Origin: a virus
Lineage: Duplodnaviria; Heunggongvirae; Uroviricota; Caudoviricetes
Direction: 5' to 3' (one strand)
Length of the DNA stretch: 34,596 nucleotides
Virus record (IMG/VR): IMGVR_UViG_2657244943_000010
Shown piece after piece: positions 1-34,596 of the stretch (within the stretch, counting starts at the first letter, position 1; the number at the start of each line of letters is the position of its first letter). The notes beneath the pieces are model-generated. The model had not been told where the DNA came from and ran no database searches. It saw only the letters and a list, made by a program, of their open reading frames with translations. The translations under genes and the position numbers were made by a program.

Positions 1-1023
1 TTATGTGGATGAAATGTGGATGCCTCCTTTTAACGGATTAAGTGAAATTGCATCCTGGAGGAAATCAGGAGCGAGGTGCGCATAGGTCATAGTTTGCTGG
101 ATCGTGGCGTGCCCCATAATTCGCTGGAGCGTAAGTATATTTCCTCCATTAATCATAAAGTGAGCAGCAAAGGTATGGCGTAGAACATGTACAGCCTGTC
201 CTTTTGGTAGGTCTGGCTTAACACTGCGAAGCACCTTGCGATATTCCTCATAATTGACGTCAAACAAAAGGCCGGATTTCTTTGTTTTGATCTCACTAAC
301 AACTTCATCAGAGACAGGAATAATTCGAACTTTTCCGTTTTTAGTTTTGTTAAACGTCACGCGATTATTGATGATGTGTTCCGCGCGCAGATTTTTCGCT
401 TCTCCCCATCTCGCCCCAGTACTGAGACAAAGTAGCGTAATCCGCCGGGCATCACCGCTTACTGCATCCAGTAATTTGGCGATTTCTTCCGTGGTGAGAT
501 ACGTCATTTCGGGTGATTTTCGTTTCAAAGAGGGGAGGGCGCGGAGCGGATTTTCTCCGTGAAATTCCCCGGCATTTGCCAGGAGTGTAAACATTCCTCC
601 GAGATCCGACTCATCACGCCGAACAGTAGACTCTTTTACTCCCAAGGATAAACGGGAGCTTCGATAAGCGGCCATGAAACGAGCATTAATCTGGCTAACC
701 CTTGGATCATTCATTTCTTTGATGATTTTTTTCAACCTGGTTAGAACGCCGTTAGCATATGGCTTATTGCGTCCACCCAATTCCCACCATAACGGAAGCA
801 GATCTGAGAGATGACGTTGCTCTGTTGGCTTTTCAAGCCATTCCTTATCGTGCATGTGGCTGAGAACATAACGCTCAAAGGCCACTGCATCTGCCTTTTT
901 CTTAAAAATCCGCTGAATCCGACGTCCACTTCGGCCACGCGGTCTAACATCCACTTTATACCGTCCACCATCGAGCGCTTTAATTGCCATTGGCAAGCCC
1001 TCCGGTGAAACGAGGAAAGACAT
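1..1023 (-). CDS. int: Tyrosine recombinase / phage integrase, P2 Int family
   Basis: 340-aa ORF, ATG at 1021-1023, stop at 1-3; C-terminal catalytic region (VHVLRHTFAAH ... MGHATIQQTMTYAHL) typical of tyrosine integrases; lies beside a C-type repressor as in P2. Confidence 0.9.
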   Translation of the reverse strand: MSFLVSPEGLPMAIKALDGGRYKVDVRPRGRSGRRIQRIFKKKADAVAFERYVLSHMHDKEWLEKPTEQRHLSDLLPLWWELGGRNKPYANGVLTRLKKIIKEMNDPRVSQINARFMAAYRSSRLSLGVKESTVRRDESDLGGMFTLLANAGEFHGENPLRALPSLKRKSPEMTYLTTEEIAKLLDAVSGDARRITLLCLSTGARWGEAKNLRAEHIINNRVTFNKTKNGKVRIIPVSDEVVSEIKTKKSGLLFDVNYEEYRKVLRSVKPDLPKGQAVHVLRHTFAAHFMINGGNILTLQRIMGHATIQQTMTYAHLAPDFLQDAISLNPLKGGIHISST

Positions 1024-1056
1024 TTCCAGTTTGTAAAACGTAAGAATAATAAAGGG

Positions 1057-1359
1057 TTAGCCAATTTTCCTTTCGGATGGGGGTAAGTCCGTTGGCTCTT
1101 GCCCATAGTGTGCGAGAGCCGGAGCTATCTGCCCGGATTCAGGCGCAATTTTCCCAGTCATAAACCACAACGCATATTTCTCAAATCTGGGGTTGTTTAG
1201 TATTTGCTCAATTACTTCAGCATTAGGGATAGTTTTACCGCTTTCATATCTCCACAGAGCATCACGGTTTAAACCAAGCATTTTTGCTGTATCCGGGAGG
1301 CTAGTAAGTCTCTCGCTTTCACGCATGATTTTTATGCGCTCTCCAATAGTCATACGCAT
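1057..1359 (-). CDS. C: Immunity repressor, P2 C type
   Basis: About 100 aa from the first ATG (GGAG 9 nt upstream; the longer track ORF starts at a TTG); segment KYALWFMTGKIAPESGQIAPALAHYGQ closely matches the P2 C repressor as I recall it; divergent from cox. Confidence 0.85.
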   Translation of the reverse strand: MRMTIGERIKIMRESERLTSLPDTAKMLGLNRDALWRYESGKTIPNAEVIEQILNNPRFEKYALWFMTGKIAPESGQIAPALAHYGQEPTDLPPSERKIG

Positions 1360-1454
1360 GTTGCAATTCTCCAACGCCTGTATTAATGTTTATACAAATG
1401 AGTTTAATTTGGGGCATCCGTCGCAAGAAATACCCCAAACAGGGAGATTATCAC
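1360..1454. promoter_or_regulatory. Divergent lysis/lysogeny switch region between repressor and cox (expected Pc/Pe promoters and operators)
   Basis: AT-rich 95-bp spacer between divergently transcribed repressor and cox-like genes; individual promoter hexamers not resolved. Confidence 0.5.
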
Positions 1455-1781
1455 ATGAATGAAGAACTATTGAGGGCATTGTTTAAGATCCCAGACCCCA
1501 TCACCGTCGATGAGTTTTCCCGCCGCACAGGTAAGACCGAATCAGCCGTAAGAAAGTTGGTAGAGCGTCGACTCATCCCTCTAACTACTGAGCGCGAGGT
1601 TTTAGGCGAGGAAGGGAGTTCGCGCCGTCTTCTCATCCTTTGGAATGAGTGGCTCGAAATGGTCTATGACGCAACGAAACAGCTTCCTCCTGAGCGTAAA
1701 GATTGGCGCAATCACTGGCTTAAGAAAGCCAAGAAGCTGGCGGAAGATTTGGGATTAGGCTTTCTTAATTTTGCTGCATGA
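1455..1781 (+). CDS. cox: Cox-like excisionase / early transcriptional regulator
   Basis: 108 aa from ATG 1455 (AGGGAG upstream); DEFSRRTGKTESAVRKLVERRLIPL parallels the P2 Cox helix-turn-helix segment; first gene of the rightward early operon. Confidence 0.75.
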   Translation: MNEELLRALFKIPDPITVDEFSRRTGKTESAVRKLVERRLIPLTTEREVLGEEGSSRRLLILWNEWLEMVYDATKQLPPERKDWRNHWLKKAKKLAEDLGLGFLNFAA

Positions 1782-1799
1782 GATGCAGGGAGTTTTGAT

Positions 1800-2141
1800 A
1801 TGAAACAGCAACGTAATTCACGCTTTCGTAATGGTGCTGAACGCCACGCTAACCGTTTCGCTACCAGTGCATCACGCAGCAACATCCGCTACAGCCTGAG
1901 TGATACACACGCAACGCCGGATGGCTACCCAGTAAAACAAATCGGCGAGCATGCCTGGCTGATTGAGAAAGCTGGAATCGTGGTCCACAAATGCCCACGC
2001 AATCCGTTTACCGGAAACCGCATTTTTGCATTGAGCTGCGGCGACAATCAATTCGGGCAGGATTTCACATTATACGAAGCACTTCGCACGGTTGATCGTC
2101 TGCTGCGTGGGCAAAGTTTTATTAAACAGGCTGATTTATAA
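1800..2141 (+). CDS. Hypothetical early-operon protein (113 aa)
   Basis: ORF with GGGAG RBS, tightly packed after cox; no family confidently recognised. Confidence 0.6.
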   Translation: MKQQRNSRFRNGAERHANRFATSASRSNIRYSLSDTHATPDGYPVKQIGEHAWLIEKAGIVVHKCPRNPFTGNRIFALSCGDNQFGQDFTLYEALRTVDRLLRGQSFIKQADL

Positions 2142-2151
2142 CAGGTGCTTT

Positions 2152-2430
2152 ATGACCAAAGAGCATGCACAAGGTGTATTTATCCGTTTTATTGATTTTC
2201 GCGGTGAACTGTTATTACGCGCATCAGCCATTGACGGAGTTGTTCCATCCGAAAAAAACGCAGCTACTTACGTTTATCTGAACGGTACGCGCCTGACTGT
2301 GGAGCTTCCGTACCAGACCGTGCGAGAAATCATTAGCGAAGCTGAAAAGGCACGTCAGGTTAATGGCGATGAACCATATATCGAAATTATTTGTATGGAT
2401 TCAGAAGCTGAAATTCAGAAAGCAGATTAA
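2152..2430 (+). CDS. Hypothetical early-operon protein (92 aa)
   Basis: Internal ATG of track ORF 2092..2430 chosen to avoid overlap with the upstream gene; weak RBS. Confidence 0.5.
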   Translation: MTKEHAQGVFIRFIDFRGELLLRASAIDGVVPSEKNAATYVYLNGTRLTVELPYQTVREIISEAEKARQVNGDEPYIEIICMDSEAEIQKAD

Positions 2431-2441
2431 AGGGCGTTGCG

Positions 2442-2684
2442 ATGGGCAAAGAATATAAAACTCTCATTAACAAAGCACTTGAACGATTTTATTTTCGCTT
2501 AAGTGCATCAGGCGATCATGCTGAACGTGCAGCCCGTGACTCATTGACCAGGGCAATCCGGAGTTTGTATGACGTCGCTTTTTACGCTGATGATCTGGAT
2601 GCACTTAACGAACTTTCCGAGCTGATCTGTGCCGCAGAATGCGGGGAACATATTGAACCGTATAAGCTGGGGAATATTGCATGA
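2442..2684 (+). CDS. Hypothetical early-operon protein (80 aa)
   Basis: ORF with AAAGGG RBS; helical, charged composition. Confidence 0.6.
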   Translation: MGKEYKTLINKALERFYFRLSASGDHAERAARDSLTRAIRSLYDVAFYADDLDALNELSELICAAECGEHIEPYKLGNIA

Positions 2685-2794
2685 GTATATTTATCTCATG
2701 GCTTGTTCTGATTATTTCGGTGGCCTGCGCCATTGGGATTATGCGAATTATTCATTCAGTAAAAAAGATTGAACGCTTTTTCACTGGCGAATAA
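2681..2794 (+). CDS. Small hydrophobic peptide (37 aa), translationally coupled
   Basis: ATG 2681 overlaps the TGA of the upstream ORF (ATGA); translation MSIFISWLVLIISVACAIGIMRIIHSVKKIERFFTGE has one predicted TM helix; below the ORF-track size cutoff. Confidence 0.35.
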   Translation: MSIFISWLVLIISVACAIGIMRIIHSVKKIERFFTGE

Positions 2795-2880
2795 CAGAGC
2801 AAATAAAACCACAGGTTAAATAAGAAAATGTAAAAACAATCCGCATTCGCGGAGGTATTCGCACACGCCAAGGAGGCGTA

Positions 2881-3084
2881 ATGGCAATTAAGCATTTTCC
2901 TGTCGTTCGTTTTACCTCCAGAGGACGTGAATACGAAGTCGACGAACGCCTGATTACCACAATCGACAAACACCGTTCAGAAAAGGATGCACATCACATC
3001 TATCTCACTGACGGCACTTACTTCTGCGCCACGAATGTGGTGCGGGTGAACCTTATCCGACAGGTACAGGAGTCACGCAGATGA
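2881..3084 (+). CDS. Hypothetical protein (67 aa)
   Basis: ORF with AAGGAGG RBS 6 nt upstream. Confidence 0.6.
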   Translation: MAIKHFPVVRFTSRGREYEVDERLITTIDKHRSEKDAHHIYLTDGTYFCATNVVRVNLIRQVQESRR

Positions 3085-3326
3085 CCATTCTGGACTATAT
3101 CGCCGCCAATCCGGGGTGTAGCGGTGGAGAAATCGCCGCAGCACTGAATACCCCAACCACAGCCATTAATGCGGAGTTACGCCGACTCTGGCGCAGCGGT
3201 TCAGTCATAAGAAAAGAACGCAAAACAGGCGGTCGCTTTTCTTACCAGATAAACCCGATGCCGTTCGGGTGCGGCAATCCACTTACCAACATGTTTAACC
3301 AGCTACTGAAGGAAGCCAGAGCATGA
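3081..3326 (+). CDS. Putative winged-helix DNA-binding protein (81 aa)
   Basis: ATGA overlap with upstream gene; N-terminal DYIAANPGCSGGEIAAALNTPTTAINAELRRLWRSGSV resembles a winged-helix recognition module. Confidence 0.5.
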   Translation: MTILDYIAANPGCSGGEIAAALNTPTTAINAELRRLWRSGSVIRKERKTGGRFSYQINPMPFGCGNPLTNMFNQLLKEARA

Positions 3327-3622
3327 GCGCCATCAACCACCAGGAATTACGCGAACTGGCGATTGACCTGCAACGAATGGCAACGCATCAAAAATTACTG
3401 GCGTTTCGCGCAATGCTCTCGCCGTCTGCCGTGCTGGCACTGCTGGATGAGCTGGAGCACGCCAGAACCATGTCTCCAGCCATTCGCCTGGCGCTCCATC
3501 ATGAAATCGCTGATTTCTGCGCACCACTGGGGTCGCCTGGTGAACCAGAAACGCCGGAAGCAATGCAACGAGAGCTACTGCAACGCATCGACAAGGTTTT
3601 TGATTTCTTCCTTAACCAGTAA
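3323..3622 (+). CDS. Hypothetical protein (99 aa)
   Basis: ATGA overlap with upstream gene; helical acidic protein. Confidence 0.55.
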   Translation: MSAINHQELRELAIDLQRMATHQKLLAFRAMLSPSAVLALLDELEHARTMSPAIRLALHHEIADFCAPLGSPGEPETPEAMQRELLQRIDKVFDFFLNQ

Positions 3623-3633
3623 AGGACCTCGAT

Positions 3634-3837
3634 ATGAACAAAAAGACCTGGTTTCGCGCATACATGTGGGCGCTGGTATGCGTCCTCGTTTCTCTCATTC
3701 TGTATGCAGGACTACTCCCCCGAATGATTTCATCAGACAGCTCCTTCCTGGTATTGCTGGGCATTTTCATTGCCATGCTGTACCCGGCAGGCGTTGTTCG
3801 CCTTTTCAGTAAGTACATCAAGGAAATCAAACAATGA
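3634..3837 (+). CDS. Small two-TM membrane protein (67 aa)
   Basis: Two hydrophobic segments (WALVCVLVSLILYAGLL and FLVLLGIFIAMLYPAGVV); stop overlaps start of the SPFH gene (ATGA). Confidence 0.55.
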   Translation: MNKKTWFRAYMWALVCVLVSLILYAGLLPRMISSDSSFLVLLGIFIAMLYPAGVVRLFSKYIKEIKQ

Positions 3838-4664
3838 AGAAATTCAAACTCTTTCAGATTCTCCCGCTTTTTGCTGCCATTCTGCTGGTTGGTTGCGATC
3901 GCGTTGAGCCAGGTAATGTGGGCATCAAAGTCAACAAACTGGGCGACGACAAAGGCGTCGGTGAAGTGGTTGGCGTTGGACGCTACTGGACAGGCTGGAA
4001 TACAGAGGTTTACATCTTCCCAACCTTCAAACAAATGAAGACCTACGATGAGCCGTTCAGCTTTCAGATGAGTGACGGCACAACCATCGGCTATCACATC
4101 GGTGTGGCCTACAAGGTTGATCCATCCAAAGTTACTACAGTGTTTCAGACCTACCGCAAAGGCGTGGATGACATTACCGACACTGACCTGCGCCAGAAGA
4201 TCGCCGACGCACTCAACCGACTGGCCAGCAAAATGACCACCGATAAATTTATCGACGGTGGCAAGTCTGAACTGCTGGATTCAGCACTTAAAGACATTCA
4301 GGCAGAAATGACACCTATCGGCATTCAGGTAATGAGCCTCTCTTATGTCGGTAAACCGGAATACCCACCAACCGTTATCGACAGCATTAATGCCAAAGTC
4401 ACGGCAAACCAGAAAACTCTGCAACGCGAACAGGAAGTCAAGCAGCGCGAAGCAGAAGCCAACATGCTACGCGCAGAAGCAGCCGGACAGGCTGATGCCA
4501 TTCGCACAAAAGCCCAGGCTGAAGCCGACGCCATTCGTTTGCGCGGAGAAGCTCTGCGCCAGAACCCCGGCGTTATGGAGCTGGAAGCTATCAACAAATG
4601 GAACGGCACGCTGCCGCAATATATGACCAGTAATACCGCTGTTCCGTTTGTTCCGGTGAAGTAA
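3834..4664 (+). CDS. SPFH / band-7 (stomatin-prohibitin-like) domain lipoprotein
   Basis: 276 aa; N-terminal signal with lipobox LLVGC; central region reads like an SPFH fold; C-terminal Ala/Glu/Arg/Gln-rich coiled-coil tail typical of band-7 proteins. Confidence 0.75.
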   Translation: MKKFKLFQILPLFAAILLVGCDRVEPGNVGIKVNKLGDDKGVGEVVGVGRYWTGWNTEVYIFPTFKQMKTYDEPFSFQMSDGTTIGYHIGVAYKVDPSKVTTVFQTYRKGVDDITDTDLRQKIADALNRLASKMTTDKFIDGGKSELLDSALKDIQAEMTPIGIQVMSLSYVGKPEYPPTVIDSINAKVTANQKTLQREQEVKQREAEANMLRAEAAGQADAIRTKAQAEADAIRLRGEALRQNPGVMELEAINKWNGTLPQYMTSNTAVPFVPVK

Positions 4665-4670
4665 TTAAAC

Positions 4671-4714
4671 CCGGCCAGTGGAAACCGCTGGCCGGAGCAG
4701 CATCAGGATTTTTT
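4671..4714 (+). terminator. Stem-loop after the SPFH gene (candidate intrinsic terminator)
   Basis: CCGGCCAG (4671-4678) pairs perfectly with CTGGCCGG (4688-4695); T6 run at 4709-4714 is not immediately adjacent, so termination efficiency is uncertain. Confidence 0.4.
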
Positions 4715-4810
4715 AGTATGCCGTTCTCACAAAAAACCGCTTGCCATGCCGCAATCAGTCAGGTTACATTTCCGCTGCACCATCATAAAATGGGTGCCGG
4801 GATTTCCACC

Positions 4811-4852
4811 CCGCTGACTATACACGCGCACAACCGCGCCAGCGGTTTTTTT
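4811..4852 (+). terminator. GC-rich bulged hairpin followed directly by T7
   Basis: CCGCTG (4811-4816) pairs with CAGCGG (4840-4845), inner GCGC/GCGC stem, then TTTTTTT 4846-4852; the 9-nt bulge is one copy of the ACTATACAC repeat. Confidence 0.4.
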
Positions 4853-5021
4853 GTGCGTACCGTATCGCCACGTCTTTTTCGCGTCAGAATTATGGTGGGG
4901 CGTATGGGGCCGACTTCGGTCGGGCCGGGTTCGTGTATAGCCGGTTGTGGAAACCCTGTACGTCTCACCACCCCGAGTTTTCCACCTCTGGATGGTGAGT
5001 TTTCAAAACTTACTATACACG
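4818..5021. repeat. Three copies of 9-mer CTATACACG (two direct, one inverted) in a non-coding region
   Basis: CTATACACG at 4818-4826 and 5013-5021 (direct); CGTGTATAG at 4932-4940 (inverse); flanks also similar between the direct copies. Confidence 0.7.
4998..5010. promoter_or_regulatory. Perfect 13-bp palindrome AGTTTTCAAAACT upstream of the next gene (candidate operator)
   Basis: 6+1+6 palindrome centred at 5004, about 28 bp upstream of ATG 5032 and abutting a CTATACACG repeat. Confidence 0.4.
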
Positions 5022-5031
5022 AGGCCACACC

Positions 5032-5262
5032 ATGGCAAACCGCAAACAGCACCGCGCTATCGCGGAGCGTCGTCACATCCAGACTGAAATCAACCGCAGA
5101 CTTTCCCGCGCATTCCGCGTCGCTAAAATCATGCACATCAATATGCTGCATGAGCGTAGCTGCGAACTTTCAAACCTCTATTCATCCGCTGTTTTCAGCT
5201 ATCTGGCGGATGATCTGCGCGAGCTTCAGCAGCTCATCCAGCAGCAAAACAAACTCCATTAA
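5032..5262 (+). CDS. Hypothetical protein (76 aa)
   Basis: Charged helical ORF immediately downstream of the repeat/palindrome region. Confidence 0.55.
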   Translation: MANRKQHRAIAERRHIQTEINRRLSRAFRVAKIMHINMLHERSCELSNLYSSAVFSYLADDLRELQQLIQQQNKLH

Positions 5263-5334
5263 TTCCTGTTCCGGGCCTTTCCTGCACCTTGCGGCGGGAG
5301 GCCTTCGCACATCTGTAACAAGAGGATTGCCGCA

Positions 5335-5700
5335 ATGATTCTCGCCAATGACTTTCTTGAATACCTGCTCAACACAGAGCGTGATCTTGCCGCTCGCGTG
5401 CGTGATCGTTATGACATGTACCTGAAATCCCTGCCTGTACCGCAGCTCGCTGACGGAAAGATTGTTATTGATGGTCGCTACATGATTGACAGCCACGAGG
5501 GAAATTACAGGCTTTACCGCATTGAAGGTGGCACCCCGTCCGTTATTGGCATTTACCAGCGCCCATCCTCTGCAATCGTCGATGTGATTGCCGACAGCAT
5601 CCGCATCACACATCGCCATGCCGACACAGAAGACACCGTGCTGGAAATTCAGCGGCTGGCTACAGTCTGCCGCGACACCATGAATGGCATGACGAAGTAA
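5335..5700 (+). CDS. Hypothetical protein (121 aa)
   Basis: ORF with AGAGGA RBS; directly precedes gene A. Confidence 0.6.
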   Translation: MILANDFLEYLLNTERDLAARVRDRYDMYLKSLPVPQLADGKIVIDGRYMIDSHEGNYRLYRIEGGTPSVIGIYQRPSSAIVDVIADSIRITHRHADTEDTVLEIQRLATVCRDTMNGMTK

Positions 5701-5706
5701 ATCACT

Positions 5707-8529
5707 ATGACGGCAGAGTACATCAGGGACTGGCAACAACCGCGCCACGCAGTGGGGCGTGAAGGAACGGGGATCCCCGCTCCTGAATCCGCGCTTTCCT
5801 CCTGGCTGGATGCCTACCGGGTAGAGAACGAACGCCGCCAGGAAATGGCTGATGCGGCGTTCTCCGCCACGCCGCTGGGCAACCTGATTAATAAAAGCCT
5901 GGACGCACAGGAAAAACAGGACAAAACCATCACACTGGCAGGAGACGCCAGAAAACAGGCACGCGGCGCGGTGGATGAAGCCATGGCCTCGCTGCGCCTG
6001 CTGCCGTCCTATCTGCGCGATCCGCTTATTCGCCACCTCTCCTTCCTGCGCAAAAAACAGGAAGCCGATCGCCGGAAAGGCAAAAAGAGCTGGCAGGCGG
6101 AACGCTATGCACGCGGAACCCTGCGCAAAATATTCGAACGTCTGGATCGCACTGACGGACACTGGCTGACACCGGGTTATCGCTCCCTTGCCGGACGCGA
6201 ACGCCTGGACGATTTGCTTTACCTGCCGCAGCTCAACAAACACCAGATACAGACGCTGGCCACCATGACGGCGGCGATGTTCAGCAGCACCTTCGAAAAA
6301 CTCTGCGATGGCTTTGGCGCGACTGATGGCGAACTGACCATGGATGTAACGCTGAAGGCGTATCAGATGCTGGCCCGCATGGCGTTACACCTGCACGCCA
6401 TGCCTCCACATTATGACGCACTGACAACAGACAAAGACCGGAGGAACGAACCGGACACGGAGCTGCTGCCGGGCGCAATCCTCCGCCTGACCTGTGCGGA
6501 ATGGTGGAAACGCAAACTGTGGCTGTTACGTTGCGAGTGGAGAGAAGAACAACTCCGCGCCGCCTGTCTGGTTTCCAGAAAAACATCGCCCTATCTGAGC
6601 CAGGACGCGTTAAGCGAGTTTCGCGCACAGCGCGAGAAAACACGCGATTTTCTGAAAAGTTTCATGCTGGAAAACGAAGACGGGTTCACGATTGATCTCG
6701 AGACAGTGTATTACGCGGGAGTAAGTAACCCGGTTCACCGTAAGGCAGAAATGATGGCCACCATGAAGGGGCTGGAACTTCTGGCCGAAGCCCGTGGCGA
6801 CAGAGCGGTGTTTCTGACTGTCACCTGCCCGTCAAAATACCACGCAACAACGGAGAACGGTCATCCGAATCCCAGATGGAACGGGGCCACCATGCGCGAC
6901 TCCAGCGATTACCTGGTTAACACGTTTTTTGCGGCGGTCCGCAAGAAACTGAACCGCGACGGCCTGCGCTGGTATGGCATCCGCACGGTGGAGCCTCACC
7001 ATGACGGCACCGTGCACTGGCATATGATGGTCTTTGCTCATCCGGAAGAAATCGACACTATTGTGTCCCACACCCGCGATATTGCCATTCAGGAAGATCG
7101 TCACGAGCTGGGTGATGATATTACCCCACGCTTTAAGGCGGAGTACGTCGACGGCTCAAAAGGCACACCGACCAGCTACATCGCCACCTACATCGGGAAA
7201 AACCTGGACAGCCGTGCCGTGGATGGCATCGACCCGAAAACGGGCAAGCCACGCGTTGACCACGAAACCGGAAAATCAATGGCCGAGAGCGTGGAACGCG
7301 CCATCGGCTGGGCGCGCCTTCACCGGGTCCGCCAGTTCCAGTTCTTTGGCATCCCCTCCCGCCAGGTATGGCGTGAACTGCGCCGCCTTGCCAGCCAGAT
7401 GGCACGCAACCCGGAAGGCCCGCAACGGCTGAAGGATGACGCAATGGATGCGGTTCTTGCCGCCGCTGATGCCGGATGTTTTGCCACCTACATAGAGAAA
7501 CAGGGCGGCGTACTTGTTCCACGCAAAGACTACCTGATTCGCACCGCCTACGACCTCGCCGATGAGCTGAACGATTACGGCGAACAGAGCGTACAGATTT
7601 ACGGGATCTGGTCACCACTCATCGGGGAATCCTCCCGTGTGTGCACGCATCCGGATAACTGGAAGCTGGTAAGACGCAAACCGGAAGCGGAAGACAGCGC
7701 CCGCGAAAATGGTTTTGACCTTCAGGGCGGCCCTGCCGCCCCTTGGACTCGTGGCAATAACTGTCCCCGTGTACAGGAAACGGACAACAACGGGACAGAA
7801 CAGCCGGAAGAACGGCCAGCACCGTGGCCGCAGCTTCCTGACGGCGTTGATGTGGATGAATGGATGCGCTCACTGAAACGGCACGAACGCCGGGCGCTGA
7901 TGCGTTCGCTGCGTGACAAACAGGCAAAAAACAGCAGTGATGAAATGCAGAGCTGGACACAGAGCCGCAAACAGCAGCGGCCTTTGCCTGATAACCACGA
8001 ATTACTCGCTAAAGAATGGCGGGAGTCTGCCGAATCTCTCGGCCTGCATATCGGTGAACAGCAGATGCAGCACCTGTTACGGGGCGGCAGCCTGTACGTT
8101 GACGGCAGCATCATTGCACCGCAGGGATTTGAAATTGTACGCAAACCGGATACCCGCCCGGACAGCCGAATCACGCAGCTCTGGCAGCGCCTGAGCCGTA
8201 ATCACGGCGTAAGCAGCACGGAGATCCGCCATAACCCGGTCGCCGGCTATCTGGAGCAGCTGGGGGCATCAGACCCCGAAGCCGCCGCACGCCTGGCATC
8301 CACACTTCAGCAGGACCAGAACACCATGAAAACCCCCGTTACCGTGCTTTCTGACATGCTGCGCGCCATCCGTGACGCAGAGCACGCACAGAGAATCAGT
8401 GAAACCACTGAACGCGCCCACCACAAAGCAGACCTGCTGCGGGGTAGCCTGACCAGTGGAAACAAAAAACAGACAGAAACGGGATTCACAAATCCCATAA
8501 ATGAGCAAAAAACGCACCATAAAACATGA
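5707..8529 (+). CDS. A: Rolling-circle replication initiation endonuclease, P2 gpA family
   Basis: 940 aa; HUH-type motif HDGTVHWHMMVF and tyrosine pair SYIATYIGKNLD as in P2 A; long low-complexity C-terminal extension. Confidence 0.85.
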   Translation: MTAEYIRDWQQPRHAVGREGTGIPAPESALSSWLDAYRVENERRQEMADAAFSATPLGNLINKSLDAQEKQDKTITLAGDARKQARGAVDEAMASLRLLPSYLRDPLIRHLSFLRKKQEADRRKGKKSWQAERYARGTLRKIFERLDRTDGHWLTPGYRSLAGRERLDDLLYLPQLNKHQIQTLATMTAAMFSSTFEKLCDGFGATDGELTMDVTLKAYQMLARMALHLHAMPPHYDALTTDKDRRNEPDTELLPGAILRLTCAEWWKRKLWLLRCEWREEQLRAACLVSRKTSPYLSQDALSEFRAQREKTRDFLKSFMLENEDGFTIDLETVYYAGVSNPVHRKAEMMATMKGLELLAEARGDRAVFLTVTCPSKYHATTENGHPNPRWNGATMRDSSDYLVNTFFAAVRKKLNRDGLRWYGIRTVEPHHDGTVHWHMMVFAHPEEIDTIVSHTRDIAIQEDRHELGDDITPRFKAEYVDGSKGTPTSYIATYIGKNLDSRAVDGIDPKTGKPRVDHETGKSMAESVERAIGWARLHRVRQFQFFGIPSRQVWRELRRLASQMARNPEGPQRLKDDAMDAVLAAADAGCFATYIEKQGGVLVPRKDYLIRTAYDLADELNDYGEQSVQIYGIWSPLIGESSRVCTHPDNWKLVRRKPEAEDSARENGFDLQGGPAAPWTRGNNCPRVQETDNNGTEQPEERPAPWPQLPDGVDVDEWMRSLKRHERRALMRSLRDKQAKNSSDEMQSWTQSRKQQRPLPDNHELLAKEWRESAESLGLHIGEQQMQHLLRGGSLYVDGSIIAPQGFEIVRKPDTRPDSRITQLWQRLSRNHGVSSTEIRHNPVAGYLEQLGASDPEAAARLASTLQQDQNTMKTPVTVLSDMLRAIRDAEHAQRISETTERAHHKADLLRGSLTSGNKKQTETGFTNPINEQKTHHKT

Positions 8530-8569
8530 AGTGCGCGCAAAACAGGCAAAAACGGGATTTCAGAATCCC
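8481..8569. repeat. Two related palindromic elements upstream of parM (candidate centromere/operator)
   Basis: AAACGGGATTCACAAATCCC (palindrome 8481-8496, inside the 3' end of A) and AAACGGGATTTCAGAATCCC (palindrome 8554-8569, intergenic). Confidence 0.4.
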
Positions 8570-8605
8570 GTATACGGTTAATTAATCAACATAAGGAAAA
8601 TCGAC

Positions 8606-9565
8606 ATGAAAATTTGTATCGACGACGGCTCCACCAACATCAAGCTGGCATGGACTGAGAACGGCGAACGCCGCAACGCCATCAGCCCGAACAGTTTCAA
8701 GTCGGAATGGTCTGCGCCGTTCGGTGGCACGCAGCCCGCGAACTACATGCTTGATGGCGTGCGCTATGGTTTTGATCCGGTCAGCGATCGCTTTGTCCAG
8801 ACGACCGACACGCAATACCAGTACAGCGATGTGAATGTCATTGCCATTCATCATGCGCTGGTCAAATCAGGCATCACGCCACAGGAGGTGGATGTAGTTG
8901 TCACCCTACCACTGAGCGAGTATTTCGACACAAACGCACAGCCGGACATGGTCAACATCAACCGCAAAAAAGCGAACGTTATGCGCCCGGTGGAGTACCA
9001 GAACGGCGAGGCATTCACTATCCGTAACGTGCGGGTTATGCCTGAATCCATTCCGGCTGGCTTTAAAGCACTGGCTGACATGAGTCCGTTTGAATCCCTG
9101 CTGATTGTGGATTTGGGCGGAACCACGCTGGATGTGGCAAAGGTTCAGGGGCAACTGGCAGGTATCAGCCAGGTGTTTTGCGATCCACACGTAGGCGTTT
9201 CTCTGATGGCCGATGCCGTGCTGTCGGTGATGGCCACCAACGGTATGCGCACCAGTCACCACATCGCCAATACCATTATCGAACATCGCCACGATGAAGC
9301 CTGGCTGCGCCAGCACATCCACAATGACGCGCATTATGCCAGCCTGATGGCAGTTATTCGTGAAAAGGAGGAAACACTGAAACAACGCGTGATCCGTGCG
9401 CTGGCGGGTTTTTCGGGTTACGGGCGGGTGATGGTTGTAGGTGGAGGAGCGGAGATTGTGGCACCCGCTATCCGCGAAGCCTGCGGAGTTAATGCGACTT
9501 TCATCGCGGACGGGGTGCCACAGTTTGCTCTGGTTAATGGGCTGTACGCAATGGACAAGGAGTAA
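8606..9565 (+). CDS. parM: ParM-type actin-like partition ATPase
   Basis: 319 aa, AAGGAAAA RBS; N-terminus ICIDDGSTNIKLAW ... ISPNSFKSEW ... YQYSDVNVIAIHHALVKSGI closely parallels plasmid R1 ParM/StbA as I recall it. Confidence 0.85.
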   Translation: MKICIDDGSTNIKLAWTENGERRNAISPNSFKSEWSAPFGGTQPANYMLDGVRYGFDPVSDRFVQTTDTQYQYSDVNVIAIHHALVKSGITPQEVDVVVTLPLSEYFDTNAQPDMVNINRKKANVMRPVEYQNGEAFTIRNVRVMPESIPAGFKALADMSPFESLLIVDLGGTTLDVAKVQGQLAGISQVFCDPHVGVSLMADAVLSVMATNGMRTSHHIANTIIEHRHDEAWLRQHIHNDAHYASLMAVIREKEETLKQRVIRALAGFSGYGRVMVVGGGAEIVAPAIREACGVNATFIADGVPQFALVNGLYAMDKE

Positions 9566-9569
9566 ATCA

Positions 9570-9884
9570 ATGACGACACCAACCAGACGGATAAGTTTCT
9601 ATCTGAAGCCCGCCGTCGTCAAGAGCGAACGGGAGGCGTGCAGTTACCTCGACAGCCTGCCAGCCTCCGAACGCAGCCGCGCACAACGCGCGGCTTTTCT
9701 GGCTGGACTGGCTCTTATAAAACGCACCCCCGCGTTGGCGTATTCGCTGGCAGAATGGTCAGAAGACGAAATACGGATGCCACCGCTACCAGTACAGCCT
9801 GAAAAACCGGCGCAACCAGCAGCAGACAGCGCCCCCCATATGCAGCAGGTGAAAAAGAATATTCAGGCGTTTTTCCCGAAGTGA
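9570..9884 (+). CDS. parR: ParR-type centromere-binding adaptor
   Basis: 104 aa from ATG 9570 (AGGAG upstream); RRISFYLKPAVV ... YLDSLPASERSRAQRAAFLAGLAL parallels R1 ParR; 4 nt after parM stop. Confidence 0.75.
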   Translation: MTTPTRRISFYLKPAVVKSEREACSYLDSLPASERSRAQRAAFLAGLALIKRTPALAYSLAEWSEDEIRMPPLPVQPEKPAQPAADSAPHMQQVKKNIQAFFPK

Positions 9885-9898
9885 AAACAGGAGTAACT

Positions 9899-10186
9899 AT
9901 GTCCACCATTACCAAAGAATGGTTACAACGTAAAATCACAGAGTTTAAATCGTGGCGCGAAGACATCCCGTTCGGTCTTGATGAAGACGATCACAATATG
10001 TTAATCGCACTGGAAATCGCACTTGCATCACTGGAAGCAGAGCCAGTGGCATGGATGCACGCAAATAATCCTATTGGAATACCGGCGATAACAAGAAGTA
10101 AAGATGTTGCAGACAGCTGGCGCTCTAAGGGATGGAATGTATTGCCTCTTTATTCACTGACCCGCTCCATCAATTTATGCCATTAA
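9899..10186 (+). CDS. Hypothetical acidic protein (95 aa)
   Basis: ATG 9899 with AGGAG 6 nt upstream; lower GC than phage core; stop overlaps next start (TAATG). Confidence 0.5.
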   Translation: MSTITKEWLQRKITEFKSWREDIPFGLDEDDHNMLIALEIALASLEAEPVAWMHANNPIGIPAITRSKDVADSWRSKGWNVLPLYSLTRSINLCH

Positions 10187-10557
10187 TGGAAGTAATCATG
10201 ATGAAAGATAATTCCGGAAGCCAGCGTGCATCAGTTGCAGTTATGGTAATGATTAAATTTGTGAAACAGTACACCGGAAAGCCAATCTCGCTCCGGCAAT
10301 TAAGCAAAGAAACCGTTTCACTGTCATATCTGGAGCAAATATTCAGATATTTACGGGAAAGTAGCCTGGTAAAAGCCACACGCGGCCCGGGTGGTGGATA
10401 TATCCCAACAAAAGAAAATTACAGTGTTGGTGATATTGTCCGGGCAATGAAATGTTCCGGATTATATACACAGCACGTTATTCTGGCTGCACTGGATAAT
10501 ATTTCTTTAACCAGCCTGCAGGAAGACACAAATTATCAGTTGTCTGCCATTGAATAA
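10186..10557 (+). CDS. Rrf2-family (IscR/NsrR-like) winged-helix regulator, short form without the Cys cluster
   Basis: VSLSYLEQIFRYLRESSLVKATRGPGGGYIP matches the Rrf2 recognition helix and wing; only one Cys; gene is visibly AT-rich relative to neighbours; start could also be 10198 or 10201. Confidence 0.7.
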   Translation: MEVIMMKDNSGSQRASVAVMVMIKFVKQYTGKPISLRQLSKETVSLSYLEQIFRYLRESSLVKATRGPGGGYIPTKENYSVGDIVRAMKCSGLYTQHVILAALDNISLTSLQEDTNYQLSAIE

Positions 10558-10560
10558 GAA

Positions 10561-10606
10561 AACCCGGAACGGGTGCGCAAATTCTTTGTGCGCCCGTTCC
10601 GGGTTG
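10561..10606. terminator. Long GC-rich hairpin between convergent genes
   Basis: AACCCGGAACGGG (10561-10573) pairs with CCCGTTCCGGGTT (10594-10606); T-rich tract follows on the minus strand downstream of the ogr-like gene. Confidence 0.5.
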
Positions 10607-10625
10607 GACAAGCGAAGCGCGTCAG

Positions 10626-10883
10626 CTATCCGGCCTGCAACAACTCCAGAGCCATTTGTTTTTCTTCCGGACGCATCCGCTCAATCAACAGCTTTAACAC
10701 ACCATTCTCCAGCCCGCTGGGCACCAGTGTGTGCGAGTAGGTCAGATTCATCACCCAGGTATGTCCGCACTCGAGACGGGTGCAACGGTAATACACATCA
10801 GCAAACTGATCGGTTTTCCAGGCTGTTTTCTCAATCACTGCATGTGCACCGCAGCAATGACATCGCGCTTTCTGTCTGCGCAT
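10626..10883 (-). CDS. ogr: Ogr/Delta-family zinc-finger late-gene transcription activator
   Basis: 85 aa from ATG 10883 (GGAGG 7 nt upstream); CHCC ... CTRLEC cysteine spacing resembles the Ogr/Delta zinc finger; C-terminus longer than P2 Ogr. Confidence 0.65.
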   Translation of the reverse strand: MRRQKARCHCCGAHAVIEKTAWKTDQFADVYYRCTRLECGHTWVMNLTYSHTLVPSGLENGVLKLLIERMRPEEKQMALELLQAG

Positions 10884-10948
10884 TTTCCACCTCCCGGAAC
10901 AGCGTTTTACTGCCACCGATTTTACCCGCTCTTTCCCCATACCGCACA

Positions 10949-11983
10949 TCACTCCATGGGTTCATCAAAATCAAGAATAAATTTCACCTCTCCCAGTCGT
11001 CTGATATCCGGGTCGCTGTTGATCCCCTCCATAATCAGGCGGCGCATCGGGATAACCTCATCCCTGTAATATGCCTCGCGGGATTTCAGTGGGTCACCAA
11101 GCCCGGCCGTATTTGCGGGAATGATGCCGGCAAGTCCGGGTGGAAAACGGTGCGCAACGAGCTGATCCTGGGCACTGATGGTTTTTATATTCAGGAACTC
11201 ATCTTTTGTACCTGAATCCCCGATAGGGATCACCTTAACACCTTCTTTGTCTCCGCCCGGTATATTGATAAACATGGATTTAAAATTGCCCGCCCCTTTT
11301 GACGCCTCTATCTTTTTACGGAATTCCGCCTCGAGCTCGGGATCCATGTCCGGGTCAGTGGAATACAGGATATAACCAAGATGTGCGCCGTTCTTGTAAT
11401 ACTTGCGGCGAAAGCGGGTGGCATCCACATTCAGCATGGCGGATTCCATCCCGTGAATATAATCCGGGACACCGTAAACCTGCTGTTGCGGGTCATAAAT
11501 GGCCACGAACACCACTTCGCCTGGCAGGTAAACGAGATCTTCCAGTGCCGCCTGCACAATCACCGTGCCACCCTCGTTGTTACGCCGCAGGTACAGAGAA
11601 GGTAACGTATGCAGGCGCACCACCCGACCGAAGCCATTGCGCACTTTAAGCAACCCCATATCCCCGAATATCAGCAGATTGGTTACTGCTGCCGCCATGG
11701 CGGCGTGTGTCATACCACCACCACCCCGAAAACCCTGCATGATCATATTGACGCGCGCACGCAATACCGCGCCGTGATACGGTGCGATATTGGACAACAT
11801 GGCGAGATCCATGCGCTCAATGGGCGGCGTGTACCAGCCGTTATAGCCATCCCAGAGCGAGCCGTAATAACAGCCCCATGCAGCGACCGGTTCCGGGTCA
11901 CCAAATTCAATAAACGTCATTTTGCTGGCTGTTTTTTTTGCCACGCCATCGTGTAACACGGGGTATTTTTTCTTTTTACTCAT
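10949..11983 (-). CDS. Q: Portal protein, P2 gpQ family
   Basis: 344 aa, same length and leftward orientation as P2 Q; overlaps terminase stop. Confidence 0.9.
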   Translation of the reverse strand: MSKKKKYPVLHDGVAKKTASKMTFIEFGDPEPVAAWGCYYGSLWDGYNGWYTPPIERMDLAMLSNIAPYHGAVLRARVNMIMQGFRGGGGMTHAAMAAAVTNLLIFGDMGLLKVRNGFGRVVRLHTLPSLYLRRNNEGGTVIVQAALEDLVYLPGEVVFVAIYDPQQQVYGVPDYIHGMESAMLNVDATRFRRKYYKNGAHLGYILYSTDPDMDPELEAEFRKKIEASKGAGNFKSMFINIPGGDKEGVKVIPIGDSGTKDEFLNIKTISAQDQLVAHRFPPGLAGIIPANTAGLGDPLKSREAYYRDEVIPMRRLIMEGINSDPDIRRLGEVKFILDFDEPME

Positions 11984-13763
11984 CTGACAGGATCCATGTT
12001 GATTTGCGCTTGTGCTTATAGTTCAGGGGTTCATTACTTGCGGCATGAGCTATGGCAAAGAAGATGTCAGCGTGCCCGGTTTCTTCGCTACGTTCGGCGG
12101 TGAAAGTGACTTTATTGCCGCTGTTGGTGGATTCCTGACGAATGGCCAGGAACGATGCCGGAATATCCGTAGCTTCCTCATCCCACTCAATACGGTTGGC
12201 GTAAATCAGATCCATCATCTTCATCACCAGGCGGTTTTTGGATTCCACGCTGTAATGAATGGCCACTGTTTCACGGCGGGCAAATCCCTGAACCAGCTCA
12301 AAGACACCGTAGCCAAGACCGGTGACGTCAATGCCGATAAACGTCATGTTATAGCGTGCCTTAATGCTGCGGATACGCTCTGCCATAAACTGGAATGACA
12401 TGCTGCGCCAGTGGTGTTTTTCCAGCACGCGGAATCGTTCTGCCGCAACCAGCGGCGGTGCCAGCACAACAAATGTGGCGTTATCGCCGGAGCGCGCAGG
12501 GTCAAAGCCGCCCCAAACCTCACGGTTACCAAATGGCATGGGCTCTTCCGGATGAAAATCCTCCCACGTACTGACATCAACACCACAACGCACAAGATCA
12601 TCGAATTTAAAGACGCTCTCTTTGTCATCCACAAACACACACATAAACAGCATATTGAACGCTGTTTCGTTGTATCGCTCGCGCAGCTCGTTGATGTCAG
12701 CAAGGTTAAAGCCGCCGGCAATGGCATCTTCCAGCGTAACCACATAGCGCCACTGACCATCCGGACATTCACGCCCACCATCGCGCAGCTCATCAAAGGA
12801 CGGAAACTCAACCCCTTTTCGTTTTGGATCGCCTTTGCGCCATTCATCGCCAGACCAGAACGGGTAACCCTGGTGTGTTTTGGATGACGGCGTGGAGAAA
12901 TAGGTAATGCGCCAGTGTTTATGGGTGGCCATCCCTGACGCCACTTCATTGAGACGGCGAAAACCGGGGATCCACAGGTATTCATCAATATACAGGTGGC
13001 CGCTGTTTGACTGCGCTGTGTTACTGTTGGTCGCCAGAAAATACAGTTCAGCCAGATTACTTAACTTAACCGGATTGCCCTTAATGGGAATGCCAAACTC
13101 TGTTTGTGCAATTTTTACAATATAAGTACGGAACACTTCGGCCTGACGTTTTGATGCCGATAAAAATATCTGTGTGTCGCCGGTTAATACCGCATCTTCA
13201 AATGCCTCAAACGCGAAGTAATACGTCGCCCCAATCTGGCGGGATTTAAGCAGGTTGCGTACACGGCGGAATTTGTTTTCACGCAGGCGCAACTGATAAG
13301 CAAACAGTTTCTTCGTAAACGGCTCAAAACTTTCAGCAGTCAGTCCGGAAACGTCATTAGCTTTACGGGGGCGCTCTTTCTTACCTGCACCTTTTTCTCC
13401 GCGTTCTTCTTTTCCATAACGGCCAGGCTGGGGAATGTCCACTCCCATTCGCGCAATCTCAGCCATTCGTTCCGTGTGCTTGTTTCTGACCGACATCAGT
13501 TTGACGTGATGACCAATCAGGCGATCAAGCTCATCGTGTTCTTCCTGAGTCTTATGGTCGCGTTCCGCCAGCACAGCGAGACGCCGGGCGATAACATCTT
13601 CCACGCCTTCAGTATTAAGCTGTGTGTACCACTCAAACTTTGTCGCCCAGTAATAAACAATTCGCGGGCTGTTCAGTCCGAGCTTCTTTTGTATTTCTTT
13701 TGGTGTGTGCCTTTTCAGATAGAGCGATTTTGCAGCAGCAATCACCTCATCAGAATACGCCAT
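11976..13763 (-). CDS. P: Terminase large (ATPase) subunit, P2 gpP family
   Basis: 595 aa; N-terminus MAYSDEVIAAAKSLYLKRHTPKEIQKKLG and ATPase region LKSRQIGATYYFAFEAFEDAVLTGD typical of P2 P. Confidence 0.9.
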   Translation of the reverse strand: MAYSDEVIAAAKSLYLKRHTPKEIQKKLGLNSPRIVYYWATKFEWYTQLNTEGVEDVIARRLAVLAERDHKTQEEHDELDRLIGHHVKLMSVRNKHTERMAEIARMGVDIPQPGRYGKEERGEKGAGKKERPRKANDVSGLTAESFEPFTKKLFAYQLRLRENKFRRVRNLLKSRQIGATYYFAFEAFEDAVLTGDTQIFLSASKRQAEVFRTYIVKIAQTEFGIPIKGNPVKLSNLAELYFLATNSNTAQSNSGHLYIDEYLWIPGFRRLNEVASGMATHKHWRITYFSTPSSKTHQGYPFWSGDEWRKGDPKRKGVEFPSFDELRDGGRECPDGQWRYVVTLEDAIAGGFNLADINELRERYNETAFNMLFMCVFVDDKESVFKFDDLVRCGVDVSTWEDFHPEEPMPFGNREVWGGFDPARSGDNATFVVLAPPLVAAERFRVLEKHHWRSMSFQFMAERIRSIKARYNMTFIGIDVTGLGYGVFELVQGFARRETVAIHYSVESKNRLVMKMMDLIYANRIEWDEEATDIPASFLAIRQESTNSGNKVTFTAERSEETGHADIFFAIAHAASNEPLNYKHKRKSTWILSDE

Positions 13764-13957
13764 AAATAAACCTCACCTGCTGATGCAATTTTAATTTATG
13801 CATTTTCAGCAAAGGCTTTTTTAAAAACGAATATCGCTTTTCGGTATTTTTCGGATATATACGCATATCCGAAAGTACCGGAAATTAATCAGATGACGAC
13901 ATTTTTATTTCTCCGTTAAATAACGCCAGTTTAATTTTTATCAGCGGGTTAATTCAG
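13764..13957. promoter_or_regulatory. Divergent late promoter region between P and O, with dyad symmetries
   Basis: AT-rich 194-bp spacer; perfect 10-bp inverted repeat TTTCGGATAT/ATATCCGAAA (13849-13874, 6-bp spacer) and ATGCA...ATGCAT element near 13783-13803. Confidence 0.5.
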
Positions 13958-14848
13958 ATGTCGAAACTGAAAACAGACTGGGTGGTCGTAGCCACTTCAG
14001 GCCCCACCATCGACGGTCGGGAAATTGATCCAAAGTGGCTGACGGATGCCGCCGAGGTTTATAACCCGGACGAACACACCGCCATGCTCTGGCCGTTTCA
14101 TGCCAGCGCCGGCTGGCGTGCTTTCACCAATAACTATGGTCTTGTTGATGCACTGAAGGCGGAAAAAGTCGGTGATAAAGTGCAGCTGAAAGCCCGCCTG
14201 ATACCCAACCGCTTTCTGACCGAAGCCAACGAGGCTGGACAAAAACTTTTCACCTCCATAGAGGTAAAGGAAAACTACCTGGGAACAGGCAAATTCTTTG
14301 TATCCGGTATCGCTGTGACTGACACACCGGCCAGCATCAACACCACCCGCCTGCAATTTTCGCAGGGAGATTCCATTCACATGGGGAATGCAGAAGAACT
14401 GAATTTCACGCTGCAGTCTGACGACGAGCAGGCCAAACGCAGTTTCTTTTCCGGCCTTTTCTCCGTGGGACGCAACAAACAGGAAAACGATATGAACGAA
14501 AAACAGTTCGGCCAGTTGATGGACGCTATCAACAAAACCGGCGAACGCCTGGACAAACTGGAAGAAAACGTCGCGCAGTTCAGCGCGAAGGATGCCCCGA
14601 AAGATACCGGTGATAACAAGCAGGAAGGCAGTACCGGCGATCAGGGGCAGGACAACGCAGAACAGAACAACAAGGACGACAAAACCTTCACGCTGACCAC
14701 CGAGCAGGGCGAAAAGCTGTTCTCCACAGTGAACGCCATCGCGGAGAAGGTTACCAGTATGGAAACCGCATTTGCTGAACTCAGCAAGGACGCCACGAAG
14801 CTGCCGGGCAACAATCCGGCCGGTGGCGAAACTTTTAACCTGGTGTAA
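13958..14848 (+). CDS. O: Capsid scaffolding protein, P2 gpO family
   Basis: 296 aa; GIAVTDTPASINTTRLQF parallels the conserved P2 O segment; acidic coiled-coil C-terminus. Confidence 0.85.
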   Translation: MSKLKTDWVVVATSGPTIDGREIDPKWLTDAAEVYNPDEHTAMLWPFHASAGWRAFTNNYGLVDALKAEKVGDKVQLKARLIPNRFLTEANEAGQKLFTSIEVKENYLGTGKFFVSGIAVTDTPASINTTRLQFSQGDSIHMGNAEELNFTLQSDDEQAKRSFFSGLFSVGRNKQENDMNEKQFGQLMDAINKTGERLDKLEENVAQFSAKDAPKDTGDNKQEGSTGDQGQDNAEQNNKDDKTFTLTTEQGEKLFSTVNAIAEKVTSMETAFAELSKDATKLPGNNPAGGETFNLV

Positions 14849-14862
14849 CCGGAGAGAACGCA

Positions 14863-15876
14863 ATGAACATGACACCAGAAGCACAAAAGCTGGTTAATCA
14901 GTACATCAGCGAACTGCAAAAAACATTCAGTGACTGCGGGAAATCAAGCGATCGTTTCTTTTCGCTGACCGAGCCACGCAGTATTGCTCTGCGTAAAGCC
15001 CTGCTGGAAAGCACGGAATTTCTGAGTTTCACCACCTGCATGGACGTTCCGCACCCGCAGGGGCAGGTCGTCACCGTGGGCGAATCCACACTGCGCACCG
15101 GTCGCGTGAAAAGCGGTCGTTTCGCTAAAGGTTCGGGCATCAAAGGCAACGAATTTAAACTCGTTGAAACTGATTCCTGCTGCGTGATCACCTGGGAACA
15201 ACTCGCCATCTGGGCGAATGCCGGCAGCCCGCAGGAATTTTTCAACCTGATGAACTCCGCCGCCGTCACCAACTTTGCGCTGGATATGCTGCGCATTGGC
15301 TTTAACGGTAAAACAGCCGCAGAAAACTCCGATCCTGAAAGTAATCCGAACGGTGAAGACGTCAACATCGGCTGGCATGAAATCGCCAGAAAATGGGGAG
15401 AACAGCCCGGCAATACCTCCCGTATTCTGACGGACGCCGTTACCCTGGGCGAAGGCGGTGATTATGTCGGTCTTGACGCTATGGCCTCAGACCTGATCCG
15501 CACTTACATCCCGGCGCAGTATCACAACGATCCTCGCCTTACCGTGCTGGTTGGCGCAGACCTTGTGGCTGCTGAAGAACTGCGCCTCTACAACAAAGAG
15601 GACAAGCCTACCGAAAAAGTGGCCGCACAGTTGCTGACGAAGAACATCGCAGGCCGCAAGGCCATCATTCCGCCGTTTATGCCGGGTAAGCGTATGGTGG
15701 TGACCATGCTGCCAAACTTGCAGATCCTGACGCTGAAGGGTTCCCGCCGTCGTAAAGCGGAAGATGTGGGCGATCGCAAACAGTTCGAAAACTCATACTG
15801 GCGTTACGAGGGGTACGCCCTGGGCGATCCGGATTTATATGCTGCCGTAGATGAGTCTGCGGTCACCATCGCCTGA
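14863..15876 (+). CDS. N: Major capsid protein, P2 gpN family
   Basis: 337 aa, GGAGAG RBS; LGEGGDYVGLDAMASDLIRTYIPAQYHNDPRLTVLVGADL parallels P2 N. Confidence 0.85.
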   Translation: MNMTPEAQKLVNQYISELQKTFSDCGKSSDRFFSLTEPRSIALRKALLESTEFLSFTTCMDVPHPQGQVVTVGESTLRTGRVKSGRFAKGSGIKGNEFKLVETDSCCVITWEQLAIWANAGSPQEFFNLMNSAAVTNFALDMLRIGFNGKTAAENSDPESNPNGEDVNIGWHEIARKWGEQPGNTSRILTDAVTLGEGGDYVGLDAMASDLIRTYIPAQYHNDPRLTVLVGADLVAAEELRLYNKEDKPTEKVAAQLLTKNIAGRKAIIPPFMPGKRMVVTMLPNLQILTLKGSRRRKAEDVGDRKQFENSYWRYEGYALGDPDLYAAVDESAVTIA

Positions 15877-15893
15877 TAAACGGAGCGCACGGT

Positions 15894-16604
15894 ATGCCAA
15901 CGCCAATGCAGCGACAACGTGCCCGACAGATGGATGAGCGCCGTGCGGCGCTCATGACCAGAACGGACGGGAGCGCCATCAGCACAGAGAGTCAGCACAT
16001 TAAGCTGCTGGCACTGGATAACGACATCAGACAACTGCACAACATGGAGCTGCTGTCTGACAAGCTGGAATTCAAACGGAACACGCTGCTGCCCCGCTGG
16101 CTGCCACACGCACAGGCTTATCTGGAGGGGGAACGCGTCTATCAGAATCCCATTCTGGTGTACTGCATCATCTGGCTGTTCGATACCGGGCAGTTTGAGA
16201 TGGCGCTGCGGTGGGCTGACATTGCCATTGAGCAGGGGCAAAAGACGCCGGAGAACTTCAAAAGCGAGCTGCCAACGTTTGTGGCCCATTTCATTCTTGA
16301 ATGGGCAGAAACCGAAGCTGAACGCGGGAACAGTATCGCGCCATATTTTCAGCAGGTGTTTGAAAGAATCCGCGACAAATGGCGCGTGAATGAACGCCTT
16401 GCTGCCCGCTACTGGCGCTTTGCAGGCGTCCTGCTGCTGCGCGGCGATGACGGTAAACCGCTGGCCAGTGCAATTAACGATCCGGAGAGACTGCAACAGG
16501 CCGACCAGTGTCTGGAACAGGCTGCCTGGCTGCATCCAAAAATTCAGGTGAAAACCCTGCGCCAGCGCATTGCCGCAAGACTGCGCGCGTTGCAGGGCAC
16601 GTAA
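15894..16604 (+). CDS. M: Terminase small/endonuclease subunit, P2 gpM family
   Basis: 236 aa in the conserved O-N-M-L position. Confidence 0.75.
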   Translation: MPTPMQRQRARQMDERRAALMTRTDGSAISTESQHIKLLALDNDIRQLHNMELLSDKLEFKRNTLLPRWLPHAQAYLEGERVYQNPILVYCIIWLFDTGQFEMALRWADIAIEQGQKTPENFKSELPTFVAHFILEWAETEAERGNSIAPYFQQVFERIRDKWRVNERLAARYWRFAGVLLLRGDDGKPLASAINDPERLQQADQCLEQAAWLHPKIQVKTLRQRIAARLRALQGT

Positions 16605-16702
16605 ACGACTCCCAACAACCGGGCGGGCGCGGTGGAGGTGTGCCGGCAAAAGCCATCAGCACACTGCGGAAACCGGTCAGCCCGCCTTTCCCCGGAGTGA
16701 GC

Positions 16703-17197
16703 ATGTTTGACGGGAAAAGCATTCACTATCAGCAGGCCATTATTCAGAACGATGGATTCTGGCCGGATATTGATGCCGGCGATTTTGAAAAGAGCCGCAG
16801 CATCCCCGCCGTCACGTCACACGAAACGGTGCTGACGGCGCTGCTTTGCGCGGTAACAGAGATTAACACTGAACTGGCTGCACGCCGTGAATACTGGCAG
16901 GAACAGGGCCACATCCGGGCCGCTGATATTCCGGGTTACACCGTGTTGCAACCAGAGCCGCGCAATACGGATGCACAACCGGAACGGATGCAGAACCACA
17001 TTACAGCACTGTACACCAAGGCTGTGTATGCCCGCGCAAAGGCCGATCTTTTGCCGGAATCTGCCAGCGTGGGGCGGCGCGAGGCGCAGCCATCATCAGA
17101 AGCCAGCGAAAGCCGCCGGACGTTGCTGGCTGAAGCGGCCATGGCGGTGCGGGCGCTGCTGGGCCGACCGCGTGCATCCATCGCGCTGATTGATTAA
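16703..17197 (+). CDS. L: Head completion/stabilisation protein, P2 gpL family
   Basis: 164 aa from internal ATG 16703 (GGAG upstream) of track ORF 16508..17197; size and position match P2 L. Confidence 0.7.
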   Translation: MFDGKSIHYQQAIIQNDGFWPDIDAGDFEKSRSIPAVTSHETVLTALLCAVTEINTELAARREYWQEQGHIRAADIPGYTVLQPEPRNTDAQPERMQNHITALYTKAVYARAKADLLPESASVGRREAQPSSEASESRRTLLAEAAMAVRALLGRPRASIALID

Positions 17198-17206
17198 GGA
17201 AATGGT

Positions 17207-17680
17207 ATGACGCAACTCGCCAGCCTGACGGCATTCATTGAAAACAATCTGCCGGCACGCGCACGCATTCCGTTCACCAGTGACATGGATGACATCACGC
17301 TCGTTCCGTTTACGAAGTCGCTGGGGCACGGGCAGTTATGTACGCAGGTCCGAAAATATACGGCTTTTCTGCGATGGGACGCATGGCCCTATCGTCAGCT
17401 CAATCCGGATTTGGTGTTTTCTCTGGTTGAAGCCTGGCTGGCAGACAACGGCGGTGACCTGCGCCAGCGCCTGGCACCGGATGCGCCAGCCGTTGACGTC
17501 GAAGTGGATGATGAAAATGAAGTGGCATGGCTGGAAATCAGTCTGCCGCTGGTTGATCCCATCACCCTGGTTGAGGACGAAAACGGCCCCATCCCCAGAG
17601 GCGGGAAACGTTACCAGCTGGAAAAGCCTGAAATCTGGGTGGCTCAGGCGCATCAGCTTCACTGCCAGGTGATGCCATGA
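17207..17680 (+). CDS. Putative tail completion protein (gpR-like position)
   Basis: 157 aa immediately after gpL; assignment by position and size. Confidence 0.45.
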   Translation: MTQLASLTAFIENNLPARARIPFTSDMDDITLVPFTKSLGHGQLCTQVRKYTAFLRWDAWPYRQLNPDLVFSLVEAWLADNGGDLRQRLAPDAPAVDVEVDDENEVAWLEISLPLVDPITLVEDENGPIPRGGKRYQLEKPEIWVAQAHQLHCQVMP

Positions 17681-18390
17681 CGCGCTCCGTGATTAACGAG
17701 TCACAACTCCGGCAGGTTCGTCGCGCCATCAGAGAGGCAGAACTTCCGCCGGCAAAGGCCAGAAAGCTGCTGGTTCGCATTGCGAAATACGGCCTGATAC
17801 CGGCTGCACGACGCAATGTGAAAGCACAGCGAACACCGGAGGGGGCAGCCTGGGCACCACGAAAAAGACCGGATAAAGCCAGCGGCAGGTATAAAAACAA
17901 AATGCTGCTGGGACTGCCGAAACTGCTGGCCATCAGGGTTGACGGCAGCGGGAAAAGTGTCCGCCTTTTCTTCAAAAAAGGGGATTACAACACCGGCTCT
18001 CATGGTGGGGCGGTCGCGTGGGTGCAACAGCACGGCGCAACCATCAAAGGCCGCGCCACAAAACGCCGGGACAGCGAAGCCATGCGCACCCGTCCAGCCA
18101 CACGACGGCAGGCAGAACGCCTTCTTTCTCTGGGCTTTCGCGCCTCCGTCGGCGCAGTCAACAAAAAAAACGGACGCAGGGGACGCAGAAAGCCTTCTCT
18201 GAAATGGATTATGGAAAACATGAGTATGGCGCAGGCCGGACTGGTGATCAGCATTCTGAAAGGCGAGCAGAAAAAACGTGTATGGGAAATCAAAATCCCC
18301 TCCCGCGCATTTCTGGGAGCCAGCGATGCTGAATTTGCCCGTATTCTGGAAGCGCAGCTGCGCAGCCTGCATTACGGCGGCACGAGATAA
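17677..18390 (+). CDS. Putative virion morphogenesis / tail completion protein (gpS-like position)
   Basis: 237 aa basic protein, ATGA-coupled to the upstream gene. Confidence 0.45.
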   Translation: MTRSVINESQLRQVRRAIREAELPPAKARKLLVRIAKYGLIPAARRNVKAQRTPEGAAWAPRKRPDKASGRYKNKMLLGLPKLLAIRVDGSGKSVRLFFKKGDYNTGSHGGAVAWVQQHGATIKGRATKRRDSEAMRTRPATRRQAERLLSLGFRASVGAVNKKNGRRGRRKPSLKWIMENMSMAQAGLVISILKGEQKKRVWEIKIPSRAFLGASDAEFARILEAQLRSLHYGGTR

Positions 18391-18409
18391 CAAAATCAGG
18401 AGACAAACC

Positions 18410-19558
18410 ATGACATGGCCATCTGTCACGATTGAACAGTACAACACATTCAGCAGTTCACCGGACGGCGTGGAAAATACGCTGCTGTTTGTGGGCAATG
18501 CACAAAACAACAAAGGTGAGGTTCTGCCGGTTAATGCCAACAGCGATCTGGATGAGCTACTGGGAAAGAACGCCAGCCCGCTGAAGAACTTCCTTCAGTC
18601 TGCACTGACCAATGCCGGACAGAATGCCTTTTTCTATGTTGCCGTTCTGCCGGAAGCCGGCAAAGGCAAAGAAGCAACGCCAGCCTGCCAGGTATGGCAG
18701 AACGCCATACTGGCGGCTCAGGAAACTGTTTCAGTTGAAGGCGTGGTGATCACCGAGCCGGTCAGCACGAAGGATGACATCAACGCCATACAGGCGTTAC
18801 GTCAGACCATCATCAATAAATATCAGCGCCGCATCTGGTTCATCCTGACCATCGCCGCCAACGACAACAGTAAAACCTGGGCGGAATACGTTGCCGAACT
18901 GACCGCACTACAGAAAGGCATTGCAGCCCCGCAGGTCATGCTGGTTCCGGAGATTTTTGGATTTGAACCGGGCGTTCTTGCCGGTCGCCTGTGTAACAGC
19001 GCCGTCACCATTGCTGACAGTCCGGCACGTGTGGCAACCGGGCCCCTGTCCGCACTGAAAACCACAGAACGCCCGAAAGACAGCACAGGGCAGGCAATTG
19101 ATCTCGACACTCTGCAGGCACTGGCAACCGCCCGCTACAGCGTGCCCATGTGGTATGCCGACTATGACGGCCTTTACTGGGCTGACGGTGTAACACTTGA
19201 AGTGGAAGGCGGGGACTACAACGTCATTGAGCATGTCCGCATTGCTGATAAGGTGGCGCGCCGCGTGCGGCTGATGGCCATCCCCAAGATTGCCGACCGC
19301 TCGCTGAACAGCACGCCGGGCAGCATTGCCGCACATGAAACGCTGTTTGCCCGCCCACTGCGTGCCATGGCGAAATCCATGCAAATTAACGGCATCACGT
19401 TTCCGGGCGAAGTGAAATCGCCCCGGAAAGGCGACGTGGTTATCACCTGGCAGGACGAAAAGACGGTCAGCATCAGCATTGTCGTCCGCCCTTACGCCTG
19501 CCCTAAAACCATCAAAGTGGGCATTCAGCTGGATAAATCTCTGGAGGAAAACGCATGA
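18410..19558 (+). CDS. Putative contractile tail sheath protein
   Basis: 382 aa from ATG 18410 (AGGAG upstream); position before tube, chaperone and tape measure; assignment positional. Confidence 0.5.
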   Translation: MTWPSVTIEQYNTFSSSPDGVENTLLFVGNAQNNKGEVLPVNANSDLDELLGKNASPLKNFLQSALTNAGQNAFFYVAVLPEAGKGKEATPACQVWQNAILAAQETVSVEGVVITEPVSTKDDINAIQALRQTIINKYQRRIWFILTIAANDNSKTWAEYVAELTALQKGIAAPQVMLVPEIFGFEPGVLAGRLCNSAVTIADSPARVATGPLSALKTTERPKDSTGQAIDLDTLQALATARYSVPMWYADYDGLYWADGVTLEVEGGDYNVIEHVRIADKVARRVRLMAIPKIADRSLNSTPGSIAAHETLFARPLRAMAKSMQINGITFPGEVKSPRKGDVVITWQDEKTVSISIVVRPYACPKTIKVGIQLDKSLEENA

Positions 19559-20010
19559 CGACCCGCATTAACGGCATGGCGTTTGACACTTTTATCGGTG
19601 GAACGGATATCCATGTGAAAAGCATCTCACTGGACATCAGCGATGAAAGCGCCGTTGCCAAAACCCGTGGCATCCCTGACGGTAAACTGCGCGGCCCTGT
19701 CAGTGCCGAAGGTGAAATCGAAATGAGTACCCGCAGCTTTAACCAGCTCGGGGAAGTGGCTGCTCAGGCGGGATCGTGGCGTGACCTGCCGCCAATGGAT
19801 TTTGTGTTTTACGCCAATACGGGAACCGAAGAAATCCGCGTTGAAGCCTTCGGTTGTGAGCTGATGCTTTCTGGCCTGTTAAGCATTGACACCGAGAGCG
19901 CAGATCTGACCACGCACAAAATCAAGTACGTGGTGGCAAGCCCTGACTTTGTGCGTATCAACGGCGTGCCCGTTCTCTCAGAGAACGACGTGCGCGGACT
20001 GATGGGGTGA
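19555..20010 (+). CDS. Putative tail tube protein
   Basis: 151 aa, ATGA-coupled to the sheath gene; assignment positional. Confidence 0.5.
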   Translation: MTTRINGMAFDTFIGGTDIHVKSISLDISDESAVAKTRGIPDGKLRGPVSAEGEIEMSTRSFNQLGEVAAQAGSWRDLPPMDFVFYANTGTEEIRVEAFGCELMLSGLLSIDTESADLTTHKIKYVVASPDFVRINGVPVLSENDVRGLMG

Positions 20011-20013
20011 ACC

Positions 20014-20310
20014 ATGCAGGAGCATGAGCGCACCATTATCACTCTGGGCATTCTGGGCGGAATCGCTGCCGCAAGTCGGGTGCTGGCTGGCGCAGAGCCG
20101 ATTACGTTGCGGTTGTTTGTGGGCCGAACCCTGCTGGGGAGCGCGCTGGGTGTTTCTGCCGCTGCCCTGCTGGTTCGCTACCCGAACCTTGACCCACTGG
20201 CCATTGCCGGCGCAGGCACCGCAATGGGCGTTGCCGGTTACCAGATTGTTGAAATCTTCCTGCGTCATATGCGCCGGAAGCTGGGCGAGAAAGAGAACAA
20301 AGAGGAGTAA
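20014..20310 (+). CDS. Putative holin
   Basis: 98 aa with hydrophobic segments (IITLGILGGIAAASRVL, TLLGSALGVSAAALLV, LAIAGAGTAMGVAGYQIV) and charged C-terminal tail; directly upstream of the endolysin. Confidence 0.5.
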   Translation: MQEHERTIITLGILGGIAAASRVLAGAEPITLRLFVGRTLLGSALGVSAAALLVRYPNLDPLAIAGAGTAMGVAGYQIVEIFLRHMRRKLGEKENKEE

Positions 20311-20315
20311 CAGCA

Positions 20316-20423
20316 ATGCTGTCCCGCAGGGAACAAAAAGCTGCCGCCATTGCCTGGAAAATTATCCGGGCACTGTGGTACTGGCTGCGCAAACCTCAGC
20401 AACCTCATAAGGAGCAAAAATGA
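20316..20423 (+). CDS. Small basic amphipathic peptide (35 aa) between holin and endolysin
   Basis: ATG 20316 with AGAGGAG 8 nt upstream; stop overlaps endolysin ATG; translation MLSRREQKAAAIAWKIIRALWYWLRKPQQPHKEQK. Confidence 0.3.
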   Translation: MLSRREQKAAAIAWKIIRALWYWLRKPQQPHKEQK

Positions 20424-20761
20424 AACTCTCCGATAAGCAACAACAATTTACCGTCATGATCGGAAAACTCATCCAGTTTGCCCATCAGCGCGGTTATGGC
20501 CTGACGTTCGGTGAGGCGTACCGCACGCCAGAACAGGCAAAACTCAACGCACAAAAGGGATCCGGCATTGCCAACAGCCTGCACTGCCAGCGGCTGGCCG
20601 TGGATTTTAATCTGTTTATTAACGGTGAATATCAGACCCGCACAGAGGCCTACCGCGAGCTGGGCGAGTACTGGGAATCCCTTGGTGGCGCATGGGGCGG
20701 TCGTTTTAAAAACCGCCCGGATGGCAATCATTTCAGCCTTGAGCACGACGGCGTGCGCTGA
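20420..20761 (+). CDS. Endolysin, M15-family zinc peptidase (L-alanyl-D-glutamate peptidase type)
   Basis: 113 aa; SLHCQRLAVD and DGNHFSLEH match the H-x6-D ... H zinc-ligand pattern of small phage M15 endolysins. Confidence 0.75.
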   Translation: MKLSDKQQQFTVMIGKLIQFAHQRGYGLTFGEAYRTPEQAKLNAQKGSGIANSLHCQRLAVDFNLFINGEYQTRTEAYRELGEYWESLGGAWGGRFKNRPDGNHFSLEHDGVR

Positions 20762-20767
20762 TTTTAC

Positions 20768-20811
20768 GCTTAATAAGCCTTCCTGCAGGCTTATTAAGCC
20801 CTCTTATTCTT
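20768..20811 (+). terminator. AT-rich perfect hairpin after endolysin
   Basis: GCTTAATAAGC (20768-20778) pairs with GCTTATTAAGC (20789-20799), extendable to 13 bp; T-rich tract follows. Confidence 0.4.
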
Positions 20812-20825
20812 GACTTTAAAAGGAA

Positions 20826-21119
20826 ATGATGATGAACGATAAAAACACCCAGACTACCGCAGAGAACACCATCACTTTACAGGTCGGCGAGCATGAACTG
20901 ACGTTTATCCCGACCGTAAAAGCCTACAACGACCTGCAGAACGACTTCATGCCGGATAACAAAATCGCGCCGCTGAAAAACTACCTGCGCCGTATCGTGA
21001 TTAAAGAGCACCGCGATCTGCTGAACCAGTTGCTGGAAAAACCAGGAATGCCGGCCAGCCTGGCAACAGCCGTGAATAACGAGTTTGTGCCGGAAGTGGA
21101 AATCACCGTAAAAAAATAA
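20826..21119 (+). CDS. Tail assembly chaperone (short, zero-frame product)
   Basis: 97 aa directly upstream of tape measure; ends in an A7 slippery run. Confidence 0.6.
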   Translation: MMMNDKNTQTTAENTITLQVGEHELTFIPTVKAYNDLQNDFMPDNKIAPLKNYLRRIVIKEHRDLLNQLLEKPGMPASLATAVNNEFVPEVEITVKK

Positions 21120-21307
21120 AAAGCCATCTGGGGGCCATTGATCGCCATGACCTTACCCGGATGCTGATCCTGCGCCGCCACTGGCTGCCCGGCGAGGATG
21201 ACTCGCCGCAGTCACTGGCTGCCGCCGTCTGGCTGGATAACCACTACTGGGAAAATATGAGCATCGCCGTCAATAACGGCATTATCCGTGCTTTTAAGGG
21301 ATCGTAA
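21110..21307 (+). other. Programmed -1 frameshift site and -1-frame extension of the tail chaperone
   Basis: Heptamer A_AAA_AAA at 21110-21116 spans the last zero-frame codons; the -1 frame stays open for about 63 codons (KKIKSHLGAIDRHDLTRMLILRRHWLPGEDD...AFKGS) to TAA 21305-21307, overlapping the tape-measure ATG. Confidence 0.6.
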
Positions 21308-23403
21308 TGTCACAACAGCGCCTTGAATTACTTCTTGAACTGACAGACCGCCTGACAAGGCCGTTGCGTGCAGCCGGGCGACAGGTTCAGGGATTTGCTG
21401 CAACAAGTCGGGGAGCCTTTCGGGACATTGCTACCGGAGGCGCTGCGCTCTGGGGAGTGGGTGCAGCCATTCAGGGGGCACTGATGCCAGCCATTGAAAT
21501 GGACAGGGCGCTCGGTGAGGTGAAATCACTGGGCGTCGCAGAGTCCGGATTGCGTAAACTCAGCCGCGCCGCCGTTGATTTCACTATGGAATACGGCGGG
21601 GCTGCGCAGGATTTTGTGCGTGCTTCTTACGACATCCAGTCAGCCATTGCCGGGTTAACTGACGATGAGCTGTCCCGCTTCACCACCGCATCAGCAACGG
21701 TGGCAGCAGCAACCAAATCCAGCAGCCAGACCATTACCGCCTACATGGGCACCATGTACGGCATCTTTAAAGACCAGGCTGATGCCATGGGAAAAAGCAA
21801 ATGGGTGGAGCAGGTCGCCGGGCAAACCGCCACCGCCGTGCAAATGTTTAAAACAACCGGCGATAACATGTCAGCAGCGTTCACCACGCTGGGTGCCAGT
21901 GCAAAAGCGGCCGGTATTGATGCGGCTGAACAGTTCGCCGTGCTGGGACAACTACAGGCCACCATGAGTGGCAGCGAGGCCGGGACAAAGTACAAGGCAT
22001 TTCTTGCCGCAGTAGGCAGCGCCCAGAAAAAGCTGGGGCTTAATTTCGTGAATAAAGACGGCACGATGAAAAGTGTTGTCGAGATCATGAAACTTATCAG
22101 GGGTAAATTTGGTGATCTGTCAAAAGTGGCTGATTCCGATTTGCTGAAAAGCGCCTTTGGCTCCGATGAAGCTGTGGCCATGATTAAATTACTCAATGCG
22201 GACATTGGCGGACTTGAAAAGAATATCGCCACGCTGGGCAATATCAAAGGTATGGATAAGGCTGTCGAAATGGCACAGGCCATGGCTGATCCATGGGAAC
22301 AGGCCGCTGCAATTATTAACGGCATTCGCATCGAAATTGGCACGCAGTTGCTGCCTGTTCTGTACCCGTTTATCCAGAAAAGCAACGAAGGCGGTAAATC
22401 CTTTGTTGCTTGGTTACGCCTGTATCCAAACATCACTCGCGCAATCGGCTTATTAAGCGCGGCACTTATTGGTGTTGCGGCGGTTGGCGCAACGGTCAAT
22501 GTCGTAATGGGGGTTGCGAAATTTATCTGGGTGGGATTACGCATGGTCTGGATGGCCGTCATCGCCCCACTGAAATTAATCGTTTTTCTGTATCGCACAA
22601 TGAGAGTGGTTATGCTTGCGCTCTGTGCTGCCGCCCGCATGGTAAGAGCAATATATCTGGCAATAAACATCGCCATGGGAGTGATGAATATTCGCGCCAG
22701 AGCACAACTGCTATTGATGGGCCTACAACGTGCCGGAATGCTCCTGCAGGCAGCAGCATTATCAGCCGTTTCTGTTGCCATGGGGATTTATTCCGCAGTC
22801 ACCAGCGGAGCCGCAATTGCAACACAATTACTTTTCAGCCCCATCACATTAATCATCCTGGCACTGGCTGCGCTGGGTGTGGGCATTTATTTCCTGATTA
22901 CCCGCTGGGATGAGATTAAAGCCGCGCTGATGGATACCGCCGCCTTTCAGTGGGTGGCTGAAATGGTCGGCAGTATGGGGGAATGGTTCGGCAATGCATG
23001 GAACACAATCCAGGACGGCTGGAATGCACTGGTTAACTATTTTTCCACGCATTCACCACTGGATGCCCTGAAGGATCTCGCGGGCGGCATCCTGAATATT
23101 TTCAGTAACCTCTGGGAACTGGTGAAACAGTCCTTCAGTGATTCATGGGGCTGGATTGTAGGCAAGCTCAACATGATCCCCGGCGTCAATATCGACACAC
23201 CGGAAAGCACAGGAAGTGGCGAAGGCTCCGTATTAACCGGCAGCAAAGCCATCAGTGCGGGACCGGGCGGCATTGCGGCAGAGATGCAGAACAACAGCGA
23301 AAACCAGACCACCATCGACAACTCCCGTCGTGTGGTTAACGTCAATGTGCAGGATCCATCCCCTGCCCGTCTTAACGAGTGGATGGAGCTGCATGCATAC
23401 TGA
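21307..23403 (+). CDS. Tail tape measure protein
   Basis: 698 aa; Ala/Gly-rich helical N-terminal half, hydrophobic middle segments, position after chaperone/frameshift. Confidence 0.85.
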   Translation: MSQQRLELLLELTDRLTRPLRAAGRQVQGFAATSRGAFRDIATGGAALWGVGAAIQGALMPAIEMDRALGEVKSLGVAESGLRKLSRAAVDFTMEYGGAAQDFVRASYDIQSAIAGLTDDELSRFTTASATVAAATKSSSQTITAYMGTMYGIFKDQADAMGKSKWVEQVAGQTATAVQMFKTTGDNMSAAFTTLGASAKAAGIDAAEQFAVLGQLQATMSGSEAGTKYKAFLAAVGSAQKKLGLNFVNKDGTMKSVVEIMKLIRGKFGDLSKVADSDLLKSAFGSDEAVAMIKLLNADIGGLEKNIATLGNIKGMDKAVEMAQAMADPWEQAAAIINGIRIEIGTQLLPVLYPFIQKSNEGGKSFVAWLRLYPNITRAIGLLSAALIGVAAVGATVNVVMGVAKFIWVGLRMVWMAVIAPLKLIVFLYRTMRVVMLALCAAARMVRAIYLAINIAMGVMNIRARAQLLLMGLQRAGMLLQAAALSAVSVAMGIYSAVTSGAAIATQLLFSPITLIILALAALGVGIYFLITRWDEIKAALMDTAAFQWVAEMVGSMGEWFGNAWNTIQDGWNALVNYFSTHSPLDALKDLAGGILNIFSNLWELVKQSFSDSWGWIVGKLNMIPGVNIDTPESTGSGEGSVLTGSKAISAGPGGIAAEMQNNSENQTTIDNSRRVVNVNVQDPSPARLNEWMELHAY

Positions 23404-23743
23404 TAAACCGCTTTACATTGATTTGCTCATCACCGGCCGCAATCTCACGCTGAACAGCGCCAGTGAGCCGGTGTTATGCAACAACAGGGAAAGTATTGCC
23501 CAGGACTGCCAGCACGCCATCATTGAAAGCGGACTGGCAACGCGCCTGCTGGCTGAAAAAAGCCCGACGCTTCGTGCCGACATCATGATGCAGATGACAC
23601 TGCTGATTGAAGATGATGAGCGCATCACACCTGGCACGGTCAGTGTGACAGAAGAAACCCCGCTTTCTGGTCGCCTGCTGATTAGCGCCCACACCGAAGA
23701 TTTTTTTGAACCCCTGACTTTTACGGTATCTCTTGATGATTAA
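23393..23743 (+). CDS. Putative baseplate wedge protein (gpW/gp25-like position)
   Basis: 116 aa from ATG 23393 (GGAG upstream); directly precedes the baseplate J-like gene. Confidence 0.4.
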   Translation: MHTDKPLYIDLLITGRNLTLNSASEPVLCNNRESIAQDCQHAIIESGLATRLLAEKSPTLRADIMMQMTLLIEDDERITPGTVSVTEETPLSGRLLISAHTEDFFEPLTFTVSLDD

Positions 23744-24920
23744 CGGCAAACCTACCGCAGATTACGAGCGCATTCTGGCTGATAATGGCATGCCGGTAAC
23801 CGAAGAACAGGCACGTGCTGAATTTGAAGCCATTGTCAAAGACGAAGGGCTTATCACCAACACATCCCGCATGTCGCCGTTCTGGCGACTGATTACAGCT
23901 ATCACCACAAAACCCGTAATGTGGCTGAAAGATGCGCTGGTTAATGTGGTGATGAAAAACCTGTTTCTGGCTGATGCCAGCGGTGTATTCGTTGATGTTT
24001 TTGCCTGGGCGGTAAACCTGCAACGCAAGGCCGCCACGCACGCAGCCGGCGTGATTCGTTTCACCAAAAACGACATTGATCACGCAGTTACCGTGCCGGC
24101 CGGTACGCAGATTCAGACAGAACGCATTAACGGCGTGATTTATACGCTGACCGTTGTCAGGGATACCGTTATTCCGGCAGGAACACTCAGCATGAACATC
24201 GATGTTTCTGCGGAACAGGCCGGGGCCGGCTTTAACCTTGCGCCGGGATATTACCGCATCCTTCCGGTGGCGATTGATGGTATTGCCGGTGTTGAGAACG
24301 ATGAAAACTGGCTGACCACACCGGGTGCCAACGAAGAAAGCGATGACGAGCTGCGTGATCGTGTTCGCAATCAGTTTAATCTTGCCGGCGCTTATCACAC
24401 AGATGCTGTTTACCGGGGATTAATTGCCGGCGTTGCCGGCATCAGTGCCGACCGCATCTATTTTCTGCATGACGCACCACGCGGCCCAGGCACAGCAAAT
24501 GCTTACATTCTGCTGGATACTGGCATCGCATCCGAACCGTTCGTTGATGCAGTAAACGCATTCATTAACGATGAAGGTCATCACGGACACGGTGATGATC
24601 TGCGCTGTTTTTCCATGCCTGAAACACGCCACACCCTGACCGTGACACTCTGGTTATATGCAACACTGAACCTCAGCGATGAGGAAATTCAGACGTTATT
24701 GCGCAATGTGGAAAATCTGGTTCGCTGTGCATTTCGAGAAAACAGCGATTATGACGTTCAGAAAACATGGCCGTATAGCCGTTTCAGCATGTCCAGACTG
24801 GGCGAAGAGATCCACCAGGTATTTCCACAGGTGGAGTCGGTTACATTTTCTCTTCCGGATATTCTCAGTGATCTGGCTGTTCCTCGTCTGGAATCCCTTA
24901 CTGTGGAGGTGAGCGCGTGA
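23736..24920 (+). CDS. Baseplate J-like protein
   Basis: 394 aa; size, ESDDELRDRVRNQF segment and position before gpI-like and fibre genes match baseplate J proteins. Confidence 0.65.
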   Translation: MINGKPTADYERILADNGMPVTEEQARAEFEAIVKDEGLITNTSRMSPFWRLITAITTKPVMWLKDALVNVVMKNLFLADASGVFVDVFAWAVNLQRKAATHAAGVIRFTKNDIDHAVTVPAGTQIQTERINGVIYTLTVVRDTVIPAGTLSMNIDVSAEQAGAGFNLAPGYYRILPVAIDGIAGVENDENWLTTPGANEESDDELRDRVRNQFNLAGAYHTDAVYRGLIAGVAGISADRIYFLHDAPRGPGTANAYILLDTGIASEPFVDAVNAFINDEGHHGHGDDLRCFSMPETRHTLTVTLWLYATLNLSDEEIQTLLRNVENLVRCAFRENSDYDVQKTWPYSRFSMSRLGEEIHQVFPQVESVTFSLPDILSDLAVPRLESLTVEVSA

Positions 24921-25552
24921 AACTTCCGGAGATCCCTGAACTCCCGCTCCCCACCTGGATGAATAAAGGCGAGCCGTTAACGCTGGCACATTCATCGCAT
25001 CGCTACTGGGAAAAGGTATACAGCTGGCTGACGTGGCCACTACAGCAGATTGATGTCGACACCTGCGCAGAGCCTTTACTTAACCTGCTGGCTTATCAGC
25101 GCAATATCACCCGATTTAAAGGTGAGCCGGTTTCGTTATTTCGCTTAAGAGTGAAACACGCGTTTATTAACGCTCAGGACTCGGGCGAACGCGCCGGCTT
25201 CGAACGCATCTTTAAGCGTCTTGGCGTGGGAGACGTTAAAACACTGGAACGGCAACTGCAGCATGACTGGGACGTTATTTTACTGCGCATTAATGACACC
25301 CAGTTAAGTGAAAACAACGCGCTGATGATGCAGCTCGTGCGCCAGTATGGTCGTACCTGCAGGCGCTATTTCTTTCAGGTAATCAATACAACCACTGCCC
25401 GGCTGACAGCCGGCACATTTGATGGCCATTACAGGTATCACACAGCAGAAGCAACGGTGAGAAAGGACACCATCTGGTTAACCGCTTCGCTACAGGCAGG
25501 ACATTACGGCCTGTCCGTGGAGCATTACACATTACAGGCAGACGAAGCATGA
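24917..25552 (+). CDS. Putative baseplate/tail protein (gpI-like position)
   Basis: 211 aa, GTG start overlapping J stop, GGAGG RBS; between J-like and fibre genes. Confidence 0.5.
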   Translation: MKLPEIPELPLPTWMNKGEPLTLAHSSHRYWEKVYSWLTWPLQQIDVDTCAEPLLNLLAYQRNITRFKGEPVSLFRLRVKHAFINAQDSGERAGFERIFKRLGVGDVKTLERQLQHDWDVILLRINDTQLSENNALMMQLVRQYGRTCRRYFFQVINTTTARLTAGTFDGHYRYHTAEATVRKDTIWLTASLQAGHYGLSVEHYTLQADEA

Positions 25553-27249
25553 GCACGATTATTACTGAACAGTACGAACACTGGTGTGCGAATCAGCTCA
25601 TCAGTGGAAAACCTGCGCGCCCGGATACATTTGTTTTTGCATATATTCCGGGACAGGATGAATCCGCAGAGATCCCCCGCGATGAGATACTCCCTGATGA
25701 ATCCATGATTCAGTATCGTGCGCCGGTCACCCAGTACGGCCTCCTGTCGCCGAACGCGACCGCGTTTTCCATCATTCTGGACACGACAGTCGGCGACTTC
25801 GAATACAACTGGATCGGTCTGCTGAACGAAGAAAGCGGCGTGCTCTGCATGATTGCACACACACCTCGTCAGCAAAAAATTAAAACAGCGAACGGCGTGC
25901 AGGGAAACAACCTGATCCGCACATTTTCCATGGAGTTTGACGGCGCAGCCGCAGCAATGCATATCGATGTCAGCGCTGATGTCTGGCAGATTGATTTCAC
26001 TGCACGCCTTGCAGGAATGGATGAGGCCCGCCGGCTGCTGGCGTTTGATCACTACGGTGAAGCCGCTTTTCTGGGGGATGGTTTTCAGGTCAGCTATCAG
26101 GACGGTACCGCTACTGTTGCCGCCGGCGTGGGTTATGTGGGAGGTCTGCGCGTCAGTCTGCGCGAACCTTACAGCCTGCCGGCTGCGGTCGGGGATACCC
26201 TCTGGATTGATGCAAGCTGGCAGGGATTTGTTACTGGCGAATGGAATACCGTTTTTACGTTCTGCGCCCGCCAGGAACATGCGTCTTATACAGACGGTAA
26301 CGGCTTCCGACACTTTGTCGCGCCACTTGCAAAAATGACAGGAGACGGCCCACAGGACCTGCGCCCGGAGACACCCGACGAAGAACAAAGCAATGCACTG
26401 ACAGAGCACGAAAAATCCCGCCATCATCCGGACGCAACACTGCAGGAGAAAGGCTTTGCGCAGTACAGCAACTCCACCGACAGCGACGCAGAAGACCGCG
26501 CCGCCACATCAAAGGCAGTAAAAGCCGCAATGGATAAAGCAAAAGACGCTGTTGAGCGCGACGGCGACACCATGACCGGGGAGCTGAAAATCCGTGGTGT
26601 TAATGCACTGAGGATTTTCAACGAAGCTTTTGGCCTGATTTTTCGTCGTTCGGAAGAGTGCCTGCACCTTATCCCTACCAGTGAAGGTCAGGGCGAGAAT
26701 GGCGATATTGGCCCCCTGCGTCCGTTCACTATTAATTTGCGGACGGGTGAAGTTTCCATGTCACACGCAGTATCTGTTGGCGGTGGTTCGAAAGTTAACG
26801 GTGCGTTGGGTATCGGCGTTCAGAATGCGCTGGGCGGAAACTCAATTGCTTTCGGGGATAACGATACCGGCCTGAAACAGAATGGTGATGGCCTGCTGGA
26901 TGTTTATGCCAATAGCGTGCATGTGTTGCGTTTTCAGAGTGGCAGCATTCAGAGTAATAAACCTGTAAACGTTACCGGGCGGGTAACACCGTCAGACTAC
27001 GGAAACTTTGATGCCCGTTACCAGACCAAAACAGGCGGCGTGCAGGATGTGCGTTATGGTTCCGAAATGTATTACAACCCGGGAGGTAACCAGATATCCT
27101 GGACATTTCGCTCACCTTCAGGCCATGGATTATCTGGTATTAATGTGCAGGAAACCGGAAGTAATTCGGCAGATAACATCGGCGGCGTGTATTACCGACC
27201 GCTTCAGAAACTGATTAACGGCACCTGGTATAACGTGGCGAGTGTTTAA
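25549..27249 (+). CDS. Tail fibre protein 1 (P2 gpH-like)
   Basis: 566 aa; LTEHEKSRHHPDATLQEKGFAQYSNSTDSDAEDRAATSKAVKAAMD closely parallels the conserved P2 H segment; Gly/Asn-rich distal region. Confidence 0.8.
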   Translation: MSTIITEQYEHWCANQLISGKPARPDTFVFAYIPGQDESAEIPRDEILPDESMIQYRAPVTQYGLLSPNATAFSIILDTTVGDFEYNWIGLLNEESGVLCMIAHTPRQQKIKTANGVQGNNLIRTFSMEFDGAAAAMHIDVSADVWQIDFTARLAGMDEARRLLAFDHYGEAAFLGDGFQVSYQDGTATVAAGVGYVGGLRVSLREPYSLPAAVGDTLWIDASWQGFVTGEWNTVFTFCARQEHASYTDGNGFRHFVAPLAKMTGDGPQDLRPETPDEEQSNALTEHEKSRHHPDATLQEKGFAQYSNSTDSDAEDRAATSKAVKAAMDKAKDAVERDGDTMTGELKIRGVNALRIFNEAFGLIFRRSEECLHLIPTSEGQGENGDIGPLRPFTINLRTGEVSMSHAVSVGGGSKVNGALGIGVQNALGGNSIAFGDNDTGLKQNGDGLLDVYANSVHVLRFQSGSIQSNKPVNVTGRVTPSDYGNFDARYQTKTGGVQDVRYGSEMYYNPGGNQISWTFRSPSGHGLSGINVQETGSNSADNIGGVYYRPLQKLINGTWYNVASV

Positions 27250-27251
27250 TA

Positions 27252-27803
27252 ATGTTGCATTTAAAAAATATTACTGCGGGCAATCCGAAAACCGCAGAAC
27301 AATATCAGATGACAAAACAATATGGTGTCACCTGGCTTTTTTCGGAAGACGACAAAAACTGGTATGAAGAACAGAAGAACTTTGCCAGCGACACAATAAA
27401 AATGGTTTACACCGGGGACGGGCGCGTGGTGTGGGTCGGTAAGGATATGACAGGCATTGAACCCCGTAATGCCAGTGTTATTGAAGTTCCGGATATTACC
27501 GCTAACCGCCGCATCACTGCACCGGGTTACTGGTTTTACCGCAATGATGAATTTGTCTTCGATTACAAATTAAAAGCAGAAGACGAGCGTGATGCCCTGT
27601 TAAAACAGTCCAGCATCATGACCTGCGAGTGGGAAAAAGACCTGCTGCTGGGATTAATCAGCGACGAAGACAGGGAAAAACTGAAAGCCTGCCGTATTTA
27701 TACAAAAAAGTTACGAGAGATGACATTCAGCCAGGTTACAGATAAAGCATCGTATGCCGCGATTGTATGGCCAGAATTACCGCAGAACATTAGCGAGAAT
27801 TAA
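27252..27803 (+). CDS. G: Tail fibre assembly chaperone (P2 gpG-like)
   Basis: 183 aa; N-terminus MLHLKNITAGNPKTAEQYQMTKQYGVTWLFSEDDKNWYEEQKNF is near-identical in pattern to P2 G as I recall it. Confidence 0.8.
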   Translation: MLHLKNITAGNPKTAEQYQMTKQYGVTWLFSEDDKNWYEEQKNFASDTIKMVYTGDGRVVWVGKDMTGIEPRNASVIEVPDITANRRITAPGYWFYRNDEFVFDYKLKAEDERDALLKQSSIMTCEWEKDLLLGLISDEDREKLKACRIYTKKLREMTFSQVTDKASYAAIVWPELPQNISEN

Positions 27804-27809
27804 GAAGTA

Positions 27810-29849
27810 ATGAGCGCACTGTTAACAAAAGCATTTGAAAAGTGGGTTGCTGAATGCACTGCCAGTAATTTACCTGCACGCCCTGACGCTATTATTTTTG
27901 CCCTGATGGAGCGGGAACCAACGCGCGAAGACAATACCGTTCCGGAAGACAGAATCACATACGCTGTGAATGAACTGACCTGTGGCCAGTTAAGCCAGGA
28001 CACTATTGTGTGCAGCGCCGTTGTTCCTGATGACTGTGTTTTCAGTTATGACTGGATTTGTCTCATCCATCAGGCCAGTGGAACGTTATGCGGCGTAATA
28101 AAAACTCCCGTCAGACAGAAAACGACAGGTGAGTCACTCGTCCGCAATTTTACAATCACCTACAGAGGCATTGCTCAGTCCGCGCAAATCAGCGTCCCTC
28201 CCCAGAGCTGGCAGGTGGATATCACTCCGGAGCTGAAAACAGCACTGAAAACTCCTAATCACCTGTCAGAAATTGCAGCAGAAGGCGAAGAGGCGCAACA
28301 GGAATCCCGCGATAATCTGGGACTGAAAGTTTCAGCCATAATGGAGCCACAGGGTGATATTCGAGACCGGACTGAAGGTTGTCTGGCGATACCGGGCGCA
28401 TTTGGTTTTGGTCATATTTTTATTCCGGGTGATGCTGTCAGGTTTAACAACGAGGCTGATTTGCTGGCATGGGTAAGATGTGTGGAACCCGGAGAATATT
28501 ATGTGGAGGGGGGAAGCGGAGTACTTCCCGGCATCGCCTTCCGGGGGATGATAAGTATCCGCTGGCTAGAAGCAGAACGCTCCACACCTCTGCCACCACA
28601 TACAGCAAAGGCCATTATTTTCTATGGCATTAACGGTGATATTTATTACAACCGTTACTGGAGTACAGGAAATGGATTGCTGACTGGCTGGGAAAACCTG
28701 AAAGTCAACGAGGCTTCACTCAGGGCGCTGATTGAAACCCGCGCGCCGCTGAACAGCCCGGCGTTCACCGGTACGCCAACCACACCAACCCCACCGGATG
28801 ATGCGGTCGGGCTGGAGATGGCGAACGCGGCGTTTGTCCGCAAACTGCTCGCTGCACTGGTTGGCTCATCTCCGGAAGCCCTTGACACACTGAATGAGCT
28901 GGCAGCGGCGCTGGGCAGTGACCCGAATTTTGCAACGACGGTCACTAACGCGCTTGCAGGCAAACAGCCACTTAGTGATGTTTTAACCGCCATCAGCAGG
29001 TTAAACGCTCAGGCAGATAATCTTCTGTACTTTGATTCGGACGGGAACGCATCGCTGACACGGTTGACGCCAGAAGCCCGTTCACTGCTGGCACAGGCCA
29101 CACCGGAAGATATGCGCAGAGTGCTTGAGCTGGAAAGGTCAGACACTGTGGTGCCACAGAATAATATTTATGACCGCAGCGAAGGCGTGGTGGCCATTCC
29201 GGGGACGCTGGGATATGGAGGATATTACCGACATGAAGACAAAGTCATTTTCAGGGGAGAAAACGGCCCTGCTGATTTTATTTCCTGGGTATCCACTACA
29301 CCACCGGGCCGGTATGCGGTAGGAGACGGTACTTCATATAGCGCGCCTCAGATTATTGACAAGGAAAATCGTCTGGAAGGGATTGTTGAAATTATTATTC
29401 CGGATACAGCCTCCTCGTCTTCGCAATCGCGTGCAGACAAGCTCATTATTTTCATGAGTAAGAAGGGAGAAATGTTTATCAACTGGCTGAAATGGACCAG
29501 TGCCGGAGCCGGTCTGGCTGGCTGGGGAAATCTCAGCGCGAAGGGATTACGCTCTGCTGACTTTTGGGGAAACCCGGGGATTGACGGAGTCACACTGGCA
29601 GCAATATCTGTCGCTGACCTTGCCTCACATAAGCGTGGGGACAGGATATCAGGCGAAAAGTTACGGCATGTATCGCTTATGTTTGAGAACAATGGTAACC
29701 CGTGCGCAGCGGCATCGGTTTACAACGTATCGATGATGTACGGGTTATTGCCGGGGTCCTATTTTATTCTGAATGGCTCCAGTCAGAGTCTGAACTGTGG
29801 GAATAAAGCCAATGCCTGGTGGATTTGCCTGGTGATGAGGGCAGAATAA
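27810..29849 (+). CDS. Tail fibre protein 2 (paralogous N-terminal domain, different distal part)
   Basis: 679 aa; N-terminus shares PARPD, Y(N/D)WI, SG(V/T)LC, TP..QK and WQ(I/V)DI blocks with fibre 1; distal region has collagen-like TGTPTTPTPP and NELAAALG motifs. Confidence 0.7.
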   Translation: MSALLTKAFEKWVAECTASNLPARPDAIIFALMEREPTREDNTVPEDRITYAVNELTCGQLSQDTIVCSAVVPDDCVFSYDWICLIHQASGTLCGVIKTPVRQKTTGESLVRNFTITYRGIAQSAQISVPPQSWQVDITPELKTALKTPNHLSEIAAEGEEAQQESRDNLGLKVSAIMEPQGDIRDRTEGCLAIPGAFGFGHIFIPGDAVRFNNEADLLAWVRCVEPGEYYVEGGSGVLPGIAFRGMISIRWLEAERSTPLPPHTAKAIIFYGINGDIYYNRYWSTGNGLLTGWENLKVNEASLRALIETRAPLNSPAFTGTPTTPTPPDDAVGLEMANAAFVRKLLAALVGSSPEALDTLNELAAALGSDPNFATTVTNALAGKQPLSDVLTAISRLNAQADNLLYFDSDGNASLTRLTPEARSLLAQATPEDMRRVLELERSDTVVPQNNIYDRSEGVVAIPGTLGYGGYYRHEDKVIFRGENGPADFISWVSTTPPGRYAVGDGTSYSAPQIIDKENRLEGIVEIIIPDTASSSSQSRADKLIIFMSKKGEMFINWLKWTSAGAGLAGWGNLSAKGLRSADFWGNPGIDGVTLAAISVADLASHKRGDRISGEKLRHVSLMFENNGNPCAAASVYNVSMMYGLLPGSYFILNGSSQSLNCGNKANAWWICLVMRAE

Positions 29850-30421
29850 TGAAAATAATCGACATAAAGGCGATGAAATACCTGGAAGACGGGTCTGTTT
29901 CCTGTGAAGTGTTGTTTGAAGGGCGGGCTGATTATATTCCTTATCGTGCAGTGGAAAATGATTCTGCTGCATCAGGCCAACGGGTATGGGGAACACTGAT
30001 GAGCGGTGAGTTTGGTGAAATCATCCCCTTCACTGTAACAGCAGAGATGCTGGACAAAGAAAAAGAACTGAAAAAAGAGGAAATCAGGCGCTGGCGAACA
30101 GAACAGGAGGCGCAGCCGTTCACATTCGAATGGAACAGCAGCACATGGAATGGAGGTAAATCCTCACTGGAACGCTTATTCCCGGCAGTGATGGCAGCAA
30201 AATCTGGTGTGGCACACAATGCCACAGTATGGAGTGATGCAAATAACCAACAAATTAAATTGTCACAACAAAAGCTGGAAGAACTACTTACGGCAATGGT
30301 GCAGGCTCAGGCTGCACGCAACGATGAGATTTACCTGCGCCAGCGTGAGATGAAAAACACGCTGGCCATACTGAATAACATTGCTGCAATTAGGGCATTT
30401 CAGGTGGGCAAAGCAGAATGA
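29849..30421 (+). CDS. Putative tail fibre assembly/accessory protein for fibre 2
   Basis: 190 aa from ATG 29849 (overlaps fibre-2 stop as TAATG); assignment by position. Confidence 0.4.
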   Translation: MKIIDIKAMKYLEDGSVSCEVLFEGRADYIPYRAVENDSAASGQRVWGTLMSGEFGEIIPFTVTAEMLDKEKELKKEEIRRWRTEQEAQPFTFEWNSSTWNGGKSSLERLFPAVMAAKSGVAHNATVWSDANNQQIKLSQQKLEELLTAMVQAQAARNDEIYLRQREMKNTLAILNNIAAIRAFQVGKAE

Positions 30422-31131
30422 AATGGAAAGAGGTAATTTTACGTCCGTCTGCCATAAACATTAAATGTTCTGTGGTTTGTCTTCATCCGTGGTCAGAAAA
30501 TACCGGAAACATCAAACCATCGGGGCGTTATCTCAGCCCCGAAAATGCTGTATCTGCACTTTTACCCTACCTGAAAGAAAGCACAGAAAAAGACATTGTG
30601 GCGCTGTTGTTTTGCGCTCCTTCTGCTGGCGAGTTTTTATCACTCGCCAGGCAATTTTCAGGCGCATTTCCATTGCCAGAGGTGGGGCGAATGTCCCGCA
30701 TGATTTCCAGTCAACTTTCACTGGCCATCAGCAGAATGCAAATCCCCGCCAGACCGGCAACATCACTTCCGGAACCGATAATGCTGTCGACACAGACCAC
30801 TCGCAGCATGTCGCTGGCAGCAACCATTGCACAGGCAGCCACTCCTGCCGCCACATCACCGGAAACATTGTCATCATCGCTGCATCAGTTCATGAATGCG
30901 AGAGATAAAGCCTTACAGGAAATCGCTGATCAGCAGGCCGCACTCCGGCAAAAAGTTTGCCCGGTGTGGCGCTTTTGCTACAAGGGAGCCCTTAGCCAGG
31001 CTGCAGTGCTGATACAAAAAAACATCCCACACCCCGAGTGGGTTTTTACAGCTGTGATGCTGTTCGTCGGCGATAATCTCTCATCACTAAGGGAAGCACT
31101 ACATGACCCAGATGATTGTCCTTGCGCTTGA
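30418..31131 (+). CDS. Hypothetical protein (237 aa)
   Basis: ATGA-coupled to the upstream gene; Ser/Ala/Leu/Pro-rich, three spaced Cys pairs; no family recognised. Confidence 0.55.
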   Translation: MKWKEVILRPSAINIKCSVVCLHPWSENTGNIKPSGRYLSPENAVSALLPYLKESTEKDIVALLFCAPSAGEFLSLARQFSGAFPLPEVGRMSRMISSQLSLAISRMQIPARPATSLPEPIMLSTQTTRSMSLAATIAQAATPAATSPETLSSSLHQFMNARDKALQEIADQQAALRQKVCPVWRFCYKGALSQAAVLIQKNIPHPEWVFTAVMLFVGDNLSSLREALHDPDDCPCA

Positions 31132-31678
31132 CGGGGAAGCCATTCTGCTGCGTAACATCACCGTCAGCGCCACCATGCAACTACCGGACAAAGATATGTC
31201 CGGACAGTCAACCAGCACCACGAGCGCCCAGCAGGGAAACAAGGCTAAAGAGCTGCGCGTGTCGGGGGTTATTGATTTTAACGATGAAGCTATTCTGACC
31301 CGTATTTTTCAGCTTGCGGAGGCAACAGAAAGCAACGGTGCTAAAAAAACATATCGCATTGCTAACGCTACCGCGAAGGCAATCAATATGCGACAGGGGG
31401 TGTTTTCTGGTGGCATTGATGCCACGGAACAACAGGGAAAAATGCACTGGCAGATCACCTTTACTCTCAGGGAAAAATTAAGCGTGCCAGAGAAAGCATC
31501 CGCACGCAGCGGTTCGCAGAAAACCATCGCCAGACAGCAGACCCAGAATGGCAGCGAACAGGTACCAGACAAAGGCATGAATACGCAAAGTTCGTTCTGG
31601 AAAAAAATCAATGATGCCGTTGGCTCTGGTCTGGATGCTGTTGGCATCGGGAGCGTGAAAGAGGAAGGGAAAACATGA
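31103..31678 (+). CDS. Hypothetical tail-associated protein (191 aa)
   Basis: AAGGGAAG RBS; overlaps the upstream gene by 29 nt and is ATGA-coupled to the hub/spike gene. Confidence 0.5.
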   Translation: MTQMIVLALDGEAILLRNITVSATMQLPDKDMSGQSTSTTSAQQGNKAKELRVSGVIDFNDEAILTRIFQLAEATESNGAKKTYRIANATAKAINMRQGVFSGGIDATEQQGKMHWQITFTLREKLSVPEKASARSGSQKTIARQQTQNGSEQVPDKGMNTQSSFWKKINDAVGSGLDAVGIGSVKEEGKT

Positions 31679-33372
31679 AATTGATACAACGCTGCATGAT
31701 TAATGGCGAACGGGTGGAAATTGCCGATATAAGCCTTGTTCTTACCCTGAATGCTGCCGGTCGTGGCTTCATTTCTGTTAACAATCTGTCACCCGAACAC
31801 AGCCTTGCCGGCGCAATGGTACAAATTGATCTCGGCCGTGACGGTGAAGCATGGCGCTATTTCTCCGGCTACATTGAGCGCGATCAACCTGCTGAAAATG
31901 GCTCACGTCGCCTTTTTATTCGTGAAGCGGCTGCTGTGCTGGATTTTGATTTCCCTTGCTCCATGCAACACCCGACGTTGCGGGGGGTACTCGATAATCT
32001 GGGGCGACAAAGCGGTATCGTTTTTATCACTCCGGATGCGGATTATGCCAGTATACCAACTCCCTACATCACCCACAGCGGCAGCGGAGCACAACTGCTC
32101 AGCCAACTGGGGCGAGCATTCAGTATCAGCGATTACGTCTGGCACCCTATGCCGGACGGTTCTGTATTTGTGGGAAGCGCAGCTGATTCACGATTTGCCA
32201 GTATTACAATGCCGGATATTCCGCAACAGTACACACTCGGGCAAAGCGGCGGAAACAGCATCGACATCATGTTTATGGAAACTGTGCGACCGGGCGTGAA
32301 CCTACCGGCCGGGCGCATTACCCGTGTAGCCCTCAACAACGAGAAAATGACCCTGACATGGGAGCGCCTTACCGCCACGGGTACCCCTGTTTCCAAATCA
32401 CCATTACGCAGACAAATGGAAACACAGTTCCCGGAACTGGCCAGCGGTACGCTACATACCCGGCTGGCGCGCGTCATTGCGCCAACGGAGCCCACCACCC
32501 TGGGCGACGTGGCCGACAGTTTCCGCCCACGCTACGCCGTCGATGTGCAGTTGCTTGATGAGAACGGCAACGATAAAAGCGACACGCCCGTTTACCCGGC
32601 AGTACCGCTCCCCGTCCCCATGGCTGGCAGTGAGGCGGGATGTTTTGCCTACCCACCAGCAGGCACCATCGTGGAAATATCCAACATTGAAGGACGTCCG
32701 GACAAACCCGTTATCAGGCAAATCTTACCCGCTGGCCATAACCTGCCTGATGTAAAGCCAGGCGAACAGCTGCAGCAACAGCGCGCAGAAGTGTTTCAGC
32801 GCGTCACGACTGACGGAAGCTGGCACAGAGAAACCGATCAGCAAATCAGGGAGCATTCAGCCAGACGAACCATTAACAGCGATCAGGAAGAACGCACAAC
32901 AACAACCAGAACAACAACAGTACAGGCAAACGACATAACCAGCGTTCTGGGAACCAGCAAGCTGATGACAGGCCAGACAGAACACATTACTACTGGTCAT
33001 TATGCGATCGCAGCCGGTGAGCATATCCAGATGGTAGCGCAGGATTTGCTGACTAAACTCAAAGGGGCGACATCCACGATTGAGCGCGACCTTACTGAAA
33101 ACGTGGGAGGCCGCAGAACATGCCGGGCGGACGGTGGTCTGGAGTTTACAGCCCCGACAGTATTTATTGGTCGCGGTGGCTCACGGGAAAAATCCGGACT
33201 TAATCTGCTGACGTTGTTGATTGATATTCTGGATCTGGTTCAGTTGCTGGCCACACACACTGCAAACCACACCCACAGCAACACCGGCGCACCAACAAAC
33301 AGCAGCGAACTTGCCGCAGACGCCAAACAGGCTACGAGCCTGCGCGAAAAATACGGTGACATTATCGCCTGA
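31675..33372 (+). CDS. Putative baseplate hub/spike protein (gpD-like N-terminus, spike-like C-terminus)
   Basis: 565 aa; last gene of the tail cluster, as D is in P2; C-terminal THTANHTHSNTG contains His-x-His motifs like those at phage spike tips. Confidence 0.5.
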   Translation: MKLIQRCMINGERVEIADISLVLTLNAAGRGFISVNNLSPEHSLAGAMVQIDLGRDGEAWRYFSGYIERDQPAENGSRRLFIREAAAVLDFDFPCSMQHPTLRGVLDNLGRQSGIVFITPDADYASIPTPYITHSGSGAQLLSQLGRAFSISDYVWHPMPDGSVFVGSAADSRFASITMPDIPQQYTLGQSGGNSIDIMFMETVRPGVNLPAGRITRVALNNEKMTLTWERLTATGTPVSKSPLRRQMETQFPELASGTLHTRLARVIAPTEPTTLGDVADSFRPRYAVDVQLLDENGNDKSDTPVYPAVPLPVPMAGSEAGCFAYPPAGTIVEISNIEGRPDKPVIRQILPAGHNLPDVKPGEQLQQQRAEVFQRVTTDGSWHRETDQQIREHSARRTINSDQEERTTTTRTTTVQANDITSVLGTSKLMTGQTEHITTGHYAIAAGEHIQMVAQDLLTKLKGATSTIERDLTENVGGRRTCRADGGLEFTAPTVFIGRGGSREKSGLNLLTLLIDILDLVQLLATHTANHTHSNTGAPTNSSELAADAKQATSLREKYGDIIA

Positions 33373-33407
33373 TCACCGGGCATACCCCCCATAAACGCCC
33401 ATCACGC

Positions 33408-33434
33408 AACGCACGGCTCCGGTCGTGCGTTTTC
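33408..33434 (+). terminator. Candidate intrinsic terminator after the tail operon
   Basis: AACGCACG (33408-33415) pairs with CGTGCGTT (33424-33431), followed by TTTT. Confidence 0.45.
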
Positions 33435-33503
33435 ATACCTGCCACCTGATTAATGCGTTCTGCGTGCCATTCTGGCGCTGTATGCGCACACCGCGTAAAC
33501 GGT

Positions 33504-33530
33504 GTGACGTAAAGCGTGAGGTGACGTAAA
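33504..33530. repeat. Direct repeats GTGACGTAAA x2 (plus a third CGTAAA nearby)
   Basis: GTGACGTAAA at 33504-33513 and 33521-33530; CGTAAA also at 33495-33500. Confidence 0.6.
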
Positions 33531-33636
33531 CCGCGCTACCCCCTCCAACCCGCGGGTTTCGTGTCGAAACAGTTTTTCAGTTTTCTGCCGTGCAAAAATG
33601 ACCGCCAGCCCGCGCAGCAACTGAGGGAAAAGCGAA

Positions 33637-33895
33637 GATCTGAAATTTCACGCTTTGAAATTTTTTGCAGTTTTCAAAGTGGTTTTTACGATCGCACAAA
33701 TGGCCGGAGCAATAAAACTGCATGATATTAAAAGAGTTTTCATACTTTACGCGAGACAAAAAAACGATCACGAAAGGATCGCATCAAACAACCATCAAAC
33801 AAAGAAGGCAGACACGGCGCGGCCTGCACAAAATTAAGCTCCAAAATAAAACTGAAAAAAGGATCGCAACAAGAAGAAAAGCGCGTAAAACGATC
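33637..33895. promoter_or_regulatory. AT-rich region with six GATC sites and five copies of an AAAA(C/G)GATC(G/A)C motif
   Basis: GATC at 33637, 33690, 33766, 33777, 33862, 33892; motif copies carry A-runs 5' of GATCGC/GATCAC. Confidence 0.45.
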
Positions 33896-33969
33896 GCTGC
33901 TGATGTGGCGTTTCTTTATACAAGCTGCTATTTGCGATATGCTGAACACATCAACCTGTGGAGTGCATT

Positions 33970-34596
33970 ATGAAACGAAAATCAAAGTCTGCTGCCATTG
34001 CTGCTATTACTACAGCTCTGACAGCATCACTGGCTCCGGTGCCAGCTAAAAGCACGATACTACCAACAACAGTTATTGAATCCGCGACACACGCTAGAGT
34101 GGTTTCAATGCTTACATTTGAGCATCATGATGGTCAGGTGTTTCTGCCTCTCGAAGAAGCTATTGAATATATCAACGGGCTGAATGACAACATGCGTGCC
34201 GCGCTCAATGCAGTCATTGAAGAACGACAGAACAGAGGCAAGGGAGCACTGTTTACTGACAAAACCGCAAAAATCATAAAAATATGCGAAGAGTCAATTA
34301 AGCAGCACACCCGTGTTAAAGAGGCTGTCAAAATTGTAATGGATCCGGATAACCTGGCAAAAATGTATCCGGATAGCCTGGAGCAAAGAATCGCCTATCG
34401 CAATAAACTGGTTCGTTTTGGTCGGGCAATTGCGCAGGGGGAGTTTATCGCTCGTGATGCCATCAACACCATCAAACGAAGCACCGCACCAGACAAAACA
34501 ACCAGCCTGGGCAATACGCTGTCTGACGGAAATGTGAAAGCAATGATTATTGCCGAGCATAAAAACATGGGACTCCCGGCACCGGAGTTTTCCTGA
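33970..34596 (+). CDS. Hypothetical protein (208 aa), possibly exported
   Basis: ATG 33970 with GGAG 6 nt upstream (track start 33958 is a GTG); basic N-terminus then Ala/Thr-rich segment; low-GC gene; stop TGA at window end. Confidence 0.5.
   Translation: MKRKSKSAAIAAITTALTASLAPVPAKSTILPTTVIESATHARVVSMLTFEHHDGQVFLPLEEAIEYINGLNDNMRAALNAVIEERQNRGKGALFTDKTAKIIKICEESIKQHTRVKEAVKIVMDPDNLAKMYPDSLEQRIAYRNKLVRFGRAIAQGEFIARDAINTIKRSTAPDKTTSLGNTLSDGNVKAMIIAEHKNMGLPAPEFS

Follow-up and report, generated by a model that had tools for sequence, protein, structure and literature searches.

Every domain of life has SPFH proteins, as do many viruses, and the function of the cages that they form is still debated. 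Within this family, HflK/C, prohibitin and erlin lie on the non-cytoplasmic side and are paired with AAA proteases or degradation machinery; the lambda CII protein is controlled by FtsH-HflKC. QmcA and YqiK face the cytoplasm. Phages are also known to encode superinfection-exclusion envelope proteins, which are non-essential, often made early and patchily distributed among relatives; T4 Imm and Sp, T5 Llp, Cor, HK97 gp15 and TP-J34 Ltp are small inner-membrane proteins and/or lipoproteins. The role of SPFH proteins in phages was still called unclear in June 2026 (PMC13239085), and in the literature we found annotations and speculation on phage SPFH proteins but no functional study. The original prediction for the locus described here stated that no characterized SPFH-based system is known to have its layout. 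This holds in so far as no such characterized system was found in the literature, but the layout itself is known, being that of genes gp19 and gp20 of phage N4.

The locus is a two-gene cassette in a window of 34,596 nt (IMG/VR record IMGVR_UViG_2657244943_000010) that is ~95% identical to phage P88, a member of the P2 family in which both genes have already been annotated. The two open reading frames, at positions 3634-3837 and 3834-4664 of the plus strand, encode proteins of 67 and 276 amino acids and overlap by 4 nt (ATGA), so the predicted positions and the translational coupling were borne out. A Shine-Dalgarno sequence read from the sequence (AGGA, 3623-3626, plus strand) is located 7 nt upstream of the ATG of the first gene and comes immediately after the TAA stop codon (3620-3622) of an ead/Ea22-like gene. 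Overall, the structural part of the original prediction, an SPFH lipoprotein coupled to a protein with two transmembrane (TM) segments, stood up to our analysis; its functional part did not.

The lipoprotein gene (3834-4664, plus strand) is N4 gp20-like and belongs to PHROG 200. Its product is a member of the SPFH/Band 7 superfamily: the Pfam profile Band_7 (PF01145) matched residues 23-209 (3900-4460, plus strand; Pfam envelope) with an E-value of 7.6e-31 and 107.9 bits, against a gathering cut-off of 23.6 bits, the match covering positions 2-176 of the 176 in the profile. The protein also matched phrog_200 in a PHROG profile search (E 4.9e-112), and it is 63% identical to N4 gp20 (BLASTP, E 4e-129) and 99.6% identical to the phage P88 protein. 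The lipobox noted earlier was confirmed as L18-V19-G20-C21 followed by D22, preceded by a basic n-region (K2, K3, K5) and a hydrophobic core; the signal peptide up to and including the lipobox LVGC is encoded at 3834-3896 on the plus strand, with the Cys21 codon at 3894-3896 and Asp at position +2. Cys21 was invariant among the 11 divergent homologues compared. The +2 residue varied across homologues between D, Y, S, E and N; the present protein has D, N4 gp20 has Y and the Pseudomonas clade has S. Since this sorting residue is not conserved, the membrane in which the protein is anchored may differ between lineages.

The AlphaFold2 monomer model of the lipoprotein (pLDDT 74.6; low confidence, below 50, in the C-terminal 30 residues) contains a beta-rich SPFH1 subdomain (residues 21-95), an alpha/beta SPFH2 subdomain (97-176) and one long helix (179-243; 4368-4562, plus strand). 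The protein thus has the SPFH1-SPFH2-long-helix fold, and is anchored by a lipobox and not by a TM helix. The single predicted helix agrees with the coiled-coil tail that had been proposed, and this stretch, which corresponds to the coiled-coil wall segment of SPFH cages, aligns with the coiled coils of HflK and prohibitin-2. Foldseek matched the model over its full length to HflK/C, erlin, prohibitin, stomatin, flotillin and QmcA (entry 8z5g), with a probability of 1.00 and E-values from 1e-13 to 1e-7. Comparison of divergent homologues also revealed a conserved C-terminal motif, KWNGTLP (4596-4616, plus strand), of which K255, W256, G258 and P261 are invariant from enteric through crAss-like and Staphylococcus phages. 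The label "serine protease", which Stx2-phage and phiP27 records give to the SPFH gene, received no support from the family searches.

The partner gene (3634-3837, plus strand) is N4 gp19-like and belongs to PHROG 1130. Its 67-aa product matched phrog_1130 in the PHROG profile search (E 1.3e-22) and is 28% identical to N4 gp19 (BLASTP, E 1e-8). It contains two hydrophobic segments, at about residues 9-28 and 38-58, and because both termini are basic an N-in/C-in topology is expected. In an alignment of 66 unique partners the four most conserved positions were Pro (97%), Ser (95%), Val (89%) and Gly (98%); Pro and Ser are located in the predicted periplasmic turn (PRMISSDSS, 3718-3744, plus strand), and Val and Gly at the start of the second TM segment. 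Partner sequences diverge fast (20-55% identity), whereas mature SPFH sequences are 96.5-100% identical. The suggestion that the partner might be NfeD-like was not supported, as no NfeD family was matched in Pfam at E-values up to 0.1 and no family at all in NCBIfam; moreover, a protein of only 67 residues has no room for the soluble NfeD domain. The sole Pfam match was to the TM region of RseC_MucC, below threshold (E 0.032), and none of the Pfam holin families was matched. It is only in its general architecture (67 aa, two TM segments, charged C-terminus) that the partner resembles a class-II holin. Several phage records omit the small partner open reading frame from their annotation.

Comparison with relatives delineated the cassette as an accessory insertion. 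The region 3623-4730 (plus strand; 1,108 bp), comprising the ribosome-binding site, the partner gene, the SPFH gene, a hairpin and a 36-bp tail, replaces 22 bp of Xuanwuvirus P884B11 (positions 4301-4322 of L002), and the flanks (1790-3622 and 4731-9000) align with this phage at ~95% identity. The insertion begins one base past the stop codon with which the early gene upstream ends and, as a moron does, separates genes that are neighbours in related phages. Thus, of the earlier proposal that the cassette is a moron, the clean insertion was confirmed; an own promoter, sought by a consensus-only scan, was not found. As had been stated, P2 lacks the cassette, with nothing of the kind between cox and A, and most P88 relatives lack it too. 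A survey of presence and absence in 5,426 complete E. coli genomes likewise agreed with accessory cargo: the full cassette was present in 145, the junction was contiguous (that is, empty or carrying smaller cargo) in ~956, and the SPFH gene was present in 531. Other cargo at this slot consisted of HTH DNA-binding proteins and gave PADLOC matches at chance level only; with no recognized defence genes among it, we rejected the idea that the slot is a defence hotspot. The GC content is 0.48 in the 5' part of the cassette and ~0.53 in the flanks, a gap too small to argue for foreign origin from base composition.

The strong hairpin reported downstream of the genes was verified as a conserved, GC-rich 10-bp stem with a 3-nt loop (4672-4694, plus strand), located 8 nt past the SPFH-gene stop. 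The 76-nt hairpin region folds at -28 kcal/mol (z = -3.2), and compensatory changes were present among P2-type copies (GUGG/CCGC, GUGA/UCGC, GCGA/UCGC). The hairpin was absent from the P1-type and lambdoid contexts of the pair. It is not a canonical intrinsic terminator, because the nearby T-run (4709-4714) is not adjacent but 14 nt past the stem, and a terminator scan of the plus strand made no call at the hairpin. We consider it an unproven candidate terminator, which travels with the cassette. A search for sigma-70-like sites on the plus strand between 2495 and 4741 found none; this was a simple consensus search, which a weak or non-sigma-70 promoter could escape. Scans upstream of the pair in P1-like and phiP27 contexts were also blank, and these therefore settle nothing.

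The gene pair recurs in P2-like, lambdoid/Stx, P1-like, N4-like and Pseudomonas phages. An open reading frame homologous to the partner was present directly upstream of the SPFH gene in all 80 enteric IMG/VR loci and in 66 of the 67 complete IMG/VR loci of the Pseudomonas clade. Overlap of the two frames is almost universal, and the exact 4-nt overlap was found in 130 of 155 surveyed pairs. In addition, among 150 family representatives obtained by clustering at 50% identity, at least 14 are natural partner-lipobox-SPFH fusions, which fit a topology in-TM1-out-TM2-in-signal-out. Strictly virulent phages, among them N4, Moo19, Piffle and KNP2, have the same pair, and Kayvirus carries a related one. 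Based on hand-picked phage records and the Pseudomonas clade, the family extends to Gram-positive and crAss-like phages, where the 2-TM partner is lacking; a diverse alignment used as query against IMG/VR brought up only close relatives, and a Kolesnikvirus query only two loci. The breadth of the family favours a generic target over a phage-specific one. As to neighbours, a P22 gp17-like gene annotated as "superinfection exclusion" adjoins the pair in N4 and Moo19, and in the Vi01-like phage PhiSH19 a gene with this annotation adjoins the SPFH gene (PMC3220722). In a crAss-like phage the SPFH gene is near a peptidoglycan hydrolase gene.

We propose that the two genes form a mobile phage module, which in this P88-like prophage of the P2 family was inserted into the first early transcription unit, at its 3' end. 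The 67-aa protein would form an inner-membrane hairpin, with a predicted N-in/C-in topology and a conserved periplasmic turn. The lipoprotein would be made at coupled stoichiometry, and its mature part would constitute a complete SPFH protomer consisting of SPFH1, SPFH2, the 65-residue helix and the conserved C-terminal segment. By analogy with all solved full-length SPFH proteins, it would assemble into a closed multimeric periplasmic cage, of which the 2-TM protein may be the obligate membrane-embedded partner or client. The module, for which no own promoter was detected, would be transcribed with the early lytic genes and would therefore act in infected or induced cells and not in the resting lysogen. 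Its inferred role is that of an accessory function in the envelope at an early stage of infection. We give this combination of anatomy, SPFH/2-TM partnership and lytic-phase timing an even chance of being right as a whole. As for what the function would be, the fencing or sealing of a membrane patch against DNA entry of a superinfecting phage during lytic growth is a tentative possibility, for which the neighbouring "superinfection exclusion" annotations and the fast divergence of the partner compared with the constant mature SPFH sequence are suggestive only. That a host membrane protein such as FtsH would be sequestered has a low probability in our estimation, and the remainder falls to other roles; the foremost guesses are superinfection exclusion and modulation of a protease or of the membrane.

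Other explanations have to be weighed against an early envelope module. The original prediction held it plausible that the pair is made from the lysogen and guards it through abortive infection or the exclusion of superinfecting phages. The position of the pair as accessory cargo in a variable slot of this P2-family prophage and an envelope location shared with many exclusion proteins agree with such a moron, and the frequency of the SPFH gene in E. coli genomes fits a benefit to the host. Moreover, in the P1-like RCS47 the genes upstream of the pair are oriented in the opposite direction, so that there the pair needs some promoter of its own. Production from the lysogen was not supported, however: against it speak the blank plus-strand scan in and just upstream of an insertion that abuts the preceding early gene, and the occurrence of the same pair in phages that are obligately virulent and so have no lysogen to protect. 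Nor did PADLOC-DB v2 point to a defence system: the SPFH protein had no match, the match of the partner to PDC-M18B (E 0.0078, 14 bits, 21 TM residues) is at chance level, and the other cargo of the slot is not made up of recognized defence genes. We therefore regard protection of the lysogen as distinctly unlikely. It is unlikely, too, that the module mimics HflK/C, with a periplasmic cage by which FtsH or a different membrane protease would be captured or displaced. Membrane or regulatory proteins of the phage would be stabilized in this way, and the choice between lysis and lysogeny might be biased if the phage is temperate. HflK was the best PDB sequence match of the lipoprotein (E 7e-4), and HflK/C, prohibitin and erlin all ranked among its top matches by structure. 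Yet the scores for the HflK/HflC equivalogs were far below cut-off (24.8 versus 134.4 bits for TIGR01932; 22.7 versus 159.4 for TIGR01933), there is a single SPFH gene and no heteromeric pair, and a lipid anchor takes the place of the HflK-type N-terminal TM helix. In virulent phages there is no decision on lysogeny that could be biased, and the presence of the module's own 2-TM partner suggests that this partner, and not FtsH, is the client.

A device that times lysis would agree with the class-II-holin-like features of the partner, which might be a holin-like protein corralled by an SPFH scaffold; alternatively, the scaffold might form membrane rafts for export of lysis enzymes. In Kayvirus the genes mbpV and mbpS are indeed located between lysK and the transglycosylase gene tgl, the authors of that study speculating that MbpS aids secretion of Tgl (PMC7150955), and the hydrolase gene near the SPFH gene of the crAss-like phage points in the same direction. 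But the holin/endolysin cassette of P88 is located ~13 kb away in the late region, a distance for which we rejected a link to the lysis cassette in this phage, and the N4-like pair is among non-late genes and adjoins RNA polymerase 2. In addition, the partner lacks a match to Pfam holin families, and that of Kayvirus has one TM segment and is missed by the 2-TM partner model. A role in lysis timing is consequently very unlikely. Finally, the lipoprotein might serve lysogenic conversion or virulence by acting on an animal host, with no part in phage biology. TLR2 activation is generic to bacterial lipoproteins; the pair is kept in environmental and virulent phages of many hosts; and the conserved 2-TM partner and the fusions would be left unexplained. 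There is a precedent in PM0222 of Pasteurella multocida, a prophage-encoded HflK/C-like SPFH protein for which outer-membrane vesicle release, TLR1/2 activation and a contribution to virulence in mice have been reported (PMC9872710), but we consider a virulence function here highly improbable.

In summary, the cassette is common among phages and looks like an early lytic-cycle envelope function, not like a lysogen defence gene. For annotation this means that expression data are needed before the pair is classed as a lysogen defence system. On a broader reading, which we put forward as doubtful, modules of the N4 gp19/gp20 type would constitute an unrecognized class of phage envelope device, in which an early periplasmic SPFH cage with a 2-TM client, in virulent and temperate phages alike, walls off a portion of the inner membrane and thereby blocks DNA entry of competitors or neutralizes a host membrane machine (FtsH, or a membrane-acting abortive-infection effector). 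If true, a viral SPFH protein would for the first time have a defined function. The module is small, non-essential and portable, and it occurs in the tractable phages P88, N4 and P1-like phages. Having its own obligate partner, it would be convenient for studying what an SPFH cage encloses and of what use such a cage is to a virus.

Of the systems with which the cassette can be compared, the superinfection-exclusion envelope proteins share its general logic, and exclusion here is a guess. No sequence or family relationship to them was detected with Pfam or PADLOC and, unlike the cassette, none of T4 Imm and Sp, T5 Llp, Cor, HK97 gp15 and TP-J34 Ltp is an SPFH protein. The Staphylococcus Kayvirus pair MbpV/MbpS is similar in that a gene for a small membrane protein is located directly 5' of the SPFH gene and the C-terminal KWNG is kept. 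It differs in that its SPFH protein is 24% identical and has no typical lipobox, and that its partner, missed by the 2-TM partner model, has a single TM segment with a charged tail; it also has its own annotated promoter and terminator and adjoins lysis genes. Operons of the SPFH-NfeD type (QmcA-YbbJ, YqiK-YqiJ, and archaeal stomatin with the NfeD protease) likewise contain an SPFH gene that is co-transcribed with a gene for a small membrane protein. However, the partner described here has neither an NfeD nor an OB-fold domain, and the lipoprotein is predicted to be exported, whereas QmcA and YqiK have a cytoplasmic orientation. E. coli HflK/HflC share the SPFH1-SPFH2-coiled-coil-C-terminal architecture and a periplasmic SPFH domain, as predicted here, but they are two SPFH paralogues that form a heteromer with N-terminal TM anchors, while the cassette has one SPFH gene, a lipid anchor and a 2-TM partner. 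The closest system is the N4 pair, in which gp19 (membrane protein) and gp20 (lipoprotein) are the same two genes in the same order and with overlapping frames. N4 is virulent and has the pair among its non-late genes, in contrast to the insertion in a temperate P2-family early region analysed here; the 3' hairpin is a feature of the latter and not of the N4 pair. The sequence after the lipidated cysteine also differs (CYDR in N4 gp20, with Tyr at +2, versus CDR here, with Asp at +2), which predicts different Lol sorting in E. coli. By sequence and gene order, then, the cassette is the counterpart of N4 gp19-gp20, combining PHROG 1130 with PHROG 200.

On the + strand, the cassette comprises the 67-aa partner gene (3634-3837) and the 276-aa lipoprotein gene (3834-4664), the stop codon of the former overlapping the start codon of the latter in the sequence ATGA. 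A Shine-Dalgarno sequence, AGGA (3623-3626, + strand), is located immediately 3′ of the TAA stop codon (3620-3622) of the ead/Ea22-like gene. The partner contains two hydrophobic segments (approximately residues 9-28 and 38-58) separated by the turn PRMISSDSS, and both its termini are basic; given these segments and their basic flanks, an N-in/C-in topology is expected. The 276-aa protein starts with a lipoprotein signal peptide (K2/K3/K5, a hydrophobic core and the lipobox L18-V19-G20-C21), followed by Asp22, and its residues 23-209 match Pfam Band_7/SPFH well over threshold (E = 7.6e-31). In the PHROGs database the lipoprotein belongs to phrog_200 ('lipoprotein', E = 4.9e-112) and the partner to phrog_1130 ('membrane protein', E = 1.3e-22). 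The original prediction, which had read this region as two coupled ORFs encoding a small membrane protein and an SPFH/band-7 lipoprotein, is therefore structurally correct and the finding is real. It had proposed a search of the partner against NfeD-like families, and profile searches including Pfam gave no NfeD match for the cassette proteins. PADLOC defence models gave no meaningful match for either protein.

In the AlphaFold2 model of the 276-aa protein (pLDDT 74.6), a signal helix precedes a beta-rich SPFH1 and an alpha/beta SPFH2, which are followed by a single helix (residues 179-243) and a poorly modelled C-terminus. Foldseek searches with the model gave full-length alignments to HflC/HflK, erlin1/2, prohibitin, stomatin, flotillin and QmcA (E values from 1e-13 to 1e-7), each of which has been solved as a closed membrane cage. 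Together with the Pfam match, this establishes the SPFH fold and family of the lipoprotein. The nearest solved proteins by sequence are HflK (E = 7e-4) and prohibitin-2, and the protein scored far under the cut-offs of the HflK and HflC equivalog models. A C-terminal motif, KW(N/D)G.LP, is invariant and is present even in the crAss-like and Staphylococcus phage homologues. Sorting of E. coli lipoproteins is governed by the +2 rule, according to which Asp at this position directs the protein to the inner membrane. The window lipoprotein should accordingly stay in the inner membrane, but this does not hold across the family, the position that follows the lipid-modified Cys being D in the window copy, Y in N4 and S, E or N elsewhere. 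N4 gp20 (locus L173, 1257-2093), the counterpart in virulent coliphage N4, reads C-Y-D-R after the lipobox, whereas the temperate-phage clade reads C-D-R (window 3894-3902); the one-residue difference puts Asp at +2 and, under the E. coli rule, would switch the predicted location from the outer to the inner membrane.

The window is ∼95% identical to Escherichia phage P88 (Peduoviridae, Xuanwuvirus), whose SPFH protein is 99.6% identical to the window copy and in which gp11 and gp12 are annotated as 'membrane protein' and 'lipoprotein / putative SPFH domain protein', respectively. Only the flanks of the cassette were matched in the close relatives P884B11, PhiR44_2, Shae_phiSM, 569R5 and 705R2. 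In the alignment with P884B11, window 3623-4730 (1,108 bp) stands for 22 bp, and the insertion therefore begins one base past the upstream stop codon and holds the two genes, a hairpin and 36 further bases. Between cox and A, P2 lacks genes of this kind, as had been anticipated. A consensus scan of the + strand from 2495 to 4741 detected no sigma-70-like promoter. The strong hairpin noticed earlier is real, having a 10-bp stem and a 3-nt loop (4672-4694, + strand); the predicted folding energy of its region is -28 kcal/mol (z = -3.2), but it does not qualify as a canonical intrinsic terminator because the T-run lies 14 nt downstream. The hairpin accompanies the P2-type cassette, its stem being kept via compensatory changes; the P1-type and lambdoid copies of the pair lack it.

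A survey of 5,426 complete E. coli genomes detected the full cassette in 145 genomes and the SPFH gene in 531, while the junction between ead and the downstream region was contiguous (empty or with smaller cargo) in ∼956. There were 195 matching places on plasmids, and all among the matches listed were of phage-plasmid size. In two other E. coli prophages the same slot, bounded by the ead/Ea22-like gene on one side and the RNA module on the other, contains a 48-aa ORF plus a 186-aa HTH protein (L169, 612-1346) or a 183-aa HTH protein (L170, 615-1166). The genome counts and these differing fillings show that the cassette is accessory cargo and the slot a general variable site. Both other fillings are HTH DNA-binding proteins and not recognised defence genes; the slot is not demonstrated to be a defence hotspot.

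The annotation of the N4-like phage Moo19 led to N4 gp19/gp20, and direct comparison agreed: gp20 is 63% identical to the window SPFH lipoprotein (E = 4e-129) and gp19 is 28% identical to the partner (E = 1e-8), the two genes having the same order and overlapping. Relatives of the SPFH protein were detected by tblastn in 716 of 50,697 phage records, both temperate (P88, phiP27 and Stx2 phages, P1-like phage-plasmids) and virulent (N4-like, Vequintavirinae, Kolesnikvirus, Kayvirus, Enterococcus, crAss-like and jumbo phages). A homologous 2-TM ORF immediately precedes the SPFH gene in phiP27, RCS47, Moo19, Piffle, Pacha and Burkholderia E253, and lies one gene away in KNP2. In the public records of phiP27 (L003, 2262-2450) and RCS47 (L004, 2230-2466) this ORF, which overlaps the SPFH start, is unannotated; several P1 records likewise lack annotation of a clearly homologous partner ORF. 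The 'serine protease' label carried by the SPFH gene in many Stx2-phage records and the original phiP27 record was unsupported by family searches. An HMM derived from seven partners detected the partner in all 80 enteric IMG/VR loci and in 66 of 67 complete Pseudomonas-clade loci. The overlap is exactly 4 nt in 130 of 155 pairs, and an overlap of some length is present in nearly all. The partner is best conserved in the turn and where TM2 begins (Pro 97%, Ser 95%, Gly 98%). As a phage module the pair is old; it is also already known, being annotated in P88 and represented by PHROG families with N4 gp19/gp20 as archetype, but of an uncharacterised kind.

An exhaustive phmmer search (E up to 1e-30) yielded 221 clusters at 50% identity, and the lipoprotein family is a distinct subfamily of moderate size. 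Among the 150 best representatives, at least 14 have partner, lipobox-type signal and SPFH domain joined in one polypeptide (P0124, P0131, P0135, P0138, P0141, P0149, P0152, P0160, P0169-P0171, P0194, P0200 and P0244); several are true fusions because they contain no internal Met, and in P0129 the partner-like segment is C-terminal. Association with the 2-TM protein, by pairing or fusion, is obligate, and the fusions provide Rosetta-stone evidence that the two proteins act together. They also fit an in-TM1-out-TM2-in-signal-out topology with a periplasmic SPFH domain, and if signal peptidase II cleaves at the internal lipobox, one precursor would give rise to both proteins. Across P2-type, P1-type and phiP27/Stx-type contexts (window, L003, L004 and IMG/VR loci L014-L093) the mature SPFH proteins share 96.5-100% identity, whereas the partners share only 20-55% and the signal peptides (window 3834-3896) differ. 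DNA similarity among the enteric copies begins just past the signal-peptide region, forming a sharp mosaic boundary. This reflects either repeated recombination of a conserved mature SPFH segment with differing partner/signal segments or much faster evolution of the partner.

We propose that the lipoprotein assembles into a cage that faces the periplasm and has the 2-TM protein as its partner within the membrane, and that the pair would be made together with the early lytic genes and act on the infected cell's envelope. Superinfection exclusion during lytic growth is the role that we tentatively put first. A P22 gp17-like gene annotated as 'superinfection exclusion' is located just upstream of the pair in N4 (gp18; L173, 669-983) and Moo19 (gp29; L005, 1891-2205), and such a gene adjoins the SPFH gene in Vi01-like PhiSH19 (PMC3220722); this recurring neighbourhood might hint at function. 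Exclusion is also consistent with the patchy distribution among close relatives, the fast-diverging partner and an architecture like that of envelope exclusion proteins. We put second, as a rather unlikely role, an effect like that of HflK/C on FtsH or on a different membrane protein, and third a role in lysis timing, to which the Kayvirus and crAss gene contexts point. The original prediction of a defence expressed by the lysogen is improbable and unsupported in its specifics, as it conflicts with the absence of a detectable promoter in this accessory insertion and with the occurrence of this pair in virulent phages as well. A role in virulence, as for Pasteurella PM0222 (PMC9872710), is possible but leaves the 2-TM partner unexplained. 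Our literature search found no functional study of a phage SPFH lipoprotein, and a June 2026 paper (PMC13239085) still calls the presence of this lipoprotein in phages unexplained. The finding is more than routine because the lipoprotein is strictly paired with, or fused to, a 2-TM partner of its own and because the module is spread over virulent and temperate phages, which together pose a tractable question.

Directly downstream of the cassette, Rfam detected an isrK-type Hfq-binding sRNA (4777-4852, 51.2 bits) and a C4-type antisense RNA (4888-4975, 77.3 bits), with promoter-like sites (4741-4791) ahead of both and a gene for a 76-aa 'Derepression' family protein (5032-5262) 3′ of them. A 206-aa ORF (4718-5338) overlapping both RNA genes is probably not protein-coding: its sole Pfam match, Phage_ASH, is under the cut-off (E = 0.0019), and related records label it 'transcriptional regulator' (P884B11), 'ash family protein' or, in some PGAP annotations, a pseudogene. 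Region 4741-5262 looks like a separate antisense-RNA/antirepressor unit, and on that reading the cassette and hairpin close the first early unit at its 3′ end, so that the hairpin would not necessarily deprive replication gene A of transcripts. Downstream of gene A, window 8606-9565 encodes a ParM-type actin-like segregation protein (StbA_N, E = 5.6e-82; ParM_N, E = 1.2e-68), followed in P88 by a partition protein gene, a plasmid-style partition machinery within an integrating P2-family phage. The 4741-5262 unit itself resembles the antisense-RNA and antirepressor units of the P1 immI/P4 type, here within a P2-family phage.

Follow-up and report, generated by a model that had tools for sequence, protein, structure and literature searches.

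The region at positions 4715-5031 of the window, i.e. of the whole 34,596-nt stretch of DNA that was analysed, was identified with good confidence as an antisense-RNA immunity module of the IsrK-C4 type. Very probably, it is the same kind of module as the seqA/CI RNA/seqC arrangement of P4 and the a1b1/c4/a2b2 arrangement of P1/P7. The module belongs to the early operon of an E. coli prophage of the P2-like type (P88-like, Xuanwuvirus), where it precedes an epsilon-like gene and a replication gene, and judging from the homology with P4, P1, N15 and Gifsy-1 its most likely function is RNA-based immunity. Covariance search detected two curated Rfam families one after the other on the + strand, namely an isrK-type leader at 4777-4852 and a C4 RNA at 4888-4975. 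The "short structured RNA" that the initial annotation had offered as one of two explanations was thereby the right one. The same isrK/C4 tandem, followed by a CDS, is annotated in a Stx2 phage record. The assignment would also correct the annotation of a conserved "intergenic" stretch that 1274 of 5426 complete E. coli genomes, about a quarter, possess; in these it is either unannotated or labelled as a hypothetical or an 'ash family' protein. The elements of the module described below, its promoter and the downstream genes are all on the + strand.

The C4-type antisense RNA (4888-4975), the equivalent of P4 CI RNA and P1 c4, matched the full Rfam RF01695 model (positions 1-87 of 87) with a score of 77.3 bits and an E-value of 1e-13, the gathering score of the family being 45 bits. 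The P4 CI RNA region resulted in 74.9 bits with the same model. The minimum-energy fold determined for the isolated 4888-4975 sequence had the C4 shape, with an energy of -44.1 kcal/mol and a z-score of -3.4, and accounted for 54% of the ensemble. In this fold, an outer stem (4893-4909 with 4954-4970) encloses two hairpins. Hairpin 1 (4910-4923) carries a cUUCGg loop, and hairpin 2 consists of the stem 4924-4928 with 4941-4945 and a 12-nt loop at 4929-4940. The former is the CCGAC-TTCG-GTCGG hairpin of the initial annotation; the element exists, but its position is 4910-4923 and not 4906-4919. The covariation set comprised 37 distinct, closely related relatives, in which all the pairs of the C4 fold were 100% paired; one pair of the outer stem covaries, and several others alternate between G-C and G.U. 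Excision from a longer transcript, with RNase P acting at the 5' end, and a role as the immunity factor are characteristic of the C4 family and would be expected of the present RNA.

The isrK-type leader (4777-4852, Rfam RF01394) is the equivalent of P4 seqA/t1. In it, hairpin 1 (4777-4797) and hairpin 2 (4798-4813) are followed by a linker that is single-stranded and by the terminator AACCGC-GCCA-GCGGTT (4832-4847), which runs into a T7 tract at 4846-4852. The layout is that of isrK RNAs, in which a pair of 5' hairpins is succeeded by a linker, a Rho-independent terminator and then, directly downstream, a complementary C4-type RNA on the same strand. The score in the window was marginal, 51.2 bits vs the gathering score of 50 bits, whereas 63.6 and 60.8 bits were determined for the P88 orthologue and P4, respectively. 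The lower value is due to a 1-nt insertion in hairpin 1 that is specific to the window. According to the terminator scan, 4832-4852 is the only canonical + strand intrinsic terminator from 1000 to 10500. The leader helices and the terminator are conserved without any variation in the 37 relatives, and therefore covariation is uninformative on them. Hfq binding and primary transcription from an own promoter are characteristic of the isrK family.

Upstream of the leader, a probable promoter was located at 4741-4770 by consensus scan, with the -35 hexamer TTGCCA (4741-4746), an 18-nt spacer and the -10 hexamer TACATT (4765-4770). Both hexamers are invariant in the 37 relatives, and P4 has a collinear TTGCCT-18-TATAGT that is equally far from the isrK-type leader of that phage. 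Transcription is predicted to start at about 4777, where the Rfam isrK model has its position 1. The region probably contains an internal promoter, as had been proposed, and TTGCCA-18-TACATT is a better candidate for it than the TTACAT-16-TAAAAT originally put forward. The latter matches the consensus, but the final T of its -10 hexamer is C in 36 of the 37 relatives and the element lies partly within the RNA.

The leader, the C4 RNA and the sequence downstream of it are connected by two sets of complementary boxes. Box a1, TTTCCAC (4803-4809), occupies the loop of leader hairpin 2, and box a2, also TTTCCAC (4979-4985), lies immediately 3' of the C4 RNA as the first of the downstream targets; both are complementary to box a', GTGGAAA (4947-4953), in the single-stranded junction of C4, which is unpaired in the Rfam structure line. 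Box b1, CTATACACG (4818-4826), is situated in the linker, immediately before the terminator, and is complementary to box b' (4930-4940) in the loop of C4 hairpin 2, where UU (4930-4931) precedes the core CGTGTATAG (4932-4940). The second downstream target, box b2 CTATACACGAG (5013-5023), overlaps the Shine-Dalgarno sequence GAGG at 5021-5024 of the ORF with its ATG at 5032, and its duplex with b' contains 9 Watson-Crick pairs together with one A-U and one G.U pair. The three b copies had been recorded as direct repeats at 4818 and 5013 and an inverted one at 4932. This was confirmed: CTATACACG has 3 matches within 204 bp (4818-4826 and 5013-5021 on the + strand, 4932-4940 inverted), which are the only 3 in the 34.6-kb window. 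The expectation across the window is 0.05, and three matches were reached in 0 of 100 shuffles. The box a triplet (4803, 4947, 4979) had been overlooked.

An alignment of relatives, recommended earlier as a check on the conservation and compensation of the repeats, bore the pairing out, since the four box pairings were 97-100% paired in the 37 relatives and contained compensatory changes. The a1:a', b1:b' and a':a2 pairings were 100% paired, with compensatory changes in 4 of 7, 7 of 9 and 4 of 7 pairs, respectively, and b':b2 was 96.8% paired, with compensatory changes in 6 of 11 pairs. The four pairings thus hold 21 pairs with both sides changed. As a control, the pairing partners were slid by 1-3 columns, which resulted in about 40% paired positions. 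The wider check covered 83 loci, P4 included, and in all 83 of them box a was complementary at 7 of 7 positions and box b at 8-9 of 9. The mean duplex energy of boxes and targets was -23 kcal/mol for cognate vs -12.9 kcal/mol for non-cognate combinations, and for each of the 15 types examined the best partner was the cognate one. P88-like phages comprise at least 26 specificity types, and the layout with b2 on the ribosome-binding site is identical in all the variants. Pairing was not favoured in global co-folding of C4 with the target, which was uninformative in that the method cannot model loop-loop contacts.

Three further elements of the region were considered and rejected. The perfect 13-bp palindrome reported at 4998-5010 is present; it forms the tip of a predicted hairpin (4993-5015) that is 81% paired in the relatives without any compensatory change, and its interpretation as an operator or a conserved structure was given up. 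An anti-Shine-Dalgarno pairing of 4985-4990 with 5018-5024 has an invariant and thereby uninformative core, and the remainder is poorly paired. The sequence GTGGAAACC occurs in the terminator loop of the SPFH gene (4678) as well as in box a' (4947). The idea of a fourth element was dropped, because the loop does not follow the a' type in the relatives and the match is regarded as a coincidence.

The gene next to box b2 is a 76-aa epsilon-like ORF (5032-5262, ATG at 5032), homologous to epsilon, the helper derepression protein of P4. It scored 29.5 bits with Pfam PF25738 Derepression (cut-off 27) and shares 29% identity with P4 epsilon (E 1e-8); its counterparts in P88 and E. coli genomes are annotated as 'derepression protein'. 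Next on this strand come ORF121 (5335-5700) and, at 5707-8529, the gene of the replication endonuclease gpA (Pfam Phage_GPA, E 1.8e-130), with short gaps between the genes. No canonical + strand terminator was found from 4852 to 9155. The arrangement is that of a P4-type operon, with the RNA module, the epsilon homologue, ORF121 and gpA uninterrupted by a canonical terminator. Similarity between ORF121 and P4 ORF151 was absent. The epsilon-like ORF would be under the direct control of the C4 RNA, and ORF121 and gpA would probably be co-regulated by polarity within one transcription unit.

In the proposed mechanism, the promoter at 4741-4770 would, by homology, be active in the lysogen and direct the synthesis of the leader. 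The majority of the transcripts would end at the T7 terminator, while processing of the read-through transcripts would yield the C4 RNA, about 80 nt long. By pairing with a2/b2 of further transcripts, the C4 RNA would block the translation of the epsilon-like anti-repressor, and this may also silence ORF121 and gene A for replication, through either polarity or premature termination. Pairing of C4 with a1/b1 of the nascent leader would favour termination and so limit the synthesis of C4 itself. C4 may also be titrated by the terminated leader, as happens with IsrK in Gifsy-1, and the variable boxes would be the determinants of immunity specificity. In the folding model, the probability of the canonical terminator increased from 0.15 to about 1.0 when a1/b1 were blocked. 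Such a terminator switch needs a competing structure, which corresponds to the bulged hairpin with T7 of the initial annotation. Its 4811-4845 part is indeed the minimum-energy fold of the isolated leader, but the lower stem is broken in 6 of the 37 relatives and shows no covariation. The suggestion that the region restarts the transcription of the replication genes was not supported, as the homologous modules of P4, P1 and N15 keep the downstream genes off in the lysogen.

The net regulatory sign is uncertain here because the homologous Gifsy-1 leader activates downstream genes. It is possible, though the less probable case, that the module mainly turns the downstream genes on as IsrK does in Gifsy-1. 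The read-through transcript would then fold into an inactive form with a1/b1 cis-paired to b'/a', and the terminated leader would open the ribosome-binding site in trans, resulting in anti-repressor synthesis and induction. Activation has been established experimentally for the homologous Gifsy-1 locus (PMC4825925). In the present region, the minimum-energy fold of the read-through transcript 4777-5060 cis-pairs the a1/b1 region with b'/a', and exact target mimics are present in the leader, both of which are consistent with activation. In contrast, the immunity factor of P4, P1 and N15 is a C4-type RNA (PMC4825925, PMC3632133), and the location of b2 over the Shine-Dalgarno sequence is the classical arrangement for repression. 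Activation is moreover compatible with repression and would represent the other arm of the same circuit. Repression by the C4 RNA is preferred as the main reading.

P88-like phages of the P2 family are the kind of phage that is parasitised by P4 satellites. One idea is that the prophage C4 cross-represses P4-like satellites attempting to exploit the prophage, or that the satellite CI RNA silences the replication operon of the helper. For lambdoid prophages, Barquist et al. (PMC3632133) had raised the possibility of a defence against satellites. The RNA scaffold is common to P88-like phages and P4-like satellites, hairpin 1 being identical in some satellites, and an epsilon homologue is present in both groups. 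Nevertheless, in the sample studied the 26 P88-like and 15 P4-like types had no common a' or b' box, and therefore direct cross-pairing between helper and satellite is not expected; the idea is very unlikely. The absence of shared boxes is also predicted by chance alone, given the size of the sequence space. Nor is exclusion between co-resident elements supported: different box types were found in 9 of 10 genome groups, which is about the chance level given the number of types.

A more tentative interpretation of the box diversity is that P88-like phages possess a second, RNA-based layer of immunity over C/Cox. It would be provided by a cassette of the satellite type, with the leader, the C4/CI RNA, an epsilon-type anti-repressor and the replication operon. 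The two hypervariable box triplets of the cassette would specify dozens of classes of heteroimmunity that do not coincide with the satellite classes (at least 26 in P88-like phages and at least 15 in satellites, none of them common). If this were true, the cassette would have been swapped between helper and satellite, and the RNA specificity would be under diversifying selection in an arms race of helper, satellite and superinfecting phage.

The initial annotation had considered the 9-mers as possible operators, bound by the C, Cox-like or Ogr-like protein of the phage and accompanying an internal promoter. Direct and inverted sites that change together could reflect a protein with co-changing specificity, yet this explanation is highly improbable. 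An RNA that matches Rfam with 77 bits contains one of the copies in its loop and the second box in its junction. The arrangement a-b / b'-a' / a-b together with the unequal spacings of 8, 6 and 27 nt fits antiparallel RNA pairing. Where the copies of the 9-nt core differ, the change is in every case compatible with G.U pairing on the transcribed + strand, although these are three independent events only. In addition, b2 is placed at the ribosome-binding site rather than at a promoter, and the homologous boxes of P4 and P1 are established RNA targets (PMC4825925, PMC12197685, PMC3632133). The repeats are thus very probably antisense pairing boxes, the copies of which co-vary with their complementarity kept, G.U pairs included.

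Equally hard to sustain is a protein-coding role as an 'Ash family protein' (206-aa ORF 4718-5338): an uninterrupted frame spans the region in 32 of the 37 relatives, the annotation is used here in some genome records and there is a weak match to Pfam PF10554 Phage_ASH, but its 19.1 bits are below the cut-off of 26, the variable columns (23/25/19 by codon position) show no periodicity, the ORF is broken within the region in 3 relatives and has a 5'-edge stop in two others, and it overlaps the better-supported epsilon-like ORF, in agreement with the earlier view that no convincing ORF covers the region. The old P4 'cI protein' CDS scored 59.7 bits with Phage_ASH exactly over the CI RNA region, and hence the Phage_ASH family itself looks like a translated RNA locus.

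The results suggest that a large group of P2-like prophages uses an antisense RNA acting on an epsilon-type anti-repressor and the replication gene, besides the textbook C/Cox switch. The natural specificity variants, with boxes matched at three sites, form a ready set for tests of RNA heteroimmunity and for the design of orthogonal RNA regulators. To the mechanism of this class of switches, the present case adds nothing new.

One of the closest known systems is that of the satellite phage P4, whose immunity region comprises the PLE promoter, the seqA/t1 leader, the CI RNA with seqB, seqC, epsilon and the replication gene alpha. In P4, too, an isrK match over the seqA/t1 leader precedes a C4 match over the CI RNA, both being on the same strand. 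The boxes of the P4 RNA are likewise complementary to an upstream and a downstream pair, with 7 of 7 and 8 of 9 positions kept, and the downstream box adjoins the Shine-Dalgarno sequence. Since an epsilon homologue lies downstream in the window, the RNA module, epsilon and the replication gene are syntenic in the two elements. The present host element differs in being a complete P2-like phage that possesses a C/Cox switch of its own, whereas P4 is a satellite, and its replication gene encodes the rolling-circle endonuclease gpA instead of primase alpha. The epsilon-like ORF directly follows b2, while P4 has an intervening ORF, and the leader lies closer to the C4 RNA, the distance from the upstream box to the loop being 111 nt vs 185 nt in P4. 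The box sequences are unlike, without shared types, and unlike that of P4 the present module is placed within an operon which is also read from the C-repressed early promoter.

P1/P7 c4, from the immI operon c4-icd-ant, and the CA RNA of N15 belong to the same Rfam C4 family, and N15 matches the present region at the DNA level. In P1/P7, a'/b' pair with a2/b2 around the ribosome-binding site and the anti-repressor is kept off, as proposed here for the epsilon-like ORF; the heteroimmunity of P1 and P7 is due to box differences (PMC12197685). The present element is, in contrast, an integrated P2-like prophage in which a 76-aa epsilon-type protein and not Ant/Icd would be controlled, and its replication operon is in the same unit as the module. 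With the IsrK/STnc1160/orf45-anrP locus of Gifsy-1, the region shares an isrK-type leader with a terminator, a processed C4-like RNA, for which processing is predicted here, and an anti-repressor-type gene. The leader is in both cases complementary to the downstream RNA, and the cis pairing predicted for the present read-through transcript is similar to 'structure A' as published. High expression of the homologous RNAs IsrK and STnc1160 has been reported in lysogens of Gifsy-1 (PMC7067206). Gifsy-1 differs in that the C4-like stretch is read as orf45, the leader is an activator and the cascade proceeds via AnrP and AntQ in a lambdoid phage.

The Rfam search of the whole window with curated thresholds resulted in exactly two matches, both on the plus strand and both within 4715-5031. 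The isrK family (RF01394) matched at 4777-4852 with 51.2 bits (gathering score 50) and the C4 antisense RNA family (RF01695) matched in full length at 4888-4975 with 77.3 bits (E 1e-13, gathering score 45). A short structured RNA, one of the alternatives of the initial annotation, is thereby identified as members of two curated families. The isolated C4 sequence folded into the Rfam shape with a predicted energy of -44.1 kcal/mol (z -3.4). The lower isrK score than that of P88, 51 versus 63.6 bits, was due to two 1-nt differences from nearly all relatives: a window-specific insertion at 4783, within the hairpin 1 loop of the leader, and, upstream of the leader, a shorter A-run at 4732-4737. 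In satellite phage P4, the same two families matched the leader preceding the immunity gene as well as the CI RNA itself, an equivalence which is stated in the literature; the same link was drawn in Gifsy-1, where the processed RNA STnc1160 follows IsrK (Hershko-Shalev et al., PMC4825925).

The window represents an E. coli P2-like prophage, with integrase, C-type repressor and Cox-like gene from the left, and further on the gpA replication endonuclease and a ParM-like gene. Phage P88 (Xuanwuvirus) aligned with 4660-5340 over the full length with 94.6% identity and matched both RNA families too. Its counterpart of the stretch is flanked on one side by a lipoprotein gene and on the other by an annotated 'derepression protein' gene, and the sole CDS annotated over it is a small hypothetical one on the opposite strand. 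DNA similar to 4660-5340 was present in 1274 of 5426 complete E. coli genomes, and relatives of the RNA region at the DNA level were found in Stx phages, N15, mEp460, ST64B and phage-like plasmids. One Stx2 phage record explicitly annotates an isrK-C4 tandem followed by a CDS. The module is a member of a well-described class, in a phage group whose retrieved literature (P88, Xuanwuvirus) does not mention it. What the analysis adds is a second box triplet, a corrected candidate promoter, an identified target gene and a catalogue of natural co-varying specificity types.

Several observations concern the surroundings and the spread of the module. At 3634-4695, a small membrane protein gene and an SPFH/Band-7 lipoprotein gene (3834-4664), with a strong hairpin at their end (4671-4695, z -3.9), were found in only part of the relatives, and homology to other Xuanwuvirus genomes begins at about 4731; the pair looks like a moron inserted directly upstream of the RNA module. 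The ParM-like segregation gene lies at 8606-9565 and downstream (ParM and a partition protein in the P88 annotation), and the E. coli 'plasmid' record NZ_CP148288.1 (34,461 bp) matched the RNA region with 85% over 90% of the query. Therefore, P88-like phages may also exist as plasmids, or an excised phage circle may have been recorded here. A contig of 'Vagococcus sp.', a Firmicute (NZ_JBQPOM010000071.1), bears an exact copy of an enterobacterial P88-like module together with the epsilon-like ORF, most likely through assembly contamination.

The sequence features of the initial annotation were real, with slightly corrected coordinates. The 9-mer CTATACACG has plus-strand copies at 4818 and 5013 and an inverted copy at 4932, with no other in 34.6 kb; 0.05 matches were expected and no shuffle yielded three. 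The 13-bp palindrome begins at 4998, the CCGAC-TTCG-GTCGG (cUUCGg) hairpin lies at 4910-4923 rather than near 4906-4919, and the hairpin with T7 contains the terminator AACCGC/GCGGTT at 4832-4852, the only canonical plus-strand terminator within 1000-10500. When 37 distinct P88-like versions of 4714-5038 were aligned, a second, overlooked triplet, box a, became apparent. On the plus strand, a1 (TTTCCAC, 4803-4809) occupies the hairpin 2 loop of the leader and b1 (CTATACACG, 4818-4826) lies in the leader linker directly 5' of the terminator. Box b' (CGTGTATAG, 4932-4940), the inverted 9-mer, is in the predicted loop of C4 hairpin 2 and a' (GTGGAAA, 4947-4953) in the single-stranded junction of C4, while a2 (TTTCCAC, 4979-4985) lies directly 3' of the C4 RNA. 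The Shine-Dalgarno GAGG (5021-5024) of the ORF starting at 5032 is partly covered by box b2 (CTATACACGAG, 5013-5023). The order a1-b1, b'-a', a2-b2 is that needed for antiparallel pairing and matches the box nomenclature of P1. The b2:b' duplex has 11 positions: 9 Watson-Crick, one A-U and one G.U.

The complementarity of the boxes was kept in the 37 sequences through compensatory changes. Both sides were changed in 4 of the 7 a1:a' pairs, 7 of the 9 b1:b' pairs and 4 of the 7 a':a2 pairs, all with 100% of cells paired, and in 6 of the 11 b':b2 pairs (96.8%). Pairing was about 40% when partners were slid by 1-3 columns. In all 83 loci examined before a scaffold-pattern scan added more, P4 included, box a was kept at 7/7 and box b at 8-9/9, and where copies differed in the 9-nt core, which was rare, the change was always G.U-compatible on the plus-strand transcript. 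In a simple calculation of loop plus junction against target region, the mean duplex energy was -23 kcal/mol for cognate versus -12.9 kcal/mol for non-cognate combinations, and the cognate target ranked best in 15/15 types tested. These results are strong in-silico evidence for a constraint on the boxes as RNA partners and for a role of the boxes in specificity. For P1 and P7, heteroimmunity has been ascribed to box differences of this kind (PMC12197685).

With the scanned loci included, 26 (a', b') types were found in 85 distinct P88-like sequences and 15 in 82 distinct P4-like sequences, with no a' or b' common to the two groups. Anti-satellite cross-immunity through C4 RNA, proposed for lambdoid phages (PMC3632133), was not supported in this sample, as helper-type and satellite-type boxes never coincide; chance predicts non-overlap too. 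The a' of one common P4-like type (loci such as L085, L096, L105 and L140), TTTCCAC, is identical to the a1/a2 targets of the window and complementary to its a', which may be chance, being only 7 nt long and accompanied by differing b boxes. The a and b boxes reassort: in the alignment of relatives (A1; loci L003-L288), b' CTTTGGTTG occurred with a' CTGCGAA, GTTCCAA or GTGGAAA. Since the three copies of each box are interleaved (a1 b1 ... b' a' a2 ... b2), a single crossover cannot give this. One 11.5-kb locus (L170, IMGVR_UViG_2698536657_000004) carried two C4-type modules that differ in box type, GTCTCAA/CCTTGATCG and ACGCCAA/CGGTAGTCT.

That the 206-aa plus-strand ORF at 4718-5338 codes for an 'Ash' protein is unlikely. 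Although the frame is open across the region in 32/37 relatives, its variable columns lack periodicity (23/25/19 by codon position, compared with 14/10/19 in the epsilon-like ORF, which it overlaps) and its Pfam Phage_ASH score was under the cut-off. The old P4 'cI protein' CDS (8168-8584, minus strand) scored 59.7 bits against Phage_ASH, the match lying exactly on top of the CI RNA region, and an 'ash family protein' is annotated on top of the RNA module in several genome and plasmid records. Therefore, these annotations are probably translations of the RNA locus, and the Ash family itself (PF10554) seems to represent the IsrK-C4 locus in conceptual translation. It is also unlikely that the 9-mers are operators for a phage protein, as initially suggested, since the RNA in which they lie, the order of the boxes and the location of a target on the ribosome-binding site all favour RNA pairing.

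The candidate promoter TTGCCA-18-TACATT (4741-4770) is invariant in 37/37 relatives, ends 6 nt upstream of the leader model and has the equivalently positioned counterpart TTGCCT-18-TATAGT in P4. It replaces the previously proposed TTACAT-16-TAAAAT, the last T of which is C in 36/37 relatives and which overlaps the TACATT -10 and extends into hairpin 1. The bulged hairpin described initially was predicted as the minimum-energy structure of the leader alone, but its lower stem is broken in 6/37 relatives and lacks covariation. In the free leader, the predicted probabilities were 0.84 for this lower stem and 0.15 for the canonical terminator; with a1 and b1 made unavailable, mimicking C4 binding, the compact canonical terminator reached about 1.0. 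Briani et al. reportedly found in 2000 that CI RNA and seqA enhance termination at the P4 leader terminator, with which the switch on a1/b1 occupancy, only a model, would agree. In the read-through transcript, a1/b1 were predicted to pair in cis with b'/a', resembling the inactive 'structure A' of Gifsy-1.

By sequence comparison, the presumed first controlled gene, ORF 5032-5262, is a homologue of P4 epsilon, the helper derepression protein (29% identity; Pfam Derepression, 29.5 bits, cut-off 27). ORF121 and gpA follow on the same strand, and no canonical terminator was found between the three genes. By homology with P4, P1, N15 and Gifsy-1, the promoter would be active in the lysogen, and the C4 RNA would be processed to about 80 nt. 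It would prevent the epsilon-like gene from being translated, with a polar effect on gpA, and would exert negative feedback through the leader terminator, and the terminated leader could titrate C4. The net effect in this phage may be repression, as in P4 and P1, or inducible activation, as in Gifsy-1. In Gifsy-1 lysogens, IsrK and STnc1160 are strongly expressed (PMC7067206). The order of RNA module, epsilon and replication gene is in clear synteny with P4, whereas the replication gene of P4 differs and an extra ORF separates its downstream box from epsilon.

Follow-up and report, generated by a model that had tools for sequence, protein, structure and literature searches.

Organization of the Locus

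The window (the whole stretch of 34,596 nucleotides that was analyzed, IMG/VR record IMGVR_UViG_2657244943_000010) begins with an integrase gene (1-1023, minus strand), followed by genes for an HTH repressor, a Cox-like protein and the replication endonuclease gpA. Downstream of the cassette described here lie an ogr-like gene, a portal, a terminase and a P2-family capsid. A previous reading of the sequence alone had assigned the locus to an integrase-bearing P2-like prophage, and the integrase, the Phage_GPA match and the P2-family capsid bear this out. The following features were recognized:

5707-8529, plus strand: gene A, replication endonuclease gpA (Pfam Phage_GPA, 1.8e-130)
8466-8499, no strand assigned: candidate parC repeat 1, an A-rich arm and then the palindrome ACGGGATT-CACA-AATCCCAT (8479-8498)
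8539-8572, no strand assigned: candidate parC repeat 2, an A-rich arm and then the perfect palindrome ACGGGATT-TCAG-AATCCCGT (8552-8571)
8606-9565, plus strand: parM, 319 aa, actin-fold ATPase predicted to form filaments (Pfam, PDB and PHROG matches)
9570-9884, plus strand: parR, 104 aa, predicted centromere-binding adaptor (PF10784, PDB 2jd3, PHROG 2515)
9600-9630, no strand assigned: recombination breakpoint within parR, near codon 16 (sliding identity and Nei-Gojobori comparison with P88)

Gene A, whose RefSeq relatives are annotated as 'replication endonuclease', is the upstream neighbor of parM and has the same orientation. The parM stop codon (9563-9565) is separated by 4 nt from the parR ATG at 9570, which is preceded by AAGGAG, and the cargo downstream of parR consists of an unknown ORF and an Rrf2-like regulator. 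The locus is almost certainly a type II, R1-family ParMRC.

ParM and ParR

The gene directly after gene A had been proposed to encode a ParM-like actin-type ATPase, and the profile and homology searches suggested for the 319-aa product confirmed it, with a ParM/StbA match that includes the ATPase motifs. Residues 1-157 correspond to Pfam StbA_N (PF06406; 5.6e-82, 273.8 bits, cut-off 24.6) and residues 159-316 to the ParM C-terminal domain (PF21523; 1.2e-68, 230.6 bits, cut-off 27.4), and PHROG 691 'partition protein' was matched at 2.4e-90. The similarity to R1 ParM, previously reported for the N-terminal 150 aa, is real and extends over the whole protein, the alignment with PDB 1mwk spanning residues 2-316 (E = 1.2e-92). 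In this alignment the motifs IDDGSTNIKL, VMPESIPAG, DLGGTTLD and GGGAE are conserved, and those for nucleotide binding and hydrolysis (phosphate 1 DDGSTxxK, the catalytic E in MPES, DLGGTT and GGGA) are identical to R1 ParM. Residues D6, D7, G8, S9, T10, E147, D169-D176 and G279-A282 are invariant in eight phage ParMs, down to 54% identity.

Strong purifying selection acts on parM. Only 1 non-synonymous difference from P88 was counted beside 23 synonymous ones (dN/dS 0.012 by Nei-Gojobori; the value for gpA is 0.134), and the gene was intact in all 94 copies examined, with a length of 318-321 codons.

The ParR-like protein described 4 nt after ParM was likewise supported by the searches proposed for it. 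It matches Pfam PF10784 Plasmid_stab_B (1.9e-24, 85.7 bits, cut-off 25), PHROG 2515 (2.4e-44) and, over the N-terminal 57 residues only, pB171 ParR/StbB (PDB 2jd3, E = 0.009). The ribbon-helix-helix fold is a prediction; it was not confirmed by the AF2 monomer, which has a mean pLDDT of 65, or by Foldseek, which was uninformative. Helices were predicted at residues 20-29, 32-52, 54-61 and 90-101, the last with a pLDDT of about 75. According to the entropy profile, the predicted N-terminal ribbon-helix-helix region carries an invariant RRISFYLKP strand, and a hypervariable linker occupies about residues 65-92. The C-terminus, KKNIQAFFPK, aligns with KKNAMKLI of R1-type ParR, N97 being invariant and the motif [KR]xN[AI]xx[LF]F common to both; this segment is predicted to be a ParM-binding-type helix. 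A helical segment of about 25 residues, present in plasmid and other phage ParRs, is absent from the E. coli ParR (103-104 aa). At 90% identity, ParM forms 4 clusters and ParR more than 60; the ParR diversity sits mainly in the linker, and the strand predicted to read DNA is invariant. Identity between this ParR and those of plasmids does not exceed about 45%. Judged from these matches, 8606-9565 and 9570-9884 encode a true ParM/ParR pair.

Palindromes Upstream of parM

Two related elements with an internal GGGATT-N4-AATCCC palindrome had been noticed upstream of parM. The repeat search recovered them at the same positions as 34-nt direct repeats with 79% identity and a spacing of 73 nt, each containing the palindrome. 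Repeat 1 falls within the final 21 codons of gene A, and palindrome 2 ends 34 nt 5' of the parM start. When up to three mismatches were allowed, ACGGGATT-N4-AATCCCGT occurred at these two sites only in the 34.6-kb window (0.10 expected). The core GGGAYT-N4-AAWCCY is kept across 56 distinct upstream variants, in which the 4-nt center varies, and in IMG/VR the exact repeat 2 palindrome was found with a parM start within 140 nt at 109 of 114 assessable loci.

The arrangement was also compared among relatives from other genera. Those of Hafnia and Plesiomonas have two GGG-N10-CCC elements 72-73 bp apart, and in these pairs the sequence of both copies has changed together; those of Serratia and Enterobacter have one large inverted repeat upstream instead of the paired palindromes. 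A PWM built from R1-type iterons was modestly enriched upstream of parM (4 hits, within the top 2.4% of windows). The two palindromes are probably ParR sites and, as first suggested, they stand as the best candidate for a minimal centromere/operator. Since there are only two of them (four half-sites, against ten 11-bp iterons in R1-type parC), the candidate element may be mainly an operator.

A different origin of the palindromes, as RNA or transcription elements (hairpins or leftward terminators) or as sites related to gene A, with parC elsewhere or absent, seems rather improbable. In the E. coli clade both palindromes do fold as stable hairpins (-7 to -11 kcal/mol, z-scores -2.5 to -3.6), both are terminator-like on the minus strand (a hairpin and then a T-run), and repeat 1 lies inside gene A. 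However, the Plesiomonas and Hafnia equivalents keep just 3-4-bp GGG/CCC stems with 10-nt loops and have lost the flanking A/T runs, and one element of this type folds no better than shuffled sequences (z -0.45). Variants such as GGGATT/AACCCC are non-compensatory, and no Rfam family was matched. A leftward terminator would also have no minus-strand gene nearby to serve, and the Q-P-ogr operon, which runs leftward, already has a large palindrome at its end (10561-10605). As to gene A, an extra ORF separates the paired elements from gpA in Hafnia and they still adjoin parM, which argues that they go with parM rather than with gpA.

No terminator-like site was found on the plus strand between the gene A stop and parM. 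The consensus promoter scan upstream of parM was also negative, and the same scan misses the known R1 par promoter, which was used as a control. The sole weak promoter candidate is AAAACA-16-CAGAAT, whose -10 element lies inside palindrome 2. Two sources of expression are envisaged, alone or together: read-through of the early cox-B-A operon and a weak promoter that overlaps palindrome 2 and could be repressed by ParR.

Position in the Prophage and Start of the Variable Interval

The cassette occupies the gpA-gpQ interval, in which P2 has tin/old. The earlier statement that it takes the place of these genes holds for the interval, but the variable hotspot begins only within parR, near codon 16, and the cassette is on its conserved side. 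Homology to P88 breaks inside parR at about position 9615. To the left, identity per 60-nt block is 92-100% over 8540-9619 (78% in block 8480-8539, where repeat 1 and the first part of the spacer lie); to the right of the break, divergence from P88 at synonymous sites has reached saturation. The phage matches found by megablast end at query positions 1323-1368.

The gpA-gpQ interval is rich in defense systems (PMC9122126). The cassette was considered as one of these systems and rejected, with no PADLOC hits at E ≤ 0.1, with parM on the conserved flank and with 'other functions' as its heading in Rousset et al. (2022).

Distribution and Age of the Module

The cassette itself is already known. 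It is the P88 (Xuanwuvirus) cassette, both genes are named in RefSeq (PGAP), and Rousset et al. (2022; PMC9122126) reported a putative partition system in roughly one in four E. coli P2-like phages, listed it under 'other functions' and proposed that it might allow these phages to live as plasmids. The present analysis adds the age of the module, the selection on parM, the start of the hotspot within parR and the chromosomal location of the E. coli copies.

Among 5426 complete E. coli genomes, 1304 contain the cassette, and 37 have the window's parR allele together with its downstream cargo arrangement. All but two of the 1444 E. coli copies are chromosomal, and near-identical copies lie integrated beside pheA/pheL. 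The gpA-parM-parR-(cargo)-ogr-Q-P layout recurs in P2-like prophages from Hafnia, Plesiomonas, Serratia and Enterobacter. Because the same gpA-parM-parR arrangement occurs in these four other genera with ParMs 54-63% identical, the module is, by sequence comparison, old and not recent cargo. In the neighbor-joining tree the phage ParMs form one clade, apart from the IncF, plasmid-like and ICE-like ParMs. Of the earlier proposal of plasmid-derived cargo, the part that stands is that the family is ultimately plasmid-type; a recent acquisition is contradicted by the four genera and the separate clade.

Proposed Function and Alternative Explanations

The most likely interpretation is that of a functional ParMRC machine whose action on the phage genome is confined to the free-circle stage. 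We infer this restriction because the prophage was integrated in practically all genomes that carry it, and because it lacks a replicon able to run under repression; the presence of the integrase and the lack of a plus-strand terminator-like site between gene A and parM also enter into it. In this model, ParR dimers would read the two GGGAYT-N4-AATCCC palindromes through the invariant N-terminal beta-strand and form a small centromere/operator complex with them, and the conserved C-terminal helix of ParR would capture ATP-ParM filaments at their ends. Sister circular phage genomes would then be pushed apart as a filament grows between two ParR-parC complexes. The system would be active after infection and the first gpA-driven replication, before integration, or else after excision. 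Since a single non-replicating circle gains nothing from partition, the model needs some replication before integration, which is assumed.

The role would be to provide a copy for both daughter cells, a transient-episome stabilization such as that of srpMRC in SXT/R391, where experiments have given a precedent for an integrating element whose ParMRC-type system works only in the excised state (PMC4489591). We put this role forward tentatively, with somewhat less than even confidence. The wider statement, that the cassette is a complete and selectively maintained R1-family ParMRC segregation module, long-standing in the replication region of one sublineage of P2-like temperate phages (the P88/Xuanwuvirus group with its relatives) and acting on the free circle, appears to us evenly balanced between right and wrong.

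Alternatively, the system could be an organizer of the lytic cycle that positions or disperses the many monomeric circles from gpA-type rolling-circle replication, aiding replication or packaging. Its purpose would then be burst efficiency rather than inheritance. We regard this as unlikely. The documented activity of the R1 ParM family is bipolar pushing of low-copy plasmids, and the ParM found here is a close member of it, about 50% identical. The cassette does lie directly 3' of the early replication gene A, in the same orientation and with no terminator-like site between, and it has been kept attached to the replication module across genera; moreover, the prophage actin-like system AlpAC is needed for efficient viral DNA replication (PMC4446434, PMC5539076). 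However, P2-type lytic growth can proceed without the cassette, which is missing from about three quarters of E. coli P2-like phages (PMC9122126).

Upkeep as a low-copy plasmid, instead of or besides integration and possibly in hosts without the attachment site, is quite doubtful. It is the suggestion published by Rousset et al. (2022; PMC9122126), and the phage-plasmid D6 has a ParM 48% identical to the one described here. A whole P88-like phage has also been deposited as a plasmid (NZ_CP148288.1, circular, 34,461 bp), but 308 other genomes have its integrase/immunity module in the chromosome. This was the one phage-sized circular record with most of the cassette among the 72,556 plasmids of PLSDB, a 26.8-kb Shigella record that matched half of the query being outside this assessment; the remaining high-identity matches were records of 0.2-1.4 Mb. 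Life as a plasmid is made less likely by the complete E. coli genomes, in which 1442 of the 1444 copies are chromosomal. Some genomes hold two or three cassette copies with the same palindromes, which would be incompatible were the copies plasmids. No replicon or Rep other than the lytic gpA/ori was found in the element, and gpA, in a repressible early operon, is its sole replication function found. The sequence-only reading had proposed persistence as an extrachromosomal replicon, and these results argue against it. The element was also rejected as a phage-plasmid, that is, an extrachromosomal lysogen with a plasmid-type replicon, in view of its integrase and its chromosomal copies by pheA.

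Finally, a conflict function, in which the cassette would serve the lysogen or the prophage by interfering with competitors (centromere-based incompatibility with plasmids or related phages, or anti-phage defense), would suit the defense-rich interval (PMC9122126) and the unusual ParR diversity but is very improbable: PADLOC gave no hits at E ≤ 0.1 for the four interval proteins (ParM, ParR and the products of the two downstream ORFs), the diversity is concentrated away from the invariant strand, plasmid ParRs reach no more than about 45% identity and the R1-type plasmid parC inspected has different iterons, the cassette belongs to the conserved flank of the hotspot, and the palindrome variants are common to all three ParR allele families, which gives no hint of a switch in specificity.

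Comparison with Known Systems

The order centromere (here a candidate one), parM, parR is that of the ParMRC of R1, R100 and pB171 (parA/stb locus). The cassette shares with these systems a ParM that has every ATPase motif and about 50% identity from end to end, repeats immediately 5' of parM and a ParR with an N-terminal RHH-type region (PF10784, 2jd3) and a C-terminal KxNxxxLF-type tail. By contrast, R1 is a plasmid and the host replicon here is an integrating P2-like phage; R1-type parC consists of ten 11-bp direct iterons flanking the promoter, whereas the window has two palindromes 73 bp apart, the first overlapping the 3' end of gene A, and the search for a promoter belonging to the cassette gave no clear one. 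In addition, its ParR is shorter and lacks the internal helical segment.

Phage P88 and other Xuanwuvirus/P2-like prophages have the same parM-parR cassette, with a P88 ParM 99.7% identical and the same palindromes and position. The window differs from P88 in its minority parR allele (from codon 16 on, the product is 52% identical to P88 ParR) and in its downstream cargo, the unknown ORF and the Rrf2-like regulator.

The srpMRC system of the SXT/R391 ICEs, which is our favored functional model for the cassette, is also a type II partition system on a normally integrated element. It stabilizes the transient excised circle and is expressed only upon activation of the element (PMC4489591). SrpM is distant from R1 ParM, however, and SrpR has no recognizable ParR domain; SXT/R391 elements are conjugative and not phages, and the role of srpMRC was tested experimentally, whereas that of the cassette is predicted.

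AlpAC/alpS of the Corynebacterium glutamicum prophage CGP3 likewise combines a prophage actin-like filament protein, a DNA-binding adaptor (AlpA) and cognate sites (PMC4446434, PMC5539076). AlpC, which is likened here by description, is a distant member of the actin-like proteins and comes from a Gram-positive host, and the demonstrated role of AlpAC is in efficient viral DNA replication and transport, not in partition.

The P1-like phage-plasmid D6 is, as the phage studied here, a tailed temperate phage with a StbA/ParM-type gene (48% identical). Elements of the D6 type are plasmids in lysogeny and have a dedicated plasmid replicon, whereas the element in the window carries an integrase, and more than 99% of its occurrences are chromosomal.

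A partition cassette 3' of gene A

The cassette proposed in the sequence-only reading is real and was correctly read at the gene level. Annotations of it exist already, and it has been mentioned in passing in print. The cassette is located in a P2-like temperate phage genome, in which gene A is followed by the parM-parR cassette and then by two small ORFs.

Features in and around the cassette (window coordinates)
1-1023, minus strand: integrase, at the gene-order start of the window
After the integrase and before the early operon: HTH repressor, then a Cox-like protein
5707-8529: gene A, last gene of the early operon (Phage_GPA, 1.8e-130)
8606-9565, plus strand: parM, 319 aa, both Pfam ParM domains far above threshold
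9570-9884, plus strand: parR, 104 aa, with its ATG 4 nt past the parM stop and a good Shine-Dalgarno
9899-10186: ORF of 95 aa with no assigned function (PHROG 660/60)
10198-10557, plus strand: Rrf2-like regulator, 119 aa, Rrf2-family winged-helix
3' of the small ORFs, minus strand: ogr/delta-like gene, portal and terminase, with P2-family capsid genes next

The Rrf2-like protein scored below the NCBIfam Rrf2 superfamily cut-off, and its Pfam Rrf2 match covered positions 2-87 of 132. Near-identical copies of the phage (98.5%) are adjoined by pheA/pheL in E. coli chromosomes. No tRNAs were found in the window, and the form of the P2 cos sequence used as query gave no match anywhere in it. The early operon also carries, 5' of gene A, a gene for a 276-aa SPFH/Band 7 family protein (3834-4664; Pfam 7.6e-31), a passenger that is unusual in the early region of a P2-like phage.

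The tail module of this phage (about 17200-23400; compared intervals, 20814-26201 in the record L001 and 16818-29363 in NZ_CP148288.1, a circular record deposited as a plasmid) differs from the V-W-J-I-H set of P2. According to the annotation of the 98.5%-identical relative, it includes a DUF2586 protein, a tail assembly chaperone and a 698-aa tape measure protein. P2-type baseplate and tail genes were present in the parMR-bearing circular record pZ1323PEC0009-2, so the comparison of these two phages indicates that the gpA-parMR module is common to phages with different tail modules.

Conservation of ParM and exchange within ParR

R1 ParM structures matched the parM product over residues 2-316 (E=1.2e-92), and the phosphate-binding, catalytic and adenosine motifs were all intact in the alignment to these structures, E147 and D169 corresponding to E148 and D170 of R1 ParM. 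The resemblance to R1 ParM, which had been noticed in the N-terminal 150 residues, is real but not confined to them, since the whole length of the protein matches. In comparison with P88, a Xuanwuvirus phage with the same cassette, parM showed 23 synonymous differences and 1 non-synonymous difference (dN/dS 0.012), and the dN/dS of gene A was 0.134. The Escherichia ParM matches formed 4 clusters at 90% identity. Clusters of truncated ParM forms with many members were also observed (P0006, 261 aa and 414 members; P0010, 229 aa and 649 members; P0017, 188 aa and 555 members). Some of these forms are on contigs of megabase size, a sign that parM may have decayed in certain prophage lineages that spread clonally and are probably defective.

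The proposal of a ParR-like protein 4 nt after ParM was borne out by matches to PF10784 "Plasmid stability protein" (85.7 bits, cut-off 25), to PHROG 2515 "partition protein" and, in the N-terminal region, to ParR of pB171 (2jd3, E=0.009). Additionally, the C-terminus KKNIQAFFPK aligned with the C-terminal tail KKNAMKLI of R1-type ParR. The AlphaFold monomer, of moderate confidence (mean pLDDT 65), contained helices at residues 20-29, 32-52, 54-61 and 90-101 (C-terminal) and disorder at 69-87, an arrangement consistent with an RHH domain followed by a linker and a predicted ParM-binding helix; the search of the PDB with this model by Foldseek returned only noise.

Codons 1-15 of parR were identical to those of P88, dS exceeded 1 at codons 16-65 and was saturated further on, and the protein identity from codon 16 onward was 52%. 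This abrupt change from identity to strong divergence indicates a recombination breakpoint at about window position 9615. Since similarity to P88 is lost from about codon 16, the boundary of the gpA-gpQ interval, a variable hotspot of P2-like phages, lies inside parR, and the 3' part of the gene travels with the variable cargo of the hotspot. Among 5426 complete E. coli genomes, just 37 had the allele of the window together with its downstream cargo.

The Escherichia ParR matches formed more than 60 clusters at 90% identity and at least three allele families. The variation was concentrated in a hypervariable linker (residues 65-92), the RRISFYLKP strand being invariant and the C-terminal motif nearly so.

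A candidate centromere of two palindromes

The two related upstream elements with the GGGATT-N4-AATCCC palindrome, which the sequence-only reading had pointed out, were both recovered in a repeat search: 8466-8499 and 8539-8572 are direct repeats of 34 nt, 79% identical and 73 nt apart, and the palindrome closes each of them. The extended palindrome had 2 matches in the window, at 8479-8498 and 8552-8571, against 0.10 expected, and none elsewhere in it. At least 119 loci with the exact pattern of 16 specified bases were detected in IMG/VR. Among the matches listed, 114 were assessable (119 minus 5 at contig ends); parM started at most 140 nt from the palindrome in 109 of these, and the remaining five were unrelated hairpins.

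Among 56 distinct upstream versions from the E. coli clade, the palindrome arms (GGGAYT and AAWCCY) were kept, and the 4-nt centre of the palindromes and the spacer between them were variable. It is in this spacer (8497-8551), which includes the stop codon of gene A, that the gpA-parM region is least conserved. The spacer occurs in two sharply different versions, CGCACCATAAAACATGAAGTGCGCG in the window and CGCGCCGCGATATATGAAGCGCGCA in most relatives, and these do not follow the ParR allele family. The same palindrome variants were found with all three ParR allele families. Therefore, there is no sign of changed DNA specificity or of specificity switching among the ParR families.

The two-element architecture was also kept in Hafnia (GGGATTGAGGAAACCC and GGGTTCATTAAATCCC, 73 bp apart) and Plesiomonas (GCGGGACAACAAAAACCCG and GCGGGACAACACTAACCCA, 72 bp apart), with both copies altered in step, as would be the case if a single protein read the two sites. 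The Hafnia repeats remain beside parM even though an extra ORF splits them from gpA. The Serratia and Enterobacter relatives have instead a single large inverted repeat with the arms GGGAAC...GTTCCC.

The E. coli palindromes fold as stable hairpins that are terminator-like on the minus strand. Their Hafnia and Plesiomonas equivalents keep just 3-4-bp stems, one of which folds no better than shuffled sequence, the arm variants of the E. coli clade are not compensatory, and an Rfam search (E<=1) over 8000-10800 gave nothing but a sub-threshold chance match. As these results count against an RNA role, the palindromes were treated as putative protein-binding sites and are the best candidate for parC and the operator. 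If they work as a centromere, it would be among the smallest of type II.

The parC of the R1 type, as read from pHN7A8, is different: ten 11-bp direct iterons, each with ACCC as its last bases, are placed on either side of the promoter. A PWM of these ten iterons gave 4 hits in 8440-8605 against 0.58 expected, a modest signal, given that 42 of 1722 windows do equally well. Since, moreover, the palindrome arms do not score, no homology to the R1 iterons is claimed.

Expression of the cassette

No terminator-like site was found on the plus strand between gene A and parM. A consensus promoter scan of 8300-10700 gave nothing 5' of parM, a negative that carries no weight because the known R1 par promoter, used as an R1-type control, was also missed. 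A relaxed scan gave one weak candidate, with its -10 inside the second palindrome. Early-operon read-through, a weak ParR-repressible promoter, or both, are possible. The next strong plus-strand structure is a near-perfect palindrome of 45 nt (10561-10605, AACCCGGAACGGGTGCGCA...TGCGCCCGTTCCGGGTT), which separates the convergent Rrf2-like (plus strand) and ogr-like (minus strand) genes in the cos-proximal gpA-gpQ interval and is probably a bidirectional terminator.

Distribution and age in P2-like phages

The cassette was detected by megablast in P88, phiSM, 520873, P884B11 and other Xuanwuvirus-type phages, and it was present in 1304 of 5426 complete E. coli genomes (about 24%). PGAP names had already been assigned to its products ("plasmid segregation protein ParM" and "plasmid partitioning/stability family protein"), 18,150 gpA-gpQ loci have been analyzed by Rousset et al. 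2022 (PMC9122126), who reported a putative partition system in about a fourth of P2-like phages and suggested that these might live as plasmids, and the phiSM gene was listed as a "fitness" factor, by annotation only, in a C. rodentium prophage paper (PMC6456863). No functional study or experiment on the cassette was found in the literature searched. What is new here is its age in P2-like phages, the selection on parM, the two-palindrome architecture, the breakpoint in parR and a distribution at odds with a plasmid lifestyle.

A protein-based scan of genome contigs gave only three near-identical loci, and the distant relatives were reached by protein search and contig look-ups. The protein search revealed a tight phage ParM clade (91-99% identity) and then a gap, the next relatives being those of Hafnia and Plesiomonas (62-63%), Serratia (57-58%) and Enterobacter (54-55%). 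In all four genera parM lies between gpA and the ogr/portal/terminase genes of a P2-like prophage. The relatives of 52% identity or less that were looked up were in plasmid-like, ICE-like or other contexts, and in a neighbour-joining tree without bootstrap the phage-context ParMs formed one clade, apart from these relatives and from the IncF ParM. The shared gene position in divergent genera and the single phage clade indicate that the association of parM with P2-like phages is old and mostly vertical. The suggestion of plasmid-derived cargo thus does not hold in the sense of a recent pick-up, the position being the same in four other genera with ParM at 54-63%.

The E. coli phage ParM also had a 98%-identical counterpart on a 226-kb contig of "Vagococcus sp. 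WN89Y" (NZ_JBQPOM010000071.1); the attribution of this contig to a Gram-positive genus most likely reflects enterobacterial contamination or a mislabelled assembly.

Possible role in the phage life cycle

There is good support for regarding the cassette as a bona fide ParMRC locus under selection, and its role we infer by analogy. In the favoured reading, ParMRC would act on a transient free circle, between infection and integration or after excision, much as srpMRC does in SXT/R391 ICEs, whose excised form it stabilises (PMC4489591). The main rival is a function in lytic replication like that of AlpAC, on which the CGP3 prophage depends for efficient replication (PMC4446434).

A stable plasmid lifestyle, or the extrachromosomal persistence first suggested for this element, fits the distribution poorly. 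Two plasmid places were found in the complete E. coli genomes, but 1442 were chromosomal (>99% of copies), some genomes hold 2-3 copies, and no replicon was seen besides gpA. A single phage-sized circular record was detected among 72,556 plasmids, and its integrase/immunity module is chromosomal in 308 other genomes. This E. coli "plasmid" (NZ_CP148288.1, circular, 34,461 bp) contains the whole genome of a P88-like phage, in which integrase, repressor, gpA, parMR and structural genes are all present. It represents an excised or replicating form captured during assembly, or else a rare episomal carrier. Neither ParM and ParR nor the products of the two ORFs 3' of them matched a PADLOC model (E<=0.1), and a defence reading of the cassette was therefore dropped.

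Along the line of action on free circles, it is conceivable, if rather doubtful, that ParMRC is a genuine life-cycle organ of a large P2-like branch, in which a minimal two-palindrome centromere would segregate or position gpA-made circles while the phage is briefly extrachromosomal. The centromere would then be fused to the end of the replication gene, and the phage would pass to both daughters when an infected or induced cell divides. If this were true, a phage-segregation step that has gone unstudied would be present in a quarter of E. coli genomes, and adaptor evolution could be followed in a natural system, the pairing of a hypervariable ParR with an invariant ParM.

The cassette is of moderate interest as an unstudied yet very common module. 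ParM/StbA and "plasmid stability" matches serve as plasmid markers, and misclassification arises from these chromosomal prophage copies as well as from phage circles that were deposited as plasmids. Finding what use an integrating phage makes of a plasmid segregation motor would reveal a further step in the life cycle of temperate phages, and would extend the precedent of srpMRC in ICEs to tailed phages.

Follow-up and report, generated by a model that had tools for sequence, protein, structure and literature searches.

Introduction

What a small AT-rich insert behind a partition module may contribute to a P2-like prophage, and whether its two genes belong together, are the questions raised by this locus. 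The window, i.e., the whole stretch of 34,596 nucleotides that was analyzed, is an integrated, P2-like E. coli prophage of the P88 type (Xuanwuvirus, Peduoviridae), in which the integrase (1-1023) is followed first by the early genes and gpA and then by the morphogenesis genes. The features considered here are collected in Table 1. An identical arrangement is found in RefSeq, for example in strain STEC313, where the first of the two genes is annotated as hypothetical (WP_000104418.1) and the second as an Rrf2 family regulator (WP_000974052.1).

Table 1. Coordinates of the cassette, its internal features and the flanking core genes in the window.
Feature	Position	Strand	Remarks
gpA	5707-8529	+	replication endonuclease
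ParM	8606-9565	+	StbA_N, E 6e-82
parR	9570-9884	+	Plasmid_stab_B, E 2e-24; last core gene ahead of the insert
Low-GC cargo insert, whole	9885-10560	+	GC 0.43; in the gpA-gpQ hotspot
Ribosome-binding site AGGAG of the 95-aa ORF	9889-9893		
95-aa ORF	9899-10186	+	WP_000104418.1; Ea22/EaA/DUF551-N-type mosaic protein
Recombination junction, 32 bp	10013-10044	+	encodes EIALASLEAEP
Short Rrf2-family protein, 119 aa	10198-10557	+	WP_000974052.1; phrog_24072; alternative start 10186
Recognition helix S-L-S-Y-L-E-Q	10318-10338	+	equivalent to IscR S38-Q44
Wing R-G-P-G-G-G-Y	10381-10401	+	equivalent to IscR R59-Y65; invariant in the subfamily
Hairpin	10561-10605	.	21-bp arms; -43 kcal/mol, z -7.1
Ogr/Delta-like zinc-finger late activator	10626-10952	-	core flank
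Portal gpQ	10949-11983	opposite strand to cassette	core flank
Large terminase	11976-13763	opposite strand to cassette	

A Foreign Cassette in a Variable Slot

The original prediction, which was made from the nucleotide sequence, had described a low-GC, two-gene insert behind parR, and both this composition and a horizontal acquisition are supported. The GC content of the 0.67-kb insert is 0.426, whereas the mean of the window is 0.523 (sd 0.041, 659-bp windows), which places the insert in the lowest 0.4% of such windows. The GC3 values of 0.43 for the 95-aa ORF and 0.39 for the Rrf2 gene compare with 0.53-0.65 in eight neighboring core genes. In DNA comparisons with relatives bearing other cargo, homology breaks at about 9874-9880 and again at 10555-10561, and the interval originally given for the insert (9899-10557) essentially matches the real cassette. 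The insert is a foreign, AT-rich cassette with sharp borders and one of many alternative cargos found at this position. Beyond its right end, the hairpin at 10561-10605 is the terminator of ogr, since a U-tract follows it on the minus strand only; it is kept in relatives with different cargo and also forms the right border of the slot. An Rfam scan of the region 8400-11100 returned one sub-threshold chance match only.

The cos-proximal region between gpA and gpQ was defined as a hotspot of P2-like phages by Rousset et al. in 2022, and defense systems concentrate there (PMC9122126). The cassette lies between these two genes and is replaced by others among close relatives. In a comparison of more than 40 related loci taken from IMG/VR and GenBank, between 1.06 and 3.5 kb separate parR from the portal gene. 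All of these loci share a ParM of 97-100% identity, ParR identity goes down to 53-66%, and two levels are seen for the portal, one of 92% or more and one of only 30%. Because portal identity is either high or low, the slot can be placed at a mosaic joint between the early and the late modules. More than 10 alternative cargos occupy it in relatives whose parM is 97-100% identical. They include the PADLOC candidate defense pair PDC-M11A/B, a Gp49/HTH_37 (HigBA-like) pair, a DUF4760 protein with a membrane protein, a ClpX-zinc-finger protein, a Mom-like protein, an IS transposase, and several Ea22-like genes. Of 5426 complete E. coli genomes, 1145 contain parR-type DNA and 37 the Rrf2 gene, the latter always at 99% identity or more; about 97% of the prophages with the same parMR backbone are without the Rrf2 gene.

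With the known cargo of the gpA-gpQ hotspot (old, tin), the cassette shares the locus and the low-GC, swappable pattern. It differs from such cargo in that it sits after the ParMR partition module and has no defense domain; a PADLOC scan of both proteins and their neighbors gave zero matches. The supplementary table of Rousset et al. carries exactly these proteins and accessions, in the arrangement seen here, without functional testing (PMC9122126). Loci of this type are already known, and the insert itself is of low discovery value, as its proteins have RefSeq annotations and entries in a published table of hotspot genes.

A Short Rrf2 Subfamily in Temperate Phages

The two genes had been thought to be coupled by an overlapping stop and start (TAATG), but no Shine-Dalgarno sequence precedes the start at 10186. 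Another ATG, at 10198, lies 5 nt after GGAAG (10188-10192), is the start used by RefSeq, and fits the N-termini of the homologues. For these reasons, the Rrf2 gene probably starts at 10198, with the two genes 11 nt apart and not overlapping.

That the second gene encodes the recognition helix and wing of an Rrf2 protein is borne out by the Pfam model PF02082 (Rrf2), whose score of 50.8 bits (E 2.5e-13) exceeds its cut-off of 30, and by the presence of both SLSYLEQ and RGPGGGY. The match spans profile positions 2-85 of 132 only, leaving the protein without the full-length dimerization helix (profile positions of about 86-132), and the stricter NCBIfam superfamily model TIGR00738 scores 53.4, under its cut-off of 73.3. 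The predicted lack of Fe-S cluster ligands is likewise confirmed: the protein has a single cysteine (C86), which is not conserved among relatives, and a 19-sequence alignment of the subfamily contains no conserved Cys or His column after the wing.

The term "truncated", which the original prediction had used for this protein, should not be taken to mean a pseudogene, as an entire subfamily shares and conserves this short form. An exhaustive profile-free search yielded 15 representative clusters at E<1e-10, 14 of them with proteins of 95-123 aa; this search was needed to reveal the subfamily, as a word-indexed protein search returned almost solely the near-identical cluster. The protein matches phrog_24072 (E 1e-47), the group to which PHROGs assigns these clusters and which it labels as function unknown. 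In the 19-sequence alignment the invariant columns are S41, S43, Y44, E46, G63-Y68, and L99, all of which, save L99, belong to the recognition helix and the wing. Between E. coli and Salmonella the rrf2 gene shows 8 synonymous and 2 non-synonymous differences, giving a dN/dS of 0.07, and the values for ParM (0.11) and ParR (0.22) are both above it. The Rrf2 gene is the selected cargo of the cassette and is under strong purifying selection. A motif scan of species-representative genomes was swamped by canonical chromosomal IscR and gave one extra short homologue, in Enterobacter.

The subfamily is carried by temperate phages of enterobacteria, with homologues in unrelated backbones, both lambdoid and P2-like. 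One recurrent context is the lambdoid early-left region, in the order cI, small ORFs, Rrf2, recE, and xis/int (Citrobacter phage Chris1 and many IMG/VR loci). The other is the end of a replication module, with a DnaC-like gene, a 224-268-aa winged-helix protein, Rrf2, and a zinc-ribbon gene.

The original idea of a regulator expressed from a prophage is weakened by these contexts, as homologues stand in lambdoid early lytic operons and the genes studied here end the early gpA-parMR unit. On the + strand, two weak terminator-like sites were found inside parM and none in the 14-nt gap between parR and the 95-aa ORF. A promoter scan gave a single weak match, at 9909-9936 within the 95-aa gene, where chance alone would have given more. 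Since no terminator follows parM and the only promoter-like match is weak, the cassette is probably transcribed together with the early and partition genes, although a promoter could lie immediately upstream of it. Such co-transcription matches the early-operon position of the homologues.

Relation to IscR and CymR

Judged by profile scores and a predicted structure, the closest characterized or solved relative of the phage subfamily is E. coli IscR. Among the NCBIfam models, TIGR02010 (IscR) scores 59.2 bits, CymR 49, and NsrR 13.5. The IscR equivalog cut-offs are not reached, either by TIGR02010 (59.2 vs 207.55 bits) or by PRK10857 (46.2 vs 275). A profile search of the PDB ranked IscR (4HF0, E 2e-22) well ahead of NsrR (about 4e-4), and BLASTP aligned the protein with residues 10-86 of E. 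coli IscR at 40% identity, with SLSYLEQ and RGPGGGY identical. The AlphaFold model (pLDDT 88.4) has the three-dimensional fold of the Rrf2 family: the top 36 Foldseek matches in the PDB are all Rrf2 proteins, the best being apo-IscR 4HF0 (TM 0.72, E 1.6e-7).

With E. coli apo-IscR (PDB 4HF0, 4HF1, 4CHU), the short protein shares the winged-helix fold, the recognition helix, and the wing. In IscR, residues S40, E43, and Q44 make the major-groove contacts at type 2 sites, and E43 sets the discrimination between type 1 and type 2 (PMC5411485). They align with S43, E46, and Q47 of the phage protein, in which both these contacts and the wing are retained, and the SLSYLEQ helix varies little or not at all among members of the short subfamily. 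Missing from the short protein are the [2Fe-2S] ligands of IscR (C92, C98, C104, and H107), and with them the C92-H107 loop, approximately the first half of the dimerization helix, and the C-terminal tail, leaving 119 aa in comparison with the 162 of IscR. In place of one long helix the AlphaFold model contains three short ones (88-91, 93-100, and 104-108), and a C-terminal VLxALDxVxLxxL aligns with the end of the IscR dimerization helix (LTGFLNNITLGEL). Also unlike IscR, the gene is phage-borne, AT-rich, and does not adjoin isc genes.

The second-best family match is CymR (PDB 2Y75, 3T8R; Foldseek TM 0.70), a DNA-binding protein that has the Rrf2 fold and, like the phage protein, no Fe-S cluster. 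The phage protein is shorter than CymR, whose chains are 129-143 aa long, and its recognition helix is nearer to that of IscR, with Ser where CymR has His. CymR keeps the full-length dimerization helix and is controlled via a partner protein, CysK. Equivalents of E43 and Q44 are also found in CymR, which binds other sites.

Chimeric Origin of the 95-aa ORF

The 95-aa protein, originally described as acidic, is mildly so overall (pI 5.5) and has an acidic N-terminal half (pI 4.4), but its C-terminal half is basic (pI 9.8). It matches no Pfam or NCBIfam family. Matches were obtained to phrog_660 (E 3e-18) and phrog_60 (E 9e-17) and to the N-terminal modules of lambdoid proteins annotated Ea22, EaA, DUF550, and DUF551; in tblastn, the identity to proteins annotated Ea22 or EaA is 55-73% over the modules. 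By module similarity the protein belongs to the Ead/Ea22-like mosaic group. It shares with the Ead, Ea22, and EaA proteins of the lambdoid exo-xis ("ea") region both the modules and their shuffling round an EAEPVA linker. It differs from them in being only 95 aa long, in having no DUF551 or DUF550 domain, and in its location in a P2-like phage instead of between exo and xis; no similarity to the C-terminal domain of lambda Ea22 was seen. The early 99-aa gene of the prophage itself, which holds the position of the P88 ead/Ea22-like gene, was compared as well and has no similarity to the 95-aa ORF.

In the AlphaFold model (pLDDT 77), an N-terminal helical hairpin is followed by a small alpha/beta C-module; a fold search with this model gave zero structural neighbors (best E 1.1). 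The C-module (AEPVAW...GIPAITRSK...PLY) is also found, well conserved, in a common family of 86-aa proteins of E. coli prophages, whereas the N-modules are freely swapped.

How the ORF arose can be read from some draft E. coli genomes, in which the slot is longer and contains parR, a 137-aa, a 95-aa (95'), and an 88-aa gene, and then Rrf2. The window corresponds to this longer arrangement (L011) at 99.6% identity minus 685 bp, whose flanks overlap in a 32-bp repeat. The 95-aa ORF consists of residues 1-51 of the 137-aa protein and the C-terminal 44 residues of the 88-aa one. It is an in-frame chimera of two Ea22/EaA-like genes, produced by a 685-bp deletion at the 32-bp repeat. The case illustrates how a hotspot is remodeled: an in-frame deletion between repeated "ea" modules made a new ORF. 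Between E. coli and Salmonella this ORF shows 3 synonymous and 8 non-synonymous differences, i.e., a dN/dS of 0.72 (small numbers), and it is weakly constrained.

Adjacency Without Partnership

A two-gene module, in which the regulator would act with its upstream neighbor, had been part of the original prediction and is not supported by the distribution of the genes. The two occur together in 11 of 80 short-Rrf2 loci of IMG/VR, all of them near-identical and of the P88 type, and the co-occurrence is confined to this one prophage lineage (at least 94% identity), an outcome of the kind that the original prediction had itself named as speaking against the module. In none of the 69 other viral loci does a relative of the 95-aa ORF stand beside the short Rrf2 gene, the single weak match among them being on the opposite strand about 3 kb away. 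Conversely, at least eight P88-type loci have an Ea22-like gene (N-module 77% identical) opening the slot without any Rrf2 gene, and in the longer arrangement the immediate neighbor of Rrf2 is a different, 88-aa gene. Taken with the chimeric origin of the ORF, this co-occurrence pattern makes the adjacency a lineage-specific accident of cassette assembly.

A two-component unit, in which the 95-aa protein would serve the regulator as partner, anti-regulator, or toxin, would fit two adjacent genes on the same strand, 11 nt apart, of similar GC content and acquired together. A small acidic ORF also precedes some other short-Rrf2 genes, though it is unrelated to the present one. Against such a unit stand the restriction to one lineage, the Ea22-like N-module genes that do without Rrf2, the deletion that created the ORF, and the disparity in constraint between the two genes (dN/dS 0.72 vs 0.07), and we regard it as very unlikely and largely refuted. 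The role of the 95-aa protein is probably independent of the Rrf2 protein. More generally, adjoining genes in a hotspot need not be functional pairs.

Proposed Function and Rival Explanations

The literature searches gave nothing relevant on Rrf2 or IscR proteins encoded by phages. Nor did they yield a description of a shortened, sensor-less, IscR-like subfamily specific to phages, of the early operons in which it is found, or of the chimeric origin of the neighboring ORF.

Mimicry of, or competition with, a host Rrf2 regulator had been raised in the original prediction. With IscR as the specific counterpart it is plausible, and some support comes from the best NCBIfam and PDB matches, which are to IscR and only weakly to NsrR, and from the retained base contacts and wing. 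Our preferred reading, which is tentative and falls a little short of an even chance, is that the short Rrf2 protein acts as an early-made, signal-blind, apo-IscR-like DNA binder, probably at type 2-like sites of the host. The position behind gpA, parM, and parR, as well as the operons of the homologues, suggest that the protein would be made early, alongside replication functions. Equipped with the equivalents of S40, E43, and Q44 and with a minor-groove wing, and unable to bind a cluster, it would behave as a permanently apo IscR, with type 2-like binding regardless of iron, oxygen, or cluster demand. Since contacts and wing are retained and no cluster is present, apo-IscR-type (type 2-like) sites would be the likeliest targets, probably on the host chromosome. 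As a result, part of the Fe-S homeostasis regulon could be fixed in a "cluster-poor" state, or host IscR could be blocked.

The phage loci themselves were scanned with AxxxCCxxAxxxxxxxTAxGGxxxT, which we take to be the type 2 consensus of IscR. In this assumed form it is unenriched in the window (3 matches vs 4.4 expected) and in 69 homologue-bearing phage loci (64 vs 76.5 +/- 8), a result that argues against phage-borne sites only. Host targets are favored over phage targets because of this lack of enrichment and because the gene is absent from about 97% of the prophages with this backbone. A 10-bp palindrome (CCATTAATGG) at the gene junction was considered and dismissed, as about 0.7 would be expected by chance in 700 bp (an estimate).

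Some points weigh against a sensor-less IscR mimic. The retained contacts do not prove IscR specificity, given the E43 and Q44 equivalents of CymR, and with a shortened dimerization helix the dimer that palindromic sites require is not assured. The location in the hotspot, moreover, lends an antiviral function some prior probability. Either the cassette as a whole or its Rrf2 protein by itself could be a novel anti-phage or superinfection-exclusion cargo that protects the lysogen in the manner of old, tin, and many unannotated genes of this hotspot, for example by repressing the early promoters of incoming phages. The slot lies where defense systems concentrate (PMC9122126), and its sister cargos include PDC-M11 and the HigBA-like pair. 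According to a 2026 preprint (10.64898/2026.02.27.708500), unannotated genes in the equivalent main defense locus of P4-like satellites were often antiviral on testing (6 of 8), and antiviral activities are predicted for many unannotated proteins of P4 and P2 hotspots. We nevertheless consider this role quite improbable for the present cassette: neither protein has a PADLOC match or an enzymatic or effector domain, the cassette has no recognizable promoter of its own, and the short-Rrf2 homologues reside in early lytic operons beside recE and replication genes, not in defense hotspots.

A regulator internal to the phage, which would tune parMR, ogr, the late genes, or the lysis-lysogeny decision instead of host genes, is what most small phage HTH proteins would lead one to expect, as these regulate phage promoters. 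The gene also has the early operon on one side and the late activator ogr on the other, and Ea22-type neighbors have been tied to the lysis-lysogeny decision of lambda (PMC7093339, PMC10834534). This role is rather unlikely, as the gene is dispensable cargo, missing from most prophages of the backbone even though their parM is 97-100% identical, and its homologues are spread over unrelated backbones. Neither a co-varying operator nor an enriched IscR-like motif or significant palindrome is evident in the cassette or the window. Very unlikely, in turn, is a dominant-negative subunit that would heterodimerize with host IscR via the retained half-helix and poison it. The C-terminal VLxALDxVxLxxL, aligned with the end of the IscR dimerization helix, would provide the means, but the most conserved columns of the subfamily are those of the DNA-contacting helix and wing and not of the C-terminus, which argues for DNA binding as the selected function.

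Extended to the subfamily as a whole, the mimic reading would mean that enterobacterial temperate phages carry dedicated, sensor-less mini-IscRs. Expressed early, these would occupy type 2 operators or poison IscR, and thereby uncouple the regulon of Fe-S biogenesis and stress (suf, hya, fimbrial, and virulence genes) from the actual cluster status of the cell, to the advantage of the phage. This larger proposal is, on balance, unlikely; if true, it would represent viral mimicry of a host metalloregulator via deletion of its sensor. Were the protein no more than an ordinary regulator of the phage, this would be a matter of routine annotation. If it does act at IscR sites, phages could override the signaling of Fe-S homeostasis. 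Fimbriae and secretion systems of enteric pathogens are likewise under IscR control, and STEC and ETEC strains account for several of the carriers of the cassette.

A Recombination Joint Where Early and Late Modules Meet

Across the stretch compared with the related loci L095–L141, ParM is 97–100% identical in all relatives, the identity of ParR falls to 53–66%, and the portal protein falls into two classes, one with 92% identity or more and the other with only 30%. Judged from these sequence comparisons, this pattern indicates that the cargo slot between parR and ogr is a recombination joint of the early versus the late modules, and that the variable zone takes in the 3′ half of ParR. In sister loci, the same slot holds other cargos. 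Among them are PDC-M11A/B, a candidate defence pair detected by PADLOC (E 5e-131 and 6e-51), a HigBA-like toxin–antitoxin pair (Gp49/HTH_37), and a DUF4760 protein together with a 280-aa multi-pass membrane protein (GC 0.39–0.40). A second insertion point lies between the hairpin segment and the ogr stop, where the Salmonella version of the prophage (L007) carries an additional gene on the minus strand; its product is a membrane protein of 217 aa that weakly matches DUF6338.

Features of the slot, its surroundings and related loci
Feature	Locus	Position
Stretch compared with L095–L141	window	8606–11983
34-nt direct repeats (n = 2), straddling the gpA end and the gpA–parM intergenic region	window	8466–8499; 8539–8572
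Sigma-70-like match	window	9909–9936
Second insertion point (hairpin segment 10560–10625)	window	10626
Extra gene (−)	L007	5946–6599
Early low-GC stretch	window	2126–3035
Terminal low-GC stretch	window	33626–34335
Sister cargos	L136/L137	6475–7936
Sister cargo	L113	6674–7463
Sister cargos	L119/L128/L132/L003	
Replication-module loci with short Rrf2	L004	1304–2032
	L026	3167–3973
	L027	3328–4002
	L028	3309–3992

Neighbors and a Possible Promoter of the Short Rrf2 Gene

In replication-module contexts, the short Rrf2 gene is always preceded on its 5′ side by that of a 224–268-aa protein, whose N-terminal segment is winged-helix-like (METVLDALKAMGKA...), and followed by that of a ~72-aa zinc-ribbon protein; the three may form a conserved trio. 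In the prophage itself, the only sigma-70-like match in 8400–11100 (TTACCA-16-TAAAAT), a number within chance expectation, falls just within the 95-aa gene. If used, this predicted promoter would give a transcript with Rrf2 alone.

Neighboring Repeats and Other Low-GC Stretches

Both 34-nt repeats contain the palindrome ACGGGATT-N4-AATCCC(G/A)T and probably serve as parC-type sites bound by ParR, or else as terminators, in a type II (ParMR) partition cassette, which is here carried on an integrated P2-like prophage. The early low-GC stretch, as AT-rich as the insert and containing small ORFs of 112, 80, and 67 aa, is possibly a second accessory slot. The terminal one lies past the last phage gene (end 33372) and is probably either the point where prophage meets host DNA or a further island; an ORF that begins at 33958 extends off the window end.

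Follow-up and report, generated by a model that had tools for sequence, protein, structure and literature searches.

The tail and lysis genes of an Escherichia coli prophage follow the gene order of the HP1 group of Peduoviridae

The window analysed here is a stretch of viral DNA of 34,596 nucleotides. Between positions 17,207 and 33,372 it very probably carries the complete tail-plus-lysis block of an HP1-group member of the Peduoviridae, an E. coli prophage with the gene order conserved throughout that group. All genes of the block lie on the plus strand (Table 1) and they encode a contractile tail. Their order is R, S, sheath, tube, holin, endolysin, frameshifted chaperone, tape measure, DUF2590, J, I, fibres and hub/spike, and Pfam and PHROGs backed each gene that a preliminary description had named, in the sequence it gave. 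This order is ordinary, being the usual layout of the HP1 branch within the P2-like phage family.

As judged from one-to-one BLASTP and tblastn matches, the window was colinear gene for gene with HP1 (orf15 to orf35), K139 and ESSI-2; this colinearity, like the family assignments, is established. These phages belong to three named Peduoviridae genera (Hpunavirus, Longwoodvirus and Seongnamvirus, respectively), in which the identical order is standard. The HMM-based order was also the same in 80 of 80 related IMG/VR loci, with no departures. The full series L-R-S-sheath-tube-TAC-TMP-DUF2590-J-I-orf33-orf34-hub was recovered in 52 of the 80, the other 28 being incomplete through truncation by contig ends, and of 66 scorable loci, 64 had lysis genes flanked by tube and chaperone. 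Since it occurs in three named genera and in every one of these metagenomic relatives, the order is ancestral to the HP1 group and not a rearrangement in this prophage.

The sheath, tube, DUF2590, J, I, orf33, orf34 and hub proteins were 23-57% identical to those of HP1 and 30-67% to those of ESSI-2, whereas none had a BLASTP or tblastn match in P2, and tblastn from the P2 side for the same tail-core genes returned nothing even at E <= 10. In these searches the matches of P2 and P88 to the window were confined to the head genes, the holin and the fibres, with a weak one in the tape measure. The families DUF2586, Phage_HP1_Orf24, DUF2590 and HP1_ORF34, identified by Pfam and PHROGs, are HP1-specific. 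HP1-like viruses have been described as having a P2-type capsid gene order and tail genes with 'generally no similarity' to P2 (PMC2771037), and tail proteins have been used to define the HP1 group of Peduoviridae genera (PMC10612066).

Table 1. Features of the tail-plus-lysis block, with positions in the window
Feature	Position	Strand	Support
gpR-like tail terminator (HP1 orf21 position)	17207..17680	+	Pfam P2_Phage_GpR E 4.6e-16; PHROG 65 (tail terminator); 41% to ESSI-2 gp21
gpS-like tail completion / Neck1 (HP1 orf22)	17677..18390	+	Pfam Phage_tail_S E 8e-9; PHROG 26
Contractile tail sheath, HP1 type (HP1 orf23), 382 aa	18410..19558	+	Pfam DUF2586 E 3e-127; PHROG 907 E 2e-147
Putative tail tube, HP1 type (HP1 orf24), 151 aa	19555..20010	+	Pfam Phage_HP1_Orf24 E 1e-50; PHROG 1182; 51% to HP1 orf24
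Holin, P2 gpY type	20014..20310	+	Pfam Phage_holin_3_2 E 5.5e-28; 39% to P2 gpY
Cationic amphipathic ORF, 35 aa, unannotated, between holin and endolysin	20316..20423	+	AGGAG 8 nt upstream
Endolysin, M15 metallopeptidase	20420..20761	+	Pfam Peptidase_M15_4 E 3e-11; 77-78% to ESSI-2 gp17
Hairpin, 13-bp stem, after endolysin gene	20768..20799	+	Terminator-like scan and sequence
Tail assembly chaperone (HP1 orf26; P2 gpE role)	20826..21119	+	Pfam Phage_TAC_10 E 1.6e-26; 40% to HP1 orf26
-1 frameshift site and chaperone extension frame (gpE'-like)	21110..21307	+	Sequence; Pfam DUF6890 E 8.8e-24
Tape measure (HP1 orf27)	21307..23403	+	Pfam PhageMin_Tail E 7.5e-29; 37% full-length to HP1 orf27
DUF2590 baseplate protein at gpW/gp25 position (HP1 orf28)	23393..23743	+	Pfam DUF2590 E 4e-36; 57% to HP1 orf28
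Baseplate J-like wedge protein (HP1 orf29)	23736..24920	+	Pfam Baseplate_J E 1e-31; 55% to HP1 orf29, 62% to ESSI-2 gp10
gpI-like baseplate protein (HP1 orf30)	24917..25552	+	Pfam Tail_P2_I 23.1 bits (cut-off 20.6); PHROG 1228 E 8e-82
Tail fibre 1	25549..27249	+	Pfam Phage_tail_fib N-terminal domain E 3e-29, fibre repeat, gp37_trimer
Tail fibre assembly protein 1 (gpG-like)	27252..27803	+	Pfam Caudo_TAP E 5e-21; 40% to P2 gpG
Tail fibre 2	27810..29849	+	Pfam Phage_tail_fib N-terminal domain E 6e-9
DUF4376 protein	29849..30421	+	Pfam DUF4376 E 2e-12; PHROG 1141 'tail fiber protein' E 2e-68
HP1 orf33-family protein	30418..31131	+	25% to HP1 orf33, 30% to ESSI-2 gp05; PHROG 31292 and 1677, function unknown
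HP1 ORF34-family baseplate complex protein	31103..31678	+	Pfam HP1_ORF34 E 2.5e-53; 47% to HP1 orf34
Predicted fused baseplate hub and central spike, VgrG-like (HP1 orf35), 565 aa	31675..33372	+	PHROG 2258 baseplate protein E 2e-232; 38% to HP1 orf35

The gpS-like protein was 28% identical to HP1 orf22 and 42% to ESSI-2 gp20. The 382-aa and 151-aa proteins had been proposed as sheath and tube, and HMM annotation of the tail ORFs upheld the first proposal. The 382-aa protein is a sheath by DUF2586, PHROG 907 (tail sheath) and its predicted fold: the first 43 PDB matches of the AlphaFold model (pLDDT 78) in Foldseek were all tail sheaths, which confirmed a sheath fold for the modelled protein. 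It was 46% identical to HP1 orf23 and had no match to P2 FI. The 151-aa protein is taken as a putative tube because of where its gene lies, what its family is called and how the depositors of K139 labelled the counterpart there ('putative tail tube protein').

The tube gene is followed by holin and endolysin and these by the chaperone gene, an arrangement shared with HP1, K139, ESSI-2 and the majority of relatives. The counterpart of the holin in ESSI-2 is an unannotated ORF in the corresponding position, with 44% identity. The 35-aa ORF that follows it, a candidate lysis accessory, is kept in 13 near-identical IMG/VR loci; in a further locus, L024, a different 41-aa cationic ORF occupies the site, and both lineages are without spanins. 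The hairpin after the endolysin gene may, from its sequence, be a terminator or attenuator. It is located near the site of the spanin genes of relatives.

In the chaperone gene, a slippery site, A_AAA_AAA, is present at 21110-21116, just 5' of the stop codon, and the -1 frame is open from there to 21307, ending in TAATG, which overlaps the tape-measure ATG. A -1 frameshift at this site would give the chaperone in two forms.

The baseplate wedge set would consist of DUF2590, J and I, followed by the fibres with their accessories and then by the small, HP1-specific pair of orf33-like and orf34-like proteins. A W-like gene had been reported ahead of J; a gene is indeed present at that place, but its likeness to gpW is one of position, and the starts of the DUF2590 and J genes were corrected to 23393 and 23736. 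PDB sequence searches and shallow profile comparisons gave no confirmation of the roles of the tube, DUF2590, orf33 and orf34 proteins. We infer the roles of the latter three, and the orf33-family protein is probably baseplate-associated by position.

No separate gpV gene was found in the tail block, as had been noted previously, and this follows from the fusion of the spike to the hub in the last gene. The structural model, together with Pfam, supports a gp27/gpD-type hub and a gp5/gpV-type spike as one polypeptide. In Foldseek, the 565-aa protein gave full-length matches to the fused hub-spikes of contractile injection systems and to type VI secretion system (T6SS) VgrG (E 1e-18 to 1e-12), and half-length matches to Mu gp44, T4 gp27 and the pyocin hub. 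Within its family (n=30), Pfam Phage_base_V was located at residues 310-347 in 30 of 30 members, Gp5_trimer_C in 16 and Gp5_C in 9; the spike matches of the window protein did not reach threshold (E 0.02), and only some relatives gave significant ones (best E 7e-6). As the C-terminal half of the model was of low confidence (pLDDT <50 for roughly residues 353-478), the spike assignment leans on the Pfam matches of the relatives.

Two fibre/accessory pairs were present, a fibre with a Caudo_TAP assembly protein and then a fibre with a DUF4376 protein. The N-terminus of fibre 1 was 36% identical to HP1 orf31, and its C-terminal part lies within a segment common to phiP27, Rac-SA53 and vB_Apl-pPE4. 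Compared with HP1, K139 and ESSI-2, fibre 2 is an additional gene; it was 30% identical to fibre 1 at the N-terminus and contained a 134-aa stretch 55% identical to P2 gpH. From its position, the DUF4376 protein is possibly an accessory or assembly protein for fibre 2. The fibre region was the longest among 64 relatives. The extra fibre/DUF4376 pair was absent from the preliminary description.

Sigma-70-like promoters were depleted in the block (3 found vs 15.3 +/- 4.1 expected), and an Ogr_Delta gene adjoins the portal gene at 10626-10952 on the minus strand. The block is probably transcribed as one or more late operons, in which holin and endolysin would be expressed with the late tail genes under an Ogr/Delta-type activator. 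Genuine mosaic junctions occur elsewhere, in the early region (1821-9722), in the fibre region and in what the lysis cassette contains. The early region, whose genes run from immediately downstream of cox to those for gpA replication and ParM, was a single 7.9-kb block 95.4% identical to P88, and the swapped fibre segment adjoins the extra fibre/DUF4376 pair.

A single region covering at least 80% of positions 14000-34596 was present in 41 of 5,426 complete E. coli genomes (best match 99.4% identity), and the window is therefore not an artefact. Prophage identity was 95-99% across these 41 genomes, which carry most of the element and come from varied hosts, and IMG/VR held many near-identical contigs. 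Among deposited phages there was no close relative in the virion half, where the best sheath identity was 56% and megablast matched the fibre segment only. The prophage thus stands outside every named genus.

The same surveys bear on whether the element is a defective prophage or a domesticated tailocin-like element yielding no infectious phage, which would be compatible with its HP1-type identity but would change the function of the block. No spanin was recognisable in the lysis cassette, one near-identical copy carried the IS66-family element ISEc23 in the early region as well as pseudogene fragments, and the virion half has no close match among cultured phages. We nevertheless consider this reading improbable, given the conservation among complete genomes and the many near-identical contigs; the head, packaging, tail, integrase and replication ORFs are all full length and tightly packed, and about 15% of phages are without spanins and still lyse their hosts, according to bioRxiv 10.1101/515445. 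This HP1-group prophage probably produces virions and may be lytically competent.

It is very unlikely that the tail was captured from a Mu-like or other unrelated myovirus and joined to a P2-type head. Mu likewise has sheath, tube, chaperone and tape measure in succession, and the predicted hub fold resembles Mu gp44 (1wru, 9ki1_G) and the MuSo2 43-kDa protein. However, identity to Mu proteins was only 12-14%, and all sequence families were HP1-specific. The hub and spike of Mu are separate proteins, with genes placed before the wedge genes, and the Foldseek list contained the separate Mu chains 9ki1_G and 9ki1_V. The head-tail junction was the same in every HP1-group genome examined; therefore, any capture would date from the origin of the group and would not be a feature of this window. 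Tail capture at that origin has been proposed (PMC10612066).

The preliminary description had correctly concluded that this is not a P2 clone and that its order differs from that of P2, but it was wrong in taking the tail for a permuted or mosaic P2 tail. A P2-type tail with recently permuted operons (F ahead of V, lysis cassette relocated), forming a one-off mosaic, is scarcely credible, as the colinearity with HP1, K139 and ESSI-2 refutes it and the tail core lacks P2 matches. The points in its favour are the P2 order of the head genes Q, P, O, N, M and L, with 25-43% identity to P2, a holin resembling gpY, fibre and assembly proteins with 36-55% identity to P2 H and G, and an integrase with 54% identity to P2 Int.

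Compared with known systems, the 565-aa protein resembles the fused hub-spikes VgrG, Afp8 and Pvc8 in its full-length Foldseek alignment and in the OB-fold and gp5 beta-helix Pfam signatures of its family; it differs in identity (10-15%) and in being part of a phage baseplate rather than of a secretion system or tailocin. Enterobacteria phage P2 (Peduovirus) has its head and packaging genes in the same arrangement, with Q and P diverging from O-N-M-L, and also shares homologues of R and S, a holin of the gpY type, fibre parts of the H/G type, the chaperone frameshift and an Ogr-type activator gene. Its order, however, is lysis, R-S, V-W-J-I-H-G, FI-FII-E-T-U-D, with V and D as separate genes, and no sequence similarity could be detected between its sheath, tube and baseplate proteins and their counterparts in the window. 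Escherichia phage P88 (Xuanwuvirus, P2 subgroup) shares the 7.9-kb early block, but its late region (X, holin, endolysin, R, S, V, W, J, I, H, G) is of P2 type, and the genes for sheath, tube and tape measure are encoded there on the other strand; its head proteins were only 24-36% identical to those of the window, and its sole tail-core match was the weak one in the tape measure (25% identity, E 8e-7).

Vibrio phage K139 has the same order, with lysis genes between tube and tape measure, but identity was lower (31-50%), K139 additionally carries a DksA-like zinc-finger gene and a small orf23, and its endolysin is of the lysozyme type. Haemophilus phage HP1 is identical in order from portal to hub/spike, including the placement of the lysis genes, and has the same Pfam families; it differs in its lysozyme-type endolysin, another holin, an Rz-like spanin (orf25), one fibre gene with one assembly gene, and an unrelated early region. 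The closest deposited phages in the virion half were ESSI-2 and its relatives (Cronobacter, Seongnamvirus). In ESSI-2 the endolysin is followed by Rz-type spanins and there is only one fibre gene; the phage represents a different genus by the usual nucleotide criterion, since there was no megablast-level DNA similarity, but it shares the order, and identities were 55% (sheath), 59% (capsid), 62% (J), 45% (hub) and 77-78% (M15 endolysin).

The block at 17207-33372 is predicted to encode a contractile tail. Within this tightly packed prophage, approximately 20 ORFs lie closely spaced on one strand across the block, and Pfam and PHROGs recovered every gene named in the preliminary description, in the order that it had given. 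The indicators of a temperate myovirus virion with a contractile tail are the predicted sheath fold and the integrase gene. As proposed, the 382-aa protein is a sheath: it carries DUF2586, it matches a PHROG annotated as tail sheath, and the first 43 PDB matches obtained by Foldseek with its AlphaFold model (pLDDT 78) were all sheath proteins. The suspected frameshift in the chaperone gene was likewise borne out by a slippery site (A_AAA_AAA, 21110-21116) immediately 5' of the stop codon and by a -1 frame that is open up to 21307, where a TAATG overlaps the tape-measure start; the -1 extension corresponds to Pfam DUF6890 (E 9e-24). PDB sequence searches with the sheath, tube, and hub proteins gave no significant match, nor did PDB searches with 4-sequence profiles of the tube, DUF2590, and ORF34 proteins, and NCBIfam returned sub-threshold VgrG and tail_comp_S matches only. 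Compared by hhalign with P2 gpW, the shallow DUF2590 profile gave a probability of 1%; all of the support for calling this protein 'W-like' is its position between the tape measure and J.

Genes of the tail and lysis block, with the source of each assignment
Feature	Coordinates	Strand	Evidence
GpR tail terminator	17207-17680	+	Pfam/PHROGs
Phage_tail_S	17677-18390	+	Pfam/PHROGs
Tail sheath, DUF2586, 382 aa	18410-19558	+	PHROG 'tail sheath' E 2e-147
Putative tube, Phage_HP1_Orf24	19555-20010	+	Pfam/PHROGs
Holin	20014-20310	+	Pfam/PHROGs
Endolysin, M15 peptidase	20420-20761	+	Pfam/PHROGs
Chaperone, Phage_TAC_10	20826-21119	+	Pfam/PHROGs
Tape measure	21307-23403	+	Pfam/PHROGs
DUF2590	23393-23743	+	Pfam/PHROGs
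Baseplate_J	23736-24920	+	Pfam/PHROGs
Tail_P2_I	24917-25552	+	Pfam/PHROGs
Fibre 1	25549-27249	+	Pfam/PHROGs
Caudo_TAP assembly protein	27252-27803	+	Pfam/PHROGs
Fibre 2	27810-29849	+	Pfam/PHROGs
DUF4376 protein	29849-30421	+	Pfam/PHROGs
orf33-like protein	30418-31131	+	Pfam/PHROGs
HP1_ORF34	31103-31678	+	Pfam/PHROGs
'Baseplate protein', 565 aa, HP1 orf35 family	31675-33372	+	Pfam/PHROGs

The tail contains the HP1-type Pfam families DUF2586, Phage_HP1_Orf24, DUF2590, and HP1_ORF34, and its proteins were closer to those of HP1 than to those of P2, the comparison used in Table 2 of PMC10612066. The tail genes run in the HP1-group order R-S-sheath-tube-(lysis)-chaperone-TMP-orf28-J-I-fibre-orf33-orf34-orf35. 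The head and packaging genes form a P2-type block, as in the HP1 group, in which the portal and large terminase genes diverge from those for scaffold, capsid, small terminase, and head completion (Q and P on the minus strand, 10949-13763; O, N, M, and L on the plus strand, 13958-17197). Their products match homologues in HP1, K139, ESSI-2, and P2, and L carries Phage_GPL. HP1 itself is annotated in the order Q, P / O, N, M, orf20 (L), orf21, orf22, orf23 (sheath), orf24, hol, lys, orf25 (Rz-like), orf26-orf30, orf31 (fibre), orf32, orf33, orf34, and orf35. By BLASTP and tblastn, matches were one-to-one and colinear, with coordinates increasing monotonically, in HP1 (Hpunavirus; proteins 23-57% identical), K139 (Longwoodvirus; 31-54%), and ESSI-2 (Seongnamvirus; 23-78%). 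In the RefSeq record of ESSI-2 (NC_047854), the holin and tail assembly chaperone are not annotated; tblastn with the proteins of the window located both on the minus strand at the expected positions (holin, 11098-11349, 44% identity; chaperone, 9984-10226, 42% identity).

Gene order was surveyed in 80 IMG/VR loci, retrieved via the J protein from 506 relatives found, in which 13 gene families were located with HMMs made from sequences of the window, HP1, ESSI-2, and K139. The full series L-R-S-sheath-tube-TAC-TMP-DUF2590-J-I-orf33-orf34-hub was present in 52 loci; the other 28 were cut by contig ends, and the order deviated in none of the 80. The arrangement had initially been read as a permuted, mosaic version of the P2 tail. 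That reading did not hold, as the identical order is standard in Hpunavirus, Longwoodvirus, and Seongnamvirus and the core tail proteins of P2 were unmatched. The HP1-type arrangement is already in the literature (Lavigne et al., PMC2771037), and the Peduoviridae genera then catalogued in GenBank were divided in 2023 by their tail proteins into a P2 subgroup and an HP1 group that takes in these three genera (PMC10612066). The architecture is thus ordinary and previously described, and the prophage is a new, unclassified HP1-group member of the Peduoviridae.

Membership of Seongnamvirus was considered and rejected. Under ICTV practice, genera are demarcated at approximately 70% nucleotide similarity genome-wide, and similarity at the genus level was absent. 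When 13900-34596 was compared by megablast with 50,697 phage records, the matches were short segments only, mainly in the fibres, and no ESSI-2-like record was among them. Over the virion half, no deposited phage was a near match, and the highest identity for the sheath was 56%.

Matches of P2 proteins to the window were limited to Q, P, O, N, M, L, S (weak), holin, T (weak), H, G, and Int. P2 V, W, J, I, FI, FII, E, U, D, and R gave no match even at E <= 10, and neither BLASTP nor tblastn matched P2-type FI sheath or FII tube sequences in either direction. Shallow profiles of the tube, DUF2590, and ORF34 proteins compared by hhalign with P2 FII, W, and U gave no signal, so that homology to P2 at the profile level rests on the literature (PMC10612066).

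The earlier observation that no separate gpV-like spike gene lies between the tape measure and the W-like gene was correct, because the spike is predicted to be part of the last gene of the block. Its 565-aa product has a VgrG-like layout, with a gp27-like hub, a gp5/gpV OB-fold, and a beta-helix in one chain. Foldseek matches over the full length were fused hub-spikes, including those of the Anabaena contractile injection system (7b5h_AJ, E 1e-18), AlgoCIS, Pvc8, Afp8, and T6SS VgrG; the free-standing hubs Mu gp44, T4 gp27, and the pyocin R2 hub aligned to the N-terminal half only, and the separate Mu spike gp45 gave E 1e-3. The Pfam Phage_base_V domain (OB-fold, residues 310-347) was found in 30 of 30 aligned family members, Gp5_trimer_C in 16, and Gp5_C in nine, and several homologues carry the source names 'Gp5/Vgr OB-fold domain' or 'baseplate assembly protein V'. 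The N-terminal half of the model is confident (pLDDT 80-95, residues 1-240). By structure prediction and domain matches, the spike is fused to the hub in this protein; the C-terminus of the model is of low confidence, and that half rests on the Pfam matches. In the Mu tail, the genes for a hub (gp44) and a separate spike (gp45) come after the tape measure and before the wedge genes. A Mu-like tail module was rejected, as the prophage has one gene for the hub-spike, placed at the far end past the fibres, and its likeness to gp44 is at the level of the fold only (14% identity).

Lysis genes lie between tube and chaperone in 64 of the 66 IMG/VR loci that could be scored. The sole exceptions, the HP1-group loci L063 and L067, have a tube-chaperone spacing of 123-137 nt without a cassette there, and their lysis cassette must be elsewhere. 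The commonest arrangement (45 of 66 loci) is holin-M15-Rz, in which Rz-type spanin genes come after the M15 endolysin. The cassette in the window consists of a P2-Y-type holin and an ESSI-2-type M15 endolysin; a lipobox scan of all ORFs in the window detected no convincing o-spanin or u-spanin, and tblastn with HP1, ESSI-2, and P2 spanins gave no match. An insert of approximately 110 nt in the gap between holin and endolysin encodes a 35-aa peptide, MLSRREQKAAAIAWKIIRALWYWLRKPQQPHKEQK (20316-20423), which is amphipathic, has a net charge of approximately +7, and is preceded by a good Shine-Dalgarno sequence. The IMG/VR relative L024, the only other spanin-less M15 relative, has a different cationic ORF of 41 aa in the same place. 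phiKT gp28 is reported to be a disruptin, an outer-membrane breaker that replaces the spanin (bioRxiv 10.1101/515445). With Rz/Rz1 absent, the 35-aa peptide is a candidate for a similar role in the spanin's stead, although we consider this analogy with phiKT gp28 quite unlikely to be correct.

The block is probably expressed late. Sigma-70-like promoters were depleted within it (3 found vs. 15.3 ± 4.1 expected), and a gene for an Ogr/Delta zinc-finger protein (10626-10952, minus strand) adjoins the portal gene. The divergent promoter gap between P and O (portal/terminase-scaffold) contains a perfect dyad, TCGGATAT-N6-ATATCCGA, flanked by half-site-like repeats (13840-13884), which is a candidate binding site for this Ogr/Delta-type late activator. 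As the dyad occurs once in the window, it is of no use for placing other late promoters. No signal came from the late-promoter motif of P2, TGT-N12-ACA, with 7 occurrences vs. 8.4 expected and none in the P/O gap. A hairpin with a 13-bp stem (20768-20799) lies between endolysin and chaperone, in the widest intergenic gap of the lysis-chaperone stretch; it follows the M15 gene, as the Rz-type spanin genes do in the commonest arrangement among relatives, and may divide the block into two transcription units.

Mosaicism was found in the early region, the fibres, and the lysis cassette with its P2-Y-type holin and ESSI-2-type endolysin. The early region (1821-9722, from just past cox to gpA and ParM) is 95.4% identical to P88 in a single 7.9-kb block that contains DUF4761, DUF4754, MarR-like, Ea22-like, and SPFH genes, the gpA replication endonuclease, and ParM. 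The late region and tail of P88 (Xuanwuvirus) are of the P2 type, and identity between its head proteins and those of the window is only 24-36%. Given this combination, the prophage is, judged from sequence, a chimera of recent origin that bridges the deep divide between P2 and HP1, with a P88-type early region and an HP1-type virion module. The actin-like segregation ATPase ParM (8606-9565) is followed by a partition/stability protein (approximately 9570-9884), and the pair also occurs in P88-like phages; its presence in a prophage that has an integrase and is integrated in the chromosome hints at an option of plasmid-like maintenance.

The fibre region (25549-30421) comprises two tandem fibre genes with an accessory gene after each. 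Both fibres have an N-terminal tail-collar attachment domain, and these are 30% identical to each other. Fibre regions of Rac-SA53 and vB_Apl-pPE4 share 83-89% identity with the stretch 26572-29137, in which lie the C-terminus of fibre 1, the assembly gene, and the greater part of fibre 2; phiP27 matches 0.5 kb of this stretch at 87% identity. With fibre 2 and the DUF4376 gene, the region is the longest among 64 relatives. No gene for an invertase was evident in the window. These comparisons suggest that fibre 2 is a second receptor-binding fibre gained horizontally.

Of 5,426 complete E. coli genomes, 41 (approximately 0.8%) had at least 80% of 14000-34596 covered at a single location. The best match was 99.4% identical, and that copy adjoins raiA/bamD. 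A tailocin was rejected, as the prophage has the full complement of head, terminase, integrase, and replication genes, and colinear copies at 95-99% identity in complete genomes rule against an assembly chimera. Cargo genes lie 3' of the hub/spike gene in the window (33958-34596) and in the near-identical copy of E. coli 7_33_46A (35199-38054 of locus L006), where they precede raiA and encode a YafO-family toxin, an ATP-dependent nuclease, a fragment of a methyltransferase, and a hypothetical protein. Situated at the end of the prophage, these genes may be morons or serve in defence.

The value of this analysis is mainly corrective: recognition of a standard HP1-group module supplies names for approximately 20 prophage genes. 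In RefSeq annotation of E. coli, most of the tail genes are 'hypothetical', 'phage protein', or 'DUF' (DUF2586, HP1_Orf24, DUF2590, orf33-35 proteins), and because of such labels the HP1-type tail seems odd when P2 serves as the template. Modest leads on modular evolution, host range, and lysis are offered by the P88-like early module, the tandem fibres with their accessory genes, and the cassette without a recognisable spanin. P2 has the order lysis, R-S, V-W-J-I-H-G, then FI-FII-E-T-U-D, with separate gpV and gpD, and the window differs in both respects; by gene position, the HP1 order in P2 terms would read FI-FII-[lysis]-E/E'-T-[W-J-I-H-G]-(x)-U-like-(D+V).

Follow-up and report, generated by a model that had tools for sequence, protein, structure and literature searches.

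[quoted passage not shown] In the literature that we searched the only disruptin shown experimentally is gp28 of phage phiKT, a helical protein of 56 aa with a charge of +7 and no localisation signal, which is encoded between the endolysin gp27 and the holin gp29 (Holt et al., bioRxiv 10.1101/515445; the published form is cited as Holt et al. 2022 in PMC12819732). This protein is needed for disruption of the outer membrane, complements lambda Rz/Rz1 amber mutants, resembles LL-37 and, as a synthetic peptide, is bactericidal from outside the cell. Its authors found no homologues beyond a near-identical protein in the close relative PGT2, and they predicted that unrelated disruptins would exist in other spanin-less phages (bioRxiv 10.1101/515445). 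A different small accessory lysis protein, Lcc6 of the Shewanella phage LambdaSo, has 65 aa, spans the membrane and acts at the holin step (bioRxiv 10.1101/2024.01.23.576932). Finally, in the HP1-type cassettes of ESSI-2 (Cronobacter), SI7 (Salmonella), vB_YenM_324 (Yersinia) and HP1 itself the genes run in the order tube, holin, endolysin, i-spanin/o-spanin and chaperone, the endolysin being followed by an overlapped spanin pair and having nothing between itself and the holin; inspection of the ORFs of the first three showed that the holin abuts or overlaps the endolysin. Two-component spanins have been listed for HP1, ESSI-2, K139 and phiO18P (Kongari et al. 2018).

The window analysed here, a stretch of 34,596 nucleotides catalogued as IMG/VR record IMGVR_UViG_2657244943_000010, is a prophage of the P2/HP1-like type (Peduoviridae), integrated in Escherichia coli. 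Its segment 19500-21400 is 99.8% identical to the chromosome of E. coli EC42405, and the prophage is present in 42 of 5426 complete E. coli genomes. The PGAP annotation of EC42405 begins with an integrase, regulators, a replication endonuclease and ParM, continues with the portal, terminase, scaffold, P2-family capsid and head completion proteins, and then gives the tail genes, from sheath and tube through the chaperone and tape measure to the baseplate and fibres, with the holin and the M15 peptidase inserted between tube and chaperone. Prophage sequence outside the window is annotated as cargo, namely a YafO toxin, a nuclease and a methylase fragment. The lysis genes thus have the same tail-gene neighbours, tube on one side and assembly chaperone on the other, as in the Haemophilus phage HP1. 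The upstream border of the cassette is the tail tube gene of the HP1 Orf24 family (19555-20010, plus strand like all parts of the cassette below; PF10772, E 1.1e-50; phrog_1182), which also served as the anchor by which the clade was defined, and the downstream border is the chaperone gene (20826-21119; PF10963, E 1.6e-26). Neither a megablast search of phages with the cassette region nor a tblastn search of phages with the small peptide described below gave a match, and among isolated phages none has a tube protein more than 56% identical to that of the window; hence, the clade that carries the peptide is known from prophages and metagenomes alone.

The first gene of the cassette (20014-20310) codes for a holin of 98 aa that belongs to the PF04550 family (Phage_holin_3_2, E 5.5e-28, 97.7 bits against a gathering cutoff of 25) and to the phrog_175 holins (E 1.2e-32), with a layout of three hydrophobic segments that precede a charged C-terminal tail. 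The last gene (20420-20761) codes for an M15 metallopeptidase endolysin of 113 aa (PF13539, Peptidase_M15_4, E 3.2e-11, 44.1 bits against a cutoff of 25; phrog_1768/465 endolysins). A reading of its sequence located the His/Asp/His metal ligands (H55-x6-D62 and H104), and it is devoid of a signal sequence. Its identity to the endolysins of SI7, ESSI-2 and vB_YenM_324 is 75-80% (the HP1 endolysin was left out of this comparison), and no solved relative was found by sequence in the PDB. Between these two genes the ORF list shows a frame of 35 codons (20316-20423) for the peptide MLSRREQKAAAIAWKIIRALWYWLRKPQQPHKEQK, a cationic and predicted helical peptide that is a candidate outer-membrane disruptor of the disruptin type. 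A Shine-Dalgarno sequence of its own, AGGAG (20303-20307), can be read within the last holin codons, 8 nt before its ATG, and its TGA (20421-20423) overlaps the endolysin ATG (20420-20422). The Shine-Dalgarno sequence of the endolysin, AAGGAG (20409-20414), lies inside the C-terminal K-E codons of the peptide, 5 nt before the endolysin ATG, and thereby accounts for some of the C-terminal conservation of the peptide. No promoter-like site was found near the small ORF. The endolysin is followed by a spacer of 64 nt with a hairpin (20768-20799; -21 kcal/mol, z = -3.5 against shuffles) that comprises a perfect 13-bp stem and a 6-nt loop and is followed by the T-rich run CCTCTTATTCTT. The hairpin looks like a weak intrinsic terminator or an RNA-stabilising element; a similar one is present in lineage L108 and a different one in L116, while the deeper lineages have none. 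It is common to the nearest sublineages only, and our argument does not depend on it. The original prediction had singled out the holin and M15 endolysin flanking a 35-aa ORF, the ribosome-binding site and ATGA coupling of that ORF and the hairpin, and each of these is borne out by the above matches and features.

The same prediction had described the ORF as unannotated and its product as basic and amphipathic. RefSeq/PGAP does omit the ORF in the 99.8%-identical EC42405, but the identical peptide is deposited in GenBank/UniRef as a 'hypothetical/uncharacterised protein' and occurs on at least 1000 contigs. For the peptide database search an X-padded query was used. With a net charge of +7 and three Trp residues the peptide is indeed basic; its amphipathicity is only moderately supported, since the hydrophobic moment of 0.54 has a shuffle p of 0.07 and amphipathicity barely exceeds that of shuffles overall (p 0.05-0.23). 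An AF2 model predicts one helix spanning residues 4-25 (mean pLDDT 76). Scans for TMDs and lipoboxes flagged no TMD, signal or lipobox in the peptide, whose hydrophobic stretch is broken by K15 and R18 and which has no Cys. It matches no family in PHROG or Pfam.

No spanin accompanies this cassette, and the earlier statement that none is evident nearby extends to the whole window. Two lipobox scans of the window, which covered all start codons on both strands, returned only antisense or out-of-frame artefacts. A scan of the window for N-terminal TMDs found no i-spanin, its matches being inside the tape-measure gene or antisense to known genes, and the window scans likewise gave no candidate for a unimolecular spanin of the T1 gp11 type with a lipobox and a C-terminal TMD. 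PHROG scans of 20 ORFs outside the cassette, most of them with no assigned function, found no spanin or Rz family, and the PGAP annotation of the remaining prophage in EC42405 lists no spanin. Thus, neither an o-spanin lipobox nor an i-spanin TMD, the hallmarks of a two-component spanin, was found in the window. The search for small lipobox ORFs and embedded frames that the original prediction had proposed gave no credible spanin, and the spanin pair elsewhere in the prophage that it named as contrary evidence was absent from both the scans and the annotation. Two frames were considered individually and rejected. The lipobox frame at 20682-20813 (MVAHGAVVLKTARMAIISALSTTAC/ADF...) would need a TTG or GTG start, would leave a mature part of merely 18-19 aa and has no i-spanin partner. 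It results from reading the conserved C-terminal part of the endolysin gene in the +1 frame, and being a by-product of that conservation it also occurs in ESSI-2, where it reads '...TAIISALNITGC' and the true o-spanin is encoded further downstream. The 'lipobox' ORF at 9441-9884 is an upstream extension of the frame of the partition gene after parM and overlaps parM out of frame.

To place this arrangement in context we carried out a scripted survey of 108 loci having the tube, M15 endolysin and chaperone, which drew on 78 genome loci obtained via an endolysin anchor, 24 viral and 7 metagenome contigs obtained via a tube anchor, and further contigs with tube homologues of intermediate identity; a second metagenome scan and a second viral scan with a tube alignment added few new lineages. 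All but one of the loci fall into two groups. In 65 of them, with tube proteins no more than 59% identical to that of the window, the endolysin is followed by a slot of 475-942 nt with a lipobox ORF (the o-spanin), and the gap between holin and endolysin is -14 to +5 nt, save for two outliers with a partial holin match. In another 42, which represent at least eight divergent lineages with tube identities of at least 63%, merely 26-86 nt separate the endolysin from the chaperone, the spanin slot is missing without exception, and a spacer of 81-118 nt between holin and endolysin encodes an ORF of 28-41 aa with a net charge of +5 to +9. The hosts of this clade are E. coli, E. albertii, Citrobacter, Yersinia and Plesiomonas. 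The Plesiomonas locus L118 departs from the compact form in having 290 nt after the endolysin, filled by an ORF of 87 aa; this was rejected as a spanin, as its product is acidic and soluble. Peptide and spanin occur together in none of the 108 loci, and a single one, the short contig L032, has neither, so that mutual exclusivity holds in 107 of the 108. Beyond the M15 set, a relative from Edwardsiella ictaluri (tube 66%) has a GH108 endolysin and neither the peptide nor a spanin. The origin of the peptide and the disappearance of the spanins both fall on one branch, and are hence a single evolutionary coincidence rather than repeated co-variation. The cassette of the window shares its location between tube and chaperone and its holin family with the HP1-type cassettes, but differs in that the 35-aa ORF separates holin and endolysin and the spacer with the hairpin occupies the site where these relatives carry their i-/o-spanin pair; the missing spanin had rightly been put forward as a point of interest.

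Three functions had been offered for the peptide, those of an antiholin, a lysis regulator or a non-canonical outer-membrane disruptor, with no choice among them. The comparative data favour the last, both through the mutual exclusivity with spanins and through the likeness of the entire cassette, including its holin family, to that of phiKT; the other two remain as rivals and are considered below. Like gp28, the peptide is small, cationic (+7 in both) and predicted to be helical, with no TMD, signal or lipobox. Again as in phiKT, its gene lies between those of the holin and a cytoplasmic endolysin, in a genome with no lipobox ORF and no spanins. The adjacent holin belongs to PF04550 in both cassettes (E 2.4e-9 for phiKT gp29), and the two holins are 28% identical (BLASTP E 1e-11). 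There are also clear differences: the order in phiKT is endolysin, peptide and holin, whereas here it is holin, peptide and endolysin; phiKT, a virulent podovirus, has an endolysin of the T4-lysozyme type, as opposed to the M15 peptidase of a temperate myovirus prophage; and the peptide is shorter than gp28, Trp-rich and formed of one helix. Moreover, the family of the window peptide shows no sequence similarity to gp28 (hhalign probability 0.1%). It thus has the attributes of a disruptin in its size (below 80 aa), its charge (+4 or more), its predicted helix, its freedom from signal, TMD and lipobox, its position in a lysis cassette and the missing spanin, though not in homology to gp28, whose function was demonstrated by complementation whereas that of the peptide is deduced from comparison. 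On balance, we consider the chances even that the 35-aa ORF codes for a new disruptin-type outer-membrane disruptor, unrelated to gp28 in sequence, that replaces the lost spanin pair. This reading is weakened by the single evolutionary event behind gain and loss, by the relatives that have neither component and by the weak constraint on the peptide described below. Somewhat short of an even chance, in our estimate, is the wider proposal that a second disruptin family, a basic helix ending in WxW, replaced the Rz/Rz1-type spanins at the base of this temperate HP1-like clade of Peduoviridae.

Were the peptide such a disruptor, lysis could be envisaged as follows. The tube, holin, peptide and endolysin would be co-transcribed from the late operon, and the peptide, translated from its own AGGAG, would accumulate in the cytoplasm or on the inner membrane. 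Upon triggering of the class-I PF04550 holin, the M15 endolysin and the peptide would reach the periplasm, where the former would remove the murein. The basic residues and the interfacial WxW motif may then bind the peptide to anionic lipids or LPS of the outer membrane, which, weakened in this manner, would burst under turgor.

The position of the ORF directly after the holin, with tight coupling to both neighbours, could alternatively point to a lysis-timing factor at the inner membrane, i.e. an antiholin, holin co-factor or trigger, which, by attaching to the membrane on its cytoplasmic side or to the charged C-terminal tail of the holin, would advance or delay hole formation, the clade then being without any outer-membrane disruptor. 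Small accessory proteins of the holin step are indeed known: Lcc6, likewise formerly unrecognised, is required besides the holin and endolysin of LambdaSo. However, the peptide lacks the TMD that Lcc6 possesses, and it is found only where spanins are absent, whereas LambdaSo has spanins. The antiholins lambda S107 and P2 LysA also bear TMDs. The window holin displays no second in-frame start or dual-start motif upon reading of its gene, and as the peptide shares none of the holin's TMDs and belongs to no known antiholin family, the usual signs of an antiholin are wanting; it may nevertheless be a novel soluble one. As discussed in the context of the gp28 paper, holins are triggered by depolarisation, which helical peptides of positive charge can bring about in membranes. 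Further, the contig L032 and the Edwardsiella relative, which have neither peptide nor spanin, imply that spanin loss may be tolerated with no substitute. Against this, the same holin family works without such an ORF in the 65 spanin-bearing relatives, and a timing role would leave unexplained why the ORF appears exactly where the spanins vanish. Hence, we regard a timing factor as unlikely.

The ORF might also have no function of its own, being a linker left by recombination between a holin module and an M15 endolysin module and kept open merely as a carrier of the endolysin ribosome-binding site and of the flow of translation from holin to endolysin, in a prophage whose lysis is partly defective. 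Between clades the endolysin shows 65-81% identity, against 40-55% for the tube, holin and chaperone, which is compatible with module exchange, and the A/G-rich composition of the spacer favours Lys and Arg codons. Shuffling of the spacers gave a chance of 0.06-0.16 per lineage for such an ORF, which is not tiny; the product of about 7e-9 for eight independent lineages overstates the significance because the lineages share ancestry. However, the holin and endolysin overlap directly in the spanin-bearing relatives, so that no linker is needed for their coupling, and the endolysin has a strong Shine-Dalgarno sequence of its own. Furthermore, the ORF is open and strongly cationic in all eight divergent lineages, several of which keep the hydrophobic helix and WxW core. 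Compared with MLSRREQKAAAIAWKIIRALWYWLRKPQQPHKEQK of the E. coli prophage, the peptides of the others are MKLTDRQQKRAAIAWKILRTLWRWLCKPQKTSKDKNETL (L127), MTSPQQRKARITALFRFIGWVWRALRSSAPNQQPKKDRK (L124), MTDKKRQKVTDIVNIIRLISWAWRALRNKNATRESK (L121), MNKLKLTNLIKLVHAILNIWRWLKNDKKGSHHDTL (Plesiomonas L118), MSAEKWRRRLEGVTRLLNFISAVWRKHNEQKDKRE (Plesiomonas L122), MNKHQLHRLLRLAYWLWQCISKNRKKGGF (Yersinia L107/L116) and MTGKKASPGILSGMRQFAVKVWQLLRSLQKLRNSMNGKTRP (L108/L114). They share a layout in which a hydrophobic helix is flanked by a basic N-terminus and a basic tail, and in most lineages the WxW motif closes the helix, even as identity to the peptide of the window drops to 15-24% in four divergent lineages that were aligned (that of the holin falls to 55%). 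Six of the eight lineages have the peptide's stop codon overlapping the start of the endolysin, whereas in L118 and L127 it is found 13-14 nt into that gene. A profile search of 1.84 billion representatives recovered the L127 peptide (P0086) as a significant distant homologue (E 2e-7) and as the sole further true homologue, plus one frameshifted allele (P0089); two repeat proteins that it also returned were discarded as spurious matches. A frame that stays open and cationic and abuts or overlaps the endolysin start in eight divergent lineages is more than a product of chance.

Polymorphism bears on the linker explanation in both directions. Among 26 haplotypes from the close group of E. coli, Citrobacter and E. 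albertii prophages the pN/pS of the peptide is 0.24, which is 2-6 times that of the neighbouring genes (holin 0.04, endolysin 0.08, tube 0.09 and chaperone 0.13), and its polymorphic sites are spread equally over the three codon positions (9/10/11), with no excess at the third. Premature stops, at codon 28 or 34, occur in some alleles, and a frameshift in one cluster. Yet a pN/pS of 0.24 is below 1 and thus indicates purifying selection on the ORF, albeit much weaker than that on its neighbours; the premature stops fall past the helix, and the three indel variants among the close variants (P0001-P0008) are all in frame. The weak constraint fits selection for physicochemical character rather than exact sequence, but also fits partial dispensability. 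Taken together, these observations make a functionless linker appear improbable, and to us a shade more so than a timing factor.

The peptide resembles LL-37, melittin and magainin in its length, net charge and interfacial Trp residues, and its hydrophobic moment is close to those of melittin (0.55) and magainin (0.52) but below that of LL-37 (0.78); unlike these peptides it would be made inside the target cell without a leader. That it is membrane-active for another purpose, as an antimicrobial released at lysis against competitors or an exclusion factor expressed by the prophage, would accord with this composition, with the LL-37-like activity of synthetic gp28 from outside the cell and with the rapid evolution, common in antimicrobial peptides, of position 22 (Y, H, R or C) and other sites, but is very improbable given that the ORF is part of a late lysis cassette, is coupled to the endolysin and has no promoter-like site in its vicinity, that the dose from one cell would be minute and that the loss of the spanins would go unaccounted for.

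If the peptide is indeed a disruptin, then disruptins would be a recurrent solution that extends to temperate myoviruses rather than the one-off invention of a single podovirus. This would in turn furnish a rule for finding others, namely a small cationic ORF that separates holin and endolysin in cassettes with an empty spanin slot, and a short Trp-rich membrane-active scaffold of possible antimicrobial interest. The E. coli strains that carry the prophage make it accessible to the lambda Rz/Rz1 complementation assay. As spanins are retained in sister clades whose holin is of the same family and whose endolysin is 80% identical, the two types of cassette would form a natural and tractable pair, in which a 35-residue peptide stands in one where a membrane-fusion machine stands in the other.

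Certain relatives of the prophage encode neither the small cationic peptide nor spanins. In the two Edwardsiella ictaluri loci (L119 and L120), whose tube shows 66% identity, the gene right after the PF04550 holin encodes a GH108/PG_binding_3 endolysin, with the chaperone next in line (2960-4136), and both the small ORF and spanins are absent from this segment. Likewise, neither is present in an HP1-type, Enterobacterales-like cassette (L032, 1037-1997), since its holin overlaps the M15 endolysin and only 60 nt separate the endolysin from the chaperone. This cassette lies on a 2.8-kb contig labelled 'Bacillales MAG', a taxon label that appears to stem from mis-binning, as do those of L010 (Bacillota MAG) and L071 (Saccharimonadales MAG).

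Where the peptide is present, truncated natural alleles occur in E. coli prophages, with the truncation at codon 34 in three loci (L087, L092 and L098); one more locus on a viral contig, probably L103, carries an allele truncated at codon 28, and P0089, a variant from the protein search, is a frameshifted allele. Residue 22 of the peptide is hypervariable (Y/H/R/C). The Plesiomonas shigelloides lineage (L118) possesses the cationic peptide alongside an extra ORF (3697-3960) between endolysin and chaperone, which codes for an acidic, soluble protein of 87 aa.

The 3' end of the endolysin gene in the window contains an alternative-frame ORF (20682-20813, + strand) with a lipoprotein-signal-like sequence (KTARMAIISALSTTAC followed by ADF...), which extends across a terminator-like hairpin (20768-20799) located between endolysin and chaperone. 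Equivalent frames are also seen in ESSI-2, a Cronobacter phage with a spanin pair, and in locus L108; we rejected this frame as an o-spanin, judging that it exists because the endolysin C-terminus is conserved. A hairpin of similar sequence occupies the same gap in L108 (about 4154-4185) and a different, GC-rich one the equivalent position in a Yersinia locus (L116, about 3695-3711), while none was found there in the deeper lineages L121, L122, L124 and L118. This element may be an attenuator, an mRNA stabiliser or a deletion scar.

Public annotations of such cassettes have some problems. In the RefSeq record of ESSI-2 (NC_047854.1, 3696-4823) the holin (3696-3989) has no CDS, the endolysin is given a late start and no CDS bears the name o-spanin. 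In GenBank JN882298.1 (17103-17273) the validated disruptin, phiKT gp28, is still named 'hypothetical OmpW family transmembrane protein'.

Elsewhere in the window, a 48-aa DUF6890/phrog_7050 ORF (21161-21307, + strand) between the chaperone and the tape measure is kept in most relatives, and may represent the chaperone frameshift-extension region, analogous to P2 E/E'. This integrated P2-like prophage, which has an integrase, also encodes a plasmid segregation ATPase of the ParM type together with a partition/stability protein (8606-9884, + strand), immediately 3' of the replication endonuclease gene.

Between the spanin-bearing and peptide-bearing clades the M15 endolysin retains 65-81% identity (loci L002-L082 versus the window), whereas the tube, holin and chaperone of the same loci show only 31-59%. 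This excess points either to unusually strong constraint on the endolysin or else to horizontal exchange of the endolysin module.

What the first reader, a model, noticed from the sequence alone, without database searches (positions are those of the whole stretch)
30418..31678. Two unassigned proteins (237 aa and 191 aa) between the fibre cassettes and the hub/spike gene
Both are tightly coupled into the tail operon (ATGA overlaps at each end of the pair and a 29-nt overlap between the two genes). The 191-aa protein may correspond to a gpU-like tail protein by position. The 237-aa protein has no family I recognise: it is Ser/Ala/Leu/Pro-rich with three spaced Cys pairs (CSVVC, CPVWRFC, CPC). 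An accessory or effector-like protein inside a tail operon is worth a look.
Basis: inference. Interest (0 to 1): 0.4.

Follow-up and report, generated by a model that had tools for sequence, protein, structure and literature searches.

The report
HP1-type tail hub genes orf33 and orf34
The two "unassigned" genes are this E. coli prophage's copies of phage HP1 orf33 and orf34: orf34 is a tube-shaped inner baseplate protein, and orf33 is a fast-evolving tail protein of unknown fold that only some HP1-type phages carry, so the finding is largely ordinary with one unresolved component.

Summary
Both ORFs, the two ATGA junctions and the 29-nt overlap are real. The window is an HP1-type (P2-related) E. 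coli prophage.

**191-aa protein (HP1 orf34).**
- It belongs to Pfam PF25759 (E 2.5e-53).
- Its AlphaFold model has the tail-tube fold.

**237-aa protein (HP1 orf33).**
- hhalign gives 100% probability of orthology; the PHROG families it matches have unknown function.
- None of its seven cysteines is conserved across the family. The C-terminal "CPC" is a by-product of the overlap with orf34's conserved N-terminus.
- Its confident α/β model (pLDDT 84) has no relative in the PDB or BFVD.
- orf34 and orf35 (a fused gpD+gpV hub-spike) follow it in 105/105 and 96/96 loci.
- It is under purifying selection (dN/dS 0.10–0.23) but evolves fastest of the three.
- A distant homologue was detected at baseplate-like abundance in Pseudoalteromonas phage ACA1 virions.
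- The family is absent from PV94-like and C5a phages.

The most likely role for orf33 is a clade-specific minor hub or baseplate component. No evidence supports an effector.

The parts
29849..30421 (+). Context: DUF4376 protein, the assembly/chaperone-type gene of the second fibre cassette. Its stop overlaps the orf33 start (ATGA).
   Evidence: Pfam DUF4376 E 2.4e-12 and PHROG 1141.
30418..31131 (+). orf33 homologue, 237 aa. It is a clade-specific HP1-type tail protein with a predicted alpha/beta domain and a helical insertion; its function is unproven.
30529..30549 (+). Invariant family motif Y38-L-S-P-x-N-A44 of orf33, at the N-cap of helix 41-52.
   Evidence: Y38, L39, S40, P41, N43 and A44 are invariant in the 43-sequence alignment A2.
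30724..30948 (+). orf33 residues 103-177. This is a low-confidence extended segment followed by a long helical insertion, and it is a candidate partner-binding arm. It is conserved in sequence (L102, M107, P110, R129) but poorly ordered in the monomer model.
   Evidence: pLDDT is 52-64 over residues 101-150. The binding-arm role is an inference.
31103..31131 (+). 29-nt overlap of orf33 and orf34. It encodes HDPDDCPCA* in one frame and MTQMIVLAL in the other. A Shine-Dalgarno-like AAGGGAAG lies 7 nt upstream of the orf34 ATG.
   Evidence: Overlapping or abutting junctions are seen across the family (coordinates; HP1; Yersinia phage).
31103..31678 (+). orf34 homologue, 191 aa. It is a tube-fold inner baseplate protein of the tube-initiator/ripcord class.
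31103..31477 (+). orf34 residues 1-125: a tube-fold domain made of a beta-sandwich and one helix.
31190..31267 (+). orf34 residues 30-55: the near-invariant loop KDxSGQxSSTxxAEQGxKxKELRVSG. It is inferred to be the hairpin that lines the tube lumen or contacts the tape measure or hub.
   Evidence: Invariant columns K30, D31, S33, G34, Q35, S38, T39, G45, K47, K49, E50 and G55. pLDDT is below 50 for residues 36-45 in the monomer model. The role is an inference.
31586..31639 (+). orf34 residues 162-179: a conserved C-terminal amphipathic helix after a variable low-complexity linker. It is inferred to be an anchor arm reaching a wedge or sheath-initiator subunit.
   Evidence: Alignment A3 and the model. 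The role is an inference by analogy with the ripcord C-terminal arm.
31675..33372 (+). Context: orf35 homologue, 565 aa, a fused hub (gpD-like) and spike (gpV-like) protein with a His-rich apex motif.
   Evidence: PHROG 2258 'baseplate protein' E 1.9e-232, plus weak gp5-OB and VgrG matches. PMC10612066 Table S1 states that HP1 orf35 is gpD and gpV fused.

Best explanation
The two genes, together with the 565-aa gene downstream, form the central-hub module (orf33-orf34-orf35) of an HP1-type contractile tail in an E. coli prophage.

orf34 (191 aa) is the tube-like inner baseplate protein.
- Shown: it has a tail-tube fold closest to tube initiators and ripcords.
- Inferred: it forms a ring on the gpD-like part of orf35 and nucleates tube polymerisation. 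Its invariant loop faces the lumen or tape measure, and its C-terminal linker and helix reach out to a wedge subunit. In this it would work like P2 gpU / pyocin PA0626 / Pam3 gp17.

orf33 (237 aa) is translationally coupled to orf34.
- Shown: it is a conserved but comparatively fast-evolving protein with an alpha/beta fold that has no recognisable relative.
- Most likely (inferred): it is a low-copy virion component that binds the hub module. It could act as an adaptor or 'glue' between the hub/orf34 ring and the gpJ/gpI wedges, in a tail that has no LysM gpX/gp53-type protein.
- It is not indispensable to this tail architecture, because a whole clade of HP1-type phages lacks it.
For: Identity:
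- PF25759 for orf34.
- hhalign probability 100% to HP1 orf33.
- HP1, K139, phiO18P and the Yersinia phage show the same three-gene order.

orf34 fold:
- PA0626 is the gpU homologue.
- An independent HHpred assignment 'gpU?' was made for ACA1 gp47 (PMC10612066 Table S1).

Inventory: gpR, gpS, sheath, tube, chaperones, tape measure, DUF2590 (gpW-like), gpJ and gpI are all accounted for. This leaves the gpU, gpX, gpD and gpV roles for orf33-35.

orf33:
- orf34 follows it in 105/105 loci and orf35 in 96/96.
- Junctions overlap or abut across the family.
- dN/dS is 0.10-0.23.
- ACA1 virion mass spectrometry detected the orf33 homologue gp46 with SC/MW 0.09, against gpW 0.08, gpJ 0.05 and gpV 0.06 (PMC10612066 Table S2). 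I verified the homology of gp46 to the family (hhalign 96.6%; HMM E 2e-38).
- No LysM or any other Pfam domain is found in the module.
Against: - No HP1-type tail has a solved structure. The sheath has no PDB sequence relative and the wedge protein only a marginal one (E 0.008). The placement of both proteins is therefore inferred.
- The mass spectrometry support for orf33 is only 2 spectra, in a distant and shorter homologue. orf34's homologue was not detected at all in that experiment.
- orf33 is absent from the complete genomes of PV94 and C5a and from 76/76 PV94-like loci. It is therefore not a core part, and the 'glue' role must be dispensable or supplied by something else there.
- orf33 evolves 2-3 times less constrained than its neighbours, which also fits a chaperone.
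- The orf34-gpU link is at fold level only.
Confidence: 0.6

Rival explanations
1. orf33 is a non-structural assembly factor. It could be a chaperone or catalyst for folding or trimerising the orf35 hub-spike, loading orf34, or attaching gpH-type fibres, comparable in role to T4 gp51/gp63 or P2 gpG. It would then be present in virions only as trace carry-over.
For: - It is the fastest-evolving and least constrained of the three genes.
- It is dispensable in the PV94 and C5a lineages, which also lack a separate tail-fibre-assembly gene.
- It sits immediately after the fibre-assembly genes.
- The virion signal is only 2 spectra.
Against: - Detection in purified ACA1 virions was at the same SC/MW as genuine baseplate proteins, and the authors report that no unexpected non-structural proteins were detected.
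- It has no similarity to the Caudo_TAP or DUF4376 chaperone families.
- ACA phages have orf33 without a canonical fibre-assembly gene.
- Its strict coupling is to orf34 and orf35, not to any particular fibre type.
Confidence: 0.27
2. orf33 is an accessory cargo, effector or counter-defence protein carried by or co-expressed with the tail. It would be delivered into the host or act during infection, and would not build the tail.
For: - The fold is unrelated to any solved baseplate chain.
- The distribution is clade-specific.
- Low-copy virion presence is compatible with a cargo protein.
Against: - No enzymatic, toxin or defence-related signature appears in Pfam, NCBIfam or PADLOC.
- Invariant residues are mostly hydrophobic or structural, with no conserved acid, His or Cys set.
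- There is no whole-gene sign of positive selection.
- It keeps a fixed position, translationally coupled inside the hub module, from Pasteurellaceae to Pseudomonas. Morons, by contrast, sit at operon ends with their own signals.
Confidence: 0.08
3. The 237-aa protein is a Cys-rich metal-binding protein whose three Cys pairs form Zn or Fe sites.
For: Seven Cys are present in this copy, and C17, C66 and C181 are invariant among close enterobacterial homologues.
Against: - No Cys is conserved across the family. Only C17 is Cys in a majority of the 43 sequences (30); the others are replaced by Ala, Gly, Thr, Ser or Val.
- CPC is missing from most members and is encoded in the overlap with orf34.
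Confidence: 0.02
4. orf34 is a DNA-binding protein or adenine glycosylase, as several GenBank records label its homologues.
For: Product names in the records for phi3, PV94, vB_YenM_324, SMHB1 and ValB1MD-2.
Against: - No such domain is found in Pfam or NCBIfam.
- The fold is a tail-tube fold.
- The position is fixed next to the hub gene in every genome examined.
- The labels look like propagated annotation errors.
Confidence: 0.02

Closest known systems
Haemophilus phage HP1 orf33-orf34-orf35 (also K139 orf37-39, phiO18P gp44-46, Yersinia phage vB_YenM_324 gp33-35)
   Same: Gene order and sizes are the same, the junctions overlap, and the position is the same: after the fibre and fibre-assembly genes at the end of the tail operon. 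Full-length homology holds for all three proteins.
   Different: Identity is only about 22-35% for orf33 and about 40-50% for orf34. This prophage has two fibre cassettes upstream. None of these genes has been studied experimentally in any of these phages, as far as the searchable literature shows.
P2 gpU / pyocin R2 'ripcord' PA0626, and other tube initiators (Pam3 gp17, Bas63 gp018, Mu N, XM1 gp11, T4 gp48/gp54 class)
   Different: No sequence-level similarity to gpU is detectable. It lacks the LysM domain that several of the top structural matches carry. At 191 aa it is much shorter than Mu N or PA0626.
P2 gpX / T4 gp53 / pyocin 'glue' PA0627 (LysM-type hub-wedge connector)
   Same: This is only a proposed functional analogy for orf33. 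The HP1-type module lacks a LysM protein, and orf33 is the one unassigned hub-module protein.
   Different: orf33 is 237 aa with an alpha/beta fold and is not LysM. There is no sequence or fold similarity. It is absent from some HP1-type phages. It is not a member of this family.
Vibrio phage XM1 gp11-gp12-gp13 (tube-like ring protein, Ig-like stabiliser, hub)
   Same: Both have a small extra protein encoded next to the tube-like baseplate protein and the hub. In XM1, gp12 sits between the gp11 ring and the wedge dimers (PMC10457771), which is a precedent for a lineage-specific inner-baseplate filler.
   Different: The gene order differs: in XM1 the extra protein follows the tube-like protein. 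XM1 gp12 is Ig-like while orf33 is alpha/beta. The XM1 baseplate chain 7kh1_A3 appears among the fold matches for orf34, but no XM1 chain appears in the 60 listed matches for orf33.

Membership tests
Pfam PF25759 (HP1_ORF34 baseplate complex protein), tested on the 191-aa protein | hmmscan score above the curated gathering threshold over the full model | tested here: met
   180.8 bits against a cutoff of 27, E 2.5e-53, model positions 2-177 of 180. All 73 homologues carry the precomputed PF25759 assignment.
P2 gpU family (Pfam PF06995), tested on the 191-aa protein | Sequence or profile similarity to gpU | tested here: not met
   No PF06995 hit at E <= 1. hhalign of alignment A3 against P2 gpU gives probability 0.1%. 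PMC10612066 reports an HHpred link at 15% identity and flags it as 'uncertain'.
Tube-initiator / ripcord class of contractile-tail baseplates, tested on the 191-aa protein | Tail-tube fold (beta-sandwich plus helix with a long hairpin) | tested here: met
Tube-initiator / ripcord class, tested on the 191-aa protein | Gene adjacent to the hub gene, and the only tube-like protein besides the major tube protein | tested here: met
   It lies directly upstream of the gpD+gpV fusion orf35.
Tube-initiator / ripcord class, tested on the 191-aa protein | Forms a ring between the trimeric hub and the first tube ring in the virion | not testable with these tools
   This needs cryo-EM or multimer modelling. 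No HP1-type tail is in the PDB.
LysM-containing baseplate proteins (gpX / gp53 / Afp7-like), tested on both proteins | Presence of a LysM domain | tested here: not met
   No LysM hit in Pfam for either protein, nor in any of the 43 orf33 family members. The orf34 C-terminus is a linker plus helix.
HP1 orf33 family (PHROG 1677 / 31292), tested on the 237-aa protein | Full-length profile similarity to HP1 orf33 and PHROG membership | tested here: met
   hhalign probability 100%, E 1.7e-49, 231 aligned columns. phrog_1677 E 1e-39 and phrog_31292 E 1.3e-73.
HP1 orf33 family, tested on the 237-aa protein | Conserved position immediately upstream of orf34 and orf35 | tested here: met
   105/105 and 96/96 loci. 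The same holds in HP1, K139, phiO18P, ValB1MD-2, phi3 and ACA2.
Virion structural protein, tested on the 237-aa protein | Detected in purified particles | tested here: inconclusive
   The only data are published mass spectrometry on the distant homologue ACA1 gp46: 2 spectra, 6% coverage, SC/MW 0.09. Nothing exists for this prophage. The 'structural protein' label in the Yersinia phage record has no traceable basis.
Cys-based metal-binding protein, tested on the 237-aa protein | Conserved Cys (or His) ligand set | tested here: not met
   Cys occupancy in 43 sequences: C17 30, C21 8, C66 12, C181 13, C187 10, C234 5, C236 6.
Anti-phage defence or effector proteins (PADLOC), tested on both proteins | Match to a known defence-system protein model | tested here: not met
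   Only chance-level Cas6 hits (E 0.05) for orf33 and none for orf34 or orf35.
Tail fibre assembly chaperones (Caudo_TAP, DUF4376), tested on the 237-aa protein | Profile similarity to these families | tested here: not met
   No Pfam hit. hhalign of A2 against P2 gpG gives 0.4%, and against this prophage's DUF4376 protein 0.2%.

The most novel reading that the evidence does not exclude
orf33 is a previously unrecognised kind of inner-baseplate connector with a fold not seen in any solved contractile-injection system. In one branch of HP1-type tails it would take the place of the LysM 'glue' (gpX/gp53) between the hub/tube-initiator and the wedges. The PV94-like branch would build the same tail without it, showing that this link in the 'minimal' baseplate is replaceable.
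Probability: 0.3. Interest if true: 0.5.

Novelty: new member of a known kind. Interest (0 to 1): 0.3.

Why it matters
HP1-type tails (HP1, K139, phiO18P, ESSI-2 and many enterobacterial, Vibrio and Pasteurellaceae prophages) are a large branch of Peduoviridae with no solved tail structure.

Assigning orf34 as the tube-initiator/ripcord corrects scattered mis-annotations ("adenine glycosylase", "nucleoid DNA-binding protein"). It also completes most of the baseplate parts list for this tail type.

orf33 remains the one hub-module gene without a role. It appears to be virion-associated, it has no fold relatives, and nature offers an experiment in the form of clades with and without it. That makes it a reasonable target for cryo-EM or genetics.

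For the genome scan itself, the finding is mostly ordinary. These are two conserved tail genes, not an effector.

Tried and rejected
1. Sequence searches of both proteins and their family profiles against PDB sequences gave only chance hits.

3. hhalign of both family profiles against every P2 tail protein and against this prophage's own tail proteins gave nothing above 3% probability. The templates were single sequences, so sensitivity is limited.

4. Pfam scans of all 43 orf33 family members individually showed no recurring domain. NCBIfam and PADLOC gave nothing.

5. The Cys-pair/metal-site idea is rejected on conservation.

6. I looked for an orf33 domain fused to the long fibres of PV94 and C5a and found none.

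7. I looked for a spike segment whose presence tracks orf33. The differences are only variable beta-helix length and tip type, with no consistent correlate.

8. The promoter/terminator scan found no internal signals within orf33-orf35 that separate the genes.

9. Literature searches for HP1 orf33/orf34, their UniProt accessions, the PHROG and Pfam ids, and vB_YenM_324 found no functional study. The K139 genome paper is not held.

10. The search for related loci with a mixed orf34 alignment failed for lack of a conserved word. I replaced it with a single-protein query.
Full report
**Observation**

The window carries ORF 30418-31131 (237 aa) and ORF 31103-31678 (191 aa) on the + strand. The sequence shows ATGA stop/start overlaps at 30418-30421 and 31675-31678, and a 29-nt overlap between the two ORFs. 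The 237-aa protein is 42% Ser+Ala+Leu+Pro and has Cys at positions 17, 21, 66, 181, 187, 234 and 236. The description is therefore accurate.

**Context**

The 1,261-bp region is 100% identical to a prophage in E. coli EC42405. It occurs at 90% identity or more in 48 of 5,426 complete E. coli genomes, always on the chromosome, and has no close relative among GenBank phages.

RefSeq annotation and my own Pfam and PHROG scans show a P2-related head module and an HP1-type tail module. In order, the tail module holds:
- gpL, gpR and gpS
- sheath (DUF2586) and tube (HP1 Orf24 family)
- holin and endolysin
- chaperones and the tape measure
- DUF2590, in the position of gpW/gp25
- gpJ-like and gpI-like wedge proteins
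- two fibre cassettes
- the three genes 30418-33372

No sigma-70-like promoter or convincing terminator separates these last three genes.

**The 191-aa protein (orf34)**

- *Family.* It matches Pfam PF25759, 'Bacteriophage HP1 ORF34 baseplate complex protein', over the whole model (E 2.5e-53). It also matches phrog_1398.
- *Distribution.* Homologues are present in 75 phage records covering the HP1 subgroup: HP1, HP2, K139, Kappa, phiO18P, F108, PV94, C5a, phi3, ESSI-2 and others. They carry inconsistent labels such as 'adenine glycosylase' and 'nucleoid DNA-binding protein'.
- *Architecture.* The alignment shows a globular domain of about 125 aa with a nearly invariant loop (KDxSGQxSSTxxAEQGxKxKELRVSG). 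A variable low-complexity linker and a conserved C-terminal amphipathic helix follow.
- *Model.* The AlphaFold2 model is confident for the N-domain (pLDDT about 90) apart from that loop.
- *Link to gpU.* P2 gpU matches PA0626 at E 3e-13, so the ripcord class is the gpU class.

At sequence level there is no detectable relationship. The authors of PMC10612066 made the same assignment by HHpred for ACA1 gp47 and likewise called it uncertain.

I infer that orf34 forms the ring between hub and tube that starts tube polymerisation, that its conserved loop lines the channel, and that its C-terminal arm docks on a wedge subunit. This is an analogy, not an observation.

**The 565-aa protein (orf35)**

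It matches phrog_2258 'baseplate protein' (E 1.9e-232) and has weak gp5-OB and VgrG signals. PMC10612066 notes that HP1 orf35 is a fusion of gpD and gpV homologues. My alignment with phages in which the two are separate genes agrees with that.

**The 237-aa protein (orf33)**

- *Family.* It has no Pfam or NCBIfam family. It matches phrog_31292 and phrog_1677, both of unknown function, and it is the full-length orthologue of HP1 orf33 (hhalign 100%, E 1.7e-49).
- *Size and hosts.* The family has 148 clusters at 50% identity among 1.84 billion representatives at E <= 1e-3. Hosts include Escherichia, Salmonella, Citrobacter, Yersinia, Providencia, Edwardsiella, Xenorhabdus, Photorhabdus, Serratia, Klebsiella and Pasteurellaceae. 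It is also found in K139, phiO18P, ValB1MD-2, ACA2 and an unannotated ORF of Pseudomonas phage phi3.
Only C17 is Cys in a majority of the 43 aligned sequences (30). The CPC tail is missing from most members. Its codons lie in the overlap, where the other frame encodes orf34's conserved N-terminal strand (L7, A8 and L9 invariant).
- *Conserved residues.* The invariant positions are G30, Y38-L-S-P-x-N-A44 and F73. W3, W25, G36, L102, M107, P110, R129, P204, F216 and G218 are nearly invariant. This set is mostly hydrophobic or structural and does not suggest catalysis.
- *Model.* The AlphaFold2 model is confident (pLDDT 84, pTM 0.75). It shows an alpha/beta domain built from residues 1-102 and 178-237, interrupted by a less ordered segment and a long helix.
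- *No solved tail of this type.* The sheath has no PDB sequence relative and the wedge protein only a marginal one, E 0.008. Placement by homology is therefore impossible.

**Comparative evidence on orf33**

- *Synteny.* In 106 related loci from viral and genome collections, orf34 follows orf33 in 105 of 105 loci with room, and orf35 follows in 96 of 96. Junctions overlap or abut throughout.
- *Rate.* orf33 is always the most diverged of the three. Close relatives show 79% identity against 93-96%. Across 81 distant loci the means are 34% against 52% and 46%.
- *Selection.* dN/dS is 0.10-0.23 for orf33, against 0.02-0.11 for orf34 and 0.06-0.18 for orf35. The gene is constrained, but less so than its neighbours, and shows no whole-gene sign of positive selection.
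- *Proteomics.* The only proteomic data I could find are for Pseudoalteromonas phage ACA1. The orf33 homologue gp46 was detected in purified virions with 2 spectra and SC/MW 0.09. That is similar to gpW (0.08), gpJ (0.05) and gpV (0.06). The orf34 homologue was not detected (PMC10612066 Table S2). I confirmed that gp46 belongs to the family.
- *Absence from some clades.* The complete genomes of Vibrio phage PV94 and Pseudoalteromonas phage C5a have no orf33 homologue in any frame (best E >= 1.5, with positive controls at E <= 1e-38). None of 76 PV94-like loci has one within 7 kb of orf34. In PV94 and C5a a long fibre gene abuts orf34 and there is no separate fibre-assembly gene.

**Interpretation**

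orf34 is a standard baseplate component of the tube-initiator/ripcord class; I put confidence at about 0.85.

orf33 is a real, conserved, translationally coupled member of the hub module. It is probably a low-copy virion protein, and it is clade-specific, not core. In P2 terms the gpX (LysM) role is the one role left unassigned in this tail, and orf33 is the only unassigned hub-module protein. My preferred mechanism is therefore a lineage-specific adaptor between the hub/orf34 ring and the wedges, with the conserved but disordered segment 103-150 as a binding arm; confidence is about 0.45-0.5.

An assembly factor that leaves only traces in virions is the main rival. It fits the weak mass spectrometry signal, the faster evolution and the dispensability in other clades. 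An effector or cargo role has no positive support. A metal-binding role is refuted as a family property.

**Novelty and verdict**

Both proteins are new members of known families (HP1 orf33 and orf34). The finding is mostly ordinary tail-gene content.

What this analysis adds:
- fold-level assignment of orf34
- an explanation for the Cys motifs
- the absence of any fold relative for orf33
- orf33's absence from PV94-like and C5a phages

Interest is modest (0.3). It would rise if orf33 proved to be a new kind of baseplate connector.

Noticed in passing
window 27810-29849: The second fibre gene is an intact 679-aa ORF in the window. It has an N-terminal tail-collar fibre domain (Pfam PF12571) and tail-fibre PHROG matches. 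RefSeq annotates the identical prophage here as two pseudogene fragments, one labelled 'shikimate transporter'. This is probably an annotation artefact.
   Followed up: partly
L114 (Pseudomonas phage phi3, NC_030940.1), roughly locus 2085-3001: A gap of about 900 nt upstream of the orf34 homologue is unannotated. It encodes an orf33-family protein of about 306 aa (HMM E 1e-51, hhalign 98.2%). The gpD-like gene between gp33 and gp34 also appears to be unannotated.
   Followed up: yes
L115/L118 (PV94), L116/L119 (C5a), L120-L199: A whole PV94-like clade of HP1-type tails lacks orf33 (0 of 76 loci). PV94 and C5a themselves also lack a separate tail-fibre-assembly gene, and a 694-977-aa fibre gene abuts orf34 directly. 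What, if anything, substitutes for orf33 there is unknown.
   Followed up: partly
Phage records: orf34 homologues are labelled 'adenine glycosylase', 'nucleoid DNA-binding protein', 'DNA-binding protein' or 'tail fiber protein' in various GenBank and RefSeq phage records. No domain evidence supports these labels, so they look like propagated mis-annotations.
   Followed up: partly
Protein P0222 (323 aa): This is a chimera of the orf33 N-terminus (about 80 aa) joined to the orf35 C-terminal half. It is most simply explained as an internal deletion in a decaying prophage that removes orf34.
   Followed up: no
Protein P0227 (527 aa): The orf33-like domain (residues 309-523) follows a 300-aa N-terminal region with Ala/Gly/Thr-rich repeats (…TAITLDGDAAATASAGG…). 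This could be a genuine fusion or a gene-calling artefact, and it is the only such architecture among 148 hits.
   Followed up: no
window 31026-31042: A small hairpin, CCCACACCCCGAGTGGG followed by TTTTT, lies inside orf33 and scores as terminator-like on both strands. It coincides with the conserved peptide NIPHPEWVF, so it is probably coding-driven.
   Followed up: no
window 33150-33372 (orf35 C-terminus) and the alignment: The spike tip carries a conserved His-rich motif (…ATHTANHTHSN…; H-T-H is conserved in HP1, K139, phiO18P, phi3, ACA2 and C5a). From general knowledge, this is reminiscent of metal-binding spike apexes in P2 gpV-type spikes. PV94 has a different, Cys-containing tip.
   Followed up: no
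window 33958-34596 and downstream in L001 (locus 23555-27020): Beyond the tail operon, the prophage end carries a hypothetical gene, a YafO-family toxin, an ATP-dependent nuclease and a truncated DNA methyltransferase, ahead of raiA/bamD. This looks like a typical cargo or defence island at the prophage end.
   Followed up: no
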